From Tubulanus polymorphus (taxonomy: Eukaryota > Animalia > Nemertea): a stretch of DNA of 64,000 nt. How positions within the stretch are numbered: the stretch's first letter is position 1; each line of letters starts with the position of its first letter. The notes beneath the pieces are model-generated. The model did no database searches. It was not told the DNA's origin and saw nothing but the letters and a program-made list of their open reading frames with translations. This document shows, piece by piece, positions 1 to 64,000 of this stretch. The stretch lies in NCBI RefSeq assembly GCF_964204645.1, contig NC_134027.1, forward strand, positions 13,176,485 to 13,240,484, written 5' to 3'. The position numbers were made by a program, and so were the translations under genes.

Positions 1-2
1 AA

Positions 3-227
3 ATTGATTATTATACTGGTAATAAATATGCATTATGGTTAGATTTTAGAACAACTGAAGATAACTTATTACATGGTTCTGGAAAAAAACTACAAAATAC
101 AAAAGATGGAATACAATTATTCATGAAAAAGAATAAAGGAATCAAAAATTTTAAAATGCACATTTATATTATATCTGACGCGCAATTAAATATTATAAAT
201 TCACAATTAGATAGTATTCAATATTAG
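3..227 (+). CDS. C-terminal part of putative major capsid protein
   Basis: Frame from nt 3 reads IDYYTGNKYALWLDFRTTEDNLLHGSGKK...HIYIISDAQLNI...QY*, nearly identical to the 3' end of the 21716-22962 gene. Confidence 0.65.
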   Translation: MDYYTGNKYALWLDFRTTEDNLLHGSGKKLQNTKDGIQLFMKKNKGIKNFKMHIYIISDAQLNIINSQLDSIQY

Positions 228-257
228 AAATATAAAGTTAAAATTAAGCGTATATAA

Positions 258-1385
258 ATGGGAGGTAAAAAATCTCCTAATACTAAAGAACAATATTTAA
301 GAAATTTATATTACAACCCTGAGAGTTCGGTTGCTTATTCTTCTACTAAAAATATATGGCGTAAAGTAAAACAAGATAAATTAGATAAGATAATCCCACA
401 AAATTTAGTTAAATATAAAGATATAAATGAATTTATGTTAGAACAACCAACGTATACAACACATAAAAAAATTGTTAGAAAATATAAAACTCGTAAAACT
501 ATGGTAAGTTATGTAGATCAACAGTGGCAAGGAGATTTAATTGATATGAAAAATGTTAAGAAAGATAATGATGATTATTGGTGGTTATTGAATATAATTG
601 ATATTTTTAGTCGTTATGTATGGAGCTTCCCACTTTATAGAAAAGATGCTGTACAAACATCAAATGTTTTAAGAAAATTTCTTTCGGATGATAAACTAAA
701 ACCAGAAAAAATACAATTTGATGATGGAAAAGAATTTGATAATTCACTTGTTCATGAACTCTTAGATAATCATAATATTAAATATTTTTCAACAAAATCA
801 GATAAAAAAGCAGCAGTTGTTGAACGATTTAATAGAACATTAAGAACAAGAATGTGGAAATATTTTACGGCAAATAATACTTTTAAATGGATTGATGTTT
901 TACCAAAATTGATAGAAGGATATAATAATTCTTATCATTCTTCTATTGGAATGAAACCTATTGATGCTAGAAAATCTGAAAATGCTGAAATTGTTTGGAA
1001 TAATTTATATGGAGCATTTCTTATAGATGATTTTGGTGAACCTAAATTTAAAGTTGGTCAAAATGTTAGAATTTCTAAGTATAAAAAGATATTTGATAAA
1101 GGATACGATCGAAATTTTACTAGAGAAATATATAAAATAAAAAAGGTAATAACAACAAAACCATATGTCTATAAATTAGAAGATTTAGATGGTGAAGAAG
1201 TTGATGGCTACTTTTACGAAGAAGAATTAAGTTTAACTACTGAAAATCTAGAACAAGAATATAAAATTGAAAAAGTATTAAAAACAAAAACTATTAAAAG
1301 AAAAAAATATTCTTTAGTAAAATGGGTTGGATGGCCAGATAAATTTAATGAATGGATATTATCAAGTAAAATTAAAAATATATAA
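258..1385 (+). CDS. Retroviral-like (rve/DDE) integrase with C-terminal chromodomain, Polinton type; intact
   Basis: WQGDLIDM, IDIFSRY, QFDDGKEF and VERFNRTL motifs; chromo-like LVKWVGWPDKFNEWI. Confidence 0.95.
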   Translation: MGGKKSPNTKEQYLRNLYYNPESSVAYSSTKNIWRKVKQDKLDKIIPQNLVKYKDINEFMLEQPTYTTHKKIVRKYKTRKTMVSYVDQQWQGDLIDMKNVKKDNDDYWWLLNIIDIFSRYVWSFPLYRKDAVQTSNVLRKFLSDDKLKPEKIQFDDGKEFDNSLVHELLDNHNIKYFSTKSDKKAAVVERFNRTLRTRMWKYFTANNTFKWIDVLPKLIEGYNNSYHSSIGMKPIDARKSENAEIVWNNLYGAFLIDDFGEPKFKVGQNVRISKYKKIFDKGYDRNFTREIYKIKKVITTKPYVYKLEDLDGEEVDGYFYEEELSLTTENLEQEYKIEKVLKTKTIKRKKYSLVKWVGWPDKFNEWILSSKIKNI

Positions 1386-1994
1386 ATGAATAAGGAATTA
1401 TTCATATTTGAGCCTCATAATATGTTAATTTCTGGTGTAACAAATTGTGGAAAAACGTATTTTATATTAAATTTATTAGAAACTGTTTACAAAAACTATT
1501 TTGATAATATAGTATTATTTTGTCCAACATATGAATTTAATCAAACTTATGATAGAAATATTACTAGGAATAATAAATTTATTATATTAGATCCTAAAAC
1601 AGTAAAAGAAAATTTAGATAATTGTATTAAAATAGCAATTGATATTTATAAAGGATCAAATACATTATTCATTATAGATGATTGTGCTAATCTACATGAT
1701 TCAAAAGTTAGAGAAAGTGAGTTATGCTATTTAGCTTTCTCTGGGAGACATTTTGGGATAACAACTTGGGTTTTAAATCAAAAATATAATTCAATTGTTA
1801 AAGACTTTAGAGAAAACATTAGATTTCTAGTTTTATTCTACAATAAAGATAGAAAATCAATGAAAAATGCACTTGAGGAAAATGATATTATTCCACATGA
1901 TTTACATAATGAATATATGGATGAGTTGAAAAATATTAAAAGATCAAAATTACTATTTAGATTACAACACCCATTTAAATATGAATTTATTTAA
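1386..1994 (+). CDS. A32/FtsK-like DNA packaging ATPase
   Basis: Walker A GVTNCGKT, Walker B LFIIDD, GRH and LNQ motifs. Confidence 0.9.
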   Translation: MNKELFIFEPHNMLISGVTNCGKTYFILNLLETVYKNYFDNIVLFCPTYEFNQTYDRNITRNNKFIILDPKTVKENLDNCIKIAIDIYKGSNTLFIIDDCANLHDSKVRESELCYLAFSGRHFGITTWVLNQKYNSIVKDFRENIRFLVLFYNKDRKSMKNALEENDIIPHDLHNEYMDELKNIKRSKLLFRLQHPFKYEFI

Positions 1995-1997
1995 ATT

Positions 1998-2246
1998 CAA
2001 CTAGCTTGTTAATCTAGTTGAATTCTAGTTATTGGTAGTTGTAACAAAAATCAAATAGATTTAACAATATTTTAACTAGCTTGTTAATCTAGTTTAATTC
2101 TAGTTACATTCTAATTGAATTCTAGTTGTTAATAGTTGAAACAAAAAATCAACTAAATTTAACAAGAAATAAACAAAAACAACAATATTTCAACTAGCTT
2201 GTTAATCTAGTTGAATTCTAGTTACATTCTAGTTAAATTCTAGTTG
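1998..2246. repeat. Degenerate tandem repeat (CAACTAGCTTGTTAATCTAGTTGAATTCTAGTT-like, about 3 units)
   Basis: Unit recurs near 1998, 2073 and 2191; rich in CTAG. Confidence 0.8.
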
Positions 2247-2279
2247 CAACATCACACAATTAATTTTTTTGTTATATAC

Positions 2280-2885
2280 ATGGTAGGTGAAAAGAAAATA
2301 AAATCTAAAAATGGTGATGTTCCAATTGAAAAAACTTTAGATGATTTAGGAATAACAGAAACAAAATTAACTCCAGATGATGGTGCTTTAAATAATGTTA
2401 CAACAAATAATAATTATGAATATTATCTTTATTGTAAACATCAATTAGAAATATTAATAGCATCTGGAAAATGTAAAAATTTTGTTAGTAAAAATTTAAC
2501 TTATAATGAATTAGACACAATGAAATCAGATGAAATTATTAGATTATTTAAGATTTATGAAGCCGCGAGAACAGCTAGAATTAATGACGCGATATCAGAA
2601 AATGTAGTAAAAGGTTATAGTAAATTATGTAATTATATACTACCAATTGAAAATGAAAATAGATTATATTCCGATTTAAAAAATGACTATTTAGTTATGA
2701 CTGAATTAAATAAATGGATTGGATATTTATCATTTCAATTAGGTGGATTTATGACATTATTATCAACTGGGGTTATAACATTTTCAAATATTGAAAGTAA
2801 AAATATTTCTATAATAAATGAGCGAAGTGAAAGAAGTGAAGGAATTAACTGTGAAGAAAAAACCGAGAACTCAGAAACAAATTGA
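2280..2885 (+). CDS. Conserved hypothetical viral protein with C-terminal hydrophobic segment
   Basis: ATG at 2280; homolog decayed at ~17760-18355 (YSDLKNDYLVMTEL.KW.GY.SFQLG). Confidence 0.7.
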   Translation: MVGEKKIKSKNGDVPIEKTLDDLGITETKLTPDDGALNNVTTNNNYEYYLYCKHQLEILIASGKCKNFVSKNLTYNELDTMKSDEIIRLFKIYEAARTARINDAISENVVKGYSKLCNYILPIENENRLYSDLKNDYLVMTELNKWIGYLSFQLGGFMTLLSTGVITFSNIESKNISIINERSERSEGINCEEKTENSETN

Positions 2886-3186
2886 ATGGTCTCGACAATT
2901 AGGAATTAAATCACAAGAATATAAAAAAGCTGTAAAAGAAAAAATAAGTAATAAAAATGTTAATAAAAATGGTGAAAATATTGTTATTTCTACTCCTTCT
3001 GATAGTAGAATATTTGATAAATATTTATATTTTACAGTTGGATTTGTAATTGTATTCATTTTGATTGGGTGTAATTGGTATAAGAAATCAAATAAAATTC
3101 ATGATATTAGTAATTCTGAACCAACTGCTATCAAAAATGAAAATACTTCTGAAATTCCAAAATTGATAATAAAAAAAATGGATTAA
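2818..3186 (+). CDS. Small single-pass membrane protein
   Basis: KKPRTQKQIEW basic motif and TM segment YLYFTVGFVIVFILIGC; homolog at 18348-18726. Confidence 0.7.
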   Translation: MSEVKEVKELTVKKKPRTQKQIEWSRQLGIKSQEYKKAVKEKISNKNVNKNGENIVISTPSDSRIFDKYLYFTVGFVIVFILIGCNWYKKSNKIHDISNSEPTAIKNENTSEIPKLIIKKMD

Positions 3187-3561
3187 TATTTTAGAAAAAA
3201 AGCAAAAAAAATAATTGAATATCTCACTACTTTTGTCTATCTATGCGGAGCAATTAAATTGTCCAGATAAGTCATTTCGGATTCTAGATATTCATTATTT
3301 TTATTAATTTATTTTGTTTTTATTTGAATATTTGAATTTGAATTTGTTAATCAATTAACATAGTAATTAATTACTAATTTAATTAAAAATTATATCATAA
3401 TTAAGTTAAAAATACATAATTCATTTATCAGTTTTCATTCTTACATTCTTTTCATTCGGAATAATTTATAATTTCAAATTTCACATATTTTTTTAGCACC
3501 AACAACATTTACTTAGGTGTTTTAGCTAAGTATATAAGGTAATTCATTCAACCACTGGAGT

Positions 3562-3850
3562 GCCGCCGGGCTTGGCTTGCAGGGGCATTTCGAAAATGCA
3601 CCTTTGTCCACCCTCCGTGGTTCTCCTTCAGTTTCGACTTTCGATCCTCCTTTCGGGGGTAAGGGGTTGATAGGAAATGCATTAGGCGCCTTTAATATAA
3701 TGTGTTTCCTGTCAACCATTGAAGGAGAATTGGTGAGGTGTGGGTCACAGGGGTGTAAGTAGAAATGCTTGGGGATAGGTATCTCGTGGCGCCTCTCAAT
3801 AACGGGATGCTTATCCCCTAAAAACTCTGCGAGTCAAGTCGGGTGGTTTT
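3562..3850 (+). ncRNA. Putative novel structured non-coding RNA (~285 nt)
   Basis: GC-rich island; hand-folded stems of 22, 20, 17 and 14 bp with many G-U pairs; two loops with GGCGCC; TATATAA at 3531 and TTTT at 3847. Confidence 0.75.
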
Positions 3851-4190
3851 GCTAAAACTTACCGTAAAAACATTGAAATATTCCTTTTAATCACGATAGA
3901 ATGATGACTATCCTCCTGTTGTCACGGTTGAGCTAATTTAAATAAACCTCGTTTTCAGCAACTAATGAAAACGTAGTAATTCAATACCAGCTAACTGGCT
4001 TGTGTGTGTTGTATGTACTGTGTGCTTATTATATAACAACAACGTTGTGCAACACCTGTTTGATTGATCAATATTCAAATGAAGCACTCTCTTACAATAA
4101 TATGTAACAGATGTACTGTATGATTATAGTTGTTTATAAAACGACTAAGGTCATTTTGGATTCTAGATATTCATTATTTTTATTTCTTAT

Positions 4191-4517
4191 TTAATCAACA
4201 ATTTCTAAATCATGATGACCGTCTTCATTTTTCCCATGATATATTATTTTAAATCCTACTAAATCTTTCAATTCCTCCATACTCAATGAAACCCATTTAT
4301 CGGGTAAAAGCACTTTAAATTCTCGTGATGTACTAACATTACAGTAGCTTAAATTAGCTGATACTTTCTCTCCATATTTAGTTTTTATCTTTTCTAATTT
4401 CAATATTTTATGTTCAATTTCTTTTGTAACATCAACTAACTTTTTTATTTCAAATTGTTTTTTTGCTGGTTTTATTCTGTTATTTATTGTTGCTAAGAAT
4501 GCTTTTCTATCCCCCAT
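4191..4517 (-). CDS. Small conserved viral protein (possible OB-fold ssDNA-binding protein)
   Basis: TKYGEKV...FKVLLPD...IIYHGKNEDGHHDLEI; homolog of 27301-27654, which lies downstream of pPolB; the SSB function is inference. Confidence 0.65.
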   Translation of the reverse strand: MGDRKAFLATINNRIKPAKKQFEIKKLVDVTKEIEHKILKLEKIKTKYGEKVSANLSYCNVSTSREFKVLLPDKWVSLSMEELKDLVGFKIIYHGKNEDGHHDLEIVD

Positions 4518-4627
4518 TTATAAGGAAAACAAATTACTTGTGGTGATGAGTGGGATTACTTCCCTTGTATATAACAAGCTCACAGCATCTATTTATCCAA
4601 GTACAGTTAACACACGCGCAGCTGTTG

Positions 4628-4831
4628 TTACGCGCACTCACTGTTTATGTGTGTCACAATTTTACTACGTAATATTTCTAAAATTTCAATTGTATCTTTT
4701 ATTTCTAGTGAATCAATATAATTTCTAACATTTTCCATGTAAGGTTTATCGATGTATTTTTTACAATATTGACAATAATATTGATTTTTATTGACATTAT
4801 TGTTTTCTAGTTGGTGTTCATTCTCCCCCAT
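4628..4831 (-). pseudogene. N-terminal remnant of pPolB
   Basis: YYCQYC...PYMENVRNYIDSL matches PYMEDVRNYINSL in 30968-31654 and the relic at ~36935. Confidence 0.75.
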
Positions 4832-5029
4832 TTATAAGGAAAAAAAATTACTTGTGGTGATGAGTGGTGTCTAGTACTCTCGTACTCTGGCCTGAAACCC
4901 CACTTTTCTAATTACTCTGGTTCTATGGAAATGTCTGCATCAATATTCAAGTACAAATTTACAAATTGAATCAAAACAAGAGATTGAACTTTAATTTCCA
5001 TTGGGAAAATCTTCATTTTTAGTATGTCA

Positions 5030-6250
5030 TTACAAACCAGTATTAAGTAGTACAGATATAATATCTCTTCTCTGTCGCCTATTTACAGATTCTCCTTCCA
5101 TTTCACATAACACTGGTACATTATTCTCCTGCATGTTATGCGAACCCTCTTGCATATAATCCTCAAATTCTCCGTCAGTTAACACGCAAATGTTGTGAAG
5201 TACAAAACAACTACTAATGAAGTTCATCATCCGTTCCATGTCGCTCATATCTATATATTTCAAACGTCGGAATCGGCCTTCTGAAATACCAAAAGTATGT
5301 TCAAGTATGAAGGGGGTAATCACTGCTCAGAGAATACGCAGAATCTCCAAGTAAATGACTGTTAAGAGGAAATGTACTTTCTTGGTTATCAGTACTTTCG
5401 ATTGCATGCCATAAGGGAGAATTTCGAAAAACACGAGAATCATGGGTTGATCAAGGCCAACCAGTATAAACGTCAATAAATTGATATTCACTATCACAGA
5501 TAGCACATACGTTTATCGAATAAAACTTTTTTCGATTGATGTATGCTTCTGGACTCTTGACTGGTGCCTTTATTGGTATGTGCGTGCCGTCCACAGCGCC
5601 TAAAACTTTCGGGAATCCTTGAAGTCCTTCGAAACCCGCAAATATTTCTTTCGCATGTTCCAATGATGGCCACTTTATAACCTTTGGCATGACATGTCTA
5701 ACCACACAGGCAGATACCTTACCTGAAAAAGAAAATACAACAAATGATAAACAATTATAAATTTTCCATCAAAACTAGTTTCAAACGACTCACCGATAAT
5801 TTTATGCACGGATGCTTCACACACGCCAAACATGTCAGCAATATGCATGAGTGTTGCCTGTGTTCATGCATAATATAAGTAAACAAGTGGTTGTTTTTCC
5901 ACGGGTATATTTCGTGTACCACTTTCGATGATGTACGGTCCAACATACTCCAAAACCCTATCAAATGTTTCACGAGTCATTCTAAAACGTAGCCTAAAGT
6001 CCTCTGGCAGATATCTACTTACTGTAACGTCACAGTAATTTGTAATCCGATTTACAGTTCTCCTCTTTTTGTGTTTAACACTCTCAAAAACATTTATCAG
6101 AACACAAGCTGGGGTCGATGACGAACGTTTTAGAAGCGTATTTTGATAACGGTTTGAACGAATACTGCTATTGGTCACAGAACGAACAGAGGAAGACAAT
6201 TCAGCTATCGACAAAACGCAGATGATTTTCTTCTCGCTATCATCGGCCAT
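5030..6250 (-). pseudogene. PIF/Harbinger (HARBI1-like) DDE transposase, intron-containing and degraded
   Basis: FRMTRETF, VLGAVDGTHIPI, YINRKKFYSINV, FIDVYTGWP, LLGDSAY, EHTFG, CFVLHNIC motifs. Confidence 0.9.
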
Positions 6251-6630
6251 TTTGAATACCCCAAACAGTAAACCGTCCCATTTGTTCACACTACGGCAAA
6301 CCGGTTTGTGACGTAATAAACCGAAATAAACCAGTTTGTGCAAACCGCTTTCAAACAAATGCGCCTCGGATAATCCGGAGATTCCGGTGAAATAGAGTAC
6401 AATCGGAGAACGACTGTGCTATCACTTAATAGACTGGTTGCTGAGCCTAGACTGGTTGCCTGTTAATGCTATGCTGAACGTGTATCTTCTTAACCGCACG
6501 GCTCCACTCCGCAACTAAACCACCTCGCCAGAATGGAGAGTCCGGAGATATCCGTATGATCACGTGATCGATAAAAGAGTGAAATTGGAGACATCCGGAC
6601 GCGTCCGGATAGATAATAGAGTCGGCCCTA

Positions 6631-6900
6631 GCGCTACTAAAATAATTATGGGAAAGCCATCAATGGCGAACGTTTCATTGAACTAGGTGCCGTATATGTG
6701 CGAATTCTTAATGCTCATTGCTGGTGAGAATATAATTATTTCACATATCGCCATAGGTATTGTTTCACTTTAATACCCGGTGATTGTGTTGATTGAGATT
6801 GAAGTGAAGCGAACGTTCACTATACAAGGCCTCCACGTGCGCGGGAGTGCTAAACATTAGACTGTTGCACGCACAAAAACACGCTCATACAGACTACTAT
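6631..6900. repeat. Dispersed repeat; inverted copy at ~34610-34878
   Basis: GCGCTACTAAAATAATTATGGGAAAGCCAT...CAAGGCCTCCACGTGCGCG recurs as its reverse complement at 34.6-34.9 kb. Confidence 0.8.
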
Positions 6901-7548
6901 ATGGTGATGCTGTAACGCTGCTTGGCGTGTGCACGTTCGGTATGATAAAAGGCTGAATAATAATCGTCGTAGCAGAATATGAGCGCGGCAGTTTTGCACA
7001 TCAATGTTTGCCTCCACGAGCGCTTTCATGAAGGTATTCACCACGGTTTCGCCAGGGCATTGATGACGTATCCCGGCCCATCACACACTCCAGTGTGTAC
7101 ACAAATAGATACACTGTGTACATGTGTGCACTCATTGAAGATCTCAGTTGAAAGTTACGATTAAAACACCCCTGCTGAGCTGCCAGTGGGGTATTTACCA
7201 ACTCACTATGTAAAACATATCCAAATAACTGCTGATGTGGCATAATGCTGCCGTTTAGAACTGTTATTGGACTTCAAGTGATGAAAACTCTATGAATAGC
7301 AGCAGTAACACGTATTGCAGTGGGCCGAACTACGTCACAGCCGAGAGAAAAGCGTCTGCTACGTGGAGAAAATGGTGACGGCCAGGCACTCTACAAAAGT
7401 CTATTTTCTGATAAAGTATTTGGTAAAATTTTTTCTGCTATTTTGAAAATGTATTTATAAAGGTTTCTAACACGTAAAGATACAACATTTTTTCACTGCA
7501 GTTCCTCTTTAAGTATTACGAAAGGTCTGAGATTGCAGGGCACCGCTA

Positions 7549-8172
7549 ATGATATATATGAAGCATGACATACGTAAAAACGTTGATCAATTCTATCACC
7601 TATGGTACACGGAGGCAGTAGAGAAAATCGATGTGCAGCCCAAAATGCCACGGACCTGTAAACAGCAGACAATGAGAAACAACGTTGGTGCAGATAGCAT
7701 TGAAGAATATTACCGACGATCATATTCTGGGCTGTTGATTTATCCAGCTGTTATCGTCAACAAGTAACCCGATTTGGCGAACGACACACATGATCTCGTC
7801 GGATTTTACAAGCGTGATCTTCCAGTTTATAGTAATGTTAGGACGGAGCTGCTACGATGGAAGCTGCACTGGATAAAGCATGTTAGTTCAGACAGGTCAG
7901 CAGAAGAGGCTAGAAACCTACTGACATGGCCCAGGTAGAGAAAGAAACAACTAAAGCTGTCATGGTGCGATAAGTCCCTGACGTACCTGCCACACTTGCA
8001 AGTGCTCTGAAAAAAAATGTAACGAAGAGGAATATCCGAACATTCTTCTGAGAATATTAGTCACTATACCTGTCACTTCGTGCGAGACTGACATGCATTG
8101 GCGCTTTTCAGACACTGAAGAATTGGATGCACACGAAAATGACGGAAGAACGTCTTAATGGACTATCTCTGC
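7549..8172 (+). pseudogene. hAT transposase relic (PRKRIR/ZMYM1-like C-terminal dimerization region)
   Basis: MPRTCKQQTMRNNV..EEYYRR; EEYPNI.LRILVTIPVTSCE...MTEERLNGLSL. Confidence 0.8.
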
Positions 8173-9492
8173 AAGGAAGCAGAAACGCAGACTCGAGTTT
8201 GCTAATATCTTACTTGACTAAAACGGACCTGAATACATGTAATTGCACATTCAAAGTCTAAACGCGTTTAAATTCCCATGTTCAAGTGTGAAAAGGCCTT
8301 ACATTACGTGCGCGCTGGTTTTCCCAAAGTAATGAAGTGAAAGTTGTGAAAATCACTATTTAAATTGGGAGTTAAATCGCACTCTGATCGTGCCCGAACG
8401 CTTCTCCACGCGTCTAATTTAAAAATTAGCCAATCACAGCGAGCCATTGGCAAAATAGCATTAACACTAGGAATAATGCCGAATTGGCAAAATATCACCT
8501 TACCTGTAATACAATTATCGGCAAAATGATGATGTCCATGCGTAAAAGCGCTCAAATCGTCAGGAAAAGCTTTTTTCGATCGGAAAACGTCGTTCGGCGC
8601 GAGAAAAGACGTCTCCACATCACATTTTTCCCGTGTCGAAAAAATGACAGTGTCGTTGCGTAAAAAGGCTCAAATCATCAGGAAAAGCACATTTCGGCCC
8701 GAAAACGTCGTTCAGTGGGGAGGGTGTCCCATTATTTACTATACAAAGAACTGCCTGTCATTTTCAAACCGCTTGAGATAAATCAGCCAAACCTTCAGGA
8801 AAGATAGACTACAATTTACTACTTTTCTCCCCCCCCCAAAAAAAACTTTATTAAAATAGCGTACAAAATATGCTAGGTGGGAGAACATTTCAATTTTATC
8901 ACATGATTCAGTTTATTGTTGAAATTTCTCAGTACATTGCAAGTCATCAGATGTTGCTCTTTCAATCATCAATAATTTCTGGTTTGTTTTGGCACACTGG
9001 GTCCTTCAGCCAGCCCCACAAGTAATAAAAGTCCATTGGATTTAGGTCAGGCGAGTATGGAGCTCAGTCGTTTACAGTGTGGACCGCTGAGATTCTGTCA
9101 CCAAAATGCCTATGCAGACCATCATTTGTTTTGCGTGCTGTAAGACATTGCACACCATGCTGTTAGAACCACACTGGATTGAGACTTCCTCAAGACATCT
9201 ATGAAGTTTTGTAATGGAGTAGTGAATATGCATCTTATAATAGCCGGCTCCGATCATAAGGATTCTTAACCCCAAAATCTATGGTTCAGACTGACAGAAA
9301 GATTTGGTTTCCTAATACTGTGAACCATCTAGGCTTTTTGTTTCAGAGACATAGACATGATTAAACAGTGATCTAATTTAAGGCAGAATTAAAAAAATCA
9401 CTACAACAATGTAATCAGTTGCTAGGAAATTACTAAGCAAATTACCATAGCAACCACGATAATCATCAAAGATTACCGTTACATTCCATCAT

Positions 9493-10613
9493 TTGGTGGA
9501 AAATCTAAATATTTCATTAAGAAATGTGGAGGATACTGTAGTGTTTGTATACATATTTACTAGGCCCAAGTCTAAGTCGGGTAAAACTGGAAAGTTTGTG
9601 AGGACTCTACGAAACAATGATGCAAGCGACGATGATTATACATTTACAGTTAGTGATAACGTAAACAACATCGGTGAAAGCTCGTGTTGCACTGATGTAA
9701 TTATAGGTAATGTCCGTACCACAGTGTTAGTGGATAGCGGTGCTACATGCAATGTCATCGATGAAGAAACGTGGAAAATGTTAAAATCGAAAAAGGTTGT
9801 GTGCTCCAAGCAGGTCAAAGGTAGTTTCAAATTGTATACCTACGGTATTGAAAAATCGATACCGACGATCGGTAAATTTTGGGCAACGGTCCAAGTAGGC
9901 AATGCATCTGTTGAAGATGTACCGTTTGTTGTCGTAGCTGGCAATGGGCGACCATTGCTCGGCAAAATAACGTCCGAGAAGTTAGGAATTTTAAAAGTAG
10001 GACCTGCCTGTGTAAACAATCTTGTGAGTGGAACAGTGGAATCCGAATTTCCGGAACTGTTTACCGGCCTAGGTAAACTGAAGGGTTACCAAGCCCGCGT
10101 ACATGTTGATAAGTCAGTTACTCCGGTCGCGCAAAAAGCGAGACGTATACCATTTTCTCTGCGAGATAAATTAGAGAGAAAGTTGGCCGATATGGAGGAG
10201 ATGGATATATTGGAAAAAGTCGATGGTCCAACGACATGGGCTAGTCCGATTGTAGTCGCACCGAAAAAGGGCGGCGATATTCGAGTTTGCTTAGATATGC
10301 GTGAAGCAAACGAAGCAATTAAACGAGAAATGTTTCAAATCCCAACCGCTGATGAGATCATAGAGGAAATGAACGGTAGCACAGTGTTCAGTAAATAGAC
10401 CTCAAATGGGGTTTTCATCAGATCGAACTTGATGAAGAATCGCGAGATATTACCACATTCGTCACTCATTGTGGAACTTATCGTTATGAAAGTTTAATGT
10501 TCGGTATCTCCTGTGCGCCTGAACTGTATCAAAGAATAATATCTCAGGTGATCTCCGGTATTAAAGGTGCGAGAAACATTCCAGATGACATAATCATACA
10601 TGCGGTCAACGAT
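9493..10613 (+). pseudogene. Ty3/Gypsy pol, part 1 (aspartic protease and RT N-terminal half)
   Basis: LVDSGAT protease; WASPIVVAPKKGGDIRVCLDMR, DLKWGFHQI, LMFGISCAPE, PDDIII; breaks at the Polinton-type terminus at 10614. Confidence 0.9.
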
Positions 10614-11244
10614 AGTAATAGGGATAATAGGCTTTCAGGCCAAAGGTCGAAGGGTCGAGCCCGTAAAAAATGAAAATAACAATAATTTACAGTTGAATTA
10701 GTCGCGCACACTCCTAATTCAACTGGAAATGAACATAATTTACATGAATTTCATATATTTTAAAATCATTTATACGTTAATTACAAAAGTGTGAGTAAAG
10801 TGTGAGTAATAATTCATATTTTAACAGATTTCGAGTAAAAATATAAGTAAAATAAATGGATAACTAAAAGAGTATAAAAGTGTGAGTAAAGTGTGAGTGA
10901 AAAAGTTTATATTTTAAACATATTTCAATATTTATATTTGTATGAGTTAGATTTTTAAACGTTAAAAGTGTCAGTAAGGTGTGATTGAAATAATTCATAT
11001 TTAAAACATTGAATATTTATATTTGAATGAGTTTTAATAAAAATTTTGTTATAAAAATGAAGAAAGAAGAAGAAGAACCCAACTTTAAAATCGAAATCAA
11101 TGAAACCAATAAATCATTTTCACAGTTTAACATTAAAAATTATATTTCAGCAACAAATTTAGTGTCCGCAAGACATTATAAAATTGAAAATATTACTGTA
11201 ATTAATCAAATATTATCAAATGAAACATATTTATATGAAACATT

Positions 11245-11362
11245 ACAGTTAAAGCTATTGTTTTTTTATTTAAATCTTTTTGATTTCTATTCGCGCTATT
11301 GGTTAACAAGAATTGACTAGAAATCAAAAAGATTTAAATAAAGAAACAATAGCTTTAACTGT
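11245..11362. repeat. 45-bp near-perfect inverted repeat (hairpin)
   Basis: ACAGTTAAAGCTATTG...GATTTCTA / TAGAAATC...CAATAGCTTTAACTGT with a ~28-nt spacer. Confidence 0.85.
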
Positions 11363-11850
11363 TAGTATCACTCTTGTATTATTTCATTGTTTCTCTTATT
11401 GAATAAGCCAACTAACTAATATCACTCTTGTATTATCCTAGTCAAATGTAAAGAATTTACAATATCATACTTGAATGAATTAAAACATAAATTACTTCTG
11501 TTACTTCATTTTCAGAAATAAAGCATAATATGTATTTAATACATTATTACGTATTTAATATGCCTAAGTAATAATTTTGAACCTTTATTATTCTTTAATT
11601 TATTCATATATTAGTTGAAAAAATAAAAATAAATTGGTTGAAAATTGTATAAAATAAAAGTTAATAAAATAGGCGTTTTAGGTATTAGGGTATCTAATAG
11701 GGTATCTAATACATAGGTAGGTATTAGGGTATCTAATAGGGTATCTAATACATTGATACCTCAACCCCCTTTTTTATTAACTTTTATTTTCATACATTTC
11801 AACAAATATATTTTATATTTTCAGCTAATTTAACAGTCGATTTCTTATTT

Positions 11851-12129
11851 TTATTCATATAATTTTTCATCAAGTTCATGAATATACATGTGATTTCTCA
11901 AACTCTTTTTATTTTTATATCTTTTATTGCATATTTCACAGCATTTAATATTATTCAATCTATCTGAAATATAATTCATATTTTCTATTAATTCATAGAA
12001 TTGTTTTATAGTATAAACTGAGAATGAAAATAAACCTGAAATCATAATAATTGATTTAATATTCTGTTGATTTTTATATATTAGATGTAATATTTCTAAT
12101 ACCTTATTTTCACTCATTTTTATAGTCAA
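11851..12129 (-). CDS. Small protein with hydrophobic segment and C2H2 zinc finger
   Basis: CEICNKRYKNKKSLRNHMYIH. Confidence 0.55.
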   Translation of the reverse strand: MTIKMSENKVLEILHLIYKNQQNIKSIIMISGLFSFSVYTIKQFYELIENMNYISDRLNNIKCCEICNKRYKNKKSLRNHMYIHELDEKLYE

Positions 12130-12144
12130 AATATATAGAATAAA

Positions 12145-12375
12145 TTAAATTAAAAGATGTTGTTTTAAATCATTTAAATCATTAACTTTTTTATTGTTAT
12201 TCTTTCTGTGGTTGTTTCCATTTAACTTCTTTAATTTCTTGCTCAATTTTATATTTTCATTAATCAAATCCTTACTGATATTTTCATAATAAAAGAAAAG
12301 CGCAGCCAATATTAATCCGCCTGCAACTAAATAATGTTTCAAATCACTTTTCCCAGTTGGGATGAAACCATCCAT
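12145..12375 (-). CDS. Small membrane protein with basic coiled-coil tail
   Basis: YLVAGGLILAALFFYY; preceded by AATTTTTCTCTTAAATAAATG. Confidence 0.55.
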   Translation of the reverse strand: MDGFIPTGKSDLKHYLVAGGLILAALFFYYENISKDLINENIKLSKKLKKLNGNNHRKNNNKKVNDLNDLKQHLLI

Positions 12376-12489
12376 TTATTTAAGAGAAAAATTAAACAGT
12401 TTATAAAATATTTGCTAGTTTTTAATTAAATATTTTATAATCATTTTAAAAATATTAAACTTTTAAATGATTAAATCAAATAACAATTA

Positions 12490-13115
12490 AATTACAGCCA
12501 AACAATTTAACATTTCAACAGTCAAACAATTTATCATTTCAACTGTCAAAAAATTTATCATTTCAACTGTCAAACAATTTATCATTTCAACTGTCAAACA
12601 ATTTATCATTTCAACTGTCAAACAATTTATCATTTCAACTGTCGAACAATTTATCATTTCAACAGTCGAACAATTTATCATTTCAACTGTCAAGCAATTT
12701 ATCATTTCAACTGTCAAACAATTAATCATTTTAACTGTCAAACAATTTAACATTTCAACTGTCAAACAATTTATCATTTCAACTGTCTTATCATTTCAAC
12801 AGTCGAACAATTTATCATTTCAACAGTCAAACAATTTATCATTTCAACTGTCAAACAATTTATCATTTCAACTGTCAAACAATTTATCATTTTAACTGTC
12901 AAACAATTTATCATTTCGGCTGTCAAACAATTTATCATTTTAACTGTCAAACAATTTATCATTTCGGCTGTCAAACAATTTATCATTTCAACTGTCAAAC
13001 AATTTATCATTTCAACTGTCAAACAATTTATCATTTCAACGGTCAAGCAATTTAACATTTCAACAGTCAAACAATTTATCATTTCAACTGTCAAACAATT
13101 TATCATTTTAACAGT
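12490..13115. repeat. 24-bp minisatellite (CAACTGTCAAACAATTTATCATTT) x ~26
   Basis: Head-to-tail units without spacers. Confidence 0.95.
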
Positions 13116-13168
13116 CTATTAGATATTTAAATCATTTAACTCAATTCAATAATTATAATGTAGAATTG

Positions 13169-13819
13169 TTACTCTTTACGCCAGTTTTTATGTTTAATTG
13201 TTTCATAATGCCTTGATTTATGTGATTTTAAATATTTACCTCCACAATAACAATGCACTTTTTCATTAGGATTGAATTTTCTAAATTCATAATCTAAATT
13301 ACATTGAACTGCAATATCTTTAAATGATTTTTCATTATCTAATTCACATTGAATTCCAATATTTGATGAATTTTCATTATAGATAATTTGTTTATTATCA
13401 AAATTGAAATAATATAATTGTCTTTTTTCAATTCTTAAGTTAATAAAATCATTGTAATCTTTTGAAAGTATTATATCATCATTTCTTTCATTGAAAGGAG
13501 TTTTAAGAATATTAATTATGTTTTCATCTAAAGTTCCTTTAAAATTTAAAACTGTGTTGAACAATTTAGGATTTTTAACACCGTTATCAAAAGTATCAAT
13601 TAGTTTAGTAATTAAATATGTTTCATTTGATAATATTTGATTAATTACAGTAATATTTTCAATTTTATAATGTCTTGCGGACACTAAATTTGTTGCTGAA
13701 ATATTATTTTTAATGTTAAACTTTGAAAATGATTTATTGGTTTCATTGATTTCGATTTTAAAGTTGGGTTCTTCTTCTTCTTTCTTCATTTTTATAACAA
13801 AATTTTTATTAAAACTCAT
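13169..13819 (-). CDS. Hypothetical protein with C-terminal CxCG..H..H zinc-finger tail
   Basis: HCYCGGKYLKSHKSRHYETIKH; the 5' third lies inside the TIR and is duplicated at 11027-11233. Confidence 0.6.
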   Translation of the reverse strand: MSFNKNFVIKMKKEEEEPNFKIEINETNKSFSKFNIKNNISATNLVSARHYKIENITVINQILSNETYLITKLIDTFDNGVKNPKLFNTVLNFKGTLDENIINILKTPFNERNDDIILSKDYNDFINLRIEKRQLYYFNFDNKQIIYNENSSNIGIQCELDNEKSFKDIAVQCNLDYEFRKFNPNEKVHCYCGGKYLKSHKSRHYETIKHKNWRKE

Positions 13820-14204
13820 TCAAATATAAATATTCAATGTTTTAAATATGAATTATTTCAATCACACTTTACTGACACTTTTAATGTTTAAAAATCTAAC
13901 TCATACAAATATAAATATTGAAATATGTTTAAAATATAAACTTTTTCACTCACACTTTACTCACACTTTTATACTCTTTTAGTTATCCATTTATTTTCCT
14001 TATATTTTTACTCGAAATCTGTTAAAATATGAATTATTACTCACACTTTACTCACACTTTTGTAATTAACGTATAAATGATTTTAAAATATATGAAATTC
14101 ATGTAAATTATGTTCATTTCCAGTTGAATTAGGAGTGTGCGCGACTAATTCAACTGTAAATTATTGTTATTTTCATTTTTTACGAGCTCGACCCTTCGAC
14201 CTTT

Positions 14205-14628
14205 AGTGAGTTAACTGAGTTACTTAGTATCAATTCATTTCCAATGTTTTAAATCCAGAGACCAGAGTCAAATCTTAACTCGGAACTGAGTCCTGGAGAA
14301 TGACCCATGGTGTCATCACAAATCCTACGTTTACGTACCATCGATTTGTATTCCTTCAGTTAATGCAGCGATACTCTGTATCACTGAATTCGCAAAGCAC
14401 GTATTGCCTAGGTTCTCCATTATTTGGAACAGTATCGTTAAGTTGTTGACTGGCGATATAATAAATTATCAAATACTAATTCCCGGTGTTGAAAACCTGG
14501 GTCCGGTGCCCTGTCCGACAGTGGGTATCCCCGTGGGAAAACCCGTTTACTATTTATAGTAAAAATGAAGAAATTCCGCGTTTTTGGAAAATTCCGCGAT
14601 ACCGTCTTTCCGCGATATGACAACACCG
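14205..14628 (-). repeat. ~400-bp repeat, inverted copy of 33452-33851, containing a CGGTGTTG...CAACACCG MITE-like unit
   Basis: Direct sequence match; third partial copy at ~34445-34568. Confidence 0.85.
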
Positions 14629-14857
14629 GTCGTGTACTATCGAAACATGGTATCAGTTCACTGGAGGACAAAATTAAAGCGATCCGAGAATTCAGACGAC
14701 CAGAATGTGTTTCCGAAATTCGCAGCTTTATGGGTCTGGTAAACTTCGTAGGCAAGTTTATTCCAAACTTAGCCACAACCTCTGAACCGCTCAGAAGGTT
14801 AACCAGAAAATGTGTGCCGTTTAAGTGGGAAAAGGAACAGGAGAGAGCTTTTAATTT
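14628..14857 (+). pseudogene. Ty3/Gypsy pol, part 2 (RT thumb/connection)
   Basis: GRVLSKHGI...KIKAIREF..P..VSEIRSFMGLVNFVGKFIPNLA...FKWEKEQERAF. Confidence 0.85.
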
Positions 14858-15158
14858 CACACTCCTAATTCAACTGGATATTATTGTTATTTTCATTTTT
14901 TACTCACTCGCCCCTTCAACCTTTAACCTGAAAGCCTATTACCCCTATTACTCTTAAAATAATCATATAAATGAATAACATTTAAATTGACAGATTATTC
15001 AATATAAAAGTATATATTTACAACATTATTTCAATATTCATATTTGTGTGAGGTAGATTTTTAAACATCAAAAGTGTTAGTAAAGTGTGATTGAAATAAT
15101 ACATGATATAAATCATTGAACTTCTAAAATCAATTTCGTAAAAAAATATGTATAACAA

Positions 15159-15832
15159 ATGGAATCAGAACAACCACAAGCTATCAATATTACAAATAAC
15201 ACTGGCGTCATAAATATATACTACAAGAAGTGTTCTAAATGTGAATTAGACAAATTAGCTTTAACAGAATTTAGTAAGCGTAAGATTAGCAAAGATAGTT
15301 TTCAATATTGCTGTAAAACTTGTACTAAACTATATACCAAACAATATCGAGAAGATAATAGAGAAGCTTATAATGATTATATGACAGAATATATGAGAGA
15401 AAGATATCAAACAGATCTTAATTTTAGATTAAAACAATGTTTACGGTCTAGATTAACACAATTATTCAACAAAGAAACACATTCAGAAACATTATCTAAT
15501 TTGTTGGGTTGTTCAGATGAATTTCTCAAATCATGGATAATATATCAATTCGATGATATGATAAAATGAATATAGATAATTATGGTGAATACTTTCATAT
15601 TGATCACGTGTTGCCGATTTCTAAATTTGACATGAATGATGAATACAATAAAAAACTTATTTGGAATTGGAAGAATCTAAGACCTTTAGAAAAGAAGGAA
15701 AACATAATTAAATCTAATAAACTAGATTTACAGTTATATTTAGATCAACTGGATAAAGCAAAGACATTTGTTGAATTATGGAATAGTATTTCACAGAATC
15801 AACCGCATTCTGAGGTTTTAATCAGTGGTTAG
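15159..15832 (+). pseudogene. HNH endonuclease of giant-virus type (one frameshift near 15567)
   Basis: KKCSKC...CCKTC zinc motif, LRSRL...LLGCS, FHIDHVLP...NLRPL..EN..KSNK; partial duplicate at 17236-17451. Confidence 0.75.
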
Positions 15833-16170
15833 AAAGCTGGCAATTCTATTTGAGCTTTGTATGTATATAATACATAGCTTTTGCTTACTACTAAAACATA
15901 TGTTGCCAAATATATCTTGTTTTCAATTCTAAAGAATAAATTAACTTCATCATAAAGAACATCTGTGCAGAAATAATTAGTTTGGTCGAACGTGCGCCAC
16001 GTCGGCAGTTAGAAATCAACTTTCACATACATAGTACGTACTGGATATTCTCTCTCAAAACACAGTTTACAGTTCTAAATCTAAGCGTAAGTACATATAT
16101 TATGAAGTAGGGAAACTTTTAAACATATTTAAGTACAGTAATTCATTTTCACGACATCTTTTAGATTAAA

Positions 16171-16637
16171 ATGGAATACAGAGATCAACCAGAAATTCCA
16201 AGCCAACCAACGGATGAGGAACCAGAAACGACGGATAGTGAAACACAGGAATCAATAGAAATGGAGGATAAAACTCTCGTAATTGACGAACAAACTTCAC
16301 AAAAGTTACAAGAACATTTGGACTATCATCAAGAAATGGTGAAAATTCTGAGTGATGTAATATATAATAAACAATTACCGCGCGAACTACAATTACCAAA
16401 TTACCAGCAACGCGACTTAAATTGCGGTTGGGACTCAAAGAATCGAAAACTAAGAAAATGAGTGGAGATATCAGTGCCGGTTTTGAAAGAAAACTGAGAA
16501 GAGTAGGTAGATTAATAAAATATGAAAAATTCAAAATATTAGGATTAGCATTTAGTGAAGTAGTCAGATATTTACCAGAAATTGAAGAAATGATTGGAAA
16601 CAATCCAGTAATTAAAGAATTCTGGACAAAATTATAG
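16171..16637 (+). CDS. Hypothetical protein, acidic N-terminus (probably one frameshifted gene)
   Basis: Overlapping ORFs 16171-16461 and 16422-16637; TAAAATG start. Confidence 0.45.
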
Positions 16638-16713
16638 ATTATAACACTGAAGGTCTTTGTAATATAGATATCAAAATGTAATCTCGATTGTATATATCTG
16701 TTTTAATATTGTA

Positions 16714-17028
16714 TTGTTTACTGTTAACTAAGTATTGCGCAATAACCGGTCCGATTGAACCGCTTTTCTATTGTTCTCCATTGTTCTACTATTGATCGTT
16801 GTTAATGGCGGCGGTTGTTCTGTATTGATTGTTTACTGTTAACTGTGTATTGCGCAATAACCGGTCCGATTGGACCGCATTTCTATTGTTCTCCATTGTT
16901 CTACTATTGATCGTTGTTAATGGCGGCGGTTGTTCTGTATTGATTGTTTACTGTTAACTGTGTATTGCGCAATAACCGGTCCGATTGGACCGCATTTCTA
17001 TTGTTCTCCATTGTTCTACTATTGATCG
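16714..17028. repeat. 115-bp tandem repeat x ~2.7 with internal palindromes
   Basis: AATAACCGGT at 16741, 16856 and 16971; TATTGCGCAATA and CGGTCC-GATT-GGACCG in each unit. Confidence 0.9.
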
Positions 17029-17759
17029 CTAAAATTTACATAATAAATATATGTGTTTATGAAATAATATTTCCACCAGTCGTTTCGTTGAATTGATTTT
17101 CAGTTGAGGATTTATTATCGAGGATCCGAAATGACTTATCAAAAGCAGCGAGGAATGAAAAAGGATGACGTTAGTCGAAGAAATGGAAGAGGATTCTAAA
17201 ATATTAATAAATTTTATTAAAAATTTGATTTATAAATGGAAAGGAATGATGAATACAATAAGAAACTTATTTGGAATTTGAAAAATTTAAGACCTCTTGA
17301 AAAGAAAGAAAATAAAATCAAATCTAATAAAATAGATTTACAGTTATATTTAGAACAGTTAACAAAGGCAAAGAAATTTATTGATCAATGGAACAATGAT
17401 CCAAATAATGAACAATATGTTGAGGAATTTGATATCAAGGATCCGAAATGACTTATCTGGACAGTTATAATTACTGCTTCTAATAGATAAACAAAAGTAG
17501 TGAGATATCAAATAGAATTCAAATAAAATATATTAAAAAAACAATAACGTCAACTGCTAGTGAATTCTATTATATTTTTAATATTTTCTTTTCAAAAAGA
17601 GAATACTTTATATTTTGAATAGATTCAAATAGAAATTCTTTAAATTCAAATAGCTAGTATCAGTAGTCAATACTAGAATTCTTTAGCTTTCACTATCTAG
17701 TATCATTTGAAGAATACTTATAATATTTTTCTTATTAAATTTCTCTAATATAATTGTCA

Positions 17760-18726
17760 AAGAAATCTAATAAGAATAGTATTGATATTGAAAAAACATT
17801 AGATGATTTAGGTATTAGTGATAATAAGGATCCAGTTGTTTTACTAATTCTATTCAAGTTAATAACAATATTGATTATGAATACTATTTATATTGTAAAC
17901 ACCATCTTGAGTTACTAATTGCTGGCGGGAAATCTAAGGATTTCTTGGGAAAAATAATAACTTTTCAAGAATTAGATGCTATGAAACCCGAGAAAGTAAT
18001 AAAATATTTTTAGATTTATGAAGAAGCAAGATTAGCCCGAATAAATGATTCTATTTCAGATGGTATTGTCAAATGTTATTCTAAGTTATGTAACCAGTTA
18101 ATACCAATTAATGATGAAAATAAATCATATAGTGATTTAAAAAATGACTATTTAGTTATGACTGAATTACAAAAATGGGTCGGTTATGCTTCATTCCAAT
18201 TAGGATCTGTTATGACAATTTCTACTGGTGTCATAACATTTTCGAATATCAAGCCTATGGAATATAAATCAGGTAAGAACGAAACAGATGTACTACAACC
18301 AAACGTCGAAACAGAAAATGAATCAGAACAAAAATTAACTAAAATAAATGAGTGATGATGTTAAGAAAAAGGCTAGATCTGAGAAACAAATAAAATGGGC
18401 AACAGAATTAGGTATCTGCAGAATTAGAATCTGCAGAATTAAAAAAAGCTAAGAAAAAGAAATTAACTGATATAAATGAATCACAGACTTTATCTGATAT
18501 TAATTCAAATAATAATCCATCTGATTCTTCTAATGCTGGAAGTAATTATAAATTATATATTACAATTGGATTAGTAACAGTTATTATATTATCTGGTGTA
18601 ATATATAAATCAAAATTCAAATCTGATGATAAAGATGATTCCAATGACAATAAACCTATCATACCAGAAAATAAGTCAAATCATAAAACCATTGAAACTA
18701 AATCTAAATTATTATTAATGGATTAA
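17760..18726 (+). pseudogene. Decayed homologs of the element-1 genes 2280-2885 and 2818-3186
   Basis: IEKTLDDLGI, YEYYLYCKH.LE.LIA.GK and KKARSEKQIKW motifs with frameshifts and stops. Confidence 0.75.
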
Positions 18727-19824
18727 AATAAGAGGAAAAAAGAACAATATTTAAGAGAGTTATATTATAACCCAGAAAGTGAAGCATCATATTCTAACGT
18801 TTCAGAATTATGGAATAAAATTAAATCTGATAATGAAAATGGTAATATAAAATATAGTGAACTAAGGTTATGGTTACAAAATCAACCAACATATCAAATC
18901 CACAAGAAAATGGATAAAACTTATTTAACAAGAAAAGTTATGGTTTCATATATTGATCAACAATGGCAAGCAGATCTAATTGACATGAAGAACTTAGAAG
19001 AATACAACAAAGGATATTTCTGGATATTAAATGTTATAGACATATTCAGTCGATACGCATGGTCAATTCCAATCAAAAATAAAACTGGTATAGAAGTTAC
19101 AAATGCTTTTAAATCAATATTCAAAGAAGATATTCCAGATATGATACAATTTGATGAAGGTAAGGAATTTTATAACAAACATTTCAAAAAAGCTATTATC
19201 TGATAACGATGTAAAATATTTTTCAACACATTCAGATAAAAAAGCATCTATTATAGAAAGATTTAATGAAACATTGAAAACTAGAATGTGGAAATATTTT
19301 ACTGCTAATGAAACATATAAATATATCGATGTGTTAGATGATTTAGTGAAAGGTTATAATAATTCTAAACATAGTTCTATAAATATGAAACCTATACAAG
19401 CTAGAAAAGAAGATAATTCAGAAATAGTTTGGAATAATTTATATGGCGCGTTTGTTACACATGATTTCGGTGAACCTAAATTTAAAATTGGACAACACGT
19501 AAGAATATCTAAATATAGAAAAACATTTTATAAAGGTTATACTCCTAATTTTACTGAAGAAATATTCAAGATTAAAAAGATAATATTAACTAAACCATTT
19601 GTTTATAAACTAGAAGATCTAAAAGATGAAGAAATATTAGGTTATTTCTATGAACAAGAATTATCACTTGTACCAAATCCAGATGAAATAGAATACAAAA
19701 TAGAAAAAGTATTGAAATCAAAAACTCTTAAAGGAAAAAAGTATTCTTTGGTGAAATATAAAGGATACGATGATAAATTTAATGAATGGATTTGATTTTA
19801 TCTAGTAAAATTAAAAGAATAAAT
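18718..19824 (+). pseudogene. Polinton integrase with chromodomain (frameshifted)
   Basis: EQYLRELYYNPES, WQADLIDM, IDIFSRY, QFDEGKEF, IERFNETL; frameshift near 19190. Confidence 0.9.
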
Positions 19825-20434
19825 GAATAAAGATTTATTTATATTTGAACCGCATAATATGTTAGTTACTGGTGTAACCAATTGTGGTAAAACACATTTC
19901 ATATTAGATTTGTTAGAAACTGTTTATAAGAATCATTTTGATAACATAATATTATTTTGTCCTACTTATGAAATGAATAAAACATATAATAGAGATATAG
20001 TTGAGATGAAAAAGTTTATTATATTAAATCCTAAAACAGTAAAAGAAAATTTAGATAATTGTATAAAGGTAGCAATTGATACTTATAAAGGATCAAATAC
20101 ATTATTCATTATAGATGATTGTGCTAATCTACATGATTCAAAAGTGAGAGAAAGTGAGTTATGTTATCTAGCTTTCTCTGGGAGACATTTTGGGATAACA
20201 ACATGGGTCTTAAATCAAAAATATAATTCAATTGTTAAAGACTTTAGGGAGAATATAAGACTTCTAGTTTTATTCTACAATAAAGATAGAAAATCTATGC
20301 AACAATCATTGGAAGAAAATCAAATTATACCTACTGAATTACATGATGAATATATGAATAAATTAAAGAATAATAAAGGTTCAAAATTATTACTGAGACT
20401 ACAATTTCCATATGAATATAAATTTATAAAATAA
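19823..20434 (+). CDS. A32/FtsK-like packaging ATPase; intact
   Basis: GVTNCGKT, LFIIDD; very similar to 1386-1994. Confidence 0.9.
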   Translation: MNKDLFIFEPHNMLVTGVTNCGKTHFILDLLETVYKNHFDNIILFCPTYEMNKTYNRDIVEMKKFIILNPKTVKENLDNCIKVAIDTYKGSNTLFIIDDCANLHDSKVRESELCYLAFSGRHFGITTWVLNQKYNSIVKDFRENIRLLVLFYNKDRKSMQQSLEENQIIPTELHDEYMNKLKNNKGSKLLLRLQFPYEYKFIK

Positions 20435-20447
20435 CTATTTGTATACC

Positions 20448-20800
20448 TATGTATTAGATACCCTAATACCGGATACCCCATTAGATACCCTAATACCTGA
20501 TACCCTATTAGATACCTTGAATACTTAAAACCCCCTTTATTAAAATAAATATTATTTATACAATTTTCAACCAATTTATTTTTATTTTTTCAACTAATAT
20601 ATGAATAAGTTTGAAAATAATAAAGGTTATTTATTATTACTGAGGTTTCAATATAAATTTTAAAAAGAAATATAATTTAAGGTATTTTCAAATAATATGT
20701 ATTAGATATGTATTAGATATGTATCAGATACCCTATTAGATACCTTAAATACTTAAAACCCCTTTTTTATTTACTATTATTTTATACAATTTTCAACTAA
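20448..20800. repeat. TATTAGATACCC-type short repeats between convergent genes
   Basis: Repeated motif; the block recurs inverted at ~11570-11830 in the mini-element. Confidence 0.75.
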
Positions 20801-20829
20801 TATTATTATTTGAGTTAAATATAATTAAT

Positions 20830-21683
20830 ATCTTAATCACTTTCATCATCACTCTCCAATTCACTATCAGACCCTAACAATTTATTCAAATTCTCTACAT
20901 AATTTTCTTGTTCAAATTCTCTATTATTTTTATACTTATTCTTCACTTTTTTACCGCATCATCAATAGTTGTTTCATTGTTATGCTTATTCATCCAATCA
21001 AATTTATCATTATTTTATACTTTATGTTTCATAGAATCTTTATTAGTGTTTGCTCCTAATATTTCATTTACAGTGTTTGATCCTAATATTTCATTAGCAT
21101 CGGTTAGATCTAATTCATCTTTATTAGGTGTTGCTAATAATAAATCTTCATATATTTTTTCACCATTTACTTTTTGATTTGAAACAAACTTTGTAACATA
21201 TCTAAATGGGTGTTCTATAAATTCTTTTAAAACAACACGTTCTATAAAATTATTTATATGTACCCTTGTATTCATATGTTTATTCCAATTTGATGTAGCG
21301 TTTGAAAATTCACTTTTACAATATCCACAATAATTTCTATTTTCACTAACATTTCATATTATTTCATTATTAGATGTAGAAGGTATTACATTATTAGATG
21401 TAGTAGGTATTACATTATTAGATGTAGAAGGTATTACATTATTAGATGTAGTAGGTATTACATTATTAGATGTAGAAGGTATTACATTATTATCAATTAC
21501 ATTACTTAAATTATCAACAACACTACTTTTATTATTATCGATTTCTATTAGTTTAGTTTTATAGATTTTGAAAATAGGATCAAATATCAAAGCTATATTA
21601 CAAGGTATTACATAATATAAACCACCATTATTTTCATGTGTATCGATGTATGGAATATGTTTATATACTTTACCTCCTTCCAT
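20830..21683 (-). pseudogene. Hypothetical gene with NNVIP(S/T)TS 24-bp repeats, frameshifted
   Basis: ORFs 21354-21683 and 21015-21275; about 5 repeat units at 21368-21490. Confidence 0.5.
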
Positions 21684-21715
21684 TTATTATATACATTTTT
21701 ATTAAAGTTTAAATT

Positions 21716-22962
21716 TTAATACATAACACTATTTAATTGAGAATTTACAATATTTAATTGCGCGTCAGATATAATATAAATGTGCATTTTAAAATTTTTG
21801 ATTCCTTTATTCTTTGTCATGAATAATTGTATTCCATCTTTTGTGTTCTGTAATTTTTTTCCAGAACCATGTAATGAATTATCCTCTGTTGTTCTAAAAT
21901 CTAACCATAATGCATATTTATTACCGGTATGATAATCAATTGATTAATATTACAATTTTCAGATGATTTTACTTTTTCATCCATAAAATGTTTTCTAATT
22001 TCTGGCCATTGATCAATCATTCTCATTCCTTGACAAAATATTTTATTTGCTATTCCTTCGATAGTTATTTCTACTTTTGTTATTTCAGGATTATAATAAT
22101 TATCAACATTTATTGCGCTATTAGAATATGTTGCAATGGTAAAAAATATCAATATACCTTTAATAGATCTTCTTGGGAAGTTAATATTCTCATTAATTAT
22201 TTCGTCATTTGCATTAATAGTTACGGTTTTAAATTTATCAATATAATCAGATAATAATGAAAATCCTTGATTGTATTGAGTTTGAATTATACTTGCAATA
22301 TTTTCATCAGTTACTGTATCATATTCTAAACATATATTCGATAATTTATAACTCATAACTTTATTAACGCTAGATATTACAATTTCATTTACAGGAGCAA
22401 ATGTTATTTCGAATATAACGTCTTCTTGAATTGCGTATTTATATAAAGGTGCATTGTTATTTATCAATTCAAAGTCTAATGGAAGTTTATATTTGCTTCC
22501 ATATATACTTTTTATCAATTTATCTATAGAATTAGTTAATATTGCATTATGTGCTTCTGATCTTAATTTATTTTGGTTTTCTGATTGGATTCCTTGAAAT
22601 ATCATATTATTTCTATTTTCTTTAGTTAACCATAAATCTTTATAATGCATAAATAAATTATAATCATCTAATGAGAAAACTGTTTCTGGACCAATCTTTA
22701 TAGTTAATTTTTTCATCAAATATCTTCCAACATTATCGACAACATAATTATTATTATTACCGGTTACTTTTATATCGGCTGATAAATAAATACTATTTGG
22801 AACATAAAAAGTATTTTGTGTTAATCGAGGGATTCTAACATATAAAGTTTCATCAGGATTAATATTAGAAGGGTTATGAGTAATTATATGATGTGATCTT
22901 TCTGCTTTAATAGCATTAGATATTCTATGATTCTTAGAAGGATTGATATAACTCCCACTCAT
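21716..22962 (-). CDS. Putative major capsid protein (double jelly-roll), one frameshift near 21930
   Basis: ~415 codons, beta-rich, at the end of the structural cluster; C-terminus matches 3-227; the fold is inferred from size and context. Confidence 0.65.
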
Positions 22963-22982
22963 TTATTTAACAAAAAAATTAA

Positions 22983-24456
22983 TTATTTATTTTTTGATAT
23001 CATATTTACTAATCCAAAAATAATTGCACTTACAACTGTAATTAAAAATAAAATAATACGTTCAGCAGCAAAGTTAATAATGTTTCCTGCAGATTTCAAT
23101 ATGAAACCAACAATTGATGCAATAATTCCTGGTAATGCTGCAGCAGATTTTTTAGATAGTTCCCATAAATATTTTGCTAATTTCTTTAAACCATCCTCAA
23201 CTTTATCTTGTATAGAATTATTATCTGGGGGTTTATCTGGTTTATTTGGAGTAGGAGTAGATTTCAGTGAATTTGATATAGCTAAACCAATTGTTGTAAA
23301 TAACATAGTTACAGCTGTTAGAATTGAAAGAATTGTTATTCCTTCAAACTTAAACAATAATTTTATTCTATCTTTTAGTGATATGTCAGAATTTGGTTTT
23401 AGTATTAACTCTTTAACAACAACTTTTAATCTATCAATACAATAATCATATGATTTTAATAATAATTTCATTTTTTCTTTCTGAAATTCTATGTTATATT
23501 CTAAATCATCAATTTCTTTTTCTAAATATGCATTTCTTAAAATATGCATTTTTTTTAAATTCAATGTCTTCAATAACTATAAATTCTCTATCTAATTTTA
23601 ATTGTTCTAATTCTTTTCTGGTGTCAAATAATTTATTTTCTAAAGGTTTAATTTTATTATATCTTATATGTTTTTCGCGCGCAATTTTATCAGCTTCATC
23701 TCGTATACTTATTATTTCTCTAATTGTTTTTTTAGAAAACATACTTAAAACTTCTATTTCTTGATCTGTTGAATCAAGTAATCCCTTCGGTAAAAGTTTT
23801 TCAGTTTGAACTTCAGTGTTTGATTTAAGTTTACTAGTTTTGGAAGTTTTATTCTGTTCAGAAGTTGTTTCTGTTTCTGGATTTTCTTTGATTGTTTCAA
23901 ATAATTTATTAATTCTTTGTTTAAATACTCTTTTATTTTGATTTATTTCTTCTTGTGTTACATCTTCTATTTCATTACTATTTCTTATTCTCTTAATTCT
24001 AGATGAGTCAAACTTAAGCAAAGTTGATATTGCTATTATTTTTTCTTCTTTTTTATTAGAGATATTAATATAATAATCCGAATCATCTTTCAACCTATAA
24101 TAATATTCACCATCTAAAAACTTTAATTCTTTTACTAAAAGTCTGGCGCCTCTATCATTTATATTATATCCAGAATCTTTAAATACATCTTGAAACTTAT
24201 ACATAAATTCATAATTTTCTATATTTTCTCTTTCTAAACCTGGGTCTAAATTTTCAATAGGTATTCTCGATCTAGTTCTTCTATCATGTTCTTCTGTTGA
24301 TGGGGCTTTAGAACCACTCTCTGCTAAATTAGAATTATATGCTGATTCATCATCATTATCAATATTATTATCAGCAGTCATATAATCATCATCAATATAT
24401 CCTTCATTATTATTTCCCATGCCTTCCATTTCATAATCTTCTACACCTTCTGTCAT
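22983..24456 (-). CDS. Large coiled-coil protein with C-terminal transmembrane segments (frameshift near 23550)
   Basis: Acidic N-terminus, coiled coil, GITILSILTAVTMLFTTIGLAI, LPGIIASIVGFIL and IILFLITVVSAIIFGLV. Confidence 0.65.
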
Positions 24457-24469
24457 TTACATAATAAAA

Positions 24470-25791
24470 AAATTTAAAATATAATATTCCTCCGATTACA
24501 ATTCCTATACAAGTTAAAGCTAATTTAGTATTTTCATGGGATTTATTATCATCATTTAGTTTAATTATATCATGTTGAATATTATCAGTTTTTATATCTT
24601 CTGATGTATTGTAATCTTTTATTTTAGAATCATTATTTAATTCAATATTATTAGTTTTAGTTTCTGTTGATTGAATGTTTTTTTATTTTTTTCACCTTCC
24701 ATTAATTTTGGAGCAGTGGTTATCTTTTTATTTATATCATTTAATCCAAATGAATTATTTATTGTTGCAGTTTTAATTAGATTATTATAACCAATTATAT
24801 TTCCCATCTTTAATACTAAATCAATAGAAATAATTAATAGATTAGGGCCTATACAATAATTTAATCTAATATGTGATTTATCTAAATGATTTTGATATCT
24901 TACAATGTTTTCCGGAATCGATCTATTTTTATCATTATGAATTGAATCTTCAAATAATACTTTGAATTGTTTCTGCGCATCGAATGAAGTGTTATCATTT
25001 CCAATTATTGGGGATCTTGTTTCAACTTGCGCGCCTAAAATACAAATTAAATAATTTCTAATAGATTGATTTATTCTTTGTATACCAGCTTTAGTAAAAC
25101 CTTCACTATTTTCTAAAATGAAATTAACCCAACCATTATTGTTTTGTTGTTGTATATTATTATAATATTTTGGTAATTCATTCCAATTTAGTGTTCTTAT
25201 ATCTGAATTTGTCATTATTTTTCCAAATTCTTTAGTATATAATATTCCTAATCCACCCATTGTTCCAATTTTTGCTCTAAAATCTTTATTTGAATTAATA
25301 TTAAATTCATTACATATTTTATAAAACTTAGAAAAATTAATATTATTATTCAATTCTTTAAAATATTTTGAACCTGGTAAAGGACATTCTAATTCATCTA
25401 ATATTAATTTTATTTGAAAATAAGTATGAAATCTAAAAAGTGATAACATCAATGGTAAACTTGGTTTGTTTAAATGATCATTCCAACTAATTCCACATCC
25501 TGTTGTTGCGCAATAAACAGCAAAATTTAATTGGTTCTGCCAATACTTCATATTAGATTTTAATAACCATTGTTTTGCCTCATTTAAATTTTTGAAATTA
25601 ATTGTATACACATGAAATATATTTTCCATCTTTACATGAAAATTATTACTTTCAGTAACATAAATATATAAATCAATTAATGAATCTAAAACTTCATTTC
25701 TATATGTAATATCTTTATTAAAATCTATTGCTGGAATATTATATTTAATTGATTTATTATATTGGAAAGCTTTTGGAAAACTATCTGCCAT
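24470..25791 (-). CDS. Conserved viral protein with C-terminal membrane anchor (frameshift near 24670)
   Basis: YWQNQLNFAVYCATTGCGIS...; continuation reads HENTKLALTCIGIVIGGILYF. Confidence 0.6.
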
Positions 25792-25932
25792 TTATATAAT
25801 TAAAAAATTAATAATTTATTAATTCTTTTAATAATTTATCTTGTTCTTCAACTGTTATATGACCATTTAAATTGCCGATCCTATAATAGTTATAACTGCA
25901 GAAGCCATTTATTTAGTAAAATAATTATGTAT

Positions 25933-26154
25933 TTATATGGGAGGAATATATTTTTGTTTTTCTAAATAATCAATAGTTAAATTAGATAAAGTAACAGCTA
26001 ATGTTAATTTTAAAATATCATTGATATCAAATCTATCAACATTAACACTTCCCATTTTAAATACTTTTTTTAATACCATTGAATAACCAACAGTTCCAAC
26101 TGATAGTAATGCTCCATTATATAATCCAGTTATTATCCACTTATTATCACTCAT
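25933..26154 (-). CDS. Small hydrophobic/membrane protein
   Basis: 73 aa with two hydrophobic helices; T-tract/TAAATG start. Confidence 0.6.
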   Translation of the reverse strand: MSDNKWIITGLYNGALLSVGTVGYSMVLKKVFKMGSVNVDRFDINDILKLTLAVTLSNLTIDYLEKQKYIPPI

Positions 26155-26526
26155 TTATTTATCAAAAAAATTACTATCTTCAAAATATTGAGTTATCTTA
26201 TTTACGATTAATTCAACATTTATTTCATTACTAGTTTCATTTGTATATATTTCAATTATTATTTTTTTAATAACATCGACGATAAAATCTTCATCTAATT
26301 CATAAAATCTTAAAGATTCTCTAATTAAATTAGTAATCTTTTCTACATTTAAAGTTTCTTTATCTATTGTTGTTTCAAACTCAAATGTTGTTTCATTTGA
26401 AAATGCAATATTTTTAATCGTGTAATTACATCATTAACGTTAAATTTCATTTCTTTCTCACGTTTTAAATCAAATCCAAAACATAAACTCGGTCCAACAG
26501 TTATATTCATTTATATAGTGAAAAAA

Positions 26527-27286
26527 TTACTCTTTACATCTTATAACTAATTCATATATCACAGGAAAGTTAATTAAATCAATTAAATAACCATTATGAT
26601 TTCTTATTTCTAATTTAAAATTATTAAAATGTGGAATACAAGGTTTGAAATCACATTCAGCTAAATTATAATTTATTTGAGTTCCAAATTGTTTAACATT
26701 TTCTAGCGGTAAAATATTTAGTAAACTAGAACTACAAATTGTTTCTTTAATTGCTTGGAAAGTTTTTGTAGGCTCGATTAAATTGCAATAAATATAAAAG
26801 TGTGTAAAAGGTATTATATTTGAATTACCATCTACGTTTCCTGTAACAGTATCTGGTACAATTCCTAACAGTTTTGCTATAGGTTTTTTTACCATAAATG
26901 CATGTTGACTTTCATCATATACCTTTATTTTAATTTTATTTGTGCCTCATTTTTTATAAATCTAATTAAAAATTTATCATCTCTTCTAATTTTCAACCGT
27001 GCTCTACGATTAATTTCTTGAGCTCATGTTTCTAAATTATATAATCCTGGTTTTAAAATTAGATGAAACCATTTATCTACATTTCTAATATGAATTAAAA
27101 CAGTATTATCGTCAATAGTTTTATCCGATATATTATAAAAAGAATTACATAAACTTATATTTACTAATTTCAAATCTACATAATTCTTAAATTCTCTATC
27201 TAACTGAACTAGTAAATTATGAGATTTATAATTTGTAACTTTTCTTGAATCAACAAATTATAACTGTATTCTTTTAATTCCGCCAT
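26527..27286 (-). pseudogene. Putative minor capsid (penton, single jelly-roll) protein, frameshifted
   Basis: LCNSFYNIS..., LKPGLYN, FYIYCNLI, LLNILPL, FKLEIRNHNGYLIDLINFPVIYELVIR pattern resembling Polinton/virophage minor capsid proteins. Confidence 0.55.
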
Positions 27287-27300
27287 TTATTTTACATATT

Positions 27301-27654
27301 TTATTCGAAATCTATTTCATGGTGCCCTTTTTCATTCTTACCTTTGTATACGAAATAGAAATCTCCAGAACATAATTCTTCTAGATCTTCACTTGATAAT
27401 CTATGAAATCTATCTGGTAAATATGTTCTGAATTTATATGTATTTCCTTTTAATCCTTCATATTCTAAGTGTATAACTAATTTATCTCCATATTTGTTAG
27501 TAACTGTATCAATATTTGTAATTAGATATTTCTTATGGATTGTTAATTCTTTTAACTTCTTAAATTTATAATCTACTGATTTGACATTTGAAGTATCTTT
27601 TATTCTATCTAGAAATGATTTGTTGTTCTCACTGTGTGCTTGTTTACTCTCCAT
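27301..27654 (-). CDS. Small conserved viral protein (possible ssDNA-binding protein)
   Basis: Homolog of 4191-4517; immediately downstream of pPolB. Confidence 0.65.
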   Translation of the reverse strand: MESKQAHSENNKSFLDRIKDTSNVKSVDYKFKKLKELTIHKKYLITNIDTVTNKYGDKLVIHLEYEGLKGNTYKFRTYLPDRFHRLSSEDLEELCSGDFYFVYKGKNEKGHHEIDFE

Positions 27655-27683
27655 TTTAATAACATATTTTTATTAAAATTTGA

Positions 27684-30600
27684 TTAACACGTTAGAATTC
27701 TTTTCATTATCTCGTTCTCTTTTGTTTCTTCTCTTTTAAATTTTAAGTTTTCATCTAAATTACAACCATAAGCAACTGTATGAATTCCATCATCCAGAAT
27801 ATATCTTTTATCATCAAATGGGTTTAGACTTATCTTTTCAATTTCTTCAATAAACATTTCATGATCTTCAGATCTTAAACATCTCATTTTATGTTTTCTA
27901 ACTTCTTCATTGAATATACAATTGATGTAATCTTTGAAATGAATATTCTTTTCTACTACACTTTTGGTTATTCCTTTTAACTTTTTAACTTCATGTTCTT
28001 TAGTTTTATATGAATACATTTTAGATACACCTATGAACTCTATCATTTCTTCACCACCTAATTCATCCTTGAATTTACCGGGAACTTTTTATCATCATTG
28101 CTAAACAATTCATGATCTTTAGGATAATTACTGAAATCAAAATGATGTTTTAATGTTTTTAAATCATCAGTTATGTTATCAGTTTTTATCTTTAATATGT
28201 AAGAATCTGTATCAAAGTATAGAATTTCTATATGTTTTTCTCCAAAAAGTGGTTGTAATACGTTATAATAGAATTCATACATCAATAGCTTTGATATTTC
28301 TAAAACTGAAGCACCAACATAAATTGGTTTATTAAATTTCATAGAAGTTCTTCTCAATTTAACTGCGGCTAAATTTTCATCAAATATTCTGTTACCAATG
28401 AACTTAGGATATGATTGTAAATGCCTTATCCTTTTACCATTACTAACTAACTCAATATTATTTCTATTTCTAATATTTTCACAAGTCTTACCATAGAATG
28501 CATTATTCATTAACTTGAAGAAATCTTTCTCGAAATCAGTTTTAGCTTCAGTTCTCTGTTTGGTGTTAAAATCTATATATTTTTCTAACCACTTAGATTG
28601 ACTAAATGAAATATATCTATGTACTTTTTTTAGAACCATTCCTTGTTTTAGATAAAACTTTAACATTCTATAATGTACTACATAATTATATTTATCTTCT
28701 TGAGTTACCATTAACTTTTCTGTATGAATATGATTTTCGGGTATAATTCTTTTTTGATAATTTGATAATTCTTCATGAGTTACAGTTTTATGTTCGGGAC
28801 AGTATGCTAGATTTCTAGATTTAAATTTAATATGTTCAGGATATTCTAAATCTACAACAAAGAAGTAACCAGTATCTGAATCATCTGCAATATCTAGAAT
28901 TCTTTTCTTCCAATAAAATTTATCATTATTTTCATTCTGTAAAACTTCAGTTAATTCAAATACTCTATAAGGTTGTGGTTCCATCATTGCCCAACCATAC
29001 AAATTATTTGCATCTATATATAATAACTTATATCCGGGGTTATCATTTACATTGAAATATCTATCACCTAATACACCTGAAACTCCTCCTCTTATAGATT
29101 TTTCAAATAATAGTAATTGATCTATATTTGTTAACAAATCCATTTTTATATCTGTAAATTTTAATCCACAATCCCATTTTAAACCTGATTTGAATAACAA
29201 TGACAAGGATCAATGTTAAAATATTTTAGGTTTACATCTCTAAACCTTTCGAATATATCAGTTAACAATAATACATCTGATTTTAGATATGAATCTACTA
29301 ATTGCCCATGATTTTCTATTTTGAAATGATTCCAAATATTCAATGTTCTATTATATACTTCATCTTTAACATATTCATTTTTTAATTCATCATAGAATTG
29401 TTCTTTTATTAATTCGGTTATGTTAAAATCATTATGATTTTTATAGAAAGAATATGGAATTGCGCCTTTATATCTCATTAATTGGAAATCATCATTATTT
29501 GGGTAGTGTTGTTTTAATATTTTCAATTCATCATCAACTAATGATTTTGATAAGTTATCTAATGAACTATTTAAAAATCTATATGAATCTATAAATCTTA
29601 GGCAACCAAATTGGAATGATATATAATTCGCAGATGTTTTAGCTAACATTCTAAATTTATAAGTTGGTATTTTATCTTTTGATCTATTTGAATTTAATCT
29701 TTCTATTTCATTACTGATTTCTTCTATTTTATGGCATAACTGTTTGATAAATAATTGTGCATCATATCCTGATAGATTATGAAATATAACTGGTACAAAG
29801 TTAATTTTCTTAGCTTGTAAGTTACAATTCTCATGTGCAGCGCCTCTAAACTTTCCGTTCAAATGATCATGGTCTCTCACTTTTTTATCTTTATAATTAA
29901 ATATCTTTTCACAATAATAACATTTATCTGAAAACACAAATTCTTCTTTATCTTCTTCTGTCATAATTATTTCTTTATTTGTATTCAATAATTTACTAAA
30001 TCTAATTTCATATTCAATTAATAAGTCACAAAAATGATTGATAACATTTTCATTTCTATAATCATAATATTCACTTTCAATTAGTTCTGGATAATCAGAT
30101 TTAATATATAACCCGAAAGCAGCAGCTGATTGATGAATCTTTTTAATTGTATTTGTTTTTGGTGGTTCATCTGAAAAATCATTTTCATTAGAATTTAATT
30201 TCTTTCTTTTATAATATATTTCTTTTCTATCTTGATCAGTTAATTCTTTATTTAATGATTCAAAATCTCCATATATTACAAATGGTACTTAATTTTTGTA
30301 ATCATATTTTTTGAATTCTAATATTTTATCCTTTTCATTTGGTAAAACTAATTTCCAATAATCATGATTTTCACATAATTGTTTATGATTTAATAATGTA
30401 ATTTCATTACTGAATTTATGTAAACATTTTCTACATAGATATATTTTATTATGGTGATCACTTTCTGTTCTAAAGAATAAATCTATTTGTTTAATCCACA
30501 TATAATGATTCTCATAATATAGTATATCTATAACATCATTTGAATCATAATCTTTTGATAGATATAAAGGTTCTAATGTATAATGTTTTATGTTGTTACC

Positions 30601-31654
30601 TTTTGTATTTGGTAATTTGATTAAATCAAATACATAATTATTATCTCTTTCAATCTTTGGGATCTTTTTAATTATAACAGGATACTTATCTATCTTATAA
30701 TTATTTTCAAATGGTTTATAATGAGTTAATCTACAAATATTATAAGTTGCAGGATGTAAACAACTTATTATAGCCCATAGAAAACATTTATCATCTTCAT
30801 TTTGTACATTTATTACAGCATTAGTTTTAAATGGTAGTTTGATATAACTCGATGCTTCGATATCTGGTTCTTTATAATATGATACATTATTTTCATCAAT
30901 TGGTTTTGATTTAGTTAACTTATTATATTTTGTGTTATAAACATGTAAAGTCATAAATATTATTTCATCAAATATTATAACATTTATCTAATTTATCATC
31001 TATATGTTGTTTAGATATAATATGTTGTGAATGAGAATTTATATTATATATTGGTTTATCTTCAGATTTCATAAACTTTACTTTAGAAGATATACTTATT
31101 TTAGGATATTCAACATCTGTAATTATTTTTATTATTTCTTTCATATTTTCTAAATGTTTTTTATTTTCTTCTAATGTTTTTCCTTTATGAAATTTAAACT
31201 CGATAGCTGCTGGACCAATATCACTTTTAAATGCTTCTGTTATCTCTATATCTTTTTTATTATCTAATGAATTAATATAATTTCTTACATCTTCCATGTA
31301 TGGTCTTTTATTGTTTAATTTATTTTTTATGCTTTTAATTGTCTTCTGTTTCTTATCATTATCTTTATCAAAATAATCTTCACCTAAAAAAACATTATTC
31401 ATATTTCTAATATGACTTTTAGATTTTAAATGTTCTTTATAATATCTTTTATCACTGAATGATTGATTACATGTATCACATTTGTATATTTCTTTTTCAT
31501 TCTTTAATTCATCTAATTTAGATTCTAATATATCATCTTTATATTCTAGTTTCAATTTATTCTCTAAATGTGTTTTAGTTTTATTGTGTCTTGCTTTTTG
31601 GGATTTATCTATATTGATATTACATGTTGGACAGTAGTACTTATTTGCTTCCAT
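27684..31654 (-). pseudogene. Protein-primed family B DNA polymerase (pPolB) with N-terminal C2H2 fingers and Endonuclease VII-like insert; at least 5 frame breaks
   Basis: YGDFES, FHNLSGYD, RDHDHLNGKFRGAAHENCN, YIDANNLYGWAM, KLMNNAFYGK, YFDTDS. Confidence 0.93.
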
Positions 31655-31877
31655 TTTAATACTAAATTTTTTTTTTAAATTGATTTTAGAAGTTCAATGA
31701 TTTATATCATGTATTATTTCAATCACACTTTACTAACACTTTTAATGTTTAAAAACCTAACTCATACAAATATGAATATTGAAATAATGTTTAAAATATA
31801 TCTATCTATATTGAATAATCTGTCAATTTAAATGTTATTTATGTAAATTATGTTTATATATATATGATTATTTTAAG

Positions 31878-32065
31878 AGTAATAGGGGTAATAGGCTTTC
31901 AGGTTAAAGGTTGAAGGGGCGAGTGAGTAAAAAATGAAAATAACAATTATTTACAGTTGAATTAGGAGTGTGCGCGACTAATTCAACTGTAAATTATTGT
32001 TATTTTCATTTTTTACGAGCTCGACCCTTCGACCTTTGATCTGAAAGCCTATTACCCCTATTACT
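31878..32065. repeat. Terminal imperfect palindrome (88-bp arms, 12-nt loop)
   Basis: 31878-31965 pairs with 31978-32065 with 8 mismatches. Confidence 0.9.
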
Positions 32066-33451
32066 ATTATGTTAGATTCATAGTTTCACATGCTTGTCCG
32101 GTAGCTCTGAGTCTAGATGAGATTGATCATGAGTCGTCGGTTGATCCAGAACTCATTCAGTTGAAAAAACAGGTACTCAAAAATGATTGGTCAGGGGATT
32201 GTCCATCAGGTTATAATATAAGTATATTCGTGTGTTTACAGTAACATTCTGTTGAGAGGTAATAGAATATTGTAGTTCCTAGAACGTTACAACAGAGATG
32301 TGTCGAGTTGGCTCATGAAGGGCATCAGGGAATAGTAAAATGTAAATCCAGGCTCAGGTCTAAGGTATGGTGGCTCAGGATTTACAAAGCTATTGAAAAG
32401 CGGTGTAATACCTGTCATGGTTGCCAGCTTACAGGTGACTTACCTTCTGCTGAGCCCATAGTTAATACTGAATTCCCAACCGCTCCTTGGACTCACATAG
32501 CAGTCGATCTTCTGGGTCCTATGCCAACCGGTGAAAGTATATTTGTCGCTGTGGATTATTATAGTAGGTACATTGAACTGGATATTATGTATTCAACTAA
32601 AACTGATAAAATTCGTAACAGGTTAGATAGGATGTTCTCGGTTCATGGTTATCCAGAGTTTATGAAGGCCGATAATGGTCCTCAGTTTATTTCGGTTGAG
32701 TTTGATAATTATATGTTTAGAAACGGTATCAAACGTAAGGGTACAATTCCTCTGTGGCCTCAAGCGAATGGAGAAGTGGAGCGTCAGAACAGATCGCTTC
32801 TAAAGGCTATGAGAATCGCACACTCCGAGGGTAAAAACTGGCGTGAAGAGGTTTATACATTCTTGCTGGCCTATAGGTCAACACCTCATTCAACCACTGG
32901 TCAAAGCCCTGCTATGCTTATGTTTAATAGAGAAAACTGTACCAAAATTCCTGATTTTAGTGTAAGCCATTATAACACTGTTAGTTCTAGCTTTAGTTCT
33001 AGTATAGCCAGAGATAATGATAATTATAATAAGGCTGGAGGTAAAGAATACTCAGAGAAAAACGGACGGCTACAGTGTCTGATATTCAGTATGGTGATTT
33101 TGTATTGTTAAAGCAGGAACCTTCAAACAAATTATCTACAAGGTTTGAACCAGTTCCATATAAAGTAACCGATCGTTTTGGGTCACAAGTTACTATTGAA
33201 TCACCACATGGTGTAAGGTATAAACGTAACGTCTCGTTCGTAAAAAGGTTTCATACTGATGACAGTAGTTTTGAATCCGACCCTGCACCAAAATTAAATG
33301 TAAACAGGGAAGTCGTTCAGAGTAAAACTCCAGAAACAGATGCGACACCTATGGGTGAATCTATTCTGCATCCGGCTGTAAGCAACACGTCCGGTAGTAC
33401 CAATACAGAGGCTGTACCATTGTCTACTGTAGGGGACGAGGGTTCTGTGAG
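32066..33451 (+). pseudogene. Ty3/Gypsy pol, part 3 (integrase)
   Basis: AHEGHQG...C..C zinc finger, IAVDLLGP, VDYYSRY, DNGPQF, NGEVERQNR, YRSTPHSTTG. Confidence 0.9.
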
Positions 33452-33851
33452 CGGTGTTGTCATATCGCGGAAAGACGGAATTTCTTCATTTTTACTATAA
33501 ATAGTAAACGGGTTTTCCCACGGGGATACCCACTGTCGGACAGGGCATCGGACCATGGTTTTCAACACCGGGAATTAGTATTTGATAATTTATTATATCG
33601 CCAGTCAACAACTTAACGATACTGTTCCAAATAATGGAGAACCTAGGCAATACGTGCTTTGCGAATTCAGTGATACAGAGTATCGCTGCATTAACTGAAG
33701 GAATACAAATCGATGGTACGTAAACGTAGGATTTGTGATGACACCATGGGTCATTCTCCAGGACTCATTTCCGAGTTAAGATTTGACTCTGGTCTCTGGA
33801 TTTAAAACATTGGAAATGAATTGATTCTAAGTAACTGAGAGTTAACTCACA
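33452..33851 (+). repeat. ~400-bp repeat (inverted copy at 14205-14628)
   Basis: Direct match; no polypurine tract or TSD, so not called an LTR. Confidence 0.8.
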
Positions 33852-36789
33852 ACTGTGGAACTGGATCGATGTCAGACGAAAATAAATAGACATTATGTAT
33901 ATTTCATTCTGGCTTAGGATTGTTCATGCGTGTTGTGTGTCTACATTGTTGTTATAAGCGAATGTGGTTTATCTTTTAGAATTAAATGATATGAAAGATT
34001 ATAAAATGGTTTCGTTTTTTTTAATGTTTACTTTGTGACTGCTATAACATATATGTCCCTATGCTGATTATTTGGATCAAAAGAATCTTATTGGTACCGG
34101 TACTGGACGGCCGTAAGATTATAATAATTTCAAAGGAATTTGAACCGGTACTTGTTTGGTCGTAGGATTTAATGTTTGCAACCATCTACAACTACGGTCC
34201 GACACCGCGAACGTGCTCAATATTTATCTGATAATATTCGTTTCTGAAGTTTTCAAAAAGTCGATGAACTTCGATAACGGAAGTTTGCCTAGTAGAAATA
34301 GACATTAGGTGCCTGGTCTCATTCACCCCACTTGATTCTGACTTCTTCTACAGGTGGCAGCCAGTCAACGGTATCGTAATATAATAATTCCATATAAACT
34401 TGCCTGCAAATAATGGGATTCGAACCTAACTCGTTGCATCGATCGGTCCGGTGCCCTGTCCGACAGTGGGTATCCCCGTGGGAAAACCCGTTTACTATTT
34501 CAAGTAAAAATGAAGAAATTCCGCGTTTTTGGAAAATTCCGCGATTCCGTCTTTCTATGACAACACCGTTCTGCGAGACGCAGTGCTAGGTCTCGTTGTT
34601 ATGCACATATATGCAGTGTATACTGTACGAGCGTGTGTTTGTGTATGCAACAGTCTAGAGCACTCTGCGCGCACGTGGAGGCCTTGTGTAAGTGAATGTT
34701 CGCTTGCACTTAAGTGTCAATCAAATCAATCACCGGGTATTAAAATGAAACAATACCTATGGCGGATAATAATTACATTCTCATCAGCAATGAGCATTTG
34801 AAATTTGCACGTATACGGCACCTAGTCCAATGAAACGTTCGCCATTCTATGGCTTTCCCATAATTATTTTAGTAGCGCCGGAATTCCCCGTATATCCCAA
34901 AAACAGCCAATCGCATTCGCTCGTAGAGACAACGCCCCCCAATCGAGGTCATTGCAATTTTATACGCGAGAGCAAAGAATTTTCCCGCCAAAAACAGTTT
35001 ATCGTAGAATTTTAACAAACTTGACCATGTACATCGACGGAGGTTCGTCATGTCTTCAAGCGCATCGATTATACGTCGTTTAACCCGAGAACCAATGAAA
35101 CAAATGCTCACATAAAAAAACGTACCACGATTGTACATGAAATTGGCTCAATGCCAACTTCATGTCGCTGACAAAGGTAAACCGAAAATCTAGAGGAATA
35201 AGGAGAAGTGAATGACCAGGGTTGGAAACCTTTCGTATTATTCACTCTCGAATGTAGTAGTTGCCTGACCTCAGTGTCTTGAAGGTTGAGCACATAGAAA
35301 CCGAAGGGTTCCAGATCTGCTGTGATATGAACTGTTTGATGCACGGCTATCATAACCACTGGGATCGACTTTAGTTCCTTCTGTTTTCTTTCAGAACTAC
35401 CTCAACCGCTTGATTTTTCTGAGAGTTGGGCAAACGATGTTACATCCGAGGATGATCATCCGATTGTTGGGCCAACATCAAAATCTCCGGATAGGATCGT
35501 TGCGTCAACATCGAAATCTCTCGTTAGGATCGAGAAAAAGGGTACCGTCTGGCAAATTTAAAACTGTTTACGGTTACGCTTGATTGAAAAATTATTTGAG
35601 ATATGATATCGATATCTACACGTTCCTGGAACAGTTTGGTTTCTATTCAAGGAAAGAAGTAAAGTAGAACAAATGCATCAATCCTATTTCATCAATAGTG
35701 GTTATAAGAAGGACACAGTTCTTATTGTAATATGTATCTATCTTTATAGCTTGAAGTTTGAACTTGAGCAGCAATGGCAAATTCCTTAGTTGAAAATAAT
35801 TTGTGTCCCATCACAGTGGAACCTCGTTACAATGAATCAGAGGACCAGCAAGTATTTGTTAATATCCCATGTGGAATTTTCATAATTGTTTTATGTGGGA
35901 CAAATCAAATTTTTTTAATATCCTATGAATCGTGATATTTATCGTTATGTAAAGGTTCCACTGAATTAAACTGTTTTTACACCATGATTTTTTTCTCACT
36001 GGACTCACCTGGTAGCTTGCTTGACAAAGTTCAAAAGACAACGCTTCATCAACTGTAGTTCAACGACTAAACATATCTATAGAACAGGCATCGCTGAATG
36101 TGTTTTCTATCCCAGTTTGAATCGTGCACTTGCAAAATTGAATATCTTATATTTTTCAAAGCGTTACTAAAATTATTTTTTTTTTACTTAAGGTAAAAGG
36201 AGATGAAGCGAAAAAGAGAGTGCTGCATTTGCTCAAATCTATGGGCATTTCATAAAAAGTAAGGAAATGCCTCCATACTCCAAGCTTCATGAAGCTTCAA
36301 GAAAACTCAATGGAAGGACCGTTGAACAAATACGAACAAAATGCAATAATATAATTAAAGGGAAAAATAAGTTTAAATTTTAATTGAAATGGAATTTTAT
36401 TGGAATAAACACTTCAATAGACACTTCAATATTCCTAATTTTTGTCTTCAAAACAACTTCGATGAGGAAATAATTTCCATTGTTTTCTATGGATCTTCGT
36501 GTATGCAGGAATGAGAAATCCATATGAAGGTCAAATCTATCTTGAAATCTTTAAGAGCTAATTTCTGGGCTCGAAAGATGCAGGTCCAGTTTCACGAAGC
36601 GTAATCAGGCCTTATCGTTAAAAGCTTTTTTGTGCCACCACGTACTGAATAGACTGCATGGTAGTGAAAATTTTGTGTTCTCTGTACCATGCTAGGGCAT
36701 GGTTTCCATTGAAAATGTACTCTGGAATTTATATGGTTGGTGATGGAAAATGATATTAAAAGCGATATTTGTAATGAATTTATAAGTAA

Positions 36790-37640
36790 AAGGAATTATG
36801 ATATACATCTCGAATAAAAAAAACACCAACAAAATTTAAGTAAAAATATTTTAGGAACAGAATATTTTGATGATAAATCTCAACAAGTAAAAAAATCTAT
36901 TGAAAAAAACGAAATCTATTTCAAATAAATCTCATATGGAAAATGTTCGAAATTATATCGATTCATTAGAAATAAAAGAAAAAATTGAAATTTTAGAAAC
37001 ATTACGTAGTAAAATTGGTCCTGCAGCTAAAATATTTAGATATTTAAAGGGACAAGAATAGAAGATTATAGTAAAGTTATTGAAATAATGGAAAAAATCA
37101 TGGATTTTGTAACATATGTTGAATATCCAAAAATTACCGGAAATATGAATCATTATACAAAATTGACCAATACCCAGTAACTATAAAAATGATTCCTCAA
37201 ATAGAAAAAGTTAATGATTTAAAAATAAATGTATTCGAATTAATGCAATTACCGAAGACAAAAGGTAAAAATATTAACGATTATACATTAGAAGCTTTGC
37301 ATTTAACAAAACATTATGATGATGGAAATGTTAAAGATTTATTATACCATTAAAAAGATGAAAATGAACATAATATGTGGTTAAAACAGATTTATCTTTC
37401 AGAACAGAAAGTGATCACCATTGTAAAATTTATCAATGTAGAAATGTTTATCTAAAATTATGACAGAAAAAGCATTACTAAAACATAAAGGGTTATGTGA
37501 TAATAAAGGTCTTGTAAATTAATAATGCCAACAGAAAGAGACTATAAATTAAAATTTACTAATCATAGATTTAAAAATATAGTTCCATTCGTAATTTACG
37601 GGGATTTTGAATCATTGAATAAAGAATTAACTGATAAAGA
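36790..37640 (+). pseudogene. pPolB relic of element 3, 5' part
   Basis: HMENVRNYIDSLE, HNMWLKQI, VPFVIYGDFESLNKELTDK. Confidence 0.85.
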
Positions 37641-37792
37641 ACACATTATTATTCGAAAATGGAATTATTAAATTCGTGGAATCAGTTGTAAAGCTGAAAA
37701 AAGAAATACGGTTATGATTGGGCCAGGATAAAGACAAAGCAATAAGTAACCTGGCAGACTAGCTTGAGGCAAATGTATGATTCATCAGTGGA

Positions 37793-37960
37793 ACACTGAC
37801 CGAGGCTACAATATTGTAACCTAGGTCGGTTGACTCGCGCGGATTTATCTGCATACACTGACCGAGGCTACAATATTGTAACCTAGGTCGGTTGACTTGC
37901 ACAGATTTATCTGGATACACTGACCGAGGCTACAATATTGTAACCTAGGTCGGTTTACTG
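37793..37960. repeat. ~62-bp tandem repeat x ~2.7
   Basis: ACACTGACCGAGGCTACAATATTGTAACCTAGGTCGGT recurs three times; each unit is itself palindromic. Confidence 0.9.
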
Positions 37961-40178
37961 CATTATATTTGCAGTATTCACTAATCCAAGATTGAGATCA
38001 GTCAGTTAACTTGATCAGTTTTTGAAGTTATTGCTGGTCCGATATCAGTCGGTTGATTTGTAGTTTTGACTAACGAGGAATCCAAAAGTGTTTCAGTCAA
38101 ACGTCTCCTATCATTGAGGAATGACTTGAACAGTTAGGAATGTACATCGTACACATTCCAAATTAAGGGTTTAAAAGAAGTTTAAGTGAAAGCCTTATAA
38201 TTGCGCAATTGCCATGATTGATACGAAAAAAGGTTTCTAGAATCGGATGACAATTTATATAGAATTGGAGTCAGATGTGCATTGTTTTGGGGGTGTTCGA
38301 ACTTCGCTGAATCACTGAATCGTTGATTATTATATTAATTTCGCTGATTTGAATTTACGCTGAATCCATGCACATTTTACATATTCTAAAGAAAATGTTT
38401 CATTTGACCGATTCATTGATAAATTTCGTTACATATATTCTATAAAAATTCAGTTGGATTACGGTAACGAATGTATTTTGCGGAGAGCGGTAACGGCTTT
38501 CGGCTTACGTCATCGGTACTTCGATGTAGTCTCACGGCTTTAATAGGGATTCGCCCTGGGGACCCGAGTTTCAGATATGACAGAAAAATATATAAAAAAT
38601 CGTGACGATTGTAAGTTGAGGCAACGATTGAAATGAAATCATTTGACTGCTGGATGTAATCACAAATAACAAATAAACTGACGCCGAAATAGTCTACCTT
38701 TTAATTCAGTTGGTTTTCCATAGAAGCTGTTTGAAAGAATCTACTGCTGAAAAGTGACTGTTGTAAAATATCTGATGTGCTTGTGTGCTAGCATTTTGAT
38801 AGTGCACACTGGCAGTAGATGTGACTGTAACCAACCGATTGTAAACAGCGACTTAGTGATAGTAACTCCTACCACAATAGCTACTCTCAAAACACATCGT
38901 TTCTAAAAGTCAACTAGTGAAAAATGACCATTTTGAGATGGCACGGTAATTTCCTGGTCAAAATAGCCACATCTGTTAAAGATTTGCAGTGATACGTGAC
39001 AGGGTCAAAGGTACTGTTAAACCCCATATGCTTTGTATACAGAACTCTGTATGCTTTGAATACAGTTCTGTCAATAGAAATCCTAGTTTCTGAGTTGCTA
39101 AGAACCCCCTACTTTATATCACGCTCAACAAAATGGGAATAACCAATAGGAAAACTATTGATTTATATAACACCATTATGGATTAAATCCGTTAAAACAA
39201 GTATTGTGCCAGATCTAATTTGGAATTTTATGATTTTTGTTTTATATTTGCGATTATAAAACATGCTGGTGCATTCATACTGTGATCCACAGCTAGATTT
39301 TCGTAGTATTTGAAAATGTTCGTAGTATTTAGAAATGTTCTTAATGTTGTTTCCGTATGCGTGGGGGTTACGTTAAAGCCGTCAGACAAGAACGTACTAG
39401 TAGTAAGAATTACGAAAGTTCTTGTTTGATGCTTTCATCTACCAACGCAAACCATAAATCAGTCTATAAACAACAATTCTTTCTCGGTTCTTCTGCTGTG
39501 AGATCTGGCAAACATTCAGAAAATCTTTATATAAAACTTTTAAATAGTTGGAACCATATTTGGTTGGGTCGGAACAATGGAGTGTATTTATAATGAGGCT
39601 CGTGAAGGGATCACGCTGATACTTGATGATATTCCCGGCTACTTTCCGTAAAAGGAAAAACCGGAAGTTTAGGAAGATGTGGTTGTTTTGCTTATCCTGT
39701 ATTAAAATAGAATTAGTTAAATTGTAGATAAAATAATTAGTATAAGTATTTCAAATAATTTAAGAATTGATAATCAATCACAATGTATTCCGAATCGTAG
39801 TTAATTATAATAATTAAAAAAGAAACAATGAATTTGCACTGTAATTAGAAAAGAAAACAAAGTTTTGAAAAGATATTTAATTTGAGTAATCTAGATGTTG
39901 TTTAAGAACAAATTGTTAATAATCGCTAATGTTTTAGAAAAATTTATTTGTGTTAAATGTTAAAACTAGCTGTCTGAAGTTTCTGTTGTCTGTATGCGCT
40001 CGTTGGTAATTCACAGACAATAGCTGCTCTCTCAACAACGACTAGCAAGGAGTGAGTAAATCACAACGCGTCATGACAGGAGGGTTGGAAGGAAAAAGTT
40101 AGTTTAGCAAATCAGTTTTGAAAATAATTTTAGATCAGCGAATCATTAAGGCCAAATTCTATATGACCAAAACAGTCA

Positions 40179-40550
40179 TGACAGTAAGGTTGCTGCTCCT
40201 TGCCAAAAGTCGAGTGGGAGAGTCGGTATTTTAAGAATGCCGATTCTTTCTATAAAAGGGACCCGCATCTTGAGATAGCAGTCAATCGGGAGAATCTGTA
40301 CCTTAGTAAGACGAGTGTCGACAGCAGGACAGGAGAAGCTTCGGAACGATGGGATTCATATAATAGGGATTAGGAAAATCATTCTCAGGTTCAAGGTAGA
40401 TAAAATATATTATTTTCAATATTATCATCCGGTATTTCAATTTATTCATTCGGATTTGTGCACGGACACGTTCTCTCGCCAGGGCCTTACTCAAGTATTT
40501 TATAGATAACGATTAAAGAGAGGATTGTGACCGGTGTATCAATACTGTCA
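40179..40550 (+). mobile_element. Possible solo LTR
   Basis: TGACAGTA...TACTGTCA ends, internal TATAAAA and ATTAAA; no clean TSD. Confidence 0.35.
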
Positions 40551-43500
40551 TAAATCTTTGATTCTGTAGAAATGAATTTGTCTTCAAGGATATATGAGAG
40601 ACGAAAATACAAATAAAATCATATGTTCATGAAATGGATTATGTCTTTAGATCTCTTTACTTGGATGAAAGACTACAACAAATTTTCCCAAAAAATGTAT
40701 CTAAAATACTTAGAATTAACCTACAATTAACCTACAATTATTGTTTATTTCGATACAAACAATTTTTAAGTAATCCATGTGATGTTCACTTTGTCACGCT
40801 GTTCTCTGCTTGTTCGTTTATGAATATTGAACCCTTTTATCGCTTGTTAGAATTGATATACCTTAACCGAAATTTCATTTCATAGTTATACAGTTTGGTT
40901 GAAATGATATTACAAATTCTAATGTAAGATCAAAATAATAGTGCATTATATTATAATCTAATACCCATTACTTACTGAGCGTATGCTAGTGAGAATAAGC
41001 CTAACAATTATCATTATTGATTGAATAAATACTGAAATAAATTCAGTTGAGATGTTCACGTAGTTTTGAATTCAGTTATTCCAATTTGATAAAAATACCT
41101 CTTCTGGTCTAAGTAAAAGAATGCAAGGCTGAAATTTCAGTTTCACATGCTTTCCTACTTTGTTGAGTAAATTGTTTGTAAAGGTTATCAAAAGCCCAGC
41201 AGCAGCTATCAGTCAACAGGTGAATTACACTGGCTAACTAGACAGTGATTGATGAACGAATTAACAAACTGCACTGACCACCAAAAATAATAACCTTTTA
41301 ATAGTATTTAACTTAGCACCTCAAAACTCTATTTGAAGATGCCAATGAAATAAAATGCCAATGAATCGCTGAATTTTAAGGTACTTTATCAGTTTTTTTT
41401 ACAATATAACTCATTTTCTCAAATTATCGTAAAATAAAAACTACTTTTATATCAGTGGTACCATATTCTACGACAGAAGTGCATTCATAGTAAGAATAAC
41501 GTTACCAATACGTTAAATTGGAAGTGAATGCAGGCTAGGACCAACAAAGGTGCCGATTTAAGATGCCGATATACAGAGAATCTCTCCCGTAGCGACTGAC
41601 ACGGTTGCATATACCTTCCGTGGCGACAAGTAAATAATTGTCTATCTAAACGACTACATGACCCGAAGTAGTCGAATAGAACACTAATCCGATAAATGAA
41701 GAAATTCCGCAATAAAATGATGACATTTAATTATCAAAATTAAACCACAACAACGTTCGGATTTTCAGTGACTGCCATCTGACTTAAAGCTCAAATCACT
41801 GGAATGTCTACATTCCACCTGATGATGGCTGTTAGTCAACAGTCAAAACGTTGCGGTTTCATCTCAACACATGTTATCATATTAAGAGTTCTATTACGGT
41901 ATTTCTTCATTCATGACCCCACGGTGAAGATCACCAAAGGCCGTTACCGTTATCCAAATGAAATCTTGAATACTATACGAAATTTATTATTTCTATTAAA
42001 TTCGGCCTCAGTTCGGAAGATTTCTTTAGAATGCATTGATAGATCCACATAAATCCATTATAGATACAGCATATTTTATTTTTTTAAATCAACGATTCAG
42101 CGAAATTAATATAAAATCATGGGAGGTTCGAACACTCCAAAATGCACATCTTAATTTATGATGCAAAGACATCCAGACCCCCGTTGAAAATAAACCACCA
42201 TTTCAATAATGAGAGGTTAGCCTGAATTTATGATTACGCTTCTAATTTAAAAATTAAATCAAAATATGAATGCAGACATGCTTGAAAATAGCTGCATTTG
42301 TTGAAATCGAATTCTTCATTAAACTAATATCGCCATAAAAAGAAGGAAATTTCGATTCATCGTAAAACTCCATAACCAATGGCAATTTGTAAACTAATTT
42401 ACTCCAATCTCGATTTTTAGTGGTTAGACTATCTTCAGAGCTTAACTGAGTCACTCAAAATACAACTATACCCCAAACTATAGCGTGAGAATAGAATTTT
42501 CCACTAGTTTCTCAGTGTGTTCATGTTGTCACATATCACCGCAAATCTTAAGTGGCTACTAAATAAAAGTAGACGTTTAGGCTCAAATGTGCGATAGACA
42601 TGTTCTTGGATTCAGAGAACAATACATAGACATGGGGCCAGGCACTCATCCACTTTTCTGACAATTTTTTTCATCGCCTGCTGTTAAAGGATACCAGTGT
42701 AAAACCGTTATTGTCGTATTTCTGCATAGCGTTACATTCTGAAATTCTTCAACAGTTCGTGGGCTTAGATAGATTTTAACCTTCATTTTATACATTAGAT
42801 ATTCTTAGCCTCCTTGAATCTATTGTAATTATTATCCTTTTTACATAAAACATGCCTGAAATCGTGAGCATATACCATTCCTAATTTCAACTAAGAAAGT
42901 GCTCAGAAAGCACCAAAACGCATCTCATTCTTCAAAGACCATACCCCTTTTGTGCCTTACGCACCTGTGGCCCTTCTTCAAAAGCTAGATTCTCGAACAT
43001 TTATCTAAATTACTCAATGGCATTTATTTCAAGTCTGCCCCCCCCCCCCCGCGATCATGCCATTCTCCATAAGCATCTTCTTTTCAGTTTGGATTCGCTT
43101 GCCAGATTCCCTGTTATAAATAGCGACATGTGCTTCAGATTTGCAGTGATACGTGACAATATAAACAGCGTATAAACAGTAGTGCAAAACTGTATGCAAA
43201 CGCTATACAGTTTTCAGGGCAGTCAAAATCTAAAGATTCTGAATATGCTCTTTGAGGATGTGAAATATATGAGCGATAAAACTCTAACCGATAACCATCG
43301 AGCTAAATCTGTTTGTATGATAAGTTTTGAAGTTTCAAGATTAATCGAAATTGCCTTTATTTCATGGCAATAATTTAATGAAAATTTAATTGGAAGAAAT
43401 GCTTTTTCAAGTATAGGTCAACATTATTTTTGATTATTTTTGCCATTAAAATTGTTCATATTCGGAAAAATCCCCCAGTAAATATCCCCCCACCCGGTAA

Positions 43501-43794
43501 AAATCTCCTCTAGGCAAATGTCCCTCCTAAATAAATTTAATAAAATACTTCAATATTCTGATTTTGAAAAGCTTAAATCGTTTCAAAAATTTCAAATTTT
43601 CGGTGTTGTTTTTCCCAACATTCATCTTGAATAATCTGTGACTTTTACTAAGCTGCGTACATATAAGATGACATAATTCGTGACTTTTAGCAAGCAACAT
43701 GCATAAAAAAATGATGATATTATCAGACGTAAGATAAAAACCCACTATTTAAAAATTAAAAGAAATCTAAAATCGAGAATTATTTATTGAAACA

Positions 43795-45240
43795 ATCTAA
43801 AATTTAAGAACACGACGTTTCAATCTCACACTAGAGATCATCGTCAGGTGTGAGATATTGACTAAAAACAGGGGTATATATAAAGAGGAGAACAGGTTAA
43901 TTGAGTAAATTGGTGAGTGAGTAACTAATTAGTGTTTGGCAAGGCATGGAGTAATGGAATTGTTGGGAGAAAAGCCATTATTTAAATTGGTACTAATATC
44001 TGAGTGACGAGTAATTAGAGCAGACTCAACTATATGGCGTTTAGTGTAATTGCTGGAAGTATAAATAATTTCGGCTTTCAAAATTAAAACGATGATCAGT
44101 GTTCCAAACGTGATTGGCTACGCCACTAGCCGGTTTTTGATTTATTATATCCTTTTTGTGTTCCGAAATTCGAGTTTTTAAATCACGACCAGTTTCTCCA
44201 AAGTACATTTTATCACAGCCAAAACATGGAATTTCGTAAACTCCGCAGTCCAAAGGTTTAGATTGATTGTTTTTTACCAAAGTCTTGCTAATTTTGTTTT
44301 CATACGTGAAAATGATTTGTTTATCCATTTAAGGGAGAGAGTGACGGAACTTTTCCAAAACAGGTACATACGGAACTACAATGAATTCTGAAATGTGTTT
44401 TTTATTTTCTGGAGGTTTAGAGTTAAAGAAAGTACGTTTAGCCTTAGAAATAGCGATTTTAAAAATGTGATCAGGGTAAGCCAATTTTTTAAGAGAGTTG
44501 GATATATGGTCAAATTCAGCCGAAAGGAAGGTTTCATCGCAGATCCGCAGTGCACGGAGAAAGAAGCCTTGAGCGAGACCAATTTTGATTTTAGCAGTAA
44601 ACGAAAAGAAATGGAGATATGCCTCAGCGTTGATCGGTTTACGGTAGACTGAAAAAAACAAATGAGAGTATTTATATTGGATTAGAACATCTAAAAACGG
44701 AATTTGGTCATTTTGTTCCCATTCAAATGTGAATTTCAAAGATGGATATTGAGAGTTGATGAAGTCAATAAAAGAGTTAAGATCAAAATCATCAGAAACT
44801 AAGCACAGAATGTCATCAACACATCTAAAAGTTAGGTTTAGAGCCAGCGTAATTGGGAAGAATTTCGGATTCAAAATGTTCAAGGAAAAGATTAGCCAAA
44901 ATGGAGGATTATGGGTTACCCATAGCGAAACCGAAAATTTGTTCATAGAATTTGTCTTGGAATTGGAAGTATAGATTGGTTGTACAGAGCTCTAAAAGTT
45001 CAAGTAAGCAATCTACAGGAATCGGGAGATCAAGATTGGAGTCCGGGAGTTTTCTTCTTAATAAATTGAGAGTTGGTTCCAATGGTATATTTGTAAACAA
45101 GGATATAGCGTCGAAAGATATAAATTCTTGGCCATCAGGTTTGAGATTTTTGAGTTTGTCTAAAAGAATGTTGTGCCGAATGTGAGAATCAGAAAAAGTA
45201 CCCAGAGCCGGGGAGTACTTTAGCCAGATATTTGGACGTA
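43795..45240 (-). mobile_element. Penelope-like retroelement (RT and GIY-YIG endonuclease), 5'-truncated and degraded
   Basis: SFDAISLFTNIP, YEQIFGFAMGNP, FRCVDD, PFLDV, VYRKP; GVYEIPCFGCDKMYFGETGR. Confidence 0.92.
43810..43851 (-). ncRNA. Minimal type I hammerhead ribozyme in the Penelope terminal repeat
   Basis: Minus strand reads ACAC-CUGACGA-U-GAUCUC-UAGUGU-GAGAUU-GAAAC-GUC-GUGU. Confidence 0.85.
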
Positions 45241-46308
45241 GTTTTTATTCTGAAGAAATCTTGTTTAAAAGTATTAGTTAAATATTTATGTATCCTGCGT
45301 TAAAAGTATCAGAGTATGGAGAGGCCCGTGTACTTCTTCACAAAAATAGCATTTTGACCTTTCAAGGAGATCGGTGTGCAGCAAAGATATACGCGTTACC
45401 TCCGCTACGAGATTTTCAGGCAGGTGGGGAATTCGGGTCACCCGGGTCTATAGTCATGAACACTGTACTATAACGTCCAGACATCCATCTAAACGAGTCC
45501 ATGCTCGTAGGTACCAGGTTTATAGTATCCAGGCAGCAGGCGAATCATTTGGGTCACCTGCAATGTACTATAACCATAGAAATTTAGCACTGCTATGCTT
45601 TAACCAACCAACAGCTGATAGAGTTCATCAGGGCATCCAAACTTTAAATCTCCAGAAATCTATCTACTGTTTTATAAGCAGTGGATGCCATGTGTCCCTC
45701 TAATCGCCTTCATCAACGCAAACATTAAAAAAATGTGACGATTTCAACTGCTAAATCTGCCAGCGATTACTCGATACCGTTACTTTTCATAGTTGATATC
45801 TTAAAAGTGAGATTGAAACAAATCCTTCCCGGATAAAAGGAACACCTTAAACAGTCACCTAAAAAACATATTCATAGTCATATAGTCTTGGATAATTACC
45901 TGCCACATAATTATTTTAGTTCAGGAATCGAAATGTTTGAAGCTCGGCTTAAAAATCCTCCGATATTTAACAAGTGCTTTAAAGAACAATGATATGTTTG
46001 ATAACAGGGTCGAATGGCTTATTTTGAACATTTCATCCAATTCCAAATGGGCTACATATTTCAGCCTAGATTTCATACTTTTTGAGACAGGATGATTTGA
46101 TATTGTTTTAACAATCAAGAGAAATCCCTCAAGAAAATCAAGACGCGGGGAATATATTTAACAGCTGAATCACACGTTCTACGCAAACCCGCACTGCTAG
46201 GTAAAAATTTCTTTATCATTCCTTTACCGAAGCATAATCGTTTTTCTTTTTTCAGCTTTACAATTGATTCCATGAATTTAATAATTCCATTTTCGAATAA
46301 TAATGTGT

Positions 46309-46990
46309 TAAAGATAGAAAAGAAATATATAACAACAAGCAATTATTAAAATCAATGGATTAAGGAAATGAAGATACAATTCAAGATCCACCAATTATAA
46401 ACACAATTAAGAAAGTTCATCAAAGAGCTGCCGCATATGGAATTTGCATGAAATCAAATTATGCCGAATTATATGAAGTCAATATATTTCTTTTTGAGGT
46501 GAAGATAAAGAAAATGAATTTTCTAATAAAAATATTGAATCAGAAAGTGATTTTGCACAATTATTAAACAAAAATGAAAAAAATAGTTATGACAAAAGAA
46601 GATGAAGTTCATTTTAATTATGCAACTCATTCCTGTTATTGTGAAAAGCGATTTTACTCATTTGATAGAAAATTTGAAGATCACGATCATTTAAATTCAA
46701 TATATCGCGGAGCTGCTCATGAAGATTGTAATTTACAAGCTAAAAAAGTTACTTTCGTGTCAATATTAATTCATAATTTTTCAGGATATGATACTCATTT
46801 ATTTATAAAACTATTAACAGGAATAGGTGAGATTAATCAAGAAATAGAAGAATATAACGCTATTAATGATACATAAATGCCAACTTATAAATTACAAATG
46901 TTAGCTAAACATCAGAAAATTATATTTCGTTTCAATTTGGATGTCTAAGATTTTTAGATTCTTATAGATTTTTAGCAAGTTCATTAAATA
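46309..46990 (+). pseudogene. pPolB relic of element 3, 3' part
   Basis: NTIKKVHQRAAAYG, DHDHLNSIYRGAAHEDCNL, HNFSGYD, YISFQFGCLRFLDSYRFL. Confidence 0.88.
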
Positions 46991-49112
46991 ATTGGTTATA
47001 AGAAAATTGGGTCCGCAGGAGGAGTTGTGTGTTGAAATTACTCCTGTCCCGAGTTTAGATCCTCAAGAAAATTCAGAGAAGTTGCCAGCACCACTACGAT
47101 GTTCTGGCAGGTCAATGAAGAAACCTGATAATTCAGGTTAATTGGAAAGGGAGGTTGTCTAAAATACTTGAGATGTTGATATCGAGTGAGGAATTTTGTT
47201 AATGCAAATGAATTGTACTCTATTGTAGGTTCTCCCGCTGTTATGAAGTCTAAGATGGTTTTCAATTTTGCTGCCCTATTTTTCTACCGTTTGTTCACTG
47301 GCTGTCGAAATTGATGGATCTACCGCTTCTTCTTATTTGGTGAAACTGGATGTGTATGACAGGGTGTCTGCTCAGGTTTTAATGACAACAACCTGAACAA
47401 ATGCTGACAAGAGCAATGAACAATGGACACTATGACCAGCCTGTCAGCTTTTCATGAAATGGCAAATGATGCATTCTGTGGGCTACATTTGTGAAAATAC
47501 ACTCCCAGCTCAGAGTCTGGGGATAGTTCTAGTTCTCATTTTAAACTCATGATTTTGTATATAAAGACTATGTTAAGTTATTTAATTGCTTTCACTTATT
47601 GCAATCATTTTTCCATGAATTTAGCAATTTTCAAGTCTATTAACGACCATTTTTACTGTAGTACTCCATTTCTGCCTTCATTTTTTTCATTTCCACGTCC
47701 AACTTTTAAATTTTTTTATCAAGACACATACACTGGCGTTGATAAACGTCTTGTTGTGTCAACGCCTTCCGCTTTCTCTCTTTTCGAGCACTTTGTATCC
47801 TCCCTGAAATAAGATGATACCGATATGCATCAAGATTTTGGTAACAGTTTATTGTCTGTTTCCATTAAACCAAAAGATTTAATTTTATCAGATATGGAAA
47901 GTGCAAGTGAATCCTCTAGTACAGGGAGTATACTTTTTTGCATTCGATATTTGTTTTACTTTCAATATATTGTTGCCTCTTATGAAACCAACAGTTGTCC
48001 ACTAAGAACTAACCTGAGATTTTGAAATGAACTACAATATATCTTTGAGCAACTGCCTTAACGAGCCCATACACTTTATTAATTCAAACTAAATAATAAT
48101 CAAGAACTGTCAAGTCATGGGTACTTACTACTGGATTCAAAATGAAAGTTACCTTCGATAGATGAAGATGAATAAGCAACGGGTTCTGATGGTGGCTCGG
48201 TTGCTGTGTCGATTGAGGATTGTTCCATCAGTTGATCAGCTGTGGATGTACTCGGAACGATAAACTGATCATCCACTGATATAATCTGCTTGTCTGCGCT
48301 CAGTCCAAGCATGAGTTTACTCAGATTGATTTCTAAAATAATAAAAAAACAGATCTCAGTCGCAGGAGTCTTTTATACTAATATCCATTATTTTTTTTAT
48401 ATTTTTGTCGCATGTTTACTGACAAATGGAAAAGTTTGTCATGAAAACTATTAATTTGGTAGAATTTGAAATTTAAAAAAAAAGTTTGATCACAGAATGA
48501 ATAATCATTCGTTGGTAATAACTTAAAAGCAATACGATTGATAAATTCCACCAATTCCACAACATTGCAGTTACAATAATTGATCGGGCCTATGATACAT
48601 TTATTCAAAACCATATGTAATCTAGTGCAGAGGAATGGATCAATTAAATGATCTGAAACTGTGGAGGACGGTGTATTAAGGCAAGTCTCATTCCTTGTGA
48701 GGCCTGCGTGCAGTAAAGTAAAAGCTTGCCAAGGACTGATTAGGCCTATATCTAATCATTTGAGCATTCCAATCTACTTTGTTGGACTAATAAAGATGAA
48801 TGAGATGGGTGTGAACACAGCCATGAACTCTTCAAACAGATCATCATGTTAAGTCTAAACCTGCGTGACGTAGACCTAAATAAATAAATAAACCGATACT
48901 TTTGGATTATTTTGATGGTCGGATTGTGGGAAATAATGATTGACTCTGGGCTGGCGTGTGGTTCAATCAAGGAAAGCCAAGGCATGGTGCAGTTGTCAAT
49001 TAATTGGGCATTAGGCCTATAGGTTTGCTTCCTGGTGAACCTATTGCTAACAATTCATTTCCCCCAATAGTGTGACTGTAGTGAACTGATATAAATCTCA
49101 GTATAGTTAACA

Positions 49113-49247
49113 AATAAAAACCCACCGTAGATTTGTAGAAATAGTTTATTTCCTGACGGTTTCGAGCTTAAAACTAAACTTCAGAGTTTTAACCTCAAAA
49201 TAGTTTGGAAATAAACTGTTTCTACAAATCTACGGTGGGTTTTTATT
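49113..49247. repeat. ~40-bp inverted repeat enclosing a degenerate hammerhead (Penelope end relic)
   Basis: AATAAAAACCCACCGTAGATTTGTAGAAA and its reverse complement; minus strand CUGAAG...GCUCGAAACCGUCAGG. Confidence 0.55.
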
Positions 49248-49367
49248 CGTTCTCCAAATAATCTCGACTTTATAAAAGCAATAGTCAAGGACCTAAGATT
49301 AAATTTAGAAATGTATTAGCCTAACATGGTTTGAGCCTATTTTGAGTGAACATTCGCCAATTGATAA

Positions 49368-49670
49368 CTAAGAAAATGAAAACTTACCAACAAGCGAATC
49401 ATCTAGTATCACTGGTGCCTGGCTTTCCACACCACCACTGGGGATACCGTTCCAAGAGGGATTTCCACAGAAGAGTTCTATGATTCTCTCATCCGTCTCT
49501 GAGATATTATTAGGTTGCCGTCCAACTCCTGTCTGTTTGCTATCTTTCGCATGCGTAATTGACTTTTTCTTAGCCCCTGCTTGCATAGTTTTCCATTTTA
49601 ATTTGATATCGTTCACCTCCCTCCGACAAACCCCAATACTATTTACTGCATCAGTAATTCTCCCGTAGTA
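49368..49670 (-). pseudogene. Myb/SANT-like DNA-binding protein fragment (Harbinger-associated type)
   Basis: ITDAVNSIGVCRREVNDIKLKWKTM...KQTGVG. Confidence 0.7.
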
Positions 49671-51414
49671 ATGAAACCGGCCCCTGGTGTAAATGCTAGC
49701 CTGACAGTACAATAACAAGCCGGTTACACCATAAAGTTTCTGACTAACCCAATTATCGAATGATGGAGGCTCTAGGGGGACATATTTACATCAAGGATAT
49801 TGAAAAGAGGGTCTTCAAAATTTCGCTTAAATATTTCCCTTAAAAGGATTGACATGTGCGTATAATAAAATGCTGATTTTTGCAAGCAACAATGGCTGCT
49901 GGTCGGTCATTTTGAATGTAATCTAACCACTTTTCTGGCTGCATATATGTAAGGGGTAGATAAATCTTTAAAATTTCCAGAATAACTGGATTCTATCTAA
50001 GGACAGAGAACGAATGCAAAGTAAAGGGAATAGGGACAACAAATGCTAAGTAAAGGCAATAGCCATCCTGGGATCAGGTTCTGGGCTACAAACACTTCTT
50101 TTTCAGTTCTTCTGCAGTCATGTGGGAGATTCCCCGAGATTACAGTATCGTGGAGTGGCACAGTTTGTGTAGATAATGCGATGCAGGCATTACTTGTAAT
50201 TTTAATGAAGTAAAATCTTGTTTTGAATTCGAACCCCGCAGTGACAGTAATCACAAAAGAGTTCATTAACTAGATCAAACCAAAACTCCATTAGGAGCAG
50301 TCCCAGATCTAGGATGGCTAATTCTAGTCAATTTATCAAAAACCAAATCAAATGAATCACAAACTGTCCTATCGACCCTGATTATTATTGATGCAGACTT
50401 AAGCTGCCAGCATTTATGGACTGCGTCTTCGATCCTTTGTCGCACTACGTCCAGATATTTCAGAGATTTTTTTATATACCTTACTCTTTAAATAGACACA
50501 TAAAAATAGGTGGAAAATAGGAGAGTTAAATGGAAAGCCATTTTGATGCATCATACAAGAAAAGTTGGTAAAATGAAAGTTAGCCAATTTTTTTAGAATT
50601 TATTGAACCTCAGCCATGCACGAAGGGAATGTTGCAATAATTACATGGTGTGGTAAGGATATTCTATAACATACCCTGAATGGAATTTAAGAATTGTTTC
50701 TAGAAAACAAAAGCAGGTGTATCACATTTTCTGAAACACCCTCTTTGTAGTACGAGACTGGTGCGTGAGAGCATTGGCAAGCATATCATCTATATGGCCT
50801 AGAAATGTCAATTGTCTATTGATCCAAGAAATATAAATCATTTATTGATGATGAAAGAAGATTGATAGATTCAACTCAGCAGGAAAATGACTAACCATCC
50901 TTTTCATCAGAATTCATTGCTGTCAGGTGCACTCATCTACACCTTCAAGTGCACTAAACGTACAAGAAAGCTCTCCCCAAAAGGTTGATTTGTAATTTCT
51001 CAAATACACCATAGAAATGAAAGATATATTTATTTTCAACATTATCATAATCAAGATACACGTATAATTATGGTATAAGATTATTGACAGTATTAAATTC
51101 ATGAACTACATGAGCTTTTCCCAATAATGATTAGGCTTATTGTTGGCAATGCACCTAAAGTAAACATATAAATATTATTACTATATCTTATAATATTTAA
51201 TTCTACAGGCTTCGCATGTGTTCCAGACTTAATAAGACATTTGTATTGACAATGAACAAACAAAAGGATTTTAAACATAAGGCATCTTAATCATCGTACA
51301 TGTCCATGCTACAAGTAGATTGGAATCCATTCAAACTTAGCGTATGAGAGAAAATGGATCCCCATAAGATGTATCTTTAGCCAAACCAAATTACCATATT
51401 CTCTTTTATTTTCT

Positions 51415-51497
51415 TCACTTGATTAGTAGTACATAGCCAGCTGTTACAATGCATGACAGTGCCACTGGAATATGTAACCTGGTGCCTATCACAGCAG
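51415..51497 (-). CDS. TMEM167B: Protein kish-B, last coding exon
   Basis: ttccag| then (A)AVIGTRLHIPVALSCIVTAGYVLLIK*; phase matches exon 61562-61693. Confidence 0.9.
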
Positions 51498-52164
51498 CTG
51501 GAAAACGATAAACCGTATTCATTATTTTGTTAACATCATAATTTTAAACAAGACACCCATGAGCTGTGTAGCATTGGTACATCATACTGAAGGAACTGAA
51601 AAATGTCTAAATTGCTATGAAATCAAATAGATATTGCTATCAGATAGATAATGACTCTTCACGATCCTGAAATAGGTATGATTTGATGGGTAGATTTCAT
51701 TTGATCTTTTTATTCGGTGTCCCTAACAAACCCACCACACTTACCGGGAGCAAAACAGGTGGATATTGATTCTAAGGCCCTCGTCAATGTGCCCGTTTTT
51801 TGGACCGTACCCCTCAAGAGATGGGTGAACCCAGCTCTTTCAACAATCCTGCATCCCCCTGTACAGTCATGACAGTGGTCGGCAGAACCATTAAGACAAA
51901 TTGACTTAAAGTCTACTTTAGTTCAATTTGTCTTAAATGAACGATTTCCATTCATGCCGAATATTCAACATGATTTGATTGTGTTCCAAACAACACACAT
52001 CTGCTTTATTGTTTGTTTTATAACTTAAACTCCTCACTTGACAATCTTGCTCCAATCAGGCAAAAAGTGAAACTAAATTTCACTCGATATCAATGGCAGC
52101 CATTTTGATAACTTGTGAAGTGACAACAAATGATACGAAAGAATGAAATTGAAGAAATTAAAAT

Positions 52165-52787
52165 TAGTGGTCCAGGGACACCATGCCCACTTGGGAAGTG
52201 TTTCCAAATGCTCAACAATCTAACAATTTCAATATTCAACGCCCCCTGGTGACCATATACAAAAACCAATGACCTTGAAACTCACTGCAATCATAGAACA
52301 TGTCACGAACTATAACTTTGTAATTGATCATGGTAACAAAATATACCTAGGTACCAATATAATAAGGAAATACTAAGTTATTGACATTTTTGGCCACTAA
52401 AAAAGGTCATATGACAGTCATGGATTGACCCAATTTTTGTTATGCTGATGGGCCCTAGGGGGATTCACATGCAACCGAAAGATCAAGGTAATAGATCAAA
52501 GCGTCTTCAAAATTTCCCTCAGAAACTTCAAAAATGTGTAAAAAGTGTTGATTTTGGCGAACAACAATGGCTGCCAGTCAGCCATCTTGATTCTGGCAGG
52601 GCCAGTATTTGGGCTGAAGATTTGTCTAAGGTAGATACATGTACAACCCAAATATCAAGACATTACATTGAAGCGTCTTCAAAACTTCCCAAAATAACTG
52701 GATTCCGTCTACGGATGGACGGACGCAACGACGGACGAAAAGTGAACGCAATAGCCCACTGGGACTAAAGTCCCAAGTGGGCTAAAA
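52165..52787 (+). mobile_element. Non-autonomous interspersed repeat (Helitron/Helentron-HINE-like 3' end)
   Basis: GGAC-type microsatellite followed by hairpin AGCCCAC..GGGAC-TAAA-GTCCC..GTGGGCT and A-run; related pieces at ~49770-50035 and 62085-62515. Confidence 0.45.
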
Positions 52788-52839
52788 AGAAAGATTTATA
52801 TGTTTAACAACTTGCAATTATCATTTTGTCACCTGTTTC

Positions 52840-53115
52840 TAAAAACATTCTGAAAGGTTCCTGCACCAGCAAGAATACAGTCTTTTTTGACAATTATGCA
52901 AAGGACGGTGCAGAGGTTCAAATGGAGCCTCCATTAACTTCTTCAAAATTACGGAAAGATCCCATGGTGGAACTACTCTCGGTACCCGAGGCCGAGAAAC
53001 ACATAAACCCTGGCAGAAACGCAATGTATGGGAAATTACGGAGCAGTAACCATTAATAGTTACAACCTGCAGGCCTTTTACGATGAATAGATGCAGTAAA
53101 TAAAGGACCATTGGT
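52840..53115 (-). pseudogene. DIRS-type tyrosine recombinase N-terminal fragment
   Basis: KGLQVVTINGYCSVIS...RFCQG....RPRVPRVVPPWDLSVILKKLMEAPFEPL...KTVFLL. Confidence 0.75.
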
Positions 53116-55139
53116 CAAAGTAGGCTCAACTGAGTTAGACATTTTAGTTTTGAGCAAAAAAATCGATTTGTTCTTGGATTTGCAATAACGAACAGCTGAT
53201 AAAGATGAAATTATGGTGCACTTTGTAGCAAGCATGTTAAACTTTGATAATGGTAATGGGAATGGGTTTCCCTATGAGTCACAAGTACGTGGTTGAGAAC
53301 AGTTCTTGATAAAGTCACTGGGAAAGCCCTTCTAGAGGGATTTCCAAGTGATGCCCTTGTGAAGGGCTTTCTCTGTGATGTCATGAAACCAGGACAAGCA
53401 TCGAGTGGTAGAATAGGGGAAAAATTCATTGAAATTTTGCACATTCTCTCCCACCACATCCAAATGGCTTATAGCTGATGGACAAAATATTTCGGGGGGT
53501 TTTGGGGGTCCTCCCCAAGATAATTTTAGAAATTAAAAGCGTTTTCCGAGCACTTAGAAGGATCTTGAACCCATGAACGACATTTATATTTTGGAAGGTA
53601 ATGGCTAGTTCCAATGTGGTACATCCTCATTCGATGACATACAGCATCCCATGCATTCCCATGCATTACAGGTCGAGCCCTGAATTATTGCAGTAAAAAT
53701 GCACCGATGAATGCTCACTAAAAATCATCACCCAGTAGTGTATAATATCGGAAGGCGTTCGTCACACACGCGCGGCAACAGTAAGTAGGCCTATATACAT
53801 TACTACTGTTGCCGTGCGCGCCTGTCTGCAACCGATCGATGAAATACATATGCACTCATCGTAGTACAAATGTAGATACAAAATCACTGTGTTGCAATGA
53901 ATAATATGCATTGAAATGCGATACTTTTACGCGACGATAAGTAAAACAGGCACTGAACGCTTTTATGGGTCACCTGATTACCAATCGCGGCGGACCAATT
54001 GAGTGAGATCATCAACCCCCCATACTTTTACATCATTTTTGGACTATTTGGAAAATTGATATTTTTCAATACCGAAATCCGCAAACCGGATCTGCTGGGA
54101 ATTCTCATCCCTGGTTTACTTCACGACATTTCCCTCTTCTTTTAGGAGATGAGCTATTCCCTCTCTTCTCCACAATCAATTCAAAGTCAATTTCAAGAAT
54201 TTATTGCTCACAAATGCTAACGGGTCAGAGTCCAAGAGTTAACGAGTCCAGTGTTCGCGAGTCCGACAGCTTTACGGGCATTTGTTTATTACCTCTTTTA
54301 TATTGCTGTTTTCTTGTACTGGTTAATTCATTTGGGATCATCCCTATATTCCCCGGGTTATATGTTCCCCAGGTGGTTCTATGTTCCCCGGGTCCAATGT
54401 TCCCCGGGTTCTATATTCCCCCAAGGGAAAAATACTAAAGTTCCATATTCCCTCAATAATAATAAGGTTGACAGGAGGGGTCCATACCTATGCTTTTTAA
54501 TAATATTCCATCAACATACATTAGCTAAAACTCTATAAATTCTATACAGTCAAGGTTGCTTTTAACTTTTTGCAAGAGCGAGAGCTGAATACGATAAGTT
54601 TTAGATGACGATATCGTTCCATCACGGTAATTCTTACAGTAGTTACATCACACTGTAAAAAGTCTTTTAAAGAGCATTTGCCATCAAAAAAGAATATTGT
54701 GTAAAATTCATTTTCAAATGTGATGTATTCACAAGTATCAAATATGGAACTGGTTTGAATTTTAGTTCAGCCATTACTGAGAAATGTGACTTTTCAATCA
54801 GCAATTTCAGCACGTGCTAGCGCGCACGCGTGCTTGTGCTGATTGTCATAGTTAACATCATAAATAGCGCCACCCGCGGGTTGAATATGAACTATACGCA
54901 CGGAGTGAAGGATAAATAGATGACTATTCCGTTAACTATTACGGCAAATTCGTGCTTTTTCAATAAGTCACATCTTCAGGTCGTTATATGTATACTAAAG
55001 TTATTTCTGGTTAAGAAATCACGGAAAGTACAATTTTGATGGCTTTTGCCCTTAAATACTAAACTTTTTTATTGTGATTCATGTGATTCATTTCTTATTT
55101 AATAAAATAAAGATAAAAACGAAGACAGTGGCGATTTTC

Positions 55140-58100
55140 TGTTACAATAACTGAATTGTGTAGCTTAGTTTTGTATACTATGTACAGATGGCAGTACTGT
55201 AGTGAATAAACGGGTAGTCCAAAGGCTGCTGAAGAGAAAAGACACGTTGTTGATTTTGTCGTTACAAATAAAACAGATATCGAAACATGGTGGCAGCGGT
55301 GTCGAAAATTTCTCGTTGGAAATAAATAAGGACAATCAGCTGATGTTGATTAGATATTAAAGAACTGTGGAAGTTTGGTGATTGTTGTGATATTATCGGA
55401 TTTTAATTCACAAAACTGTAAGTTTTTCATCATGTCTCTACCCAGTGGATCATTATTAACGAACAATCAAAGACCTGTCGCAGGCATTAAACCTCCGTCA
55501 GAATTTAAGATCGAAGACTGTGAAAATCTATCTGAATCGTGGACTTTATGGAAACAAGCATGGGGAAATTATTGTATAGTGTCGGACATTGTTTCATACG
55601 ATGCAAGTTACCAATCTGCATTGTTTTTGCATAGCATTGGACCCGAGGCAGTGAAGGTATACAATTCGTTTACTTTCGATAATCCTAATGACAGTAAAAT
55701 AGTCGGAGAAATTATCAAAAAATTTCATGAGTTTACGTCAACCGCGCTTAATGAGACCTACGAGCGCTATATTTTCAATAATTGCGATCAGAAGCCGGAA
55801 GAAAGTTTTGAAACATATCTGTCAGAACTACGTAAATTGGCGCAAATGTGAATGTTTGAAGGACAGTTTGATTCGAGACAAGATAGTACTGGGCATAAGG
55901 AGTGAGGAGACGAGAAGGAAGTTATTAGAATCCAGAGAGTTGGATCTCAAAGAATTCGTCGATATTTGCAGGAGCGCGGAATCAACTTACAAACAGATGA
56001 AAGGGCTTAACCAGACGCCGAGAGCGGAAGCCATTAATCATGTTCACCAGAGGTTCGACCGAGGTCAAAACTACAAAAAACCATCGGGGAAACGATATCC
56101 GACATCATATGGTAAACAGACATAAGGAAAAAATGAAATGAAGAACTGTAGATTTTGCGTGCGTAAACACCCCCCAATGGATAAAACGAAATGTCCCGCG
56201 TATAAACAAGCGTGTAAAAAATGTGGGAAAATAGGACATTTTGCGGTTGTATGTACAAGAAAAAACATCAACGCTGTAAACTATCCTGATCACCGATCTG
56301 AGTCAGATTTCGAGGAAGAGTCGTTGGAAATATGTAAAGTTCAATCCGGTAAAAATGAATCAAAGATATATGCTGAGATGATAATCAACAAGAGACGAGT
56401 TAAATTCCAGGTCGATTCGGGAGCGGTCCCAAATTTGCTAACGATAAGATACGTAAATCAGATAAATACTATGAGAAAAACTTCGAAAACTCTTAGAATG
56501 TGGAACGGAGCAAATACGAAACCTGTAGGCGCTATGCGAATGATTGTGAGAAATCCAAAGAACCAGAAAAAGTATTCAGTCGAATTCATTATCATTAATG
56601 AAAACCTGACACCGATTTTAGGCGCCAAAACAGCGCAGGTGGTGAATCTCATAACGGTGAATGATGAAAACGTTGTAAGAGTGAATGGAGTTAAGAGCGC
56701 GACAGCAAGAGATCTGATCAACGAGTATTCCGATCTATTCAATAGAGAAATTGGTGAACTACCAGGTGAAATAAATCTAAAGCTCAGCAAAGATGCGGTA
56801 CCAGTGGCGATGCCAGTGCGTCATTTCGCACACTCGTTAGTAGATAAAGTCAAATGTAAACTTGATAAACTTGTAGAACAAGATGGTAGTAGATGAGCCA
56901 ACCGAATGTTGTAACAGTCTCGTAATAACTGAGAAGAAAAACTCAGATGACATACGTACATGTCTTGACCCATTGTAGTTGAATCGTTATTTGGTCAGAG
57001 AGCGATATCCTCTACCAACCGTTGAGGACATACTGCCGCAGCTAGCGAAAGTATTCTCGACGCTACATTTAAGACATGGTTTTTGGCATCTGAAACTGAA
57101 CCGGGAATCTAGCCTGCTGACCACGTTTGGTACGCCGTTTGGTAGATACCGATGGAAACGTCTTCCATTTGGCCTAACGGTTAGCAGCGAGATTTTTCAA
57201 AAACATTTGACGTAAGCAATCGAAGGACTAGACGGAATTGCGTGTATCGTAGATGATTTGAACGTATACGGAGTGGGAGATACGTTTGAGCAGGCTCTAA
57301 TCGACCACGATAGAAAATTGAGAGCTTTGTTAGAAGGCTGTCGTGAAAAAGGGATTGCCCTTAACTTACCGAAATTGAATCTGCACAAACGTGAAATAAC
57401 ATTTACAGGTCACATGTTTACCGATAATGGCCATAAAATAGAGCCCGAGAAAATAAAAGCAATTTCAAATATGCCTCCACCAACCGATGTGGCAGGAGTT
57501 CAAAGGTTAAATGGAATGGTGCAGTATCTGGCGAGATTCCTACCTAATTTATCCGAGGTATTAGAACCTATCCGTAGATTGACGAGAGGAAATGTACCGT
57601 GGAATTGGGGCGAGGAACAGAATCGCGCATTCGAGAAAGTGAAAGAAATGGTCTGCGAAGCACCAATTTTGGCATATTTCGATCCGCAGAAAGATATAGT
57701 TTTTCAATGCGATACCTTTAAAAGTGGTTTAGGGGCAACTCTAATGCAGGAAGATCAACCCTGTACATACGCCAGCCGTGCACTCACGGAAACCGAACAG
57801 CGCTATGCACTAATAGAAAAAGAAACTTTGGCAATCGTATATCCGTTAGAAAAGTTTCACCAATACGTATATGGTCGCAAGATTAAAGTTCAGTCAGATC
57901 ATAAATCGATAGAATCGATCGTGCGAAAGCCGTTGTCAAAAGCGCCAAGAAGGCTGCGAAATATGTCGCTACGCATGCAAAAATATGACGTTGAAATTGT
58001 ATATACGCGAGGCAAAAATATGTTTATAGCCGTTACTCTATCGCGAGCTTATCTGACAGACAGAAAAGACGAGCAACAGATGCATGTAGATAACATGGTT

Positions 58101-59779
58101 CGTTATTTGCCGATTAGCCGAGAACGACTCGCGGAAATAAAAACCGAAACCGAGGAGGATCACGTATTACAATTGTTGAAACAAACGATCCTAAAAGGTT
58201 GGCCAGTGGAAAAGAAACTACTGCCCAGCGAACTATCGCCGTATTTTAACCATCGCAACGAGTTGTCTGTTCAAGATGGAATTATCTTTCGTGGCGAACG
58301 CCTGATAATACCGAAATCATTACAAACTTTCATTCGTGACCGAATTCATGCATCACATTTAGGCATCGAATCATGCTTACGTAGAGCTCGAGAGAGTGTT
58401 TACTGGCCGAACATGAATGAACAACTAAAAGACTATATGTCGTCATGCGAAATTTGAGAGAGAGAGACGCAAAAAAGCAAAAAGAAACCATGCAAACGGG
58501 AACCGTATCGCGACCCTGGGAGAAAATAGGTTGTGACCTATTTGAAATAGACGGGGTAAATTACCTGATAACAGTCGACTATGTTAGTAACTACTGGGAG
58601 ATAGACCGATTATACTCCACGAAATCGAACGCGGTCATAAGTAAACTGAAGGCTCATTTGGCAAGATTTGGTATTCCTGATATCTTAGTCAGTGACAATG
58701 GACCTCAGTTCAAAAAACATTTCAAAAAACTTTATGAATAGTCGCGCAAATGGTCAAGCCGAATCAGCAGTGAAAACGGCGAAAAAATTACTGAAAAAAG
58801 CTAAGCGATCCAGTAGCGACCAATATTTAGCGTTGTTGGACTATCGGAATACACCATCACAGAATCTGAGTTCAAGTCCAGTACAACGTATATTTAACCG
58901 TCGAGCGAAAACATTACTACCTATTACAAACAATCTATTGCAACCGAATATTACGTATCCGAATCTGTCAAAGAATAAGCAAAGGCAGGAGAAATATTAC
59001 AACAAAGGTGCGAAAGACCTAAAACTGCTCAACGAGGGAGATAGGGTCTACATCCAACCTCAGACTAGACAAGAACTGTGGAAACCAGCTAAAATCATTT
59101 ATAAACTAGACGATAGATCGTATCTCGTAGAAACCAAAAATGGCGCGAAATTCCGACGAAACAGACAACAGCTGCGCGAAACATGCAACAAAAATGCGTT
59201 AGCGAGTAAAACACCTAACATATCTAAAGTTCCGGAAGATGGCGTACGAACCGAATTCGAAACTACAACTGTAGAAACAACTCCCGCCAGTAACAACGAA
59301 CATAGAATAGAAACGACCGTCAACGAGGAAAATAATACCAACAGCAGACCAGTTAGAAACAGAAAAGAACCAACATATTTAAAGGACTATGTCATGAATT
59401 TATTATCATCAGAGTTATTAGTAGTTAGTGAATAGAATTATAATAGACTTAATAAATATTTAGCAAATAGAAATTGAAATTCAATGATGACAGTTAACTG
59501 GAAAACTTATTCAGCACATGCTCAAATAAAAAAAAAGAATAAAATCTTCAGAACTTGTTGAAATTCTCTATAATCTAAATTTAATTAAGATTGTAATTTT
59601 TAGAATGAACATTAAACTTTGAAGAGGGGATGTTACAATAACTGAATTGTGTAGCTTAGTTTTGTATACTATGTACAGATGGCAGTACTGTAGTGAATAA
59701 ACGGGTAGTCCAAAGGCTGCTGAAGAGTAAAAGACACGTTGTTGATTTTGTCGTAACAAATAAAACAGATATCGAAACA
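55140..59779 (+). mobile_element. Complete Ty3/Gypsy LTR retrotransposon (4.64 kb), coding region disrupted
   Basis: LTRs 55140-55287 and 59631-59779 (TG..CA, 2 differences), 5-bp TSD TTTTC, PBS TGGTGGCAGCGG (tRNA-Leu-like), PPT GAAGAGGGGA. Confidence 0.97.
55432..59400 (+). pseudogene. gag-pol (CCHC knuckle, protease, RT, RNase H, integrase) with multiple stops and frameshifts
   Basis: CKKCGKIGHFAVVC, VDSGA, RLPFGL, VDDL, YASRALTETEQRYA, HLG..C, SDNGPQF. Confidence 0.92.
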
Positions 59780-60145
59780 TTTTCCACAACATGGACTGAC
59801 ATTGGTTGCATTTCAGGTTTGGTAGCCTAGCCCTTTATCATATGAATTCCCGGCGCCAAAATTTGGTGTGTGTGGCCATGGGAACAAAGGACCTCTTAAT
59901 ACATTTTCCATAATCTTCCATGGGGTGAACCAGGGGAATAAAGAACCCTAAATGTATAATTACCCTTAGGGAAACATTGGGCCCAGGAATATAGAACAAG
60001 TTGTATCTACTAGAAAAATATCATCAGTTAATGCTGCAAGTTTTAAATGGCAATGGATTATCAACTACACACATAATGATGACGTTTTATGACCACTTAG
60101 GAATCTTCCATTTTATCAAGGCGTTAGAAACATTAAGTATGGTTA

Positions 60146-60411
60146 AAATCATAACTTTCTGGAGTAAAATTTTTATTTCTGAGGGATACTTACGTGGGGC
60201 ACATGTTAGAAGTTACCTTAGTTTGGGAACTATACCGCTAAACATTTTTTGGAGTACCCACTACGGTATGGTGGCACTGCCACGAGCAAAGTGACTCAAT
60301 TTCTTCCGAAACTCCAGCGCAAAGAACCGAGCGGGGAAGGAGGATTGGAATATCCGGCGCCACACGTAAGTATCCCTGAGAAATATAAATTTTACTCCGG
60401 AAAATTATGAT
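60146..60411. repeat. ~52-bp inverted repeat pair
   Basis: ATCATAACTTTCTGGAGTAAAATTTTTATTTCTGAGGGATACTTACGTGG and its reverse complement at ~60361-60411. Confidence 0.65.
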
Positions 60412-61561
60412 ATTTCCTTCGGGATTCATTACGTGGGGCACATGTAAGAAGGATTAGCCAAGCACCAGGCGGTGAGTAAGGCTCCCAAAAAATGCATAAA
60501 GGCAAAAGCCTTAAAGCGCGTCCAACAAACGTAATAATTCACCCAGCAAATTGCACTAGGACGAAAAAAACCCAAGCTAAACTTGGACTACTAAGGCAAC
60601 AAGAAACAAAATTCTTAATATGGAACTTCCTAAATTTACATGCGTGTATCCGTATGTTTAATCAGCATCTTAATTAAACATTGGTACTCTAGAGATTTAA
60701 GAACAAATGAAAAGGACTGATAACTTATGGATTGAATTCAAATGATAGGAGAAATTTGGCTCGTTACAGACTGAAAATAAGGACGGAAAATATCAAGAAA
60801 AAAATGCATTTTCTCAAATTATATATGGAATCGCATCTTCGTCATGAAGTTTTTGGCAGAATTTCAGAGAATCCATGCTCCAAGTAATCAAAAAGTGATT
60901 GAATCAAGAAGTTTTCATGAAAATCTGTCTATTGCTACGATCACCATATGATGATTCATCATGAATATACATGGTAGTGGGTTTTCCCACTTTCTCAAAT
61001 TGACACTCTCCACGTTCATGATGTGACGATTTCATTTATTTCATACAGTGTGTACGGAGTTTGTTAACGTTAGACAATTTATTTTCGTAAATTGAACAAT
61101 TGACAAGATTCAAATCTCCCTTTCCCAATTTTACTGTTTTCACGGCCGCGACGAACTATGGCAGTCGAATCATTTGCAGTTTCCAAGAAAACTTGAACAA
61201 GGCCTCACGTGAGGCGCACTTCTCTTATACATGCACAGAACAATACACAATACACAATACACTGCAACGAGTATATGTGTCTAGCATGTATGAAGCATGA
61301 ATATACGTAAAAGGGCGTGCGTTCTTTCGAAACGGTAAGGGTAAGAGATTTTATTACTGCATTGAATGTTTTAAAAGTGCTAAAGAGAAACTAAGCCTCA
61401 TTTTTAAGTTATGCTGTACCAAAGCAGGAAAGTTACATATGCGATTACAAAATGGACTTCACTAAAGCGAAAGTCCATAAAAATGCACGATGAAGATATT
61501 TATATGTATATGTGATGAAGTGCCATAAAAATTCTATTAATTAATTTTTTGGAATACATAC

Positions 61562-61693
61562 CTTTATAAAAAACGCCTTGAAACCCTTTCTTCTCAGAAA
61601 AAAGCCAGTTCTTTAGCTTGGGAACAGTTTTCATGTATGCACACGTACATATCATTAACAGTCCAAACACCACTAGTCCATCAAATGAGTAAA
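61562..61693 (-). CDS. TMEM167B: Protein kish-B, internal coding exon
   Basis: ag|(V)[43 protein letters not shown]|gtatgt; first exon not located. Confidence 0.92.
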
Positions 61694-62159
61694 CTATATT
61701 ATCAATGGAAATATGATTTGATTTCATTATGAATTTAACTAGAAAGTACATTGATAGGCCATTTCTTCTTATTCTAATGGTGGTGTGAAATCTTGCTTTC
61801 CCTAGTCTAAAACTGATCAGAAATTAAATTTGATAGAATCAAACCGCAATTCTGTATCCAATTTTACGTAAGAGATTATTTAATCTAGGCTTGATTATCT
61901 GAAAATTGGTGAATGAAACCCCCTGGTGAATTTATGCAGAAACTTAAGACCTTGAAACTCACAAAAAGTACAGTACATGTAATGAGCGACAACTTTGAAA
62001 TACAATAATGTTGTAAAATATTCATATGCCCTGAGTGGGCTTAATATGCCTGCACTTTGTAAGCTGTTTCTAGCACTCACAAACATCACCAATATGCTAC
62101 ACCAAAAACTAGGGGTCCAGGTACACTTGGGAAGTGGTTTCAAATGCTCAACAATCTAA

Positions 62160-62515
62160 TTCCAATATATAACGCCCCATGGTGACCATATACCGAAATT
62201 AATGACCCTGAAACTCACCACAATCATAGAAAATGTCACGAGCTACAATTTTGCAATTGCTTGTGATGACAAAATATGCCTAGGTATATTCTACTATTCA
62301 ATGCCGCCTGGCAACCATATGCAAAATTCAATGACCTTGAAACTAACAATCATAGGACTTGTCATGAGCTACAATTTTGCATTGGATTATGATGACAAAA
62401 TATGCCTAGGTATCAATATAATAAGGAAATACAAAGTATCATACTACCCAATACCACCTGGTGACCATATCGAATAACCAATGACCTTCAAATTCATCAC
62501 AATCACAGAACATTC
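62160..62515. repeat. ~130-150-bp degenerate tandem units x 3
   Basis: GACCATAT...AATGACCTTGAAACT..CAATCATAG repeated; related to 52240-52375. Confidence 0.7.
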
Positions 62516-64000
62516 AAAACTGGGTCATGTCAGTACTAATGTAACAAAATTTCATTTCTCAACACAGATACCTCTATCCCCTTGTTTATTAGCGACCGTA
62601 CAGAAGATACATTTCCCCTTACTCCAACTCCGGCGATAACCCGCGGCTCCTTAGTCCCGAAATTGTTCCCGTATTTATCTCGCCTTTTACACACGAAATA
62701 ATTATCGAAAGCTATCATGTACGATACCGTTTGAAAGAGGATTATAAAGCGACCAGTGAAGCGACGCGGAGTGAAGATGCAACACGTCGGAGTCGGCAAT
62801 ATCAGAACATAAGGCGCGCAGTTTTCTCTTTCAGTCAGTTACTCAGAGAACGTCTTTTTAAGATGTATGTCGGTCCGGGGACAGCGCCGCCTATCGGCGT
62901 TGCGGGTCTTGTGCCCGTTCGTCTCTGTTCCTTCTTTCTGAGTTAAAATTAAGGGCCTTGGGCCCACAGAATCCCCCTTACTGTAAATACGTAACTAGTC
63001 TTGAGCATTGTTCCTTGTTAAATATTAAGCTACGGCAAAATCATAGTACGATTTCCTTACTTATGGCCATAAGCCATTGGGCATTACGTTCACCGTCCAT
63101 ACTTATGTATTATTGAAGGGCCCTGTGTTTCTCGTTTGTCCTTAGGAACGTCGTACTATAATCCGTTAATACTTATGTATTAAGTACGGATTCTTGATAC
63201 TAGGTCTTGGGTTCTTGTGCTGATTCCTCCCCGTTCATACTAAAGTATATAGAGACGGGTTTGACCATTATTTGCGCTTATAGCATTATTAAACTATTAT
63301 TCTTCCTCCGTGTATGTGTGATGTAGGCCCTTAAGGCCAGCTTTTATGTGTGTATCTTTAAGTTTCGATAAATTTTATATAGGTAACCCTTATGGTGTTA
63401 TAATGTTCGCGGTCTTTATGTTCGTTGTATAAGTTTGAAGCGTAACAGGAAGTGTCAATCGCATTATCTTTTTCCTTTGTAAGTATGTAAGCATTTGTGG
63501 AGTATGAACCTGTCTTGTATTTGAGCATGACGTATGTCAGTTTCCGGTAGATAAATAAAAGCTGCTGTCGCAGCACGTAATGGTATTAACGATTTAGTAA
63601 TAGTATGTTGGGTAGTAAAACCGTTGACTTGGTCGGAGCGTCCATGGTCTGTATAGAGGCTTACTCTCGGAAATGGTAGAGTCCAGCGGAACGTAGTGCA
63701 ATCCCGTTCGGTTTCTGTTTATTCCGCTATCCAATTTAGGCTCAAGCGAGGAAATTCCACGTCGGGGGTGGGTGACGTGGTGTGTGATACGGTCAGGTTC
63801 ATGTATAGCAACGAAGTCGTATGTTATTGGGTGAACAGAAGGGTGCGCATCGCTATCTGTAGGTTCTAACATAGGGTTGGGCCCGATCCTTAGTTCCCAG
63901 AGGATAGTTTTCGAATCGACCCAGTCATTACGTTCCTGGATCTATCAGCAATCTACACCCGGGGTTGCGGGAATTGCTTACTCGTGTGTTAGGTCGAGTT

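Follow-up and report, generated by a model that had tools for sequence, protein, structure and literature searches.

A poxvirus-type start motif at the gene starts of a Polinton lineage

In the decayed Polinton/Maverick copies that lie in the first half of the window (the whole 64,000-nucleotide stretch analysed here), most genes begin at TAAATG with a T- or A-rich core at a fixed distance upstream, and this motif stands far above matched background and is not an effect of stop/start overlap or of Kozak context. Because most genes thus start at the signal of the later poxvirus genes, with its spacing, the element likely multiplies with transcription machinery borrowed from a pox-like virus, and we infer that it probably belongs to a helper-dependent, virophage-like Polinton lineage read by a pox-like viral RNA polymerase.

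Elements and genes in the window

Positions 1-32,070 hold Polinton/Maverick copies with genes for integrase, A32 ATPase, double jelly-roll (DJR) capsid protein and the protein-primed polymerase pPolB (a DNA polymerase B), and the GC content of these stretches is 0.21-0.26. The starts at 258, 1386 and 2818 on the one hand and at 18348 and 19823 on the other represent two copies, A and B, of one family. Terminal inverted repeats with AG..CT ends are present, the left end of copy B being cut at the palindrome tip, and the sequences upstream of pPolB (31654) and of 15159 each form one arm of the terminal inverted repeat. A 6-bp target-site duplication is a hallmark of Maverick/Polinton elements; the copies here are each truncated at one end, which bears on this feature. 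The window terminus had no match among the fetched loci.

14858..32067: copy B, about 17.2 kb, terminal inverted repeats at its bounds; within a Gypsy-like relic; family multicopy
10614..14204: non-autonomous derivative, 3.6 kb, 592-bp inverted repeats (99%); within a Gypsy-like pol relic; contains the 12375 start
31874..32067: imperfect terminal palindrome, 92-nt arms, at the end of the element; flanks diverse in host reads
258..1385, + strand: integrase (rve) with chromodomain, copy A; PF00665, E 2.5e-10; TAAATG, A-type core
1386..1994, + strand: A32-like packaging ATPase, copy A; PF04665, E 2.7e-13; TAAATG overlaps the integrase stop
2280..2885, + strand: conserved gene, function unknown; full T-tract, start TACATG
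2818..3186, + strand: small conserved gene; TAAATG, A-type core
4191..4517, - strand: small gene, homologue of 27654; TAAATG, T-type core
4628..4831, - strand: duplicate of the 4517 upstream stretch, running into a pPolB fragment; no independent promoter
12375 (inside 10614..14204): start with TAAATG, T-type core
15159..15832, + strand: HNH-type gene in two frames; CAAATG, A-type core; start context within the terminal repeat
17236..17451, + strand: second HNH-type gene, internal fragment; TAAATG here is no gene start
18348..18452, + strand: orthologue of 2818, broken; TAAATG, A-type core
18910..19795, + strand: integrase of copy B, broken; PF00665
19823..20434, + strand: A32-like ATPase, copy B; PF04665, E 1.5e-11; TAAATG, A-type core, no stop/start overlap
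21015..21683, - strand: zinc-finger-bearing gene, broken; TAAATG, A-type core
21901..22962, - strand: major capsid protein, double jelly-roll, truncated at a break; TAAATG behind a 7-T tract
22983..24456, - strand: conserved gene in two frames, encoding hydrophobic stretches; TAAATG behind a 7-T tract
24637..25791, - strand: conserved helical protein; TAAATG with T-tract
25864..25908, - strand: conserved small gene, mostly missing here, its 5' part left; TAAATG with T-tract
25933..26154, - strand: small hydrophobic gene, conserved; TAAATG with 7-T tract
26364..26510, - strand: small gene, broken; TAAATG with T-tract (A-type core in relative L001)
26527..27286, - strand: broken gene, putatively minor-capsid-like from size and position; TAAATG, A-type core
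27301..27654, - strand: small gene adjoining pPolB; TAAAATG, A-type core
27684..31654, - strand: pPolB, broken into five open pieces; TAAAATG preceded by a long A-tract; start context within the terminal repeat

The polymerase is broken here; one piece exceeds the cut-off (PF03175, E 1.9e-6), and its pieces cluster with polymerases of 1,208 residues. The predicted structure of the capsid protein (pLDDT 74) matches vaccinia D13 and, with E 7.5e-8, the capsid of PBCV-1, and its fold matches are mostly capsids of the NCLDV type, the first virophage capsid standing at rank 46. By its position, the 4517 gene (the 27654 homologue) is a candidate SSB-like gene. The 17236 frame is part of a broken HNH-type gene, its counterparts in the alignments being residues 22-83 of 15566 and residues 111-161 of an L004 protein. 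Homologue searches for 12375 and 16171 gave no match, and neither a fold search with the 25791 family model nor an Atlas look-up of two proteins gave a usable one, which excludes nothing. Pfam scans of the window and of the clade open reading frames gave no match to a cysteine protease, an enzyme typical of Polinton group 1 and, in the available source text, said to vary in group 2.

The start motif and its background

The first-pass annotation had placed TAAATG at 17 coordinates, and the motif is present at all of them (6 on the + strand, 11 on the - strand), as are TACATG at 2280, TAAAATG at 31654, 27654 and 16171, and the letters of the upstream T-tracts that it quoted. Not all of these sites are true or independent starts: 17236 lies inside a gene, and 4831 belongs to the duplicate of the stretch upstream of 4517. 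The enrichment that the annotation expected was borne out: TAAATG occurs at 14 of 18 curated starts and, within the AT-rich parts of the elements, at 47 of the 903 other ATGs (p 1.7e-14, Fisher test). When starts are defined by N-terminal homology alone, the counts are 7/10 as against 21/227 for short spurious open reading frames (p 1.5e-5).

A T-tract (at least 6 T of 7 at -16..-10) accompanies 8/18 starts and none of the 47 non-start TAAATG; with A-tracts included, the figures become 18/18 and 4/47. Since these tract windows were drawn on the same sequences, the independent test is that of 47 starts against 65 non-start TAAATG, in which the starts have T at -13 and A at -18 in a fraction of 0.79 each, the non-starts in 0.32 and 0.18, respectively. 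The core is fixed relative to the ATG, with a T-tract ending near -10 or an A-tract near -18; in 23 of 26 cases the end of the T-run falls at -9..-12, and its position is scattered relative to upstream stops.

These controls largely refute the reading in which there is no promoter at all and the pattern is put down to base composition, to the coupling of stops with starts, to an in-frame stop that protects the ATG or to a T-run acting as terminator. Although the elements are as AT-rich as stated, TAA is their commonest stop, and the overlaps at 1386 and at the ATPase of L001 are true ones, overlap occurs in only 3/59 cases and is thereby ruled out as the full explanation that the first-pass annotation had allowed for; TAA ends a long open frame only at 1386 and 26154 of the 26 listed starts. 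Furthermore, the motif is found at 0/15 starts of equally AT-rich relatives and persists at a GC content of 0.44, TAG and TGA never take the place of TAA, the TAAAT variants are out of frame, and the T-run is locked to the ATG, also at divergent starts. An origin without a promoter is, in consequence, hardly credible.

Conservation across relatives

Within the capsid clade (11 loci), TAAATG is found at 29/32 homology-defined starts, and the three exceptions retain TAAA at most 12 nt away and out of frame, so that TAAA is present in 32/32. The side lineages have TAAATG at 10/10 starts, and TAA is found at 39/42 starts, with TAG or TGA at none. The orthologues of 2280 in L001, L002, L004 and L016, too, start at TAAATG. 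Within the capsid clade, where identities are 49-75% and GC contents 0.20-0.44, the motif is kept, as against 1/135 starts in most other relatives (0/15 in the most AT-rich ones), where the base at -3 is A in 30/37 cases (AT-rich relatives) or a purine in 71/98 (GC-rich relatives). On a quick, unfinished capsid tree the distribution of the trait is patchy, and it reappears in the distant Polinton L117. Capsid queries yielded two loci among genome contigs and no match among viral contigs; a scan with the ATPase added one distant locus with TAAATG at the ATPase start only. One relative encodes a deoxynucleoside kinase, which was counted in favour of the pox-like helper.

The upstream core and the poxvirus register

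According to the available text of PMC11980589, in vaccinia late promoters the T 10 nt upstream of TAAAT, which corresponds to -13, is conserved, and intermediate promoters carry, 15-19 nt upstream, a block rich in A and T with a T after it. The TAAATG starts of poxviruses (10, from two fetched loci) give a profile that peaks in the same register as that of the element, with a correlation of r 0.41 only, the poxvirus side resting on those 10 starts. As far as described in the portions available of three papers (PMC11980589, PMC12917281, PMC5294985), vaccinia intermediate and late promoters resemble those of the element in the TAAA(T)G laid over the start codon, the T at -13 with flanking Ts, the A-rich block near -19..-15, the use of one core for divergent genes 24-30 nt apart, the location of promoters within neighbouring genes and the membership of the packaging ATPase in the A-core class. 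In the element clade, four divergent gene pairs, 28-30 nt apart, have one common core each, and the poxvirus loci likewise contain pairs 30 and 24 nt apart with one core. The A-type core of the 1386 ATPase sits within the integrase gene. Conforming starts amount to 29/32 in the element clade and 10/24 in the poxvirus stretches, the latter including early genes. The element differs from vaccinia in being a 17-kb, integrating entity with predicted promoters, in which no polymerase was detected.

The two-tier expression programme proposed in the first-pass annotation holds in part. Two core types do exist, but TAAAATG does not mark a second tier, and orthologues switch class. The ATPase has an A-core in 3/4 relatives and in both window copies, and the capsid gene mostly a T-core; in the available vaccinia literature, A32L and D13L are both intermediate, so that the capsid gene differs from its counterpart in this respect. 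An early tier for pPolB was considered and dropped after L116 and L117; pPolB in two other Polintons has TAAATG or a T-tract, and no early promoter class was seen at the element gene starts.

It is very unlikely that host Pol II reads these genes from an unusual TATA-less initiator, giving near-leaderless mRNAs whose poxvirus likeness is convergence in AT-rich DNA. The element is integrated in nuclear DNA in many copies, adintovirus transcripts have been reported in a fish with no helper named, and CpG is mildly depleted in all groups. Yet U at -3 without a leader makes a poor start, promoters lie inside upstream genes, only 14-30 nt separate divergent ATGs, and AATAAA recurs in the coding strands about once per 240-280 nt, with no avoidance. 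The last test separates little, since the AT-rich relatives without the motif are themselves only mildly depleted in AATAAA (61 versus 74).

Which polymerase reads the element

A helper from some other group of large cytoplasmic DNA viruses with a similar initiator (asfarvirus-like, egovirus-like or of an unknown lineage) is unlikely, although several observations point that way. TATA occurs at 14/32 clade starts and TATATA, a late motif of the ASFV type, at 6/32, as against 69 and 5 of 413 spurious ones, TAAA itself being short and AT-rich; an IMG/VR locus judged by eye to be Imitervirales-like has TAAATG at 4/9 starts; and tblastn of open reading frames from two poxvirus loci against the element gave no match at E 0.01, hence no gene in common with the poxvirus proteins compared. 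Against these stand the invariant part, which is TAAA (32/32, and 10/10 in the side lineages, where TATATA is found in 0/10), and the T at -13 and common divergent cores, which follow poxvirus geometry. A baculovirus late motif was rejected (5/32 clade starts, 47/413 spurious).

It is also rather improbable that a TBP-like or late-factor-like promoter factor, or a polymerase, is made by the element itself or by a sister in that genome, with no need of an outside virus. The yeast virus-like elements pGKL1/2 are not known to carry a capsid or an integrase. These linear elements with pPolB provide a precedent, in that they use a TAAAN initiator like the poxvirus one and 5' poly(A) leaders and encode, in distinction from the present element, their own polymerase and capping enzyme (PMC6211774, available text). 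Moreover, the motif-less relative L014 encodes a VLTF3-like protein, and several conserved proteins here lack an assigned function. Nevertheless, no TBP, TFIIB, RNA polymerase or VLTF family was detected in Pfam scans of the window and clade open reading frames, nor any transcription apparatus of the element's own by Pfam, tblastn and one fold search, several open reading frames being without assigned function; a two-subunit polymerase would not fit in a 17-kb element with these genes; and the motif overlaps the ATG rather than lying ~30 nt upstream, with TATAAA at -40..-17 in 0/32.

The dependence on a pox-like helper claimed in the first-pass annotation draws on the motif, its register and its conservation across the clade, but an IMG/VR scan by promoter pattern found no helper: among 32 loci none had TAAATG at most starts, the best having 4/9 and 2/4. 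With a pox-like helper, the RNA polymerase of a co-infecting cytoplasmic virus would transcribe the element genes, its post-replicative machinery binding the core near -18..-10 and initiating at TAAA, where polymerase slippage would add a 5' poly(A) leader. Position -3 of the mRNA would then be A instead of U, and this would account for the tolerated poor Kozak context. Since the element would be active in a virus factory already set up, as in the mavirus/CroV system, most of its genes, pPolB included, would be post-replicative; the late-like genes (T-core) and the intermediate-like ones (A-core) may be timed differently, and in head-to-head pairs one core would drive both genes. Integration by the rve integrase would keep the element in the host between infections. 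No sequencing run recorded as RNA contained the stretch, and one run presumed to be RNA gave no contig on it, which speaks neither for nor against transcription. Avoidance of the early terminator T5NT was set aside as unspecific, T5 runs being depleted generally (0.52; T5NT 0.41 versus 0.58 for T5N[ACG]).

Relation to known elements and wider meaning

No virions of animal Polintons have been observed, according to the available text of a 2026 preprint. A clade-wide promoter code of the poxvirus type makes their mode of transcription and their possible need for a helper testable, gives a sequence rule by which Polintons can be sorted by likely helper, and predicts pox-like viruses in hosts with none known. 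No report of such a motif in Polintons was found in the literature searched, supplementary files aside, of which those of PMC11296320 and of the 2026 preprints may bear on the point. More tentatively, and with some doubt, endogenous poxvirus virophages may form a widespread animal Polinton lineage, hitherto classed as self-synthesizing transposons, whose promoters would be the fingerprint of undiscovered invertebrate pox-like viruses, whose clades would be tuned to different helpers and whose integrated copies may be an inducible defence. If true, the virophage way of life would reach beyond protists, into animal germ lines.

As described in the available parts of PMC8502044 and 10.64898/2026.06.19.733378, Maverick/Polinton elements (Polintoviricetes) likewise have pPolB, rve integrase, A32 ATPase and DJR capsid, occur in many copies and are bounded by terminal inverted repeats whose ends are AG..CT; the present elements differ in that no protease was detected, in their long terminal palindrome and in the clade-wide start motif, the base at -3 being a purine in most relatives. 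The Polinton-like viruses associated with entomopoxviruses (PMC11296320, available text), also proposed to be hyperparasites of poxviruses and similar in gene set, come from occlusion bodies, have the cysteine protease and lack rve; a word search of the main text of that paper for promoter, motif and TAAA returned nothing. Mavirus and the EMALEs with CroV (10.1101/068312, 10.1101/2025.10.09.676808, available text) share pPolB, rve integrase, DJR capsid and host integration, and their gene starts bear the late-promoter motif of the large virus, but they are virophages of protists with another motif and a known helper, whereas the element here is of the Maverick-Polinton type and probably of an animal.

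Polinton copies and their terminal palindromes

The window stretch consists of pieces of one Polinton/Maverick family, in which Pfam identifies an rve integrase, an A32 ATPase and pPolB, and for which fold comparison predicts a double jelly-roll capsid. The features are:

Window start to about 4,900: copy A
10614-14204: non-autonomous derivative, 3.6 kb, within a Gypsy-like relic
14858-32067: copy B, with terminal repeats and many broken genes, within a Gypsy-like relic
31874-32067, also 10614-10745, 14101-14204 and 14858-14952: palindrome end sequence
36700-37700 and 46200-47000: additional pieces of AT-rich pPolB sequence from this family
5030-6250, 9778-10673, 14565-14857, 32070-33111 and 55432-59435: fragments of Harbinger-type DDE sequence along with remains of Gypsy-like retroelements

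The Polinton copies are nested inside Gypsy pol, and the derivative contains a 24-nt tandem array (12400-13170). In one genomic read set labelled with the same species, coverage is mostly 300-800 across the element body versus 6-8 just outside, reaching about 1,500-1,800 at the pPolB start, and 1,555 reads run out of the right element end into dissimilar flanks; the element may thus be present in tens to hundreds of copies, provided that the flank is single-copy. Judging by the neighbouring transposons and by published work, the host is probably an animal. Two abutting ORFs at 44041-44946 (-), with TAAATG as their stop/start junction and a weak GIY-YIG match in the second, are probably an unrelated retroelement.

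The element terminates in an imperfect palindrome of about 190 nt, with a fold of -83 kcal/mol at z -22. Its loop has the same orientation, read from outside, at all three ends holding it. Arm-specific mismatches are shared between copies, and no flip/flop pair was seen among the palindrome ends of the window. Here the palindrome accompanies pPolB, whereas a 2026 preprint ties terminal palindromes mostly to non-pPolB elements (10.64898/2026.07.28.741278). The poxvirus early core AAAANTGAAAA, after the consensus in PMC5294985, is matched in the palindrome arms at 10666 and 31930 (+) and at 14180, 14900 and 32013 (-), more than 250 nt away from the first ATG.

TAAATG at gene starts

All 17 sites for which the first-pass annotation had claimed a poxvirus late-promoter-like TAAATG carry it, and the variants TACATG (2280) and TAAAATG (31654, 27654 and 16171) occur as it described. 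Some of these sites do not stand as separate starts: 17236 lies inside a broken HNH-type gene, and 4831 in a copy of the stretch upstream of 4517; the start contexts of pPolB and 15159 are two arms of one terminal repeat. In a curated set of 18 starts (14 whose N-terminus matches that of a relative or sister copy in blastp; 24456, 25908, 27286 and 31654 retained on family assignment or by-eye likeness; 4831, 12375, 16171 and 17236 excluded), TAAATG is found at 14, compared with 47/903 among the remaining ATGs of the element's AT-rich stretches (p 1.7e-14). An ATG directly preceded by TAA is necessarily the first of its ORF; short spurious ORFs were therefore added as background, and the motif occurs at 21/227 of these versus 7/10 automatically defined window starts.

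Among 80 metagenome loci fetched with a capsid alignment, TAAATG stands at the capsid start in all nine that have a full capsid start at 49-75% identity (GC 0.20-0.44). Counted over starts defined by homology only, it occurs at 29/32 in the 11 loci of the window element's capsid clade, at 10/10 in side lineages (a grouping made after the motif was known) and at 1/135 in the remaining loci, including 0/15 in eight AT-rich ones. A quick tree of 44 capsids, excluding loci without a 160-aa capsid ORF, supports the clade (SH-aLRT 98); its other half, 21 rows, has zero TAAATG starts.

Since the three clade exceptions retain an out-of-frame TAAA no more than 12 nt away, since TAA is present in 39/42 and TAG or TGA never substitute, and since TAA closes an upstream frame in only 3/59, TAAATG points to a transcription initiator rather than translation context or gene coupling. 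A deoxynucleoside kinase gene (PF01712, E 1.7e-31) in the relative L001 (10343-10981, -) has a promoter-like start with seven Ts and TAAATG. The AT-rich starts of motif-less relatives have A at -3 in 30/37 and TAAA plus a longer A-run before ATG in 18/37, versus 74/610. Such longer A-runs, some with T-tracts, occur in L113, L014, L038 and L019-L020, and might represent the codes of other helpers or simply an A-rich Kozak context.

Upstream cores in the poxvirus register

Compared with 65 non-start TAAATG, 47 clade starts (window left out) are enriched for T at -13 (0.79 versus 0.32) and -12 (0.87 versus 0.28) and for A at -18 (0.79 versus 0.18), and at least six Ts at -16..-10 are found in 21/47 versus 2/65. 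The T-run's final T lies at -9..-12 in 23/26, and its position measured against upstream stops ranges between -23 and +95; locked to the ATG in this way, the T-run is no terminator. In vaccinia, a T ten bases before TAAAT is conserved in late promoters, and in intermediate promoters a T follows an AT-rich block located 15-19 bases upstream (PMC11980589); the viral polymerase reads TAAA directly, one helical turn from the AT-rich core (PMC12917281). Two of eight fetched poxvirus loci each have TAAATG at 10/24 ORF starts, and in one of them (L119) these ten show T and A peaks at -14..-12 and -19..-16, the profile correlating with that of the Polintons at r 0.41 at shifts 0 and +1 and negatively at 3-4, on a small sample of ten starts. 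The relatives contain seven divergent gene pairs; in four, the ATGs lie 28-30 nt apart and one gene's T-tract is the other's A-tract, and the poxvirus loci have comparable pairs at 30 and 24 nt. As read from sequence, the putative promoter signature in poxvirus register is real and clade-wide, in an integrating Polinton lineage.

The two-tier programme initially suggested is borne out in part, two core types being present. The capsid start has a T-core (T-tract ending about -10) in 7/9 relatives and the window, and the ATPase start an A-core (A-tract near -18) in 3/4 relatives and both window copies; vaccinia A32L is an intermediate gene. A fixed programme is countered by the core class differing between copies at the integrase, the pPolB neighbour, the HNH gene and 26510, by vaccinia D13L also being intermediate, and by the pPolB of L117 starting with TAAATG and that of L116 having a T-tract. 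No early-type motif precedes any gene start.

Probable helper dependence

A pox-like co-infecting virus would transcribe the element during its post-replicative phase, and slippage at TAAA of the kind that PMC6211774 describes in vaccinia and yeast VLEs would add a poly(A) leader, placing A at -3 of the mRNA. Dependence on such a pox-like helper is favoured to a fair degree; on some cytoplasmic helper of any kind, it is likely. A different cytoplasmic large virus could serve instead, and TATA, present at 14/32 clade starts, fits this, TATATA being an ASFV-like motif (PMC11788076). Examination of 32 pattern-matched IMG/VR loci yielded no helper of any kind, and the stretch occurs in no RNA run on record. 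Were the element itself to encode the promoter factor, a candidate might be sought among several conserved proteins without assignment; no TBP, polymerase subunit or late factor was detected in window or clade ORFs. A VLTF3-like gene (PF04947, E 5.5e-8) is present at L014:388-933 (-), in a relative without TAAATG. A further alternative is transcription by host Pol II. AATAAA is not avoided in coding strands (55 versus 51 expected in the window, 127 versus 137 in the clade), which agrees with cytoplasmic transcription, weakly so because AT-rich motif-less relatives show no more than slight avoidance (61 versus 74); specific T5NT avoidance was not found.

Mimicry of helper promoters has been established in mavirus and EMALEs (10.1101/068312, 10.1101/2025.10.09.676808; also 10.64898/2026.07.28.741278), NCLDV motifs have been reviewed (PMC5294985), and egoviruses are linked to parabasalid polintons through gene transfer (10.1101/2024.03.23.586382). 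The PLVs that occur in entomopoxvirus occlusion bodies have been proposed to be hyperparasites of poxviruses (PMC11296320, the main text of which holds no promoter analysis), and the word 'promoter' is absent from the main text of PMC8502044 and two 2026 preprints. No report of a TAAATG-type motif in Polintons was found in searches of main texts, mostly of open-access papers; the signature is a variation on a known helper-mimicry strategy.

In L117, a distant Polinton (719-8742), TAAATG occurs at 7/8 listed ORFs, pPolB among them. Its ATPase is about 20-30% identical, its integrase has an N-terminal extension, protease-like by eye, and a palindrome with 87-nt arms lies between two divergent genes.

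What the first reader, a model, noticed from the sequence alone, without database searches (positions are those of the whole stretch)
3531..3850. Candidate novel structured ncRNA with twin self-complementary GGCGCC loops inside a Polinton-like virus
Seen in sequence: a GC-rich island in very AT-rich viral DNA folds almost completely on the + strand. The closing stem 3563-3584/3825-3846 has 22 positions with 1 mismatch. Other stems: hairpin 3585-3599; 3600-3607/3747-3754; 3619-3632/3718-3731 (14 bp); hairpin 3646-3659; 3665-3684/3698-3717 (20 bp); a GAAA-tetraloop hairpin at 3757-3770; and 3771-3787/3802-3818 (17 bp). Nearly all deviations from Watson-Crick pairing are G-U wobbles, which argues for selection on RNA of this strand rather than a DNA inverted repeat. 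The two long hairpins have unrelated stems but share a loop motif (GGCGCCUUUAAUA and GGCGCCUCUCAAUA). TATATAA lies ~30 nt upstream and TTTT directly follows the closing stem, resembling a TATA-type Pol III unit. Known analogies: palindromic kissing loops (HIV-1 DIS), loop-loop multimerising phi29 pRNA, and Pol III VA RNAs of adenoviruses, which are Polinton relatives. Inference: a virus-encoded RNA that kisses intramolecularly or multimerises, acting in packaging or as an immune decoy. I do not recognise it as 7SL, 7SK, RNase P/MRP or a known ribozyme.
Basis: partly seen in the sequence, partly recalled or inferred. Interest (0 to 1): 0.92.

Follow-up and report, generated by a model that had tools for sequence, protein, structure and literature searches.

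The report
Twin sticky-loop RNA in Polinton virus
A virus-like Polinton element in an animal genome carries a 290-base stretch predicted to fold almost completely on one strand, with two matching self-complementary loops; it is likely a small non-coding RNA gene whose copies would stick to each other, it matches no catalogued RNA family, and neither its transcription nor any relative has been shown.

Summary
The structure is real. Window 3560-3850 folds at z -12.7 on the + strand and z -4.5 on the - strand. Its helix arms hold 19 G-T and 0 A-C oppositions. Two hairpins of 20 and 17 bp end in loops that start with GGCGCC and end in AATA. A TATA box lies 29 nt upstream, T4 follows the closing stem, and there is no T4 inside. 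Rfam finds nothing. The context is a broken animal Polinton with integrase, A32 ATPase and double-jelly-roll capsid. No homologue was found: 0 of 48 related metagenome loci, 0 of 126 motif hits in viral contigs. The closest relative has four genes at this site instead. Covariation could not be tested; nor could transcription, because the sequencing-run search gave no answer. Best reading: an accessory, probably Pol III, RNA whose loops pair between molecules, most likely a VA-like decoy for host dsRNA machinery. Fold and strand bias are shown; transcription, kissing and function are inferred.

The parts
3531..3537 (+). TATA-like box (TATATAA), 29 nt before the predicted +1 G
   Evidence: a TATA[AT]A[AT] lies 26-34 nt upstream of 2.2% of Polinton + strand positions
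3560..3850 (+). predicted ~290-nt non-coding RNA (ends inferred from the fold, TATA spacing and T4)
3562..3584 (+). P1 closing stem, 5' strand; pairs with 3825-3847 (6 bp + G.G + 16 bp)
   Evidence: pair probability 0.98-0.99
3585..3591 (+).
   Evidence: -157.3 against -151.0 kcal/mol
3597..3632 (+). P3 long arm (11+4+4+15 bp) with 3718-3757
3634..3659 (+). two short hairpins (3634-3644, 3646-3659) of the four-way junction
   Evidence: probability 0.71 and 0.79
3665..3717 (+). P4 hairpin, 20 bp; its 3' strand runs on into P3 without a gap
3685..3697 (+). loop 1, 13 nt: palindrome GGCGCC flush on the 5' stem strand, then 7 nt ending in AATA
3771..3818 (+). P5 hairpin, 17 bp, at the three-way junction (linkers 0, 2 and 6 nt)
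3788..3801 (+). loop 2, 14 nt: GGCGCC flush on the 5' stem strand, then 8 nt ending in AATA
3847..3850 (+). T4 at the 3' end of P1, candidate Pol III terminator; seven T3 runs and no T4 inside the element
3271..3305 (.). 35-nt Polinton intergenic repeat, left of the RNA cassette; holds a minus-strand AATAAA
4150..4184 (.). second copy of the repeat (97% identical), right of the cassette
1..224 (+). 3' end of the major capsid gene (context)
   Evidence: 71% identical to the C-terminus of the L004 protein, whose model matches PBCV-1, iridovirus and mavirus capsids, best E 2e-14
258..1385 (+). rve integrase with a weak chromodomain match (context)
1386..1994 (+). A32-type packaging ATPase (context)
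4191..4517 (-). 108-aa ORF, predicted OB/SSB-like fold (context); also present in elements without the RNA
   Evidence: weak fold matches only, best E 0.016

Best explanation
Window 3560-3850 is likely an accessory gene of this Polinton for a ~290-nt non-coding RNA, probably made by host RNA polymerase III, whose two GGCGCC loops are predicted to base-pair with the same loops on other copies. The predicted fold is a long rod (P1-P2-P3-P4) with loop 1 at the tip, 61 bp from the three-way junction, and loop 2 on a 17-bp side arm. Each loop puts a 6-nt G-C palindrome directly on the 5' stem strand and leaves a 7-8-nt linker ending in AAUA, a layout that would let the linker cross the minor groove of a 6-bp loop-loop helix. 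Two identical sticky loops per molecule would give dimers, rings or chains. The most likely job, by analogy with adenovirus VA RNA, is to occupy host dsRNA sensors or RNAi enzymes. Shown: fold, strand bias, twin loops, context. Inferred: transcription, polymerase, kissing, its intermolecular form, decoy role.
For: Fold z -12.7 (+) against -4.5 (-). 19 G-T to 0 A-C, binomial p 4e-6; 19 of 22 non-WC oppositions are G-T against 25 of 72 in six DNA inverted repeats of the window, Fisher p 2e-5. The loops align at a score reached by 2 of 200000 random loop pairs. A stem of 9 bp or more with a flush GC-rich palindrome occurs 3 times in 452,694 nt scanned: these two loops and one AT-rich stem in L004. 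The free loops pair at -14.1 kcal/mol in all three combinations (a duplex energy, not a kissing energy). TATA spacing (2.2%), terminal T4 (6.6%) and no internal T4 (17%) multiply to about 2e-4 if independent, a post hoc figure. The P4 3' strand is flush with P3, and short linkers correlate with coaxial stacking (PMC3258123 passages), which would hold loop 1 far from loop 2. A loop-3/stem-1 minor-groove triplex is described for luteovirus pseudoknots (PMC5009743 passage). VA RNAs are Pol III products that inhibit PKR and load Dicer (PMC4378190 passages); a cnidarian RLR binds long dsRNA (PMC8476169 abstract).
Against: One copy only: no covariation, no transcript data. No homologue in 48 related loci, 1 genome contigs locus, 126 motif hits in viral contigs, phages or plasmids. 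No PSE and no A/B box; a + strand AATAAA at 3941 allows a Pol II transcript. The sequence also folds as ssDNA (z -7.35). The G-T test uses arms picked from the + strand fold, and the DNA controls also lean to G-T (25 against 12 A-C). Cofolding gives a strand-swapped dimer 13.3 kcal/mol below two monomers, but loop-shuffled controls give 5.2-11.8 (8 shuffles), so this adds little. Arm lengths also fit an intramolecular kiss. Nothing here tests the decoy role, and the host's immune genes are unknown.
Confidence: 0.43

Rival explanations
1. Same RNA gene, but the two loops kiss within one molecule: the four-way junction folds P4 back, closing a compact two-helix monomer that is a scaffold or nuclease-resistant decoy.
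For: Lengths fit: 41 bp from the three-way to the four-way junction, against 20 + 6 + 17 bp for P4, the kiss and P5. Loop1-loop2 pairing is as strong as the self pairs.
Against: P4 is flush with P3. An internal kiss does not need a palindrome, let alone the same one twice. Three-way junction linkers of 0/2/6 nt would turn P5 towards P1 by the family-C rule (recalled from Lescoute and Westhof; not checked in a call).
Confidence: 0.2
2. The twin loops are two binding sites for one protein, or for another RNA; the palindrome is incidental.
For: The loops share the AAUA tail as well as the hexamer; the stems share GATAGG.
Against: A fully G-C palindrome exposed twice would pair on its own. No complement longer than 9 nt to either loop lies elsewhere in the window. 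The neighbouring OB-like ORF also occurs in elements without the RNA.
Confidence: 0.12
3. A host non-coding RNA gene or a small non-autonomous mobile element that was captured by, or inserted into, a decaying Polinton.
For: Absent at the same site in L004 and from the second Polinton; GC far from the element's; the cassette sits between two 35-nt repeats; host-wide copy number could not be counted.
Against: Single copy in 64 kb. No tRNA, A/B box, A-tail or Rfam match. The flanking repeat is a Polinton motif found twice more in the second element. A 14-nt near-repeat around the unit is not significant (435 of 5000 shuffles). Unbroken helices suggest recent selection.
Confidence: 0.12
4. A DNA structure formed on the displaced single strand during protein-primed replication, or a packaging signal; never transcribed.
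For: Folds as ssDNA, -62.5 kcal/mol, z -7.35; G-T is tolerated in DNA too (established knowledge); an OB-like gene is adjacent.
Against: Internal position between convergent genes. True DNA palindromes here fold symmetrically and carry many transversion mismatches. TATA and T4 sit at the ends of the fold. Not conserved in relatives.
Confidence: 0.08
5. A phi29 pRNA-like ring that works with the A32 ATPase in genome packaging.
For: pRNA multimerises by intermolecular kissing (PMC4201828 abstract); the ATPase gene is 1.6 kb away.
Against: The closest relative (ATPase 82% identical) lacks it over 11.5 kb, as does the second element. pRNA uses two different complementary loops and a different motor family (recalled).
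Confidence: 0.04
6. A small protein gene on the - strand (stop-free frame 3522-3833, 65 aa from its ATG), the fold being a by-product.
For: 103 stop-free codons; minus-strand AATAAA at 3305-3324.
Against: 171 of 3000 shuffles give a frame as long; no tblastn match in the related loci or elsewhere in the window; wobble bases do not favour third positions; no Pfam match; not in the protein collection.
Confidence: 0.01

Closest known systems
Adenovirus VA RNA I/II and EBV EBERs (PMC4378190, passages)
   Same: Short, highly structured, U-ended non-coding RNAs of animal DNA viruses made by Pol III; adintoviruses are named for their likeness to adenoviruses (PMC8502044, section 3.1).
   Different: About 160 nt against 290; VA genes use internal A/B boxes (recalled), not found here; no twin palindromic loops in the passages read; no Rfam match.
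Retroviral dimer initiation sites (HIV-1 DIS, recalled; MPMV palindromic stem-loop, abstract start)
   Same: A palindrome exposed in a hairpin loop; 6 nt and G-C-rich in DIS (recalled).
   Different: DIS is one loop inside a genomic RNA, with a short purine flank on both sides (recalled). Here there are two loops in a stand-alone unit, with the palindrome flush on the 5' side and a 7-8-nt 3' linker.
phi29 pRNA (PMC4201828, abstract)
   Same: Viral RNA with a three-way junction and loop-loop self-association.
   Different: This element is accessory.
OLE, ROOL, GOLLD and ARRPOF homo-oligomers (PMC12286853, PMC12990946, passages)
   Same: Orphan RNAs, several from bacterial mobile DNA, that assemble through kissing loops, some palindromic (GGCC in OLE L9.3).
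   Different: Bacterial or phage; no Rfam match here. The word 'eukaryot' does not occur in the 2026 review's main text.

Membership tests
Any Rfam 15 family (7SL/SRP, 7SK, RNase P/MRP, VA, EBER, ribozymes, OLE/ROOL/GOLLD) | covariance-model match | tested here: not met
   E<=10 scans gave only weak unrelated hits, best inside the element E 3; no gathering-level hit in the window
7SK snRNA | M1/M3/M8 core with a repeated GAUC stem (PMC8406779 passages) | tested here: not met
   one GATC only, in a 4-bp junction hairpin; no Rfam hit
Type 3 Pol III gene | TATA box about 25-30 nt upstream | tested here: met
   TATATAA 3531-3537, 29 nt before G3560; background 2.2%
Type 3 Pol III gene | proximal sequence element upstream of the TATA box | tested here: inconclusive
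   6 of 12 positions of the human consensus (PMC5493778), background level; the host's own PSE is unknown
Type 3 Pol III gene | T4 or longer terminator at the 3' end, none inside | tested here: met
   T4 at 3847-3850; seven T3, no internal T4; 17% of shuffles lack T4
Type 3 Pol III gene | discrete Pol III transcript | not testable with these tools
   no sequencing runs were obtained
VA RNA / tRNA-derived SINE (type 2 promoter) | internal A and B boxes or tRNA head | tested here: not met
   no match to recalled A/B patterns; ARAGORN 0 genes
Kissing-loop dimer element (DIS-like) | exposed self-complementary hexamer in a hairpin loop | tested here: met
   two loops, at least 91% unpaired
Kissing-loop dimer element (DIS-like) | dimer formation; palindrome kept by covariation | not testable with these tools
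   no homologue found; needs bench work
phi29-type pRNA | conserved, essential partner of the packaging ATPase | tested here: not met
   absent from L004 (11.5 kb of an incomplete element) and from the second Polinton
Polinton/adintovirus (the surrounding element) | rve integrase, FtsK/A32 ATPase, double-jelly-roll capsid | tested here: met
Polinton/adintovirus (the surrounding element) | protein-primed PolB, protease and terminal inverted repeats | tested here: inconclusive
   PolB found only in the second element of the window; this copy is cut by the window edge and broken on its right; protease not searched

The most novel reading that the evidence does not exclude
Animal Polinton viruses carry an undescribed class of Pol III RNA that self-assembles through twin palindromic loops into rings or filaments: a eukaryotic counterpart of the bacterial RNA-only assemblies, used to soak up host dsRNA sensors.
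Probability: 0.25. Interest if true: 0.88.

Novelty: new variant of a known kind. Interest (0 to 1): 0.62.

Why it matters
Polintons are related to adenoviruses, yet my searches found no report of a Polinton non-coding RNA gene (the one paper holding both 'polinton' and 'structured RNA' uses the latter for another element; the adintovirus paper has no 'noncoding' or 'hairpin'). The library lacks most subscription journals. A real transcript would give this lineage a VA-like RNA and a marker of active infection. Two identical palindromic loops make a sharp, cheap prediction: 290 nt of RNA that multimerises in a tube. Natural RNA oligomers are rare (PMC12990946).

Tried and rejected
Own-genome search: no genome held. 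Sequencing runs: no answer, so no expression or copy data. Viral contigs by protein: ATPase alone, ATPase alignment and capsid alignment found no relative. Viral contigs by motif: five scans gave 3, 24, 36, 31 and 32 loci (some contigs recur); 3 of 126 have one stem of 8-9 bp flush to GGCGCC, none has two; the three are tandem repeats. Metagenome scan: 48 Polinton loci, 162 kb, mostly 1-4 kb fragments; no BLAST or nhmmer match to the element, only to its flanks in L004; a folding scan showed no counterpart. Phage and plasmid blastn: none. Earlier findings by sequence and place: none. PSE upstream, a PSE-like 9/12 site downstream and a target-site duplication: all background level. Internal duplication of the two hairpins: suggestive only. 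tRNA-end or primer-site reading of loop 2: loop 1 lacks the preceding T, rejected. Hammerhead: no CUGANGA core on either strand (read; motif recalled). Protein atlas for the neighbouring ORF did not complete. No supplements were read.

Full report
Observation. Window 3560-3850 is 50% GC inside DNA of 23-25% GC. The + strand (3555-3855) folds at -158.9 kcal/mol, z -12.69, better than 100 of 100 shuffles; the - strand gives -93.2, z -4.48. Two do not: hairpin 3585-3599 and the GAAA hairpin 3757-3770 are displaced by a 7-bp helix 3585-3591/3762-3768.

RNA or DNA palindrome. Aligning each arm with its partner without any wobble bonus gives 81 Watson-Crick, 19 G-T, 2 G-G, 1 C-T and 0 A-C oppositions (binomial p 4e-6). 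Six DNA inverted repeats of the same window give 25 G-T and 12 A-C among 72 non-WC oppositions (Fisher p 2e-5). The arms were chosen from the + strand fold, which favours this result somewhat. It points to selection on one single strand but does not separate RNA from ssDNA, which also folds (z -7.35). A stop-free frame of 103 codons on the - strand is matched by 171 of 3000 shuffles and has no homologue or Pfam match.

The loops. Both long hairpins end in a loop that begins with GGCGCC directly on the 5' stem strand and ends in AATA. Random loop pairs reach this similarity 2 times in 200000; both loops are at least 91% unpaired; the free loops pair at -14.1 kcal/mol in every combination. A scan of the window and 48 related loci for long stems with a flush GC-rich palindrome returned these two loops and one AT-rich stem in L004. 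The stems share GATAGG, but their similarity is not significant (7% and 17% of shuffles), so an internal duplication is possible and unproven.

Transcription signals. TATATAA lies 29 nt before G3560, T4 closes the fold, and the body has seven T3 runs and no T4, whereas the - strand would carry T4 and T5. Backgrounds are 2.2%, 6.6% and 17%; the product, about 2e-4, is post hoc. Against a type 3 promoter: the expected PSE position matches 6 of 12 positions of the human consensus taken from PMC5493778, which is background. No A or B box was found with recalled patterns. A + strand AATAAA at 3941 leaves Pol II open. No transcript data were obtained.

Context. The element lies between convergent genes of a Polinton: capsid end (1-224), integrase, A32 ATPase and two unknown ORFs on +, then an OB-like ORF on -. 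This copy is broken on its right and cut by the window edge on its left. A second Polinton at about 11-31.7 kb holds PolB fragments and no copy of the element. Named relatives of a neighbouring retrotransposon protein come from anemone, coral, bivalve, ribbon worm, sea slug and one fish, at 59% identity or less, so the host is an animal, probably a marine invertebrate. The closest relative, L004 (ATPase 82%), shares both flanks (window 3203-3302 and 4174-4499) but has four genes between them and no GC island in 11.5 kb. The 844-nt cassette with the RNA lies between two copies of a 35-nt Polinton repeat that occurs twice more in the second element. The RNA is therefore accessory.

Homologues. 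None found. The 48 metagenome loci (162 kb, most under 4 kb) are a thin sample: only L004 spans the site. Five motif scans of viral contigs gave 126 loci, none with two flush stems; three protein scans found no member of this Polinton family there. Phage and plasmid searches were empty. Animal genome assemblies, where copies should be, could not be searched, so absence here says little.

Mechanism. Inferred throughout. P4 continues P3 without a gap on its 3' strand, which favours a straight rod with loop 1 61 bp from the three-way junction and loop 2 on a 17-bp arm (stacking rule in PMC3258123 passages). Loops held apart, each with the same palindrome, would pair between molecules. A 5'-flush 6-bp segment followed by a 7-8-nt linker ending in AAUA resembles a pseudoknot stem 1 with its minor-groove loop 3 (PMC5009743 passage; the comparison is mine). 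The lengths also allow an internal kiss if the four-way junction folds back (41 bp against 43). Cofolding adds little (13.3 kcal/mol gain against 5.2-11.8 for 8 loop-shuffled controls, and as a strand swap). For function I commit to a VA-like decoy: a 22-bp terminal stem with a U tail and long helices suit Dicer and dsRNA sensors (VA biology in PMC4378190 passages; cnidarian RLR in PMC8476169 abstract). I put a + strand RNA gene at about 0.8, Pol III given RNA at 0.7, loop kissing given RNA at 0.7, and the decoy role at no more than 0.3.

Comparison and novelty. No Rfam family; not 7SK by the motifs in PMC8406779 passages. It works most like VA RNA in gene type and like DIS, pRNA (PMC4201828 abstract) or OLE/ROOL/GOLLD (PMC12286853 and PMC12990946 passages) in its loops, and belongs to none of them. 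I read section 3.1 and passages of PMC8502044 and passages of PMC6431247; other papers were seen only as search listings. Two earlier notes of this scan describe analogues that I did not test: a jumbo-phage RNA ending in twin self-complementary loops, and tRNA-derived Pol III cassettes joined to a folded RNA in another Maverick.

Verdict. A real, unusual, single-copy structured element; probably an undescribed viral RNA; covariation, expression and function open. Interest 0.62.

Noticed in passing
L043:2050-2310, - strand: AT-rich multi-hairpin fold with a long closing stem at the end of a related Polinton contig; z -4.6 against -1.8 on the other strand; no GGCGCC, no Rfam hit. Possibly a second, different structured element.
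   Followed up: partly
L018:3080-3260: Duplicated GC-rich unit of small hairpins with 3-nt loops after the ATPase gene; looks like a branched DNA hairpin of the parvovirus-end type (likeness recalled).
   Followed up: no
window 4510-4553 and 4824-4867: 44-nt direct repeat (98%) holding the start context of two minus-strand frames; with the 35-nt repeat it suggests cassette-like gene ends in this Polinton.
   Followed up: partly
window 4018-4035 and 4568-4585: 18-nt inverted repeat (89%) around a TATATA motif; the left copy has no ORF next to it.
   Followed up: no
window 10612-32069: Second, rearranged Polinton with frameshifted genes, a 592-bp 99% inverted repeat (10642-11233/13613-14204) and candidate terminal repeats at 10612-10730/31949-32067.
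   Followed up: partly
window 12487-13116 and 16707-17028: Tandem arrays inside the second Polinton: a 24-nt unit giving a repetitive reading frame, and a 115-nt unit in about three copies.
   Followed up: no
L004:10340-10981 (-) and L004:2541-2975 (+): The closest relative carries a deoxynucleoside kinase (Pfam dNK, E 2e-31) and a weak SLATT-like membrane protein.
   Followed up: partly
L004, L007, L008, L024 and window: Gene order differs between close relatives although the proteins are 70-83% identical in the closest ones.
   Followed up: partly

Follow-up and report, generated by a model that had tools for sequence, protein, structure and literature searches.

An imperfect terminal hairpin shared across a Polinton family of the nemertean Tubulanus polymorphus

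How an integrated Polinton exits its host site and restarts replication is a standing question, and in its available passages a July 2026 preprint leaves undecided whether terminal palindromes are functional or accidental (10.64898/2026.07.28.741278). The question is raised by 64,000 nucleotides of Tubulanus polymorphus DNA (NC_134027.1, positions 13,176,485 to 13,240,484; hereafter the window, meaning this whole stretch), where a decayed Polinton, element 2 (14858-32065), ends in a long hairpin. The first-pass annotation described the right terminus of this element as an 88-bp imperfect hairpin, and recomputation returned every part of that description: two arms of 88 nt each, a 12-nt loop, GAGTGTGCGCGA, and 8 mismatches (Table 1). 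Pairing of the arms reaches its exact limit at the AGT/ACT ends, that is, in register with base 1 of the element, with no pairing just beyond. As DNA, the 188-nt inverted repeat folds at -83.1 kcal/mol (z = -21), a stability matched by 0 of 200 shuffles. An Rfam scan of the hairpin gave four generic hairpin matches and no family, the best scoring 37.9 bits against a threshold of 190, and the exact 25-nt end motif had 0 matches in viral contigs.

Two related Polinton-type elements lie in window positions 9463-33500, about 800 bp apart in Gypsy pol coordinates. The second, element 1 (10614-14204), measures 3.6 kb and is a non-autonomous relative of element 2. AT flanks the intact end of each, and in both the partner end, facing the other element, is broken, at a cost of about 120 and 460 bp of Gypsy sequence; the figure of ~460 bp of Gypsy pol gone at the left joint of element 2 takes a distant Gypsy as its ruler. 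One of the two broken ends lies in the hairpin loop, the left end of element 2 starting at terminal inverted repeat (TIR) position 94, as had been claimed; the other lies at position 29. An inverted copy of 33476-33850 sits between the elements, and a 24-bp tandem array occupies 12350-13266 within element 1. The recurrence of the inner arm at 14866-14953 is present, with 7 of the 8 inner alleles in common, and since this is the other TIR of element 2 it is no independent copy. The outer-arm recurrence stands at 10614-10701, whereas the second proposed copy is present only from TIR position 29 (14145-14204).

The TIR of element 2 is ~410 nt long with 5'-AG ends, as in Polintons, and its left and right copies show 88% identity over 328 nt. 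Those of element 1 are 99% identical over 592 nt, and at both ends they hold a 12-bp stem only, the rest of the inner arm being absent. The 99% identity of its TIRs, in the absence of a long arm, makes it probable that element 1 has gone through at least one round of copying without that arm. The point where this identity ends is a fold-back element (11245-11362); it and an unrelated one at 49109-49251, of ~119 and 143 nt, are probably MITEs. Older Polinton remnants, with integrase, ATPase and pPolB pieces, occupy 1-4763, 36927-37641 and 46310-46991 and match element 2 at 70-76% DNA identity; their surroundings yielded no terminus bearing the hairpin end motif.

Table 1. Positions in the window of elements 1 and 2, their termini and genes, and the Gypsy host sequence.
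Feature	Position	Strand	Remarks
Left TIR of element 1	10614..11233	+	Outer arm, loop, 12-bp stem only
Right TIR of element 1	13613..14204	-	First 28 nt absent; same 12-bp stem
Left TIR of element 2	14858..15167	+	Broken in loop; contains inner arm 14866-14953
Free-standing HNH/EndoVII-like nuclease gene	15159..15829	+	Left end of element 2; frameshift near 15560
RVE integrase with chromodomain	18727..19795	+	PF00665 E 6.5e-8; frameshift near 19190
A32-type packaging ATPase	19823..20434	+	Pox_A32 E 1.5e-11
Likely DJR capsid	21719..22962	-	Atlas features only, scores 0.96-0.97; recognition value under tool threshold
pPolB, five pieces	27684..31654	-	Frameshifts and one in-frame stop
pPolB regions			Zinc fingers; terminal-protein and vOTU; exonuclease with EndoVII-like insert (~29779-29991); polymerase
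Right TIR of element 2, remainder	31640..31877	-	Subterminal repeats, reaching pPolB start codon at 31654
Inner arm	31878..31965	+	Inverted terminal 88 nt; begins exactly at AGT end motif; AG precedes
3-nt internal mismatch	31924..31926 vs 32017-32019	+	T-G and tandem G-A/A-G; no variant listed on either side
Loop, 12 nt	31966..31977	+	TIR positions 89-100
Outer arm	31978..32065	+	Terminates at true right end (ACT) of element 2
Gypsy pol, integrase part, host site of element 2	32066..33500	+	Further Gypsy pieces 9463-10613, 14625-14857

The gene content places element 2 among the Polinton/Maverick elements (Polintoviricetes), with pPolB, an RVE integrase, TIRs, a packaging ATPase with a DJR capsid, and the terminal-protein (TP) and vOTU regions. 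Among members of the Atlas clusters matched by the capsid, 10-23% carry Capsid_N, Capsid_NCLDV or DJR-like families. Motif and tblastn searches gave no adenain protease in element 2, itself a decayed copy; this protease is common in Polintons and absent from the definition quoted from PMC11296320. The pPolB matches PF03175 at E 3.4e-5, under the curated cut-off, and has 3,327 relatives at E <= 1e-30, several of them named DNA-directed DNA polymerase; the named relatives come from insects and a hydrozoan, at 32-39% identity. The Endonuclease VII match noted in pPolB proved real (PF02945, E 1.3e-5, over the curated cut-off), and the insert of element 2 keeps the DHDH...H..CN motif; phmmer against PDB returned no relevant match for it. 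The free-standing HNH/EndoVII-like gene matches phrog_1035 at E 5.8e-12 in an intact homologue at the related locus L033 and at 1.3e-4 in the window piece. Both terminal genes of element 2 start at the inner TIR edge, and the L033 homologue directly follows pPolB. In 32 ORFs scanned with Pfam, no HUH/Rep nickase was found; two HNH/EndoVII-type nucleases are present instead.

The TP and vOTU regions were tested on the 78%-identical pPolB of L033, using an AlphaFold model of its N-terminal 462 residues (87 sequences, pLDDT 77). Model residues 89-206 resembled a Y-family little-finger domain (Z 8.5, rmsd 3.0, 104 aligned) and residues 217-357 a viral OTU (Z 7.9, rmsd 3.6, 107 aligned), Z values near 8 being middling and in the range that the tool calls common; the best Foldseek E was 1.6e-3. 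A little-finger domain followed by vOTU is the pattern of the polinton terminal-protein and vOTU domains (PMC11071308, section 8). On this predicted structure, protein priming appears to be kept by the polymerase of this close relative.

The first-pass annotation had allowed that other copies might carry only one arm, in which case the hairpin would be a one-off insertion or an artefact. Raw reads speak against this. Five of 11 listed sequencing runs contain part of the stretch; four runs were mapped to 31201-32400, and run X6, raw Illumina data from a different study under the same species label, was mapped to 31821-32120 with ~12% of the run. In X6, depth at the inner-arm start reaches about 1,260 reads: it is 1,261 at 31881-31890, 1,045 in the loop and 3,073 at 32051-32060, an inner-start to outer-end ratio of ~0.41, and it falls to 6-11 in the flank beyond the hairpin across mappings (6 in X6). 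At 32065, 1,858 X6 reads terminate and continue into mixed flanks (agreement 0.34), 534 more do so one base later, and 1,557 terminate there in the four-run mapping; a shared stop with mixed continuation makes 32065 the true end at many insertion sites. Among 6,153 reads only 122 could be placed twice, and interior base 31868 is reached by 951 (31888 by 1,192), which leaves cross-mapping as no explanation for the arms seen across the family. If the flank is taken as single-copy, roughly 115-210 ends carry a recognisable inner arm among 280-510 ends overall; the copies are piles of unphased 150-nt reads from one run, and related copies are not independent. Read groups of 708 and 866 depart from the alignment at 32003 and 32009 and may or may not carry an inner arm. 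Across 31201-32065 in X6, the coding depth of ~570-1,150 and outer-arm depth of ~3,000 against the flank mark a very abundant family made up of many subfamilies, distinguished by their counts of subterminal repeat units. The terminal hairpin is a trait across this family, not a one-off.

To see how far the trait extends, 112 related loci were scanned for inverted repeats (at least 3 sharing a contig; 80 of 581 retained from the metagenome scan). None of the 112 showed an AG-terminal hairpin; only L008, L031 and L048 have long TIR-like repeats, and only L048 has clear ends. These are plain AGTAGT ends (z 0.21). L048:1-15051 is a complete-looking Polinton, AGTAGT...ACTACT, with telomere-like TTAGGG runs in its TIR. 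An 87-bp inverted repeat upstream of pPolB in L003 was considered as support and set aside, having the opposite polarity (ACTACT...AGTAGT) and no flanking TIR; its end letters recur in another hairpin, one that breaks up pPolB in L107, and both are taken as inserted MITEs. The two (L003:4657-4840 and L107:3325-3473) lie in Polinton-like contigs and have ACTACTATA...TATAGTAGT ends, the reverse of Polinton polarity. They possibly form a MITE family, the alternative being a junction of joined ends. The L003 hairpin contains internal sub-hairpins and stands between divergent pPolB and a small Cys-rich gene, which is weakly like the left-end gene of element 2 (33% over 43 aa).

To examine whether the arms vary together, variants within the reads were compared between them. 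Among the variants listed (the best 40 of 68, the remainder lying under about a 13% share, judging from an apparent ranking by share), 15 fall in the inner arm and 14 in the outer arm. Seven of these 15 inner variants have a complementary outer change (31888/32055, 31893/32050, 31902/32041, 31944/31999, 31953/31990, 31954/31989 and 31956/31987), where 100,000 position shuffles gave a mean of 1.1 and a maximum of 6. Another four restore pairing with the outer arm of the window copy, and four (31896, 31897, 31916 and 31936) are without a listed partner. Length is mirrored too: the A-run and its T-run partner are each one base longer, in 76 and 384 reads. Of the 234 reads that span the 11 skip-joints listed, 156 belong to three exactly symmetric joints, where another short stem replaces the skipped letters and brings the total stem to ~56, 70 or 71 bp around a similar loop. 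In 10 of the 12 fills listed, the closed loop is 10 nt long and has GAG first and CGA last, as in the loop of the window copy.

The asymmetry between the arms had been described as mostly not decay, and this is borne out by the reads. Only the mismatch at 31948 is private to the window copy (97% of reads pair there); those at 31903, 31905 and 31919 are polymorphic, with the pairing allele at 26-36% on the inner arm, and the four at 31912 and 31924-31926 have no variant listed on either arm. All seven non-private mismatches are G-T or G-A on the + strand, which is the 3'-terminal strand, including a tandem GA/AG, and the same seven are A-C or C-T on the other strand (two-sided p 0.016, post hoc). 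The + strand folds better by 8.8 kcal/mol (-81.5 vs -72.7), with 2 of 256 strand assignments equally extreme. Unmatched transitions in the reads run four towards G-T and one towards A-C, and the overall change spectrum favours neither strand (A>G 11, T>C 8, C>T 9, G>A 10). The confinement of tolerated mismatches to one strand favours a single-strand 3' fold-back over a cruciform. The terminal hairpin is probably kept as a structure.

What such a structure would do can be approached through the replication of protein-primed DNA. Our preferred explanation, held tentatively and at somewhat under an even chance, is that the hairpin serves as a local panhandle, which would guard the 3' end, allow its repair and offer it for protein priming. 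During single-stranded replication, the strand with the terminal 3' end would fold back on its own inner copy of the terminal 88 nt. The folded end would shield the 3' terminus, the inner copy could template repair of lost end bases, and the fold would offer a duplex origin to the protein-primed polymerase. We infer that the fold forms in vivo, that selection rather than passive re-copying maintains it, and each of the three roles. The observations to be explained are the structure itself, its base-1 register, its many copies, the mirrored arms and the one-strand bias, together with the TP/vOTU folds of the close relative. A local panhandle would predict one folding strand, mirrored arms, free stem length and no flip/flop. 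It would also make the long arm dispensable when the two TIRs pair well, as could be the case in element 1 (99%) vs element 2 (88%), a comparison of one element each. The conserved AG inside the inner arm may be a record of two extra bases of the free genome that were clipped by the integrase. Two-base clipping is borrowed here from retroviral 3' processing.

This reading has precedents. A panhandle model exists for protein-primed ends (PMC11886824), and TP-capped Streptomyces telomeres are repaired by 3' fold-back (PMC5449611). In the standard Polinton model, as given second-hand in PMC4196379, a single strand pairs its two TIRs in an end-to-end racket and pPolB primes with protein. Against a local panhandle, quasi-palindrome template switching yields mirrored changes without selection (PMC3820800). 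In addition, the inner-arm start draws only ~41% as many reads as the outer-arm end, the long arm is missing from element 1 although its TIRs are 99% identical, and a paired 3'-OH is a ready DNA primer, which points to self-priming instead.

The first competing explanation, possible but on balance unlikely, is a neutral fold-back duplication, in which a nascent strand folded at a short stem and was copied once to the free end, leaving a functionless hairpin; quasi-palindrome template switching or mismatch repair would then have preserved the likeness of its arms. G-A and G-T pairs are poorly repaired and could persist passively. Neutral duplication accounts for the base-1 register as well as the mirrored changes, and such mutations are known (PMC3820800). 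Accident is also the alternative named in the virophage preprint, which cites Kapitonov and Jurka 2006 for it (10.64898/2026.07.28.741278). Element 1 manages without the long arm at both ends, and L048, the sole related Polinton with clear ends, is hairpin-free (z 0.21). However, a similar loop is kept while the adjacent stem is replaced and stem length shifts, a one-strand bias is unexpected from duplex DNA, and a long inverted repeat is retained at some 115-210 ends, taking the flank as single-copy.

Two further explanations draw on parvoviruses. Rather unlikely is a protein-primed Polinton lineage with added parvovirus-like ends, in which the 3' fold-back would prime or launch replication from the integrated state and one of the two HNH/EndoVII nucleases would cut at the hairpin base, exactly on the element-host boundary; if true, it would supply the missing Polinton excision step and constitute a hybrid adenovirus/parvovirus replication mode. 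Parvovirus-like self-priming, in which the paired 3'-OH would prime the second strand and the EndoVII-like insert or the free HNH nuclease would nick the closed end, is improbable. As in parvoviruses, the terminal hairpin is imperfect with a paired 3' end; the folding strand is the 3'-terminal one with its last base paired, and each of the two TIRs adjoins the start of one HNH/EndoVII-type nuclease. Self-priming has also been proposed for palindrome-ended virophages and PLVs (10.64898/2026.07.28.741278). Simple hairpin transfer, however, would give both flip and flop, so that roughly half of the copies would have the entire 188 nt inverted, and the search for flip/flop loop orientations that the first-pass annotation had advised found no sign of them among the listed X6 and four-run rows, a weak negative given 150-nt reads and a listing of 40 of 68 variant rows. 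Among the variants listed for interior-anchored reads, outer alleles at 31912 and 31924-31926 were absent. Beyond 32065 the reads run into mixed sequence instead of the element interior, and the four opposite-strand joints listed are each supported by 5-7 reads. Because certain parvoviruses have hairpins in a single orientation (PMC8242256), missing flip/flop is still compatible with self-priming. Also against it, the L033 relative keeps its terminal-protein and vOTU folds, and no HUH/Rep gene occurs among the 32 scanned ORFs.

Cruciform excision, as first suggested for this terminus, is decidedly doubtful. The integrated end would extrude a four-way junction that the EndoVII-like domain of pPolB would cut, freeing the element. 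The stem base coincides exactly with the element-host boundary, either diagonal cut would restore an unflipped end, the break at the left end of element 2 falls in the loop, next to a flank that lacks ~460 bp, and the insert retains its DHDH...H..CN motif. A cruciform requires both strands to fold, however, and the seven non-private mismatches are tolerated on one strand only, the other having seven A-C/C-T mismatches and folding 8.8 kcal/mol worse. The same bias argues against poxvirus-type folding of both strands, only integrated copies having been seen. Moreover, only one of the two broken ends is in a loop, the other being at position 29. The proposed cutting of the hairpin by the insert is likewise weakened by the relatives: the EndoVII motif occurs in 100 of 120 pPolB relatives listed (a stricter pattern in 54 of 112 loci), and the insert is present at two loci that show no terminal hairpin. 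L048 has the insert, its first Asp changed to His, and L008 has an intact motif and a TIR with no long hairpin in 650 nt past the shared TIR, its end not being located. The insert is thus not tied to the hairpin, and on this thin evidence it is a clade trait rather than a hairpin partner. Nuclease inserts in pPolB are already published (10.1101/2023.08.22.554363; PMC11071308), and PMC11071308 reads them as homing-endonuclease or intein relics. Finally, a one-off tandem insertion, nested mini-element or assembly artefact is hardly credible: long inverted repeats are prone to mis-assembly, but the inner arm stands at both ends of element 2 and in ~1,200 raw reads from another study, most of them interior-anchored.

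Among known systems, poxvirus telomeres are imperfect terminal hairpins of 100-200 nt with a mismatch bubble. Parvovirus terminal hairpins are of the same kind, again 100-200 nt, imperfect and with a mismatch bubble (PMC8242256). The Polinton hairpin differs from both in that no Rep/NS1 was found in the scanned ORFs, the copies seen are integrated, open and double-stranded, and flip/flop gave no sign. In the adenovirus/PRD1 panhandle, a duplex origin for protein priming is likewise rebuilt by the displaced strand, with homology restored; there two distant ITRs pair, whereas here each end could self-pair (PMC11886824). TP-capped Streptomyces telomeres are an analogue in working, with protein-primed ends, 3' strand fold-back, G-A pairs and end repair. 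They differ in being bacterial, with several short palindromes, an internal origin and Tap/Tpg end patching, and homology is not claimed (PMC5449611). In gene content, the Polintons/Mavericks with Beta-type pPolB (the adintovirus grouping) share the TP and vOTU domains, RVE integrase, A32 ATPase, DJR capsid, long TIRs, 5'-AG ends and endonuclease insert in pPolB (10.1101/697771; PMC11071308). They depart from element 2 in the end-to-end TIR racket of their standard model (second-hand, PMC4196379), in the plain AGTAGT ends of L048 and in the adenain that was not found here.

A literature search on Polinton hairpins or palindromes gave one relevant report, the preprint 10.64898/2026.07.28.741278; Kapitonov and Jurka 2006 may mention palindromic ends. 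Hairpin-ended Polintons do not appear in the passages available from PMC11296320, PMC6431247, PMC11131425, PMC4061559, PMC12220804, 10.1101/2023.08.22.554363 and 10.1101/697771, and the hairpins in those of 10.1101/2022.05.25.493380 are protein beta-hairpins only. The preprint describes terminal palindromes in Halocafeteria seosinensis, in endogenous virophage subtypes 1, 2, 5 and 6 and PLV subtype 4, within the TIRs and adjoining the TSD; it proposes hairpin priming, gives accident as the alternative and calls for tests. The statement of the first-pass annotation that canonical Polintons have simple TIRs no longer covers every case, given these palindromes in protist virophages and PLVs. Both systems have palindromes in TIRs at the boundary of RVE-integrated dsDNA elements. 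The Halocafeteria palindromes, 52 nt in the example given, go preferentially with non-pPolB replication genes, whereas the Polinton hairpin is 188 nt, imperfect and accompanied by pPolB. Compared with the passages available, mirrored arms, variable stem length and a one-strand mismatch bias are reported only here, and the co-variation of the arms is the first evidence of its kind found for such terminal palindromes. With hundreds of varied ends, a sister element that has no long arm, a mismatch bias that points to the folding strand and apparent protein priming, the function of these ends becomes testable with synthetic DNA and purified domains. Terminal palindromes were already known; a longer, imperfect, co-varying and strand-biased hairpin in a pPolB Polinton is new.
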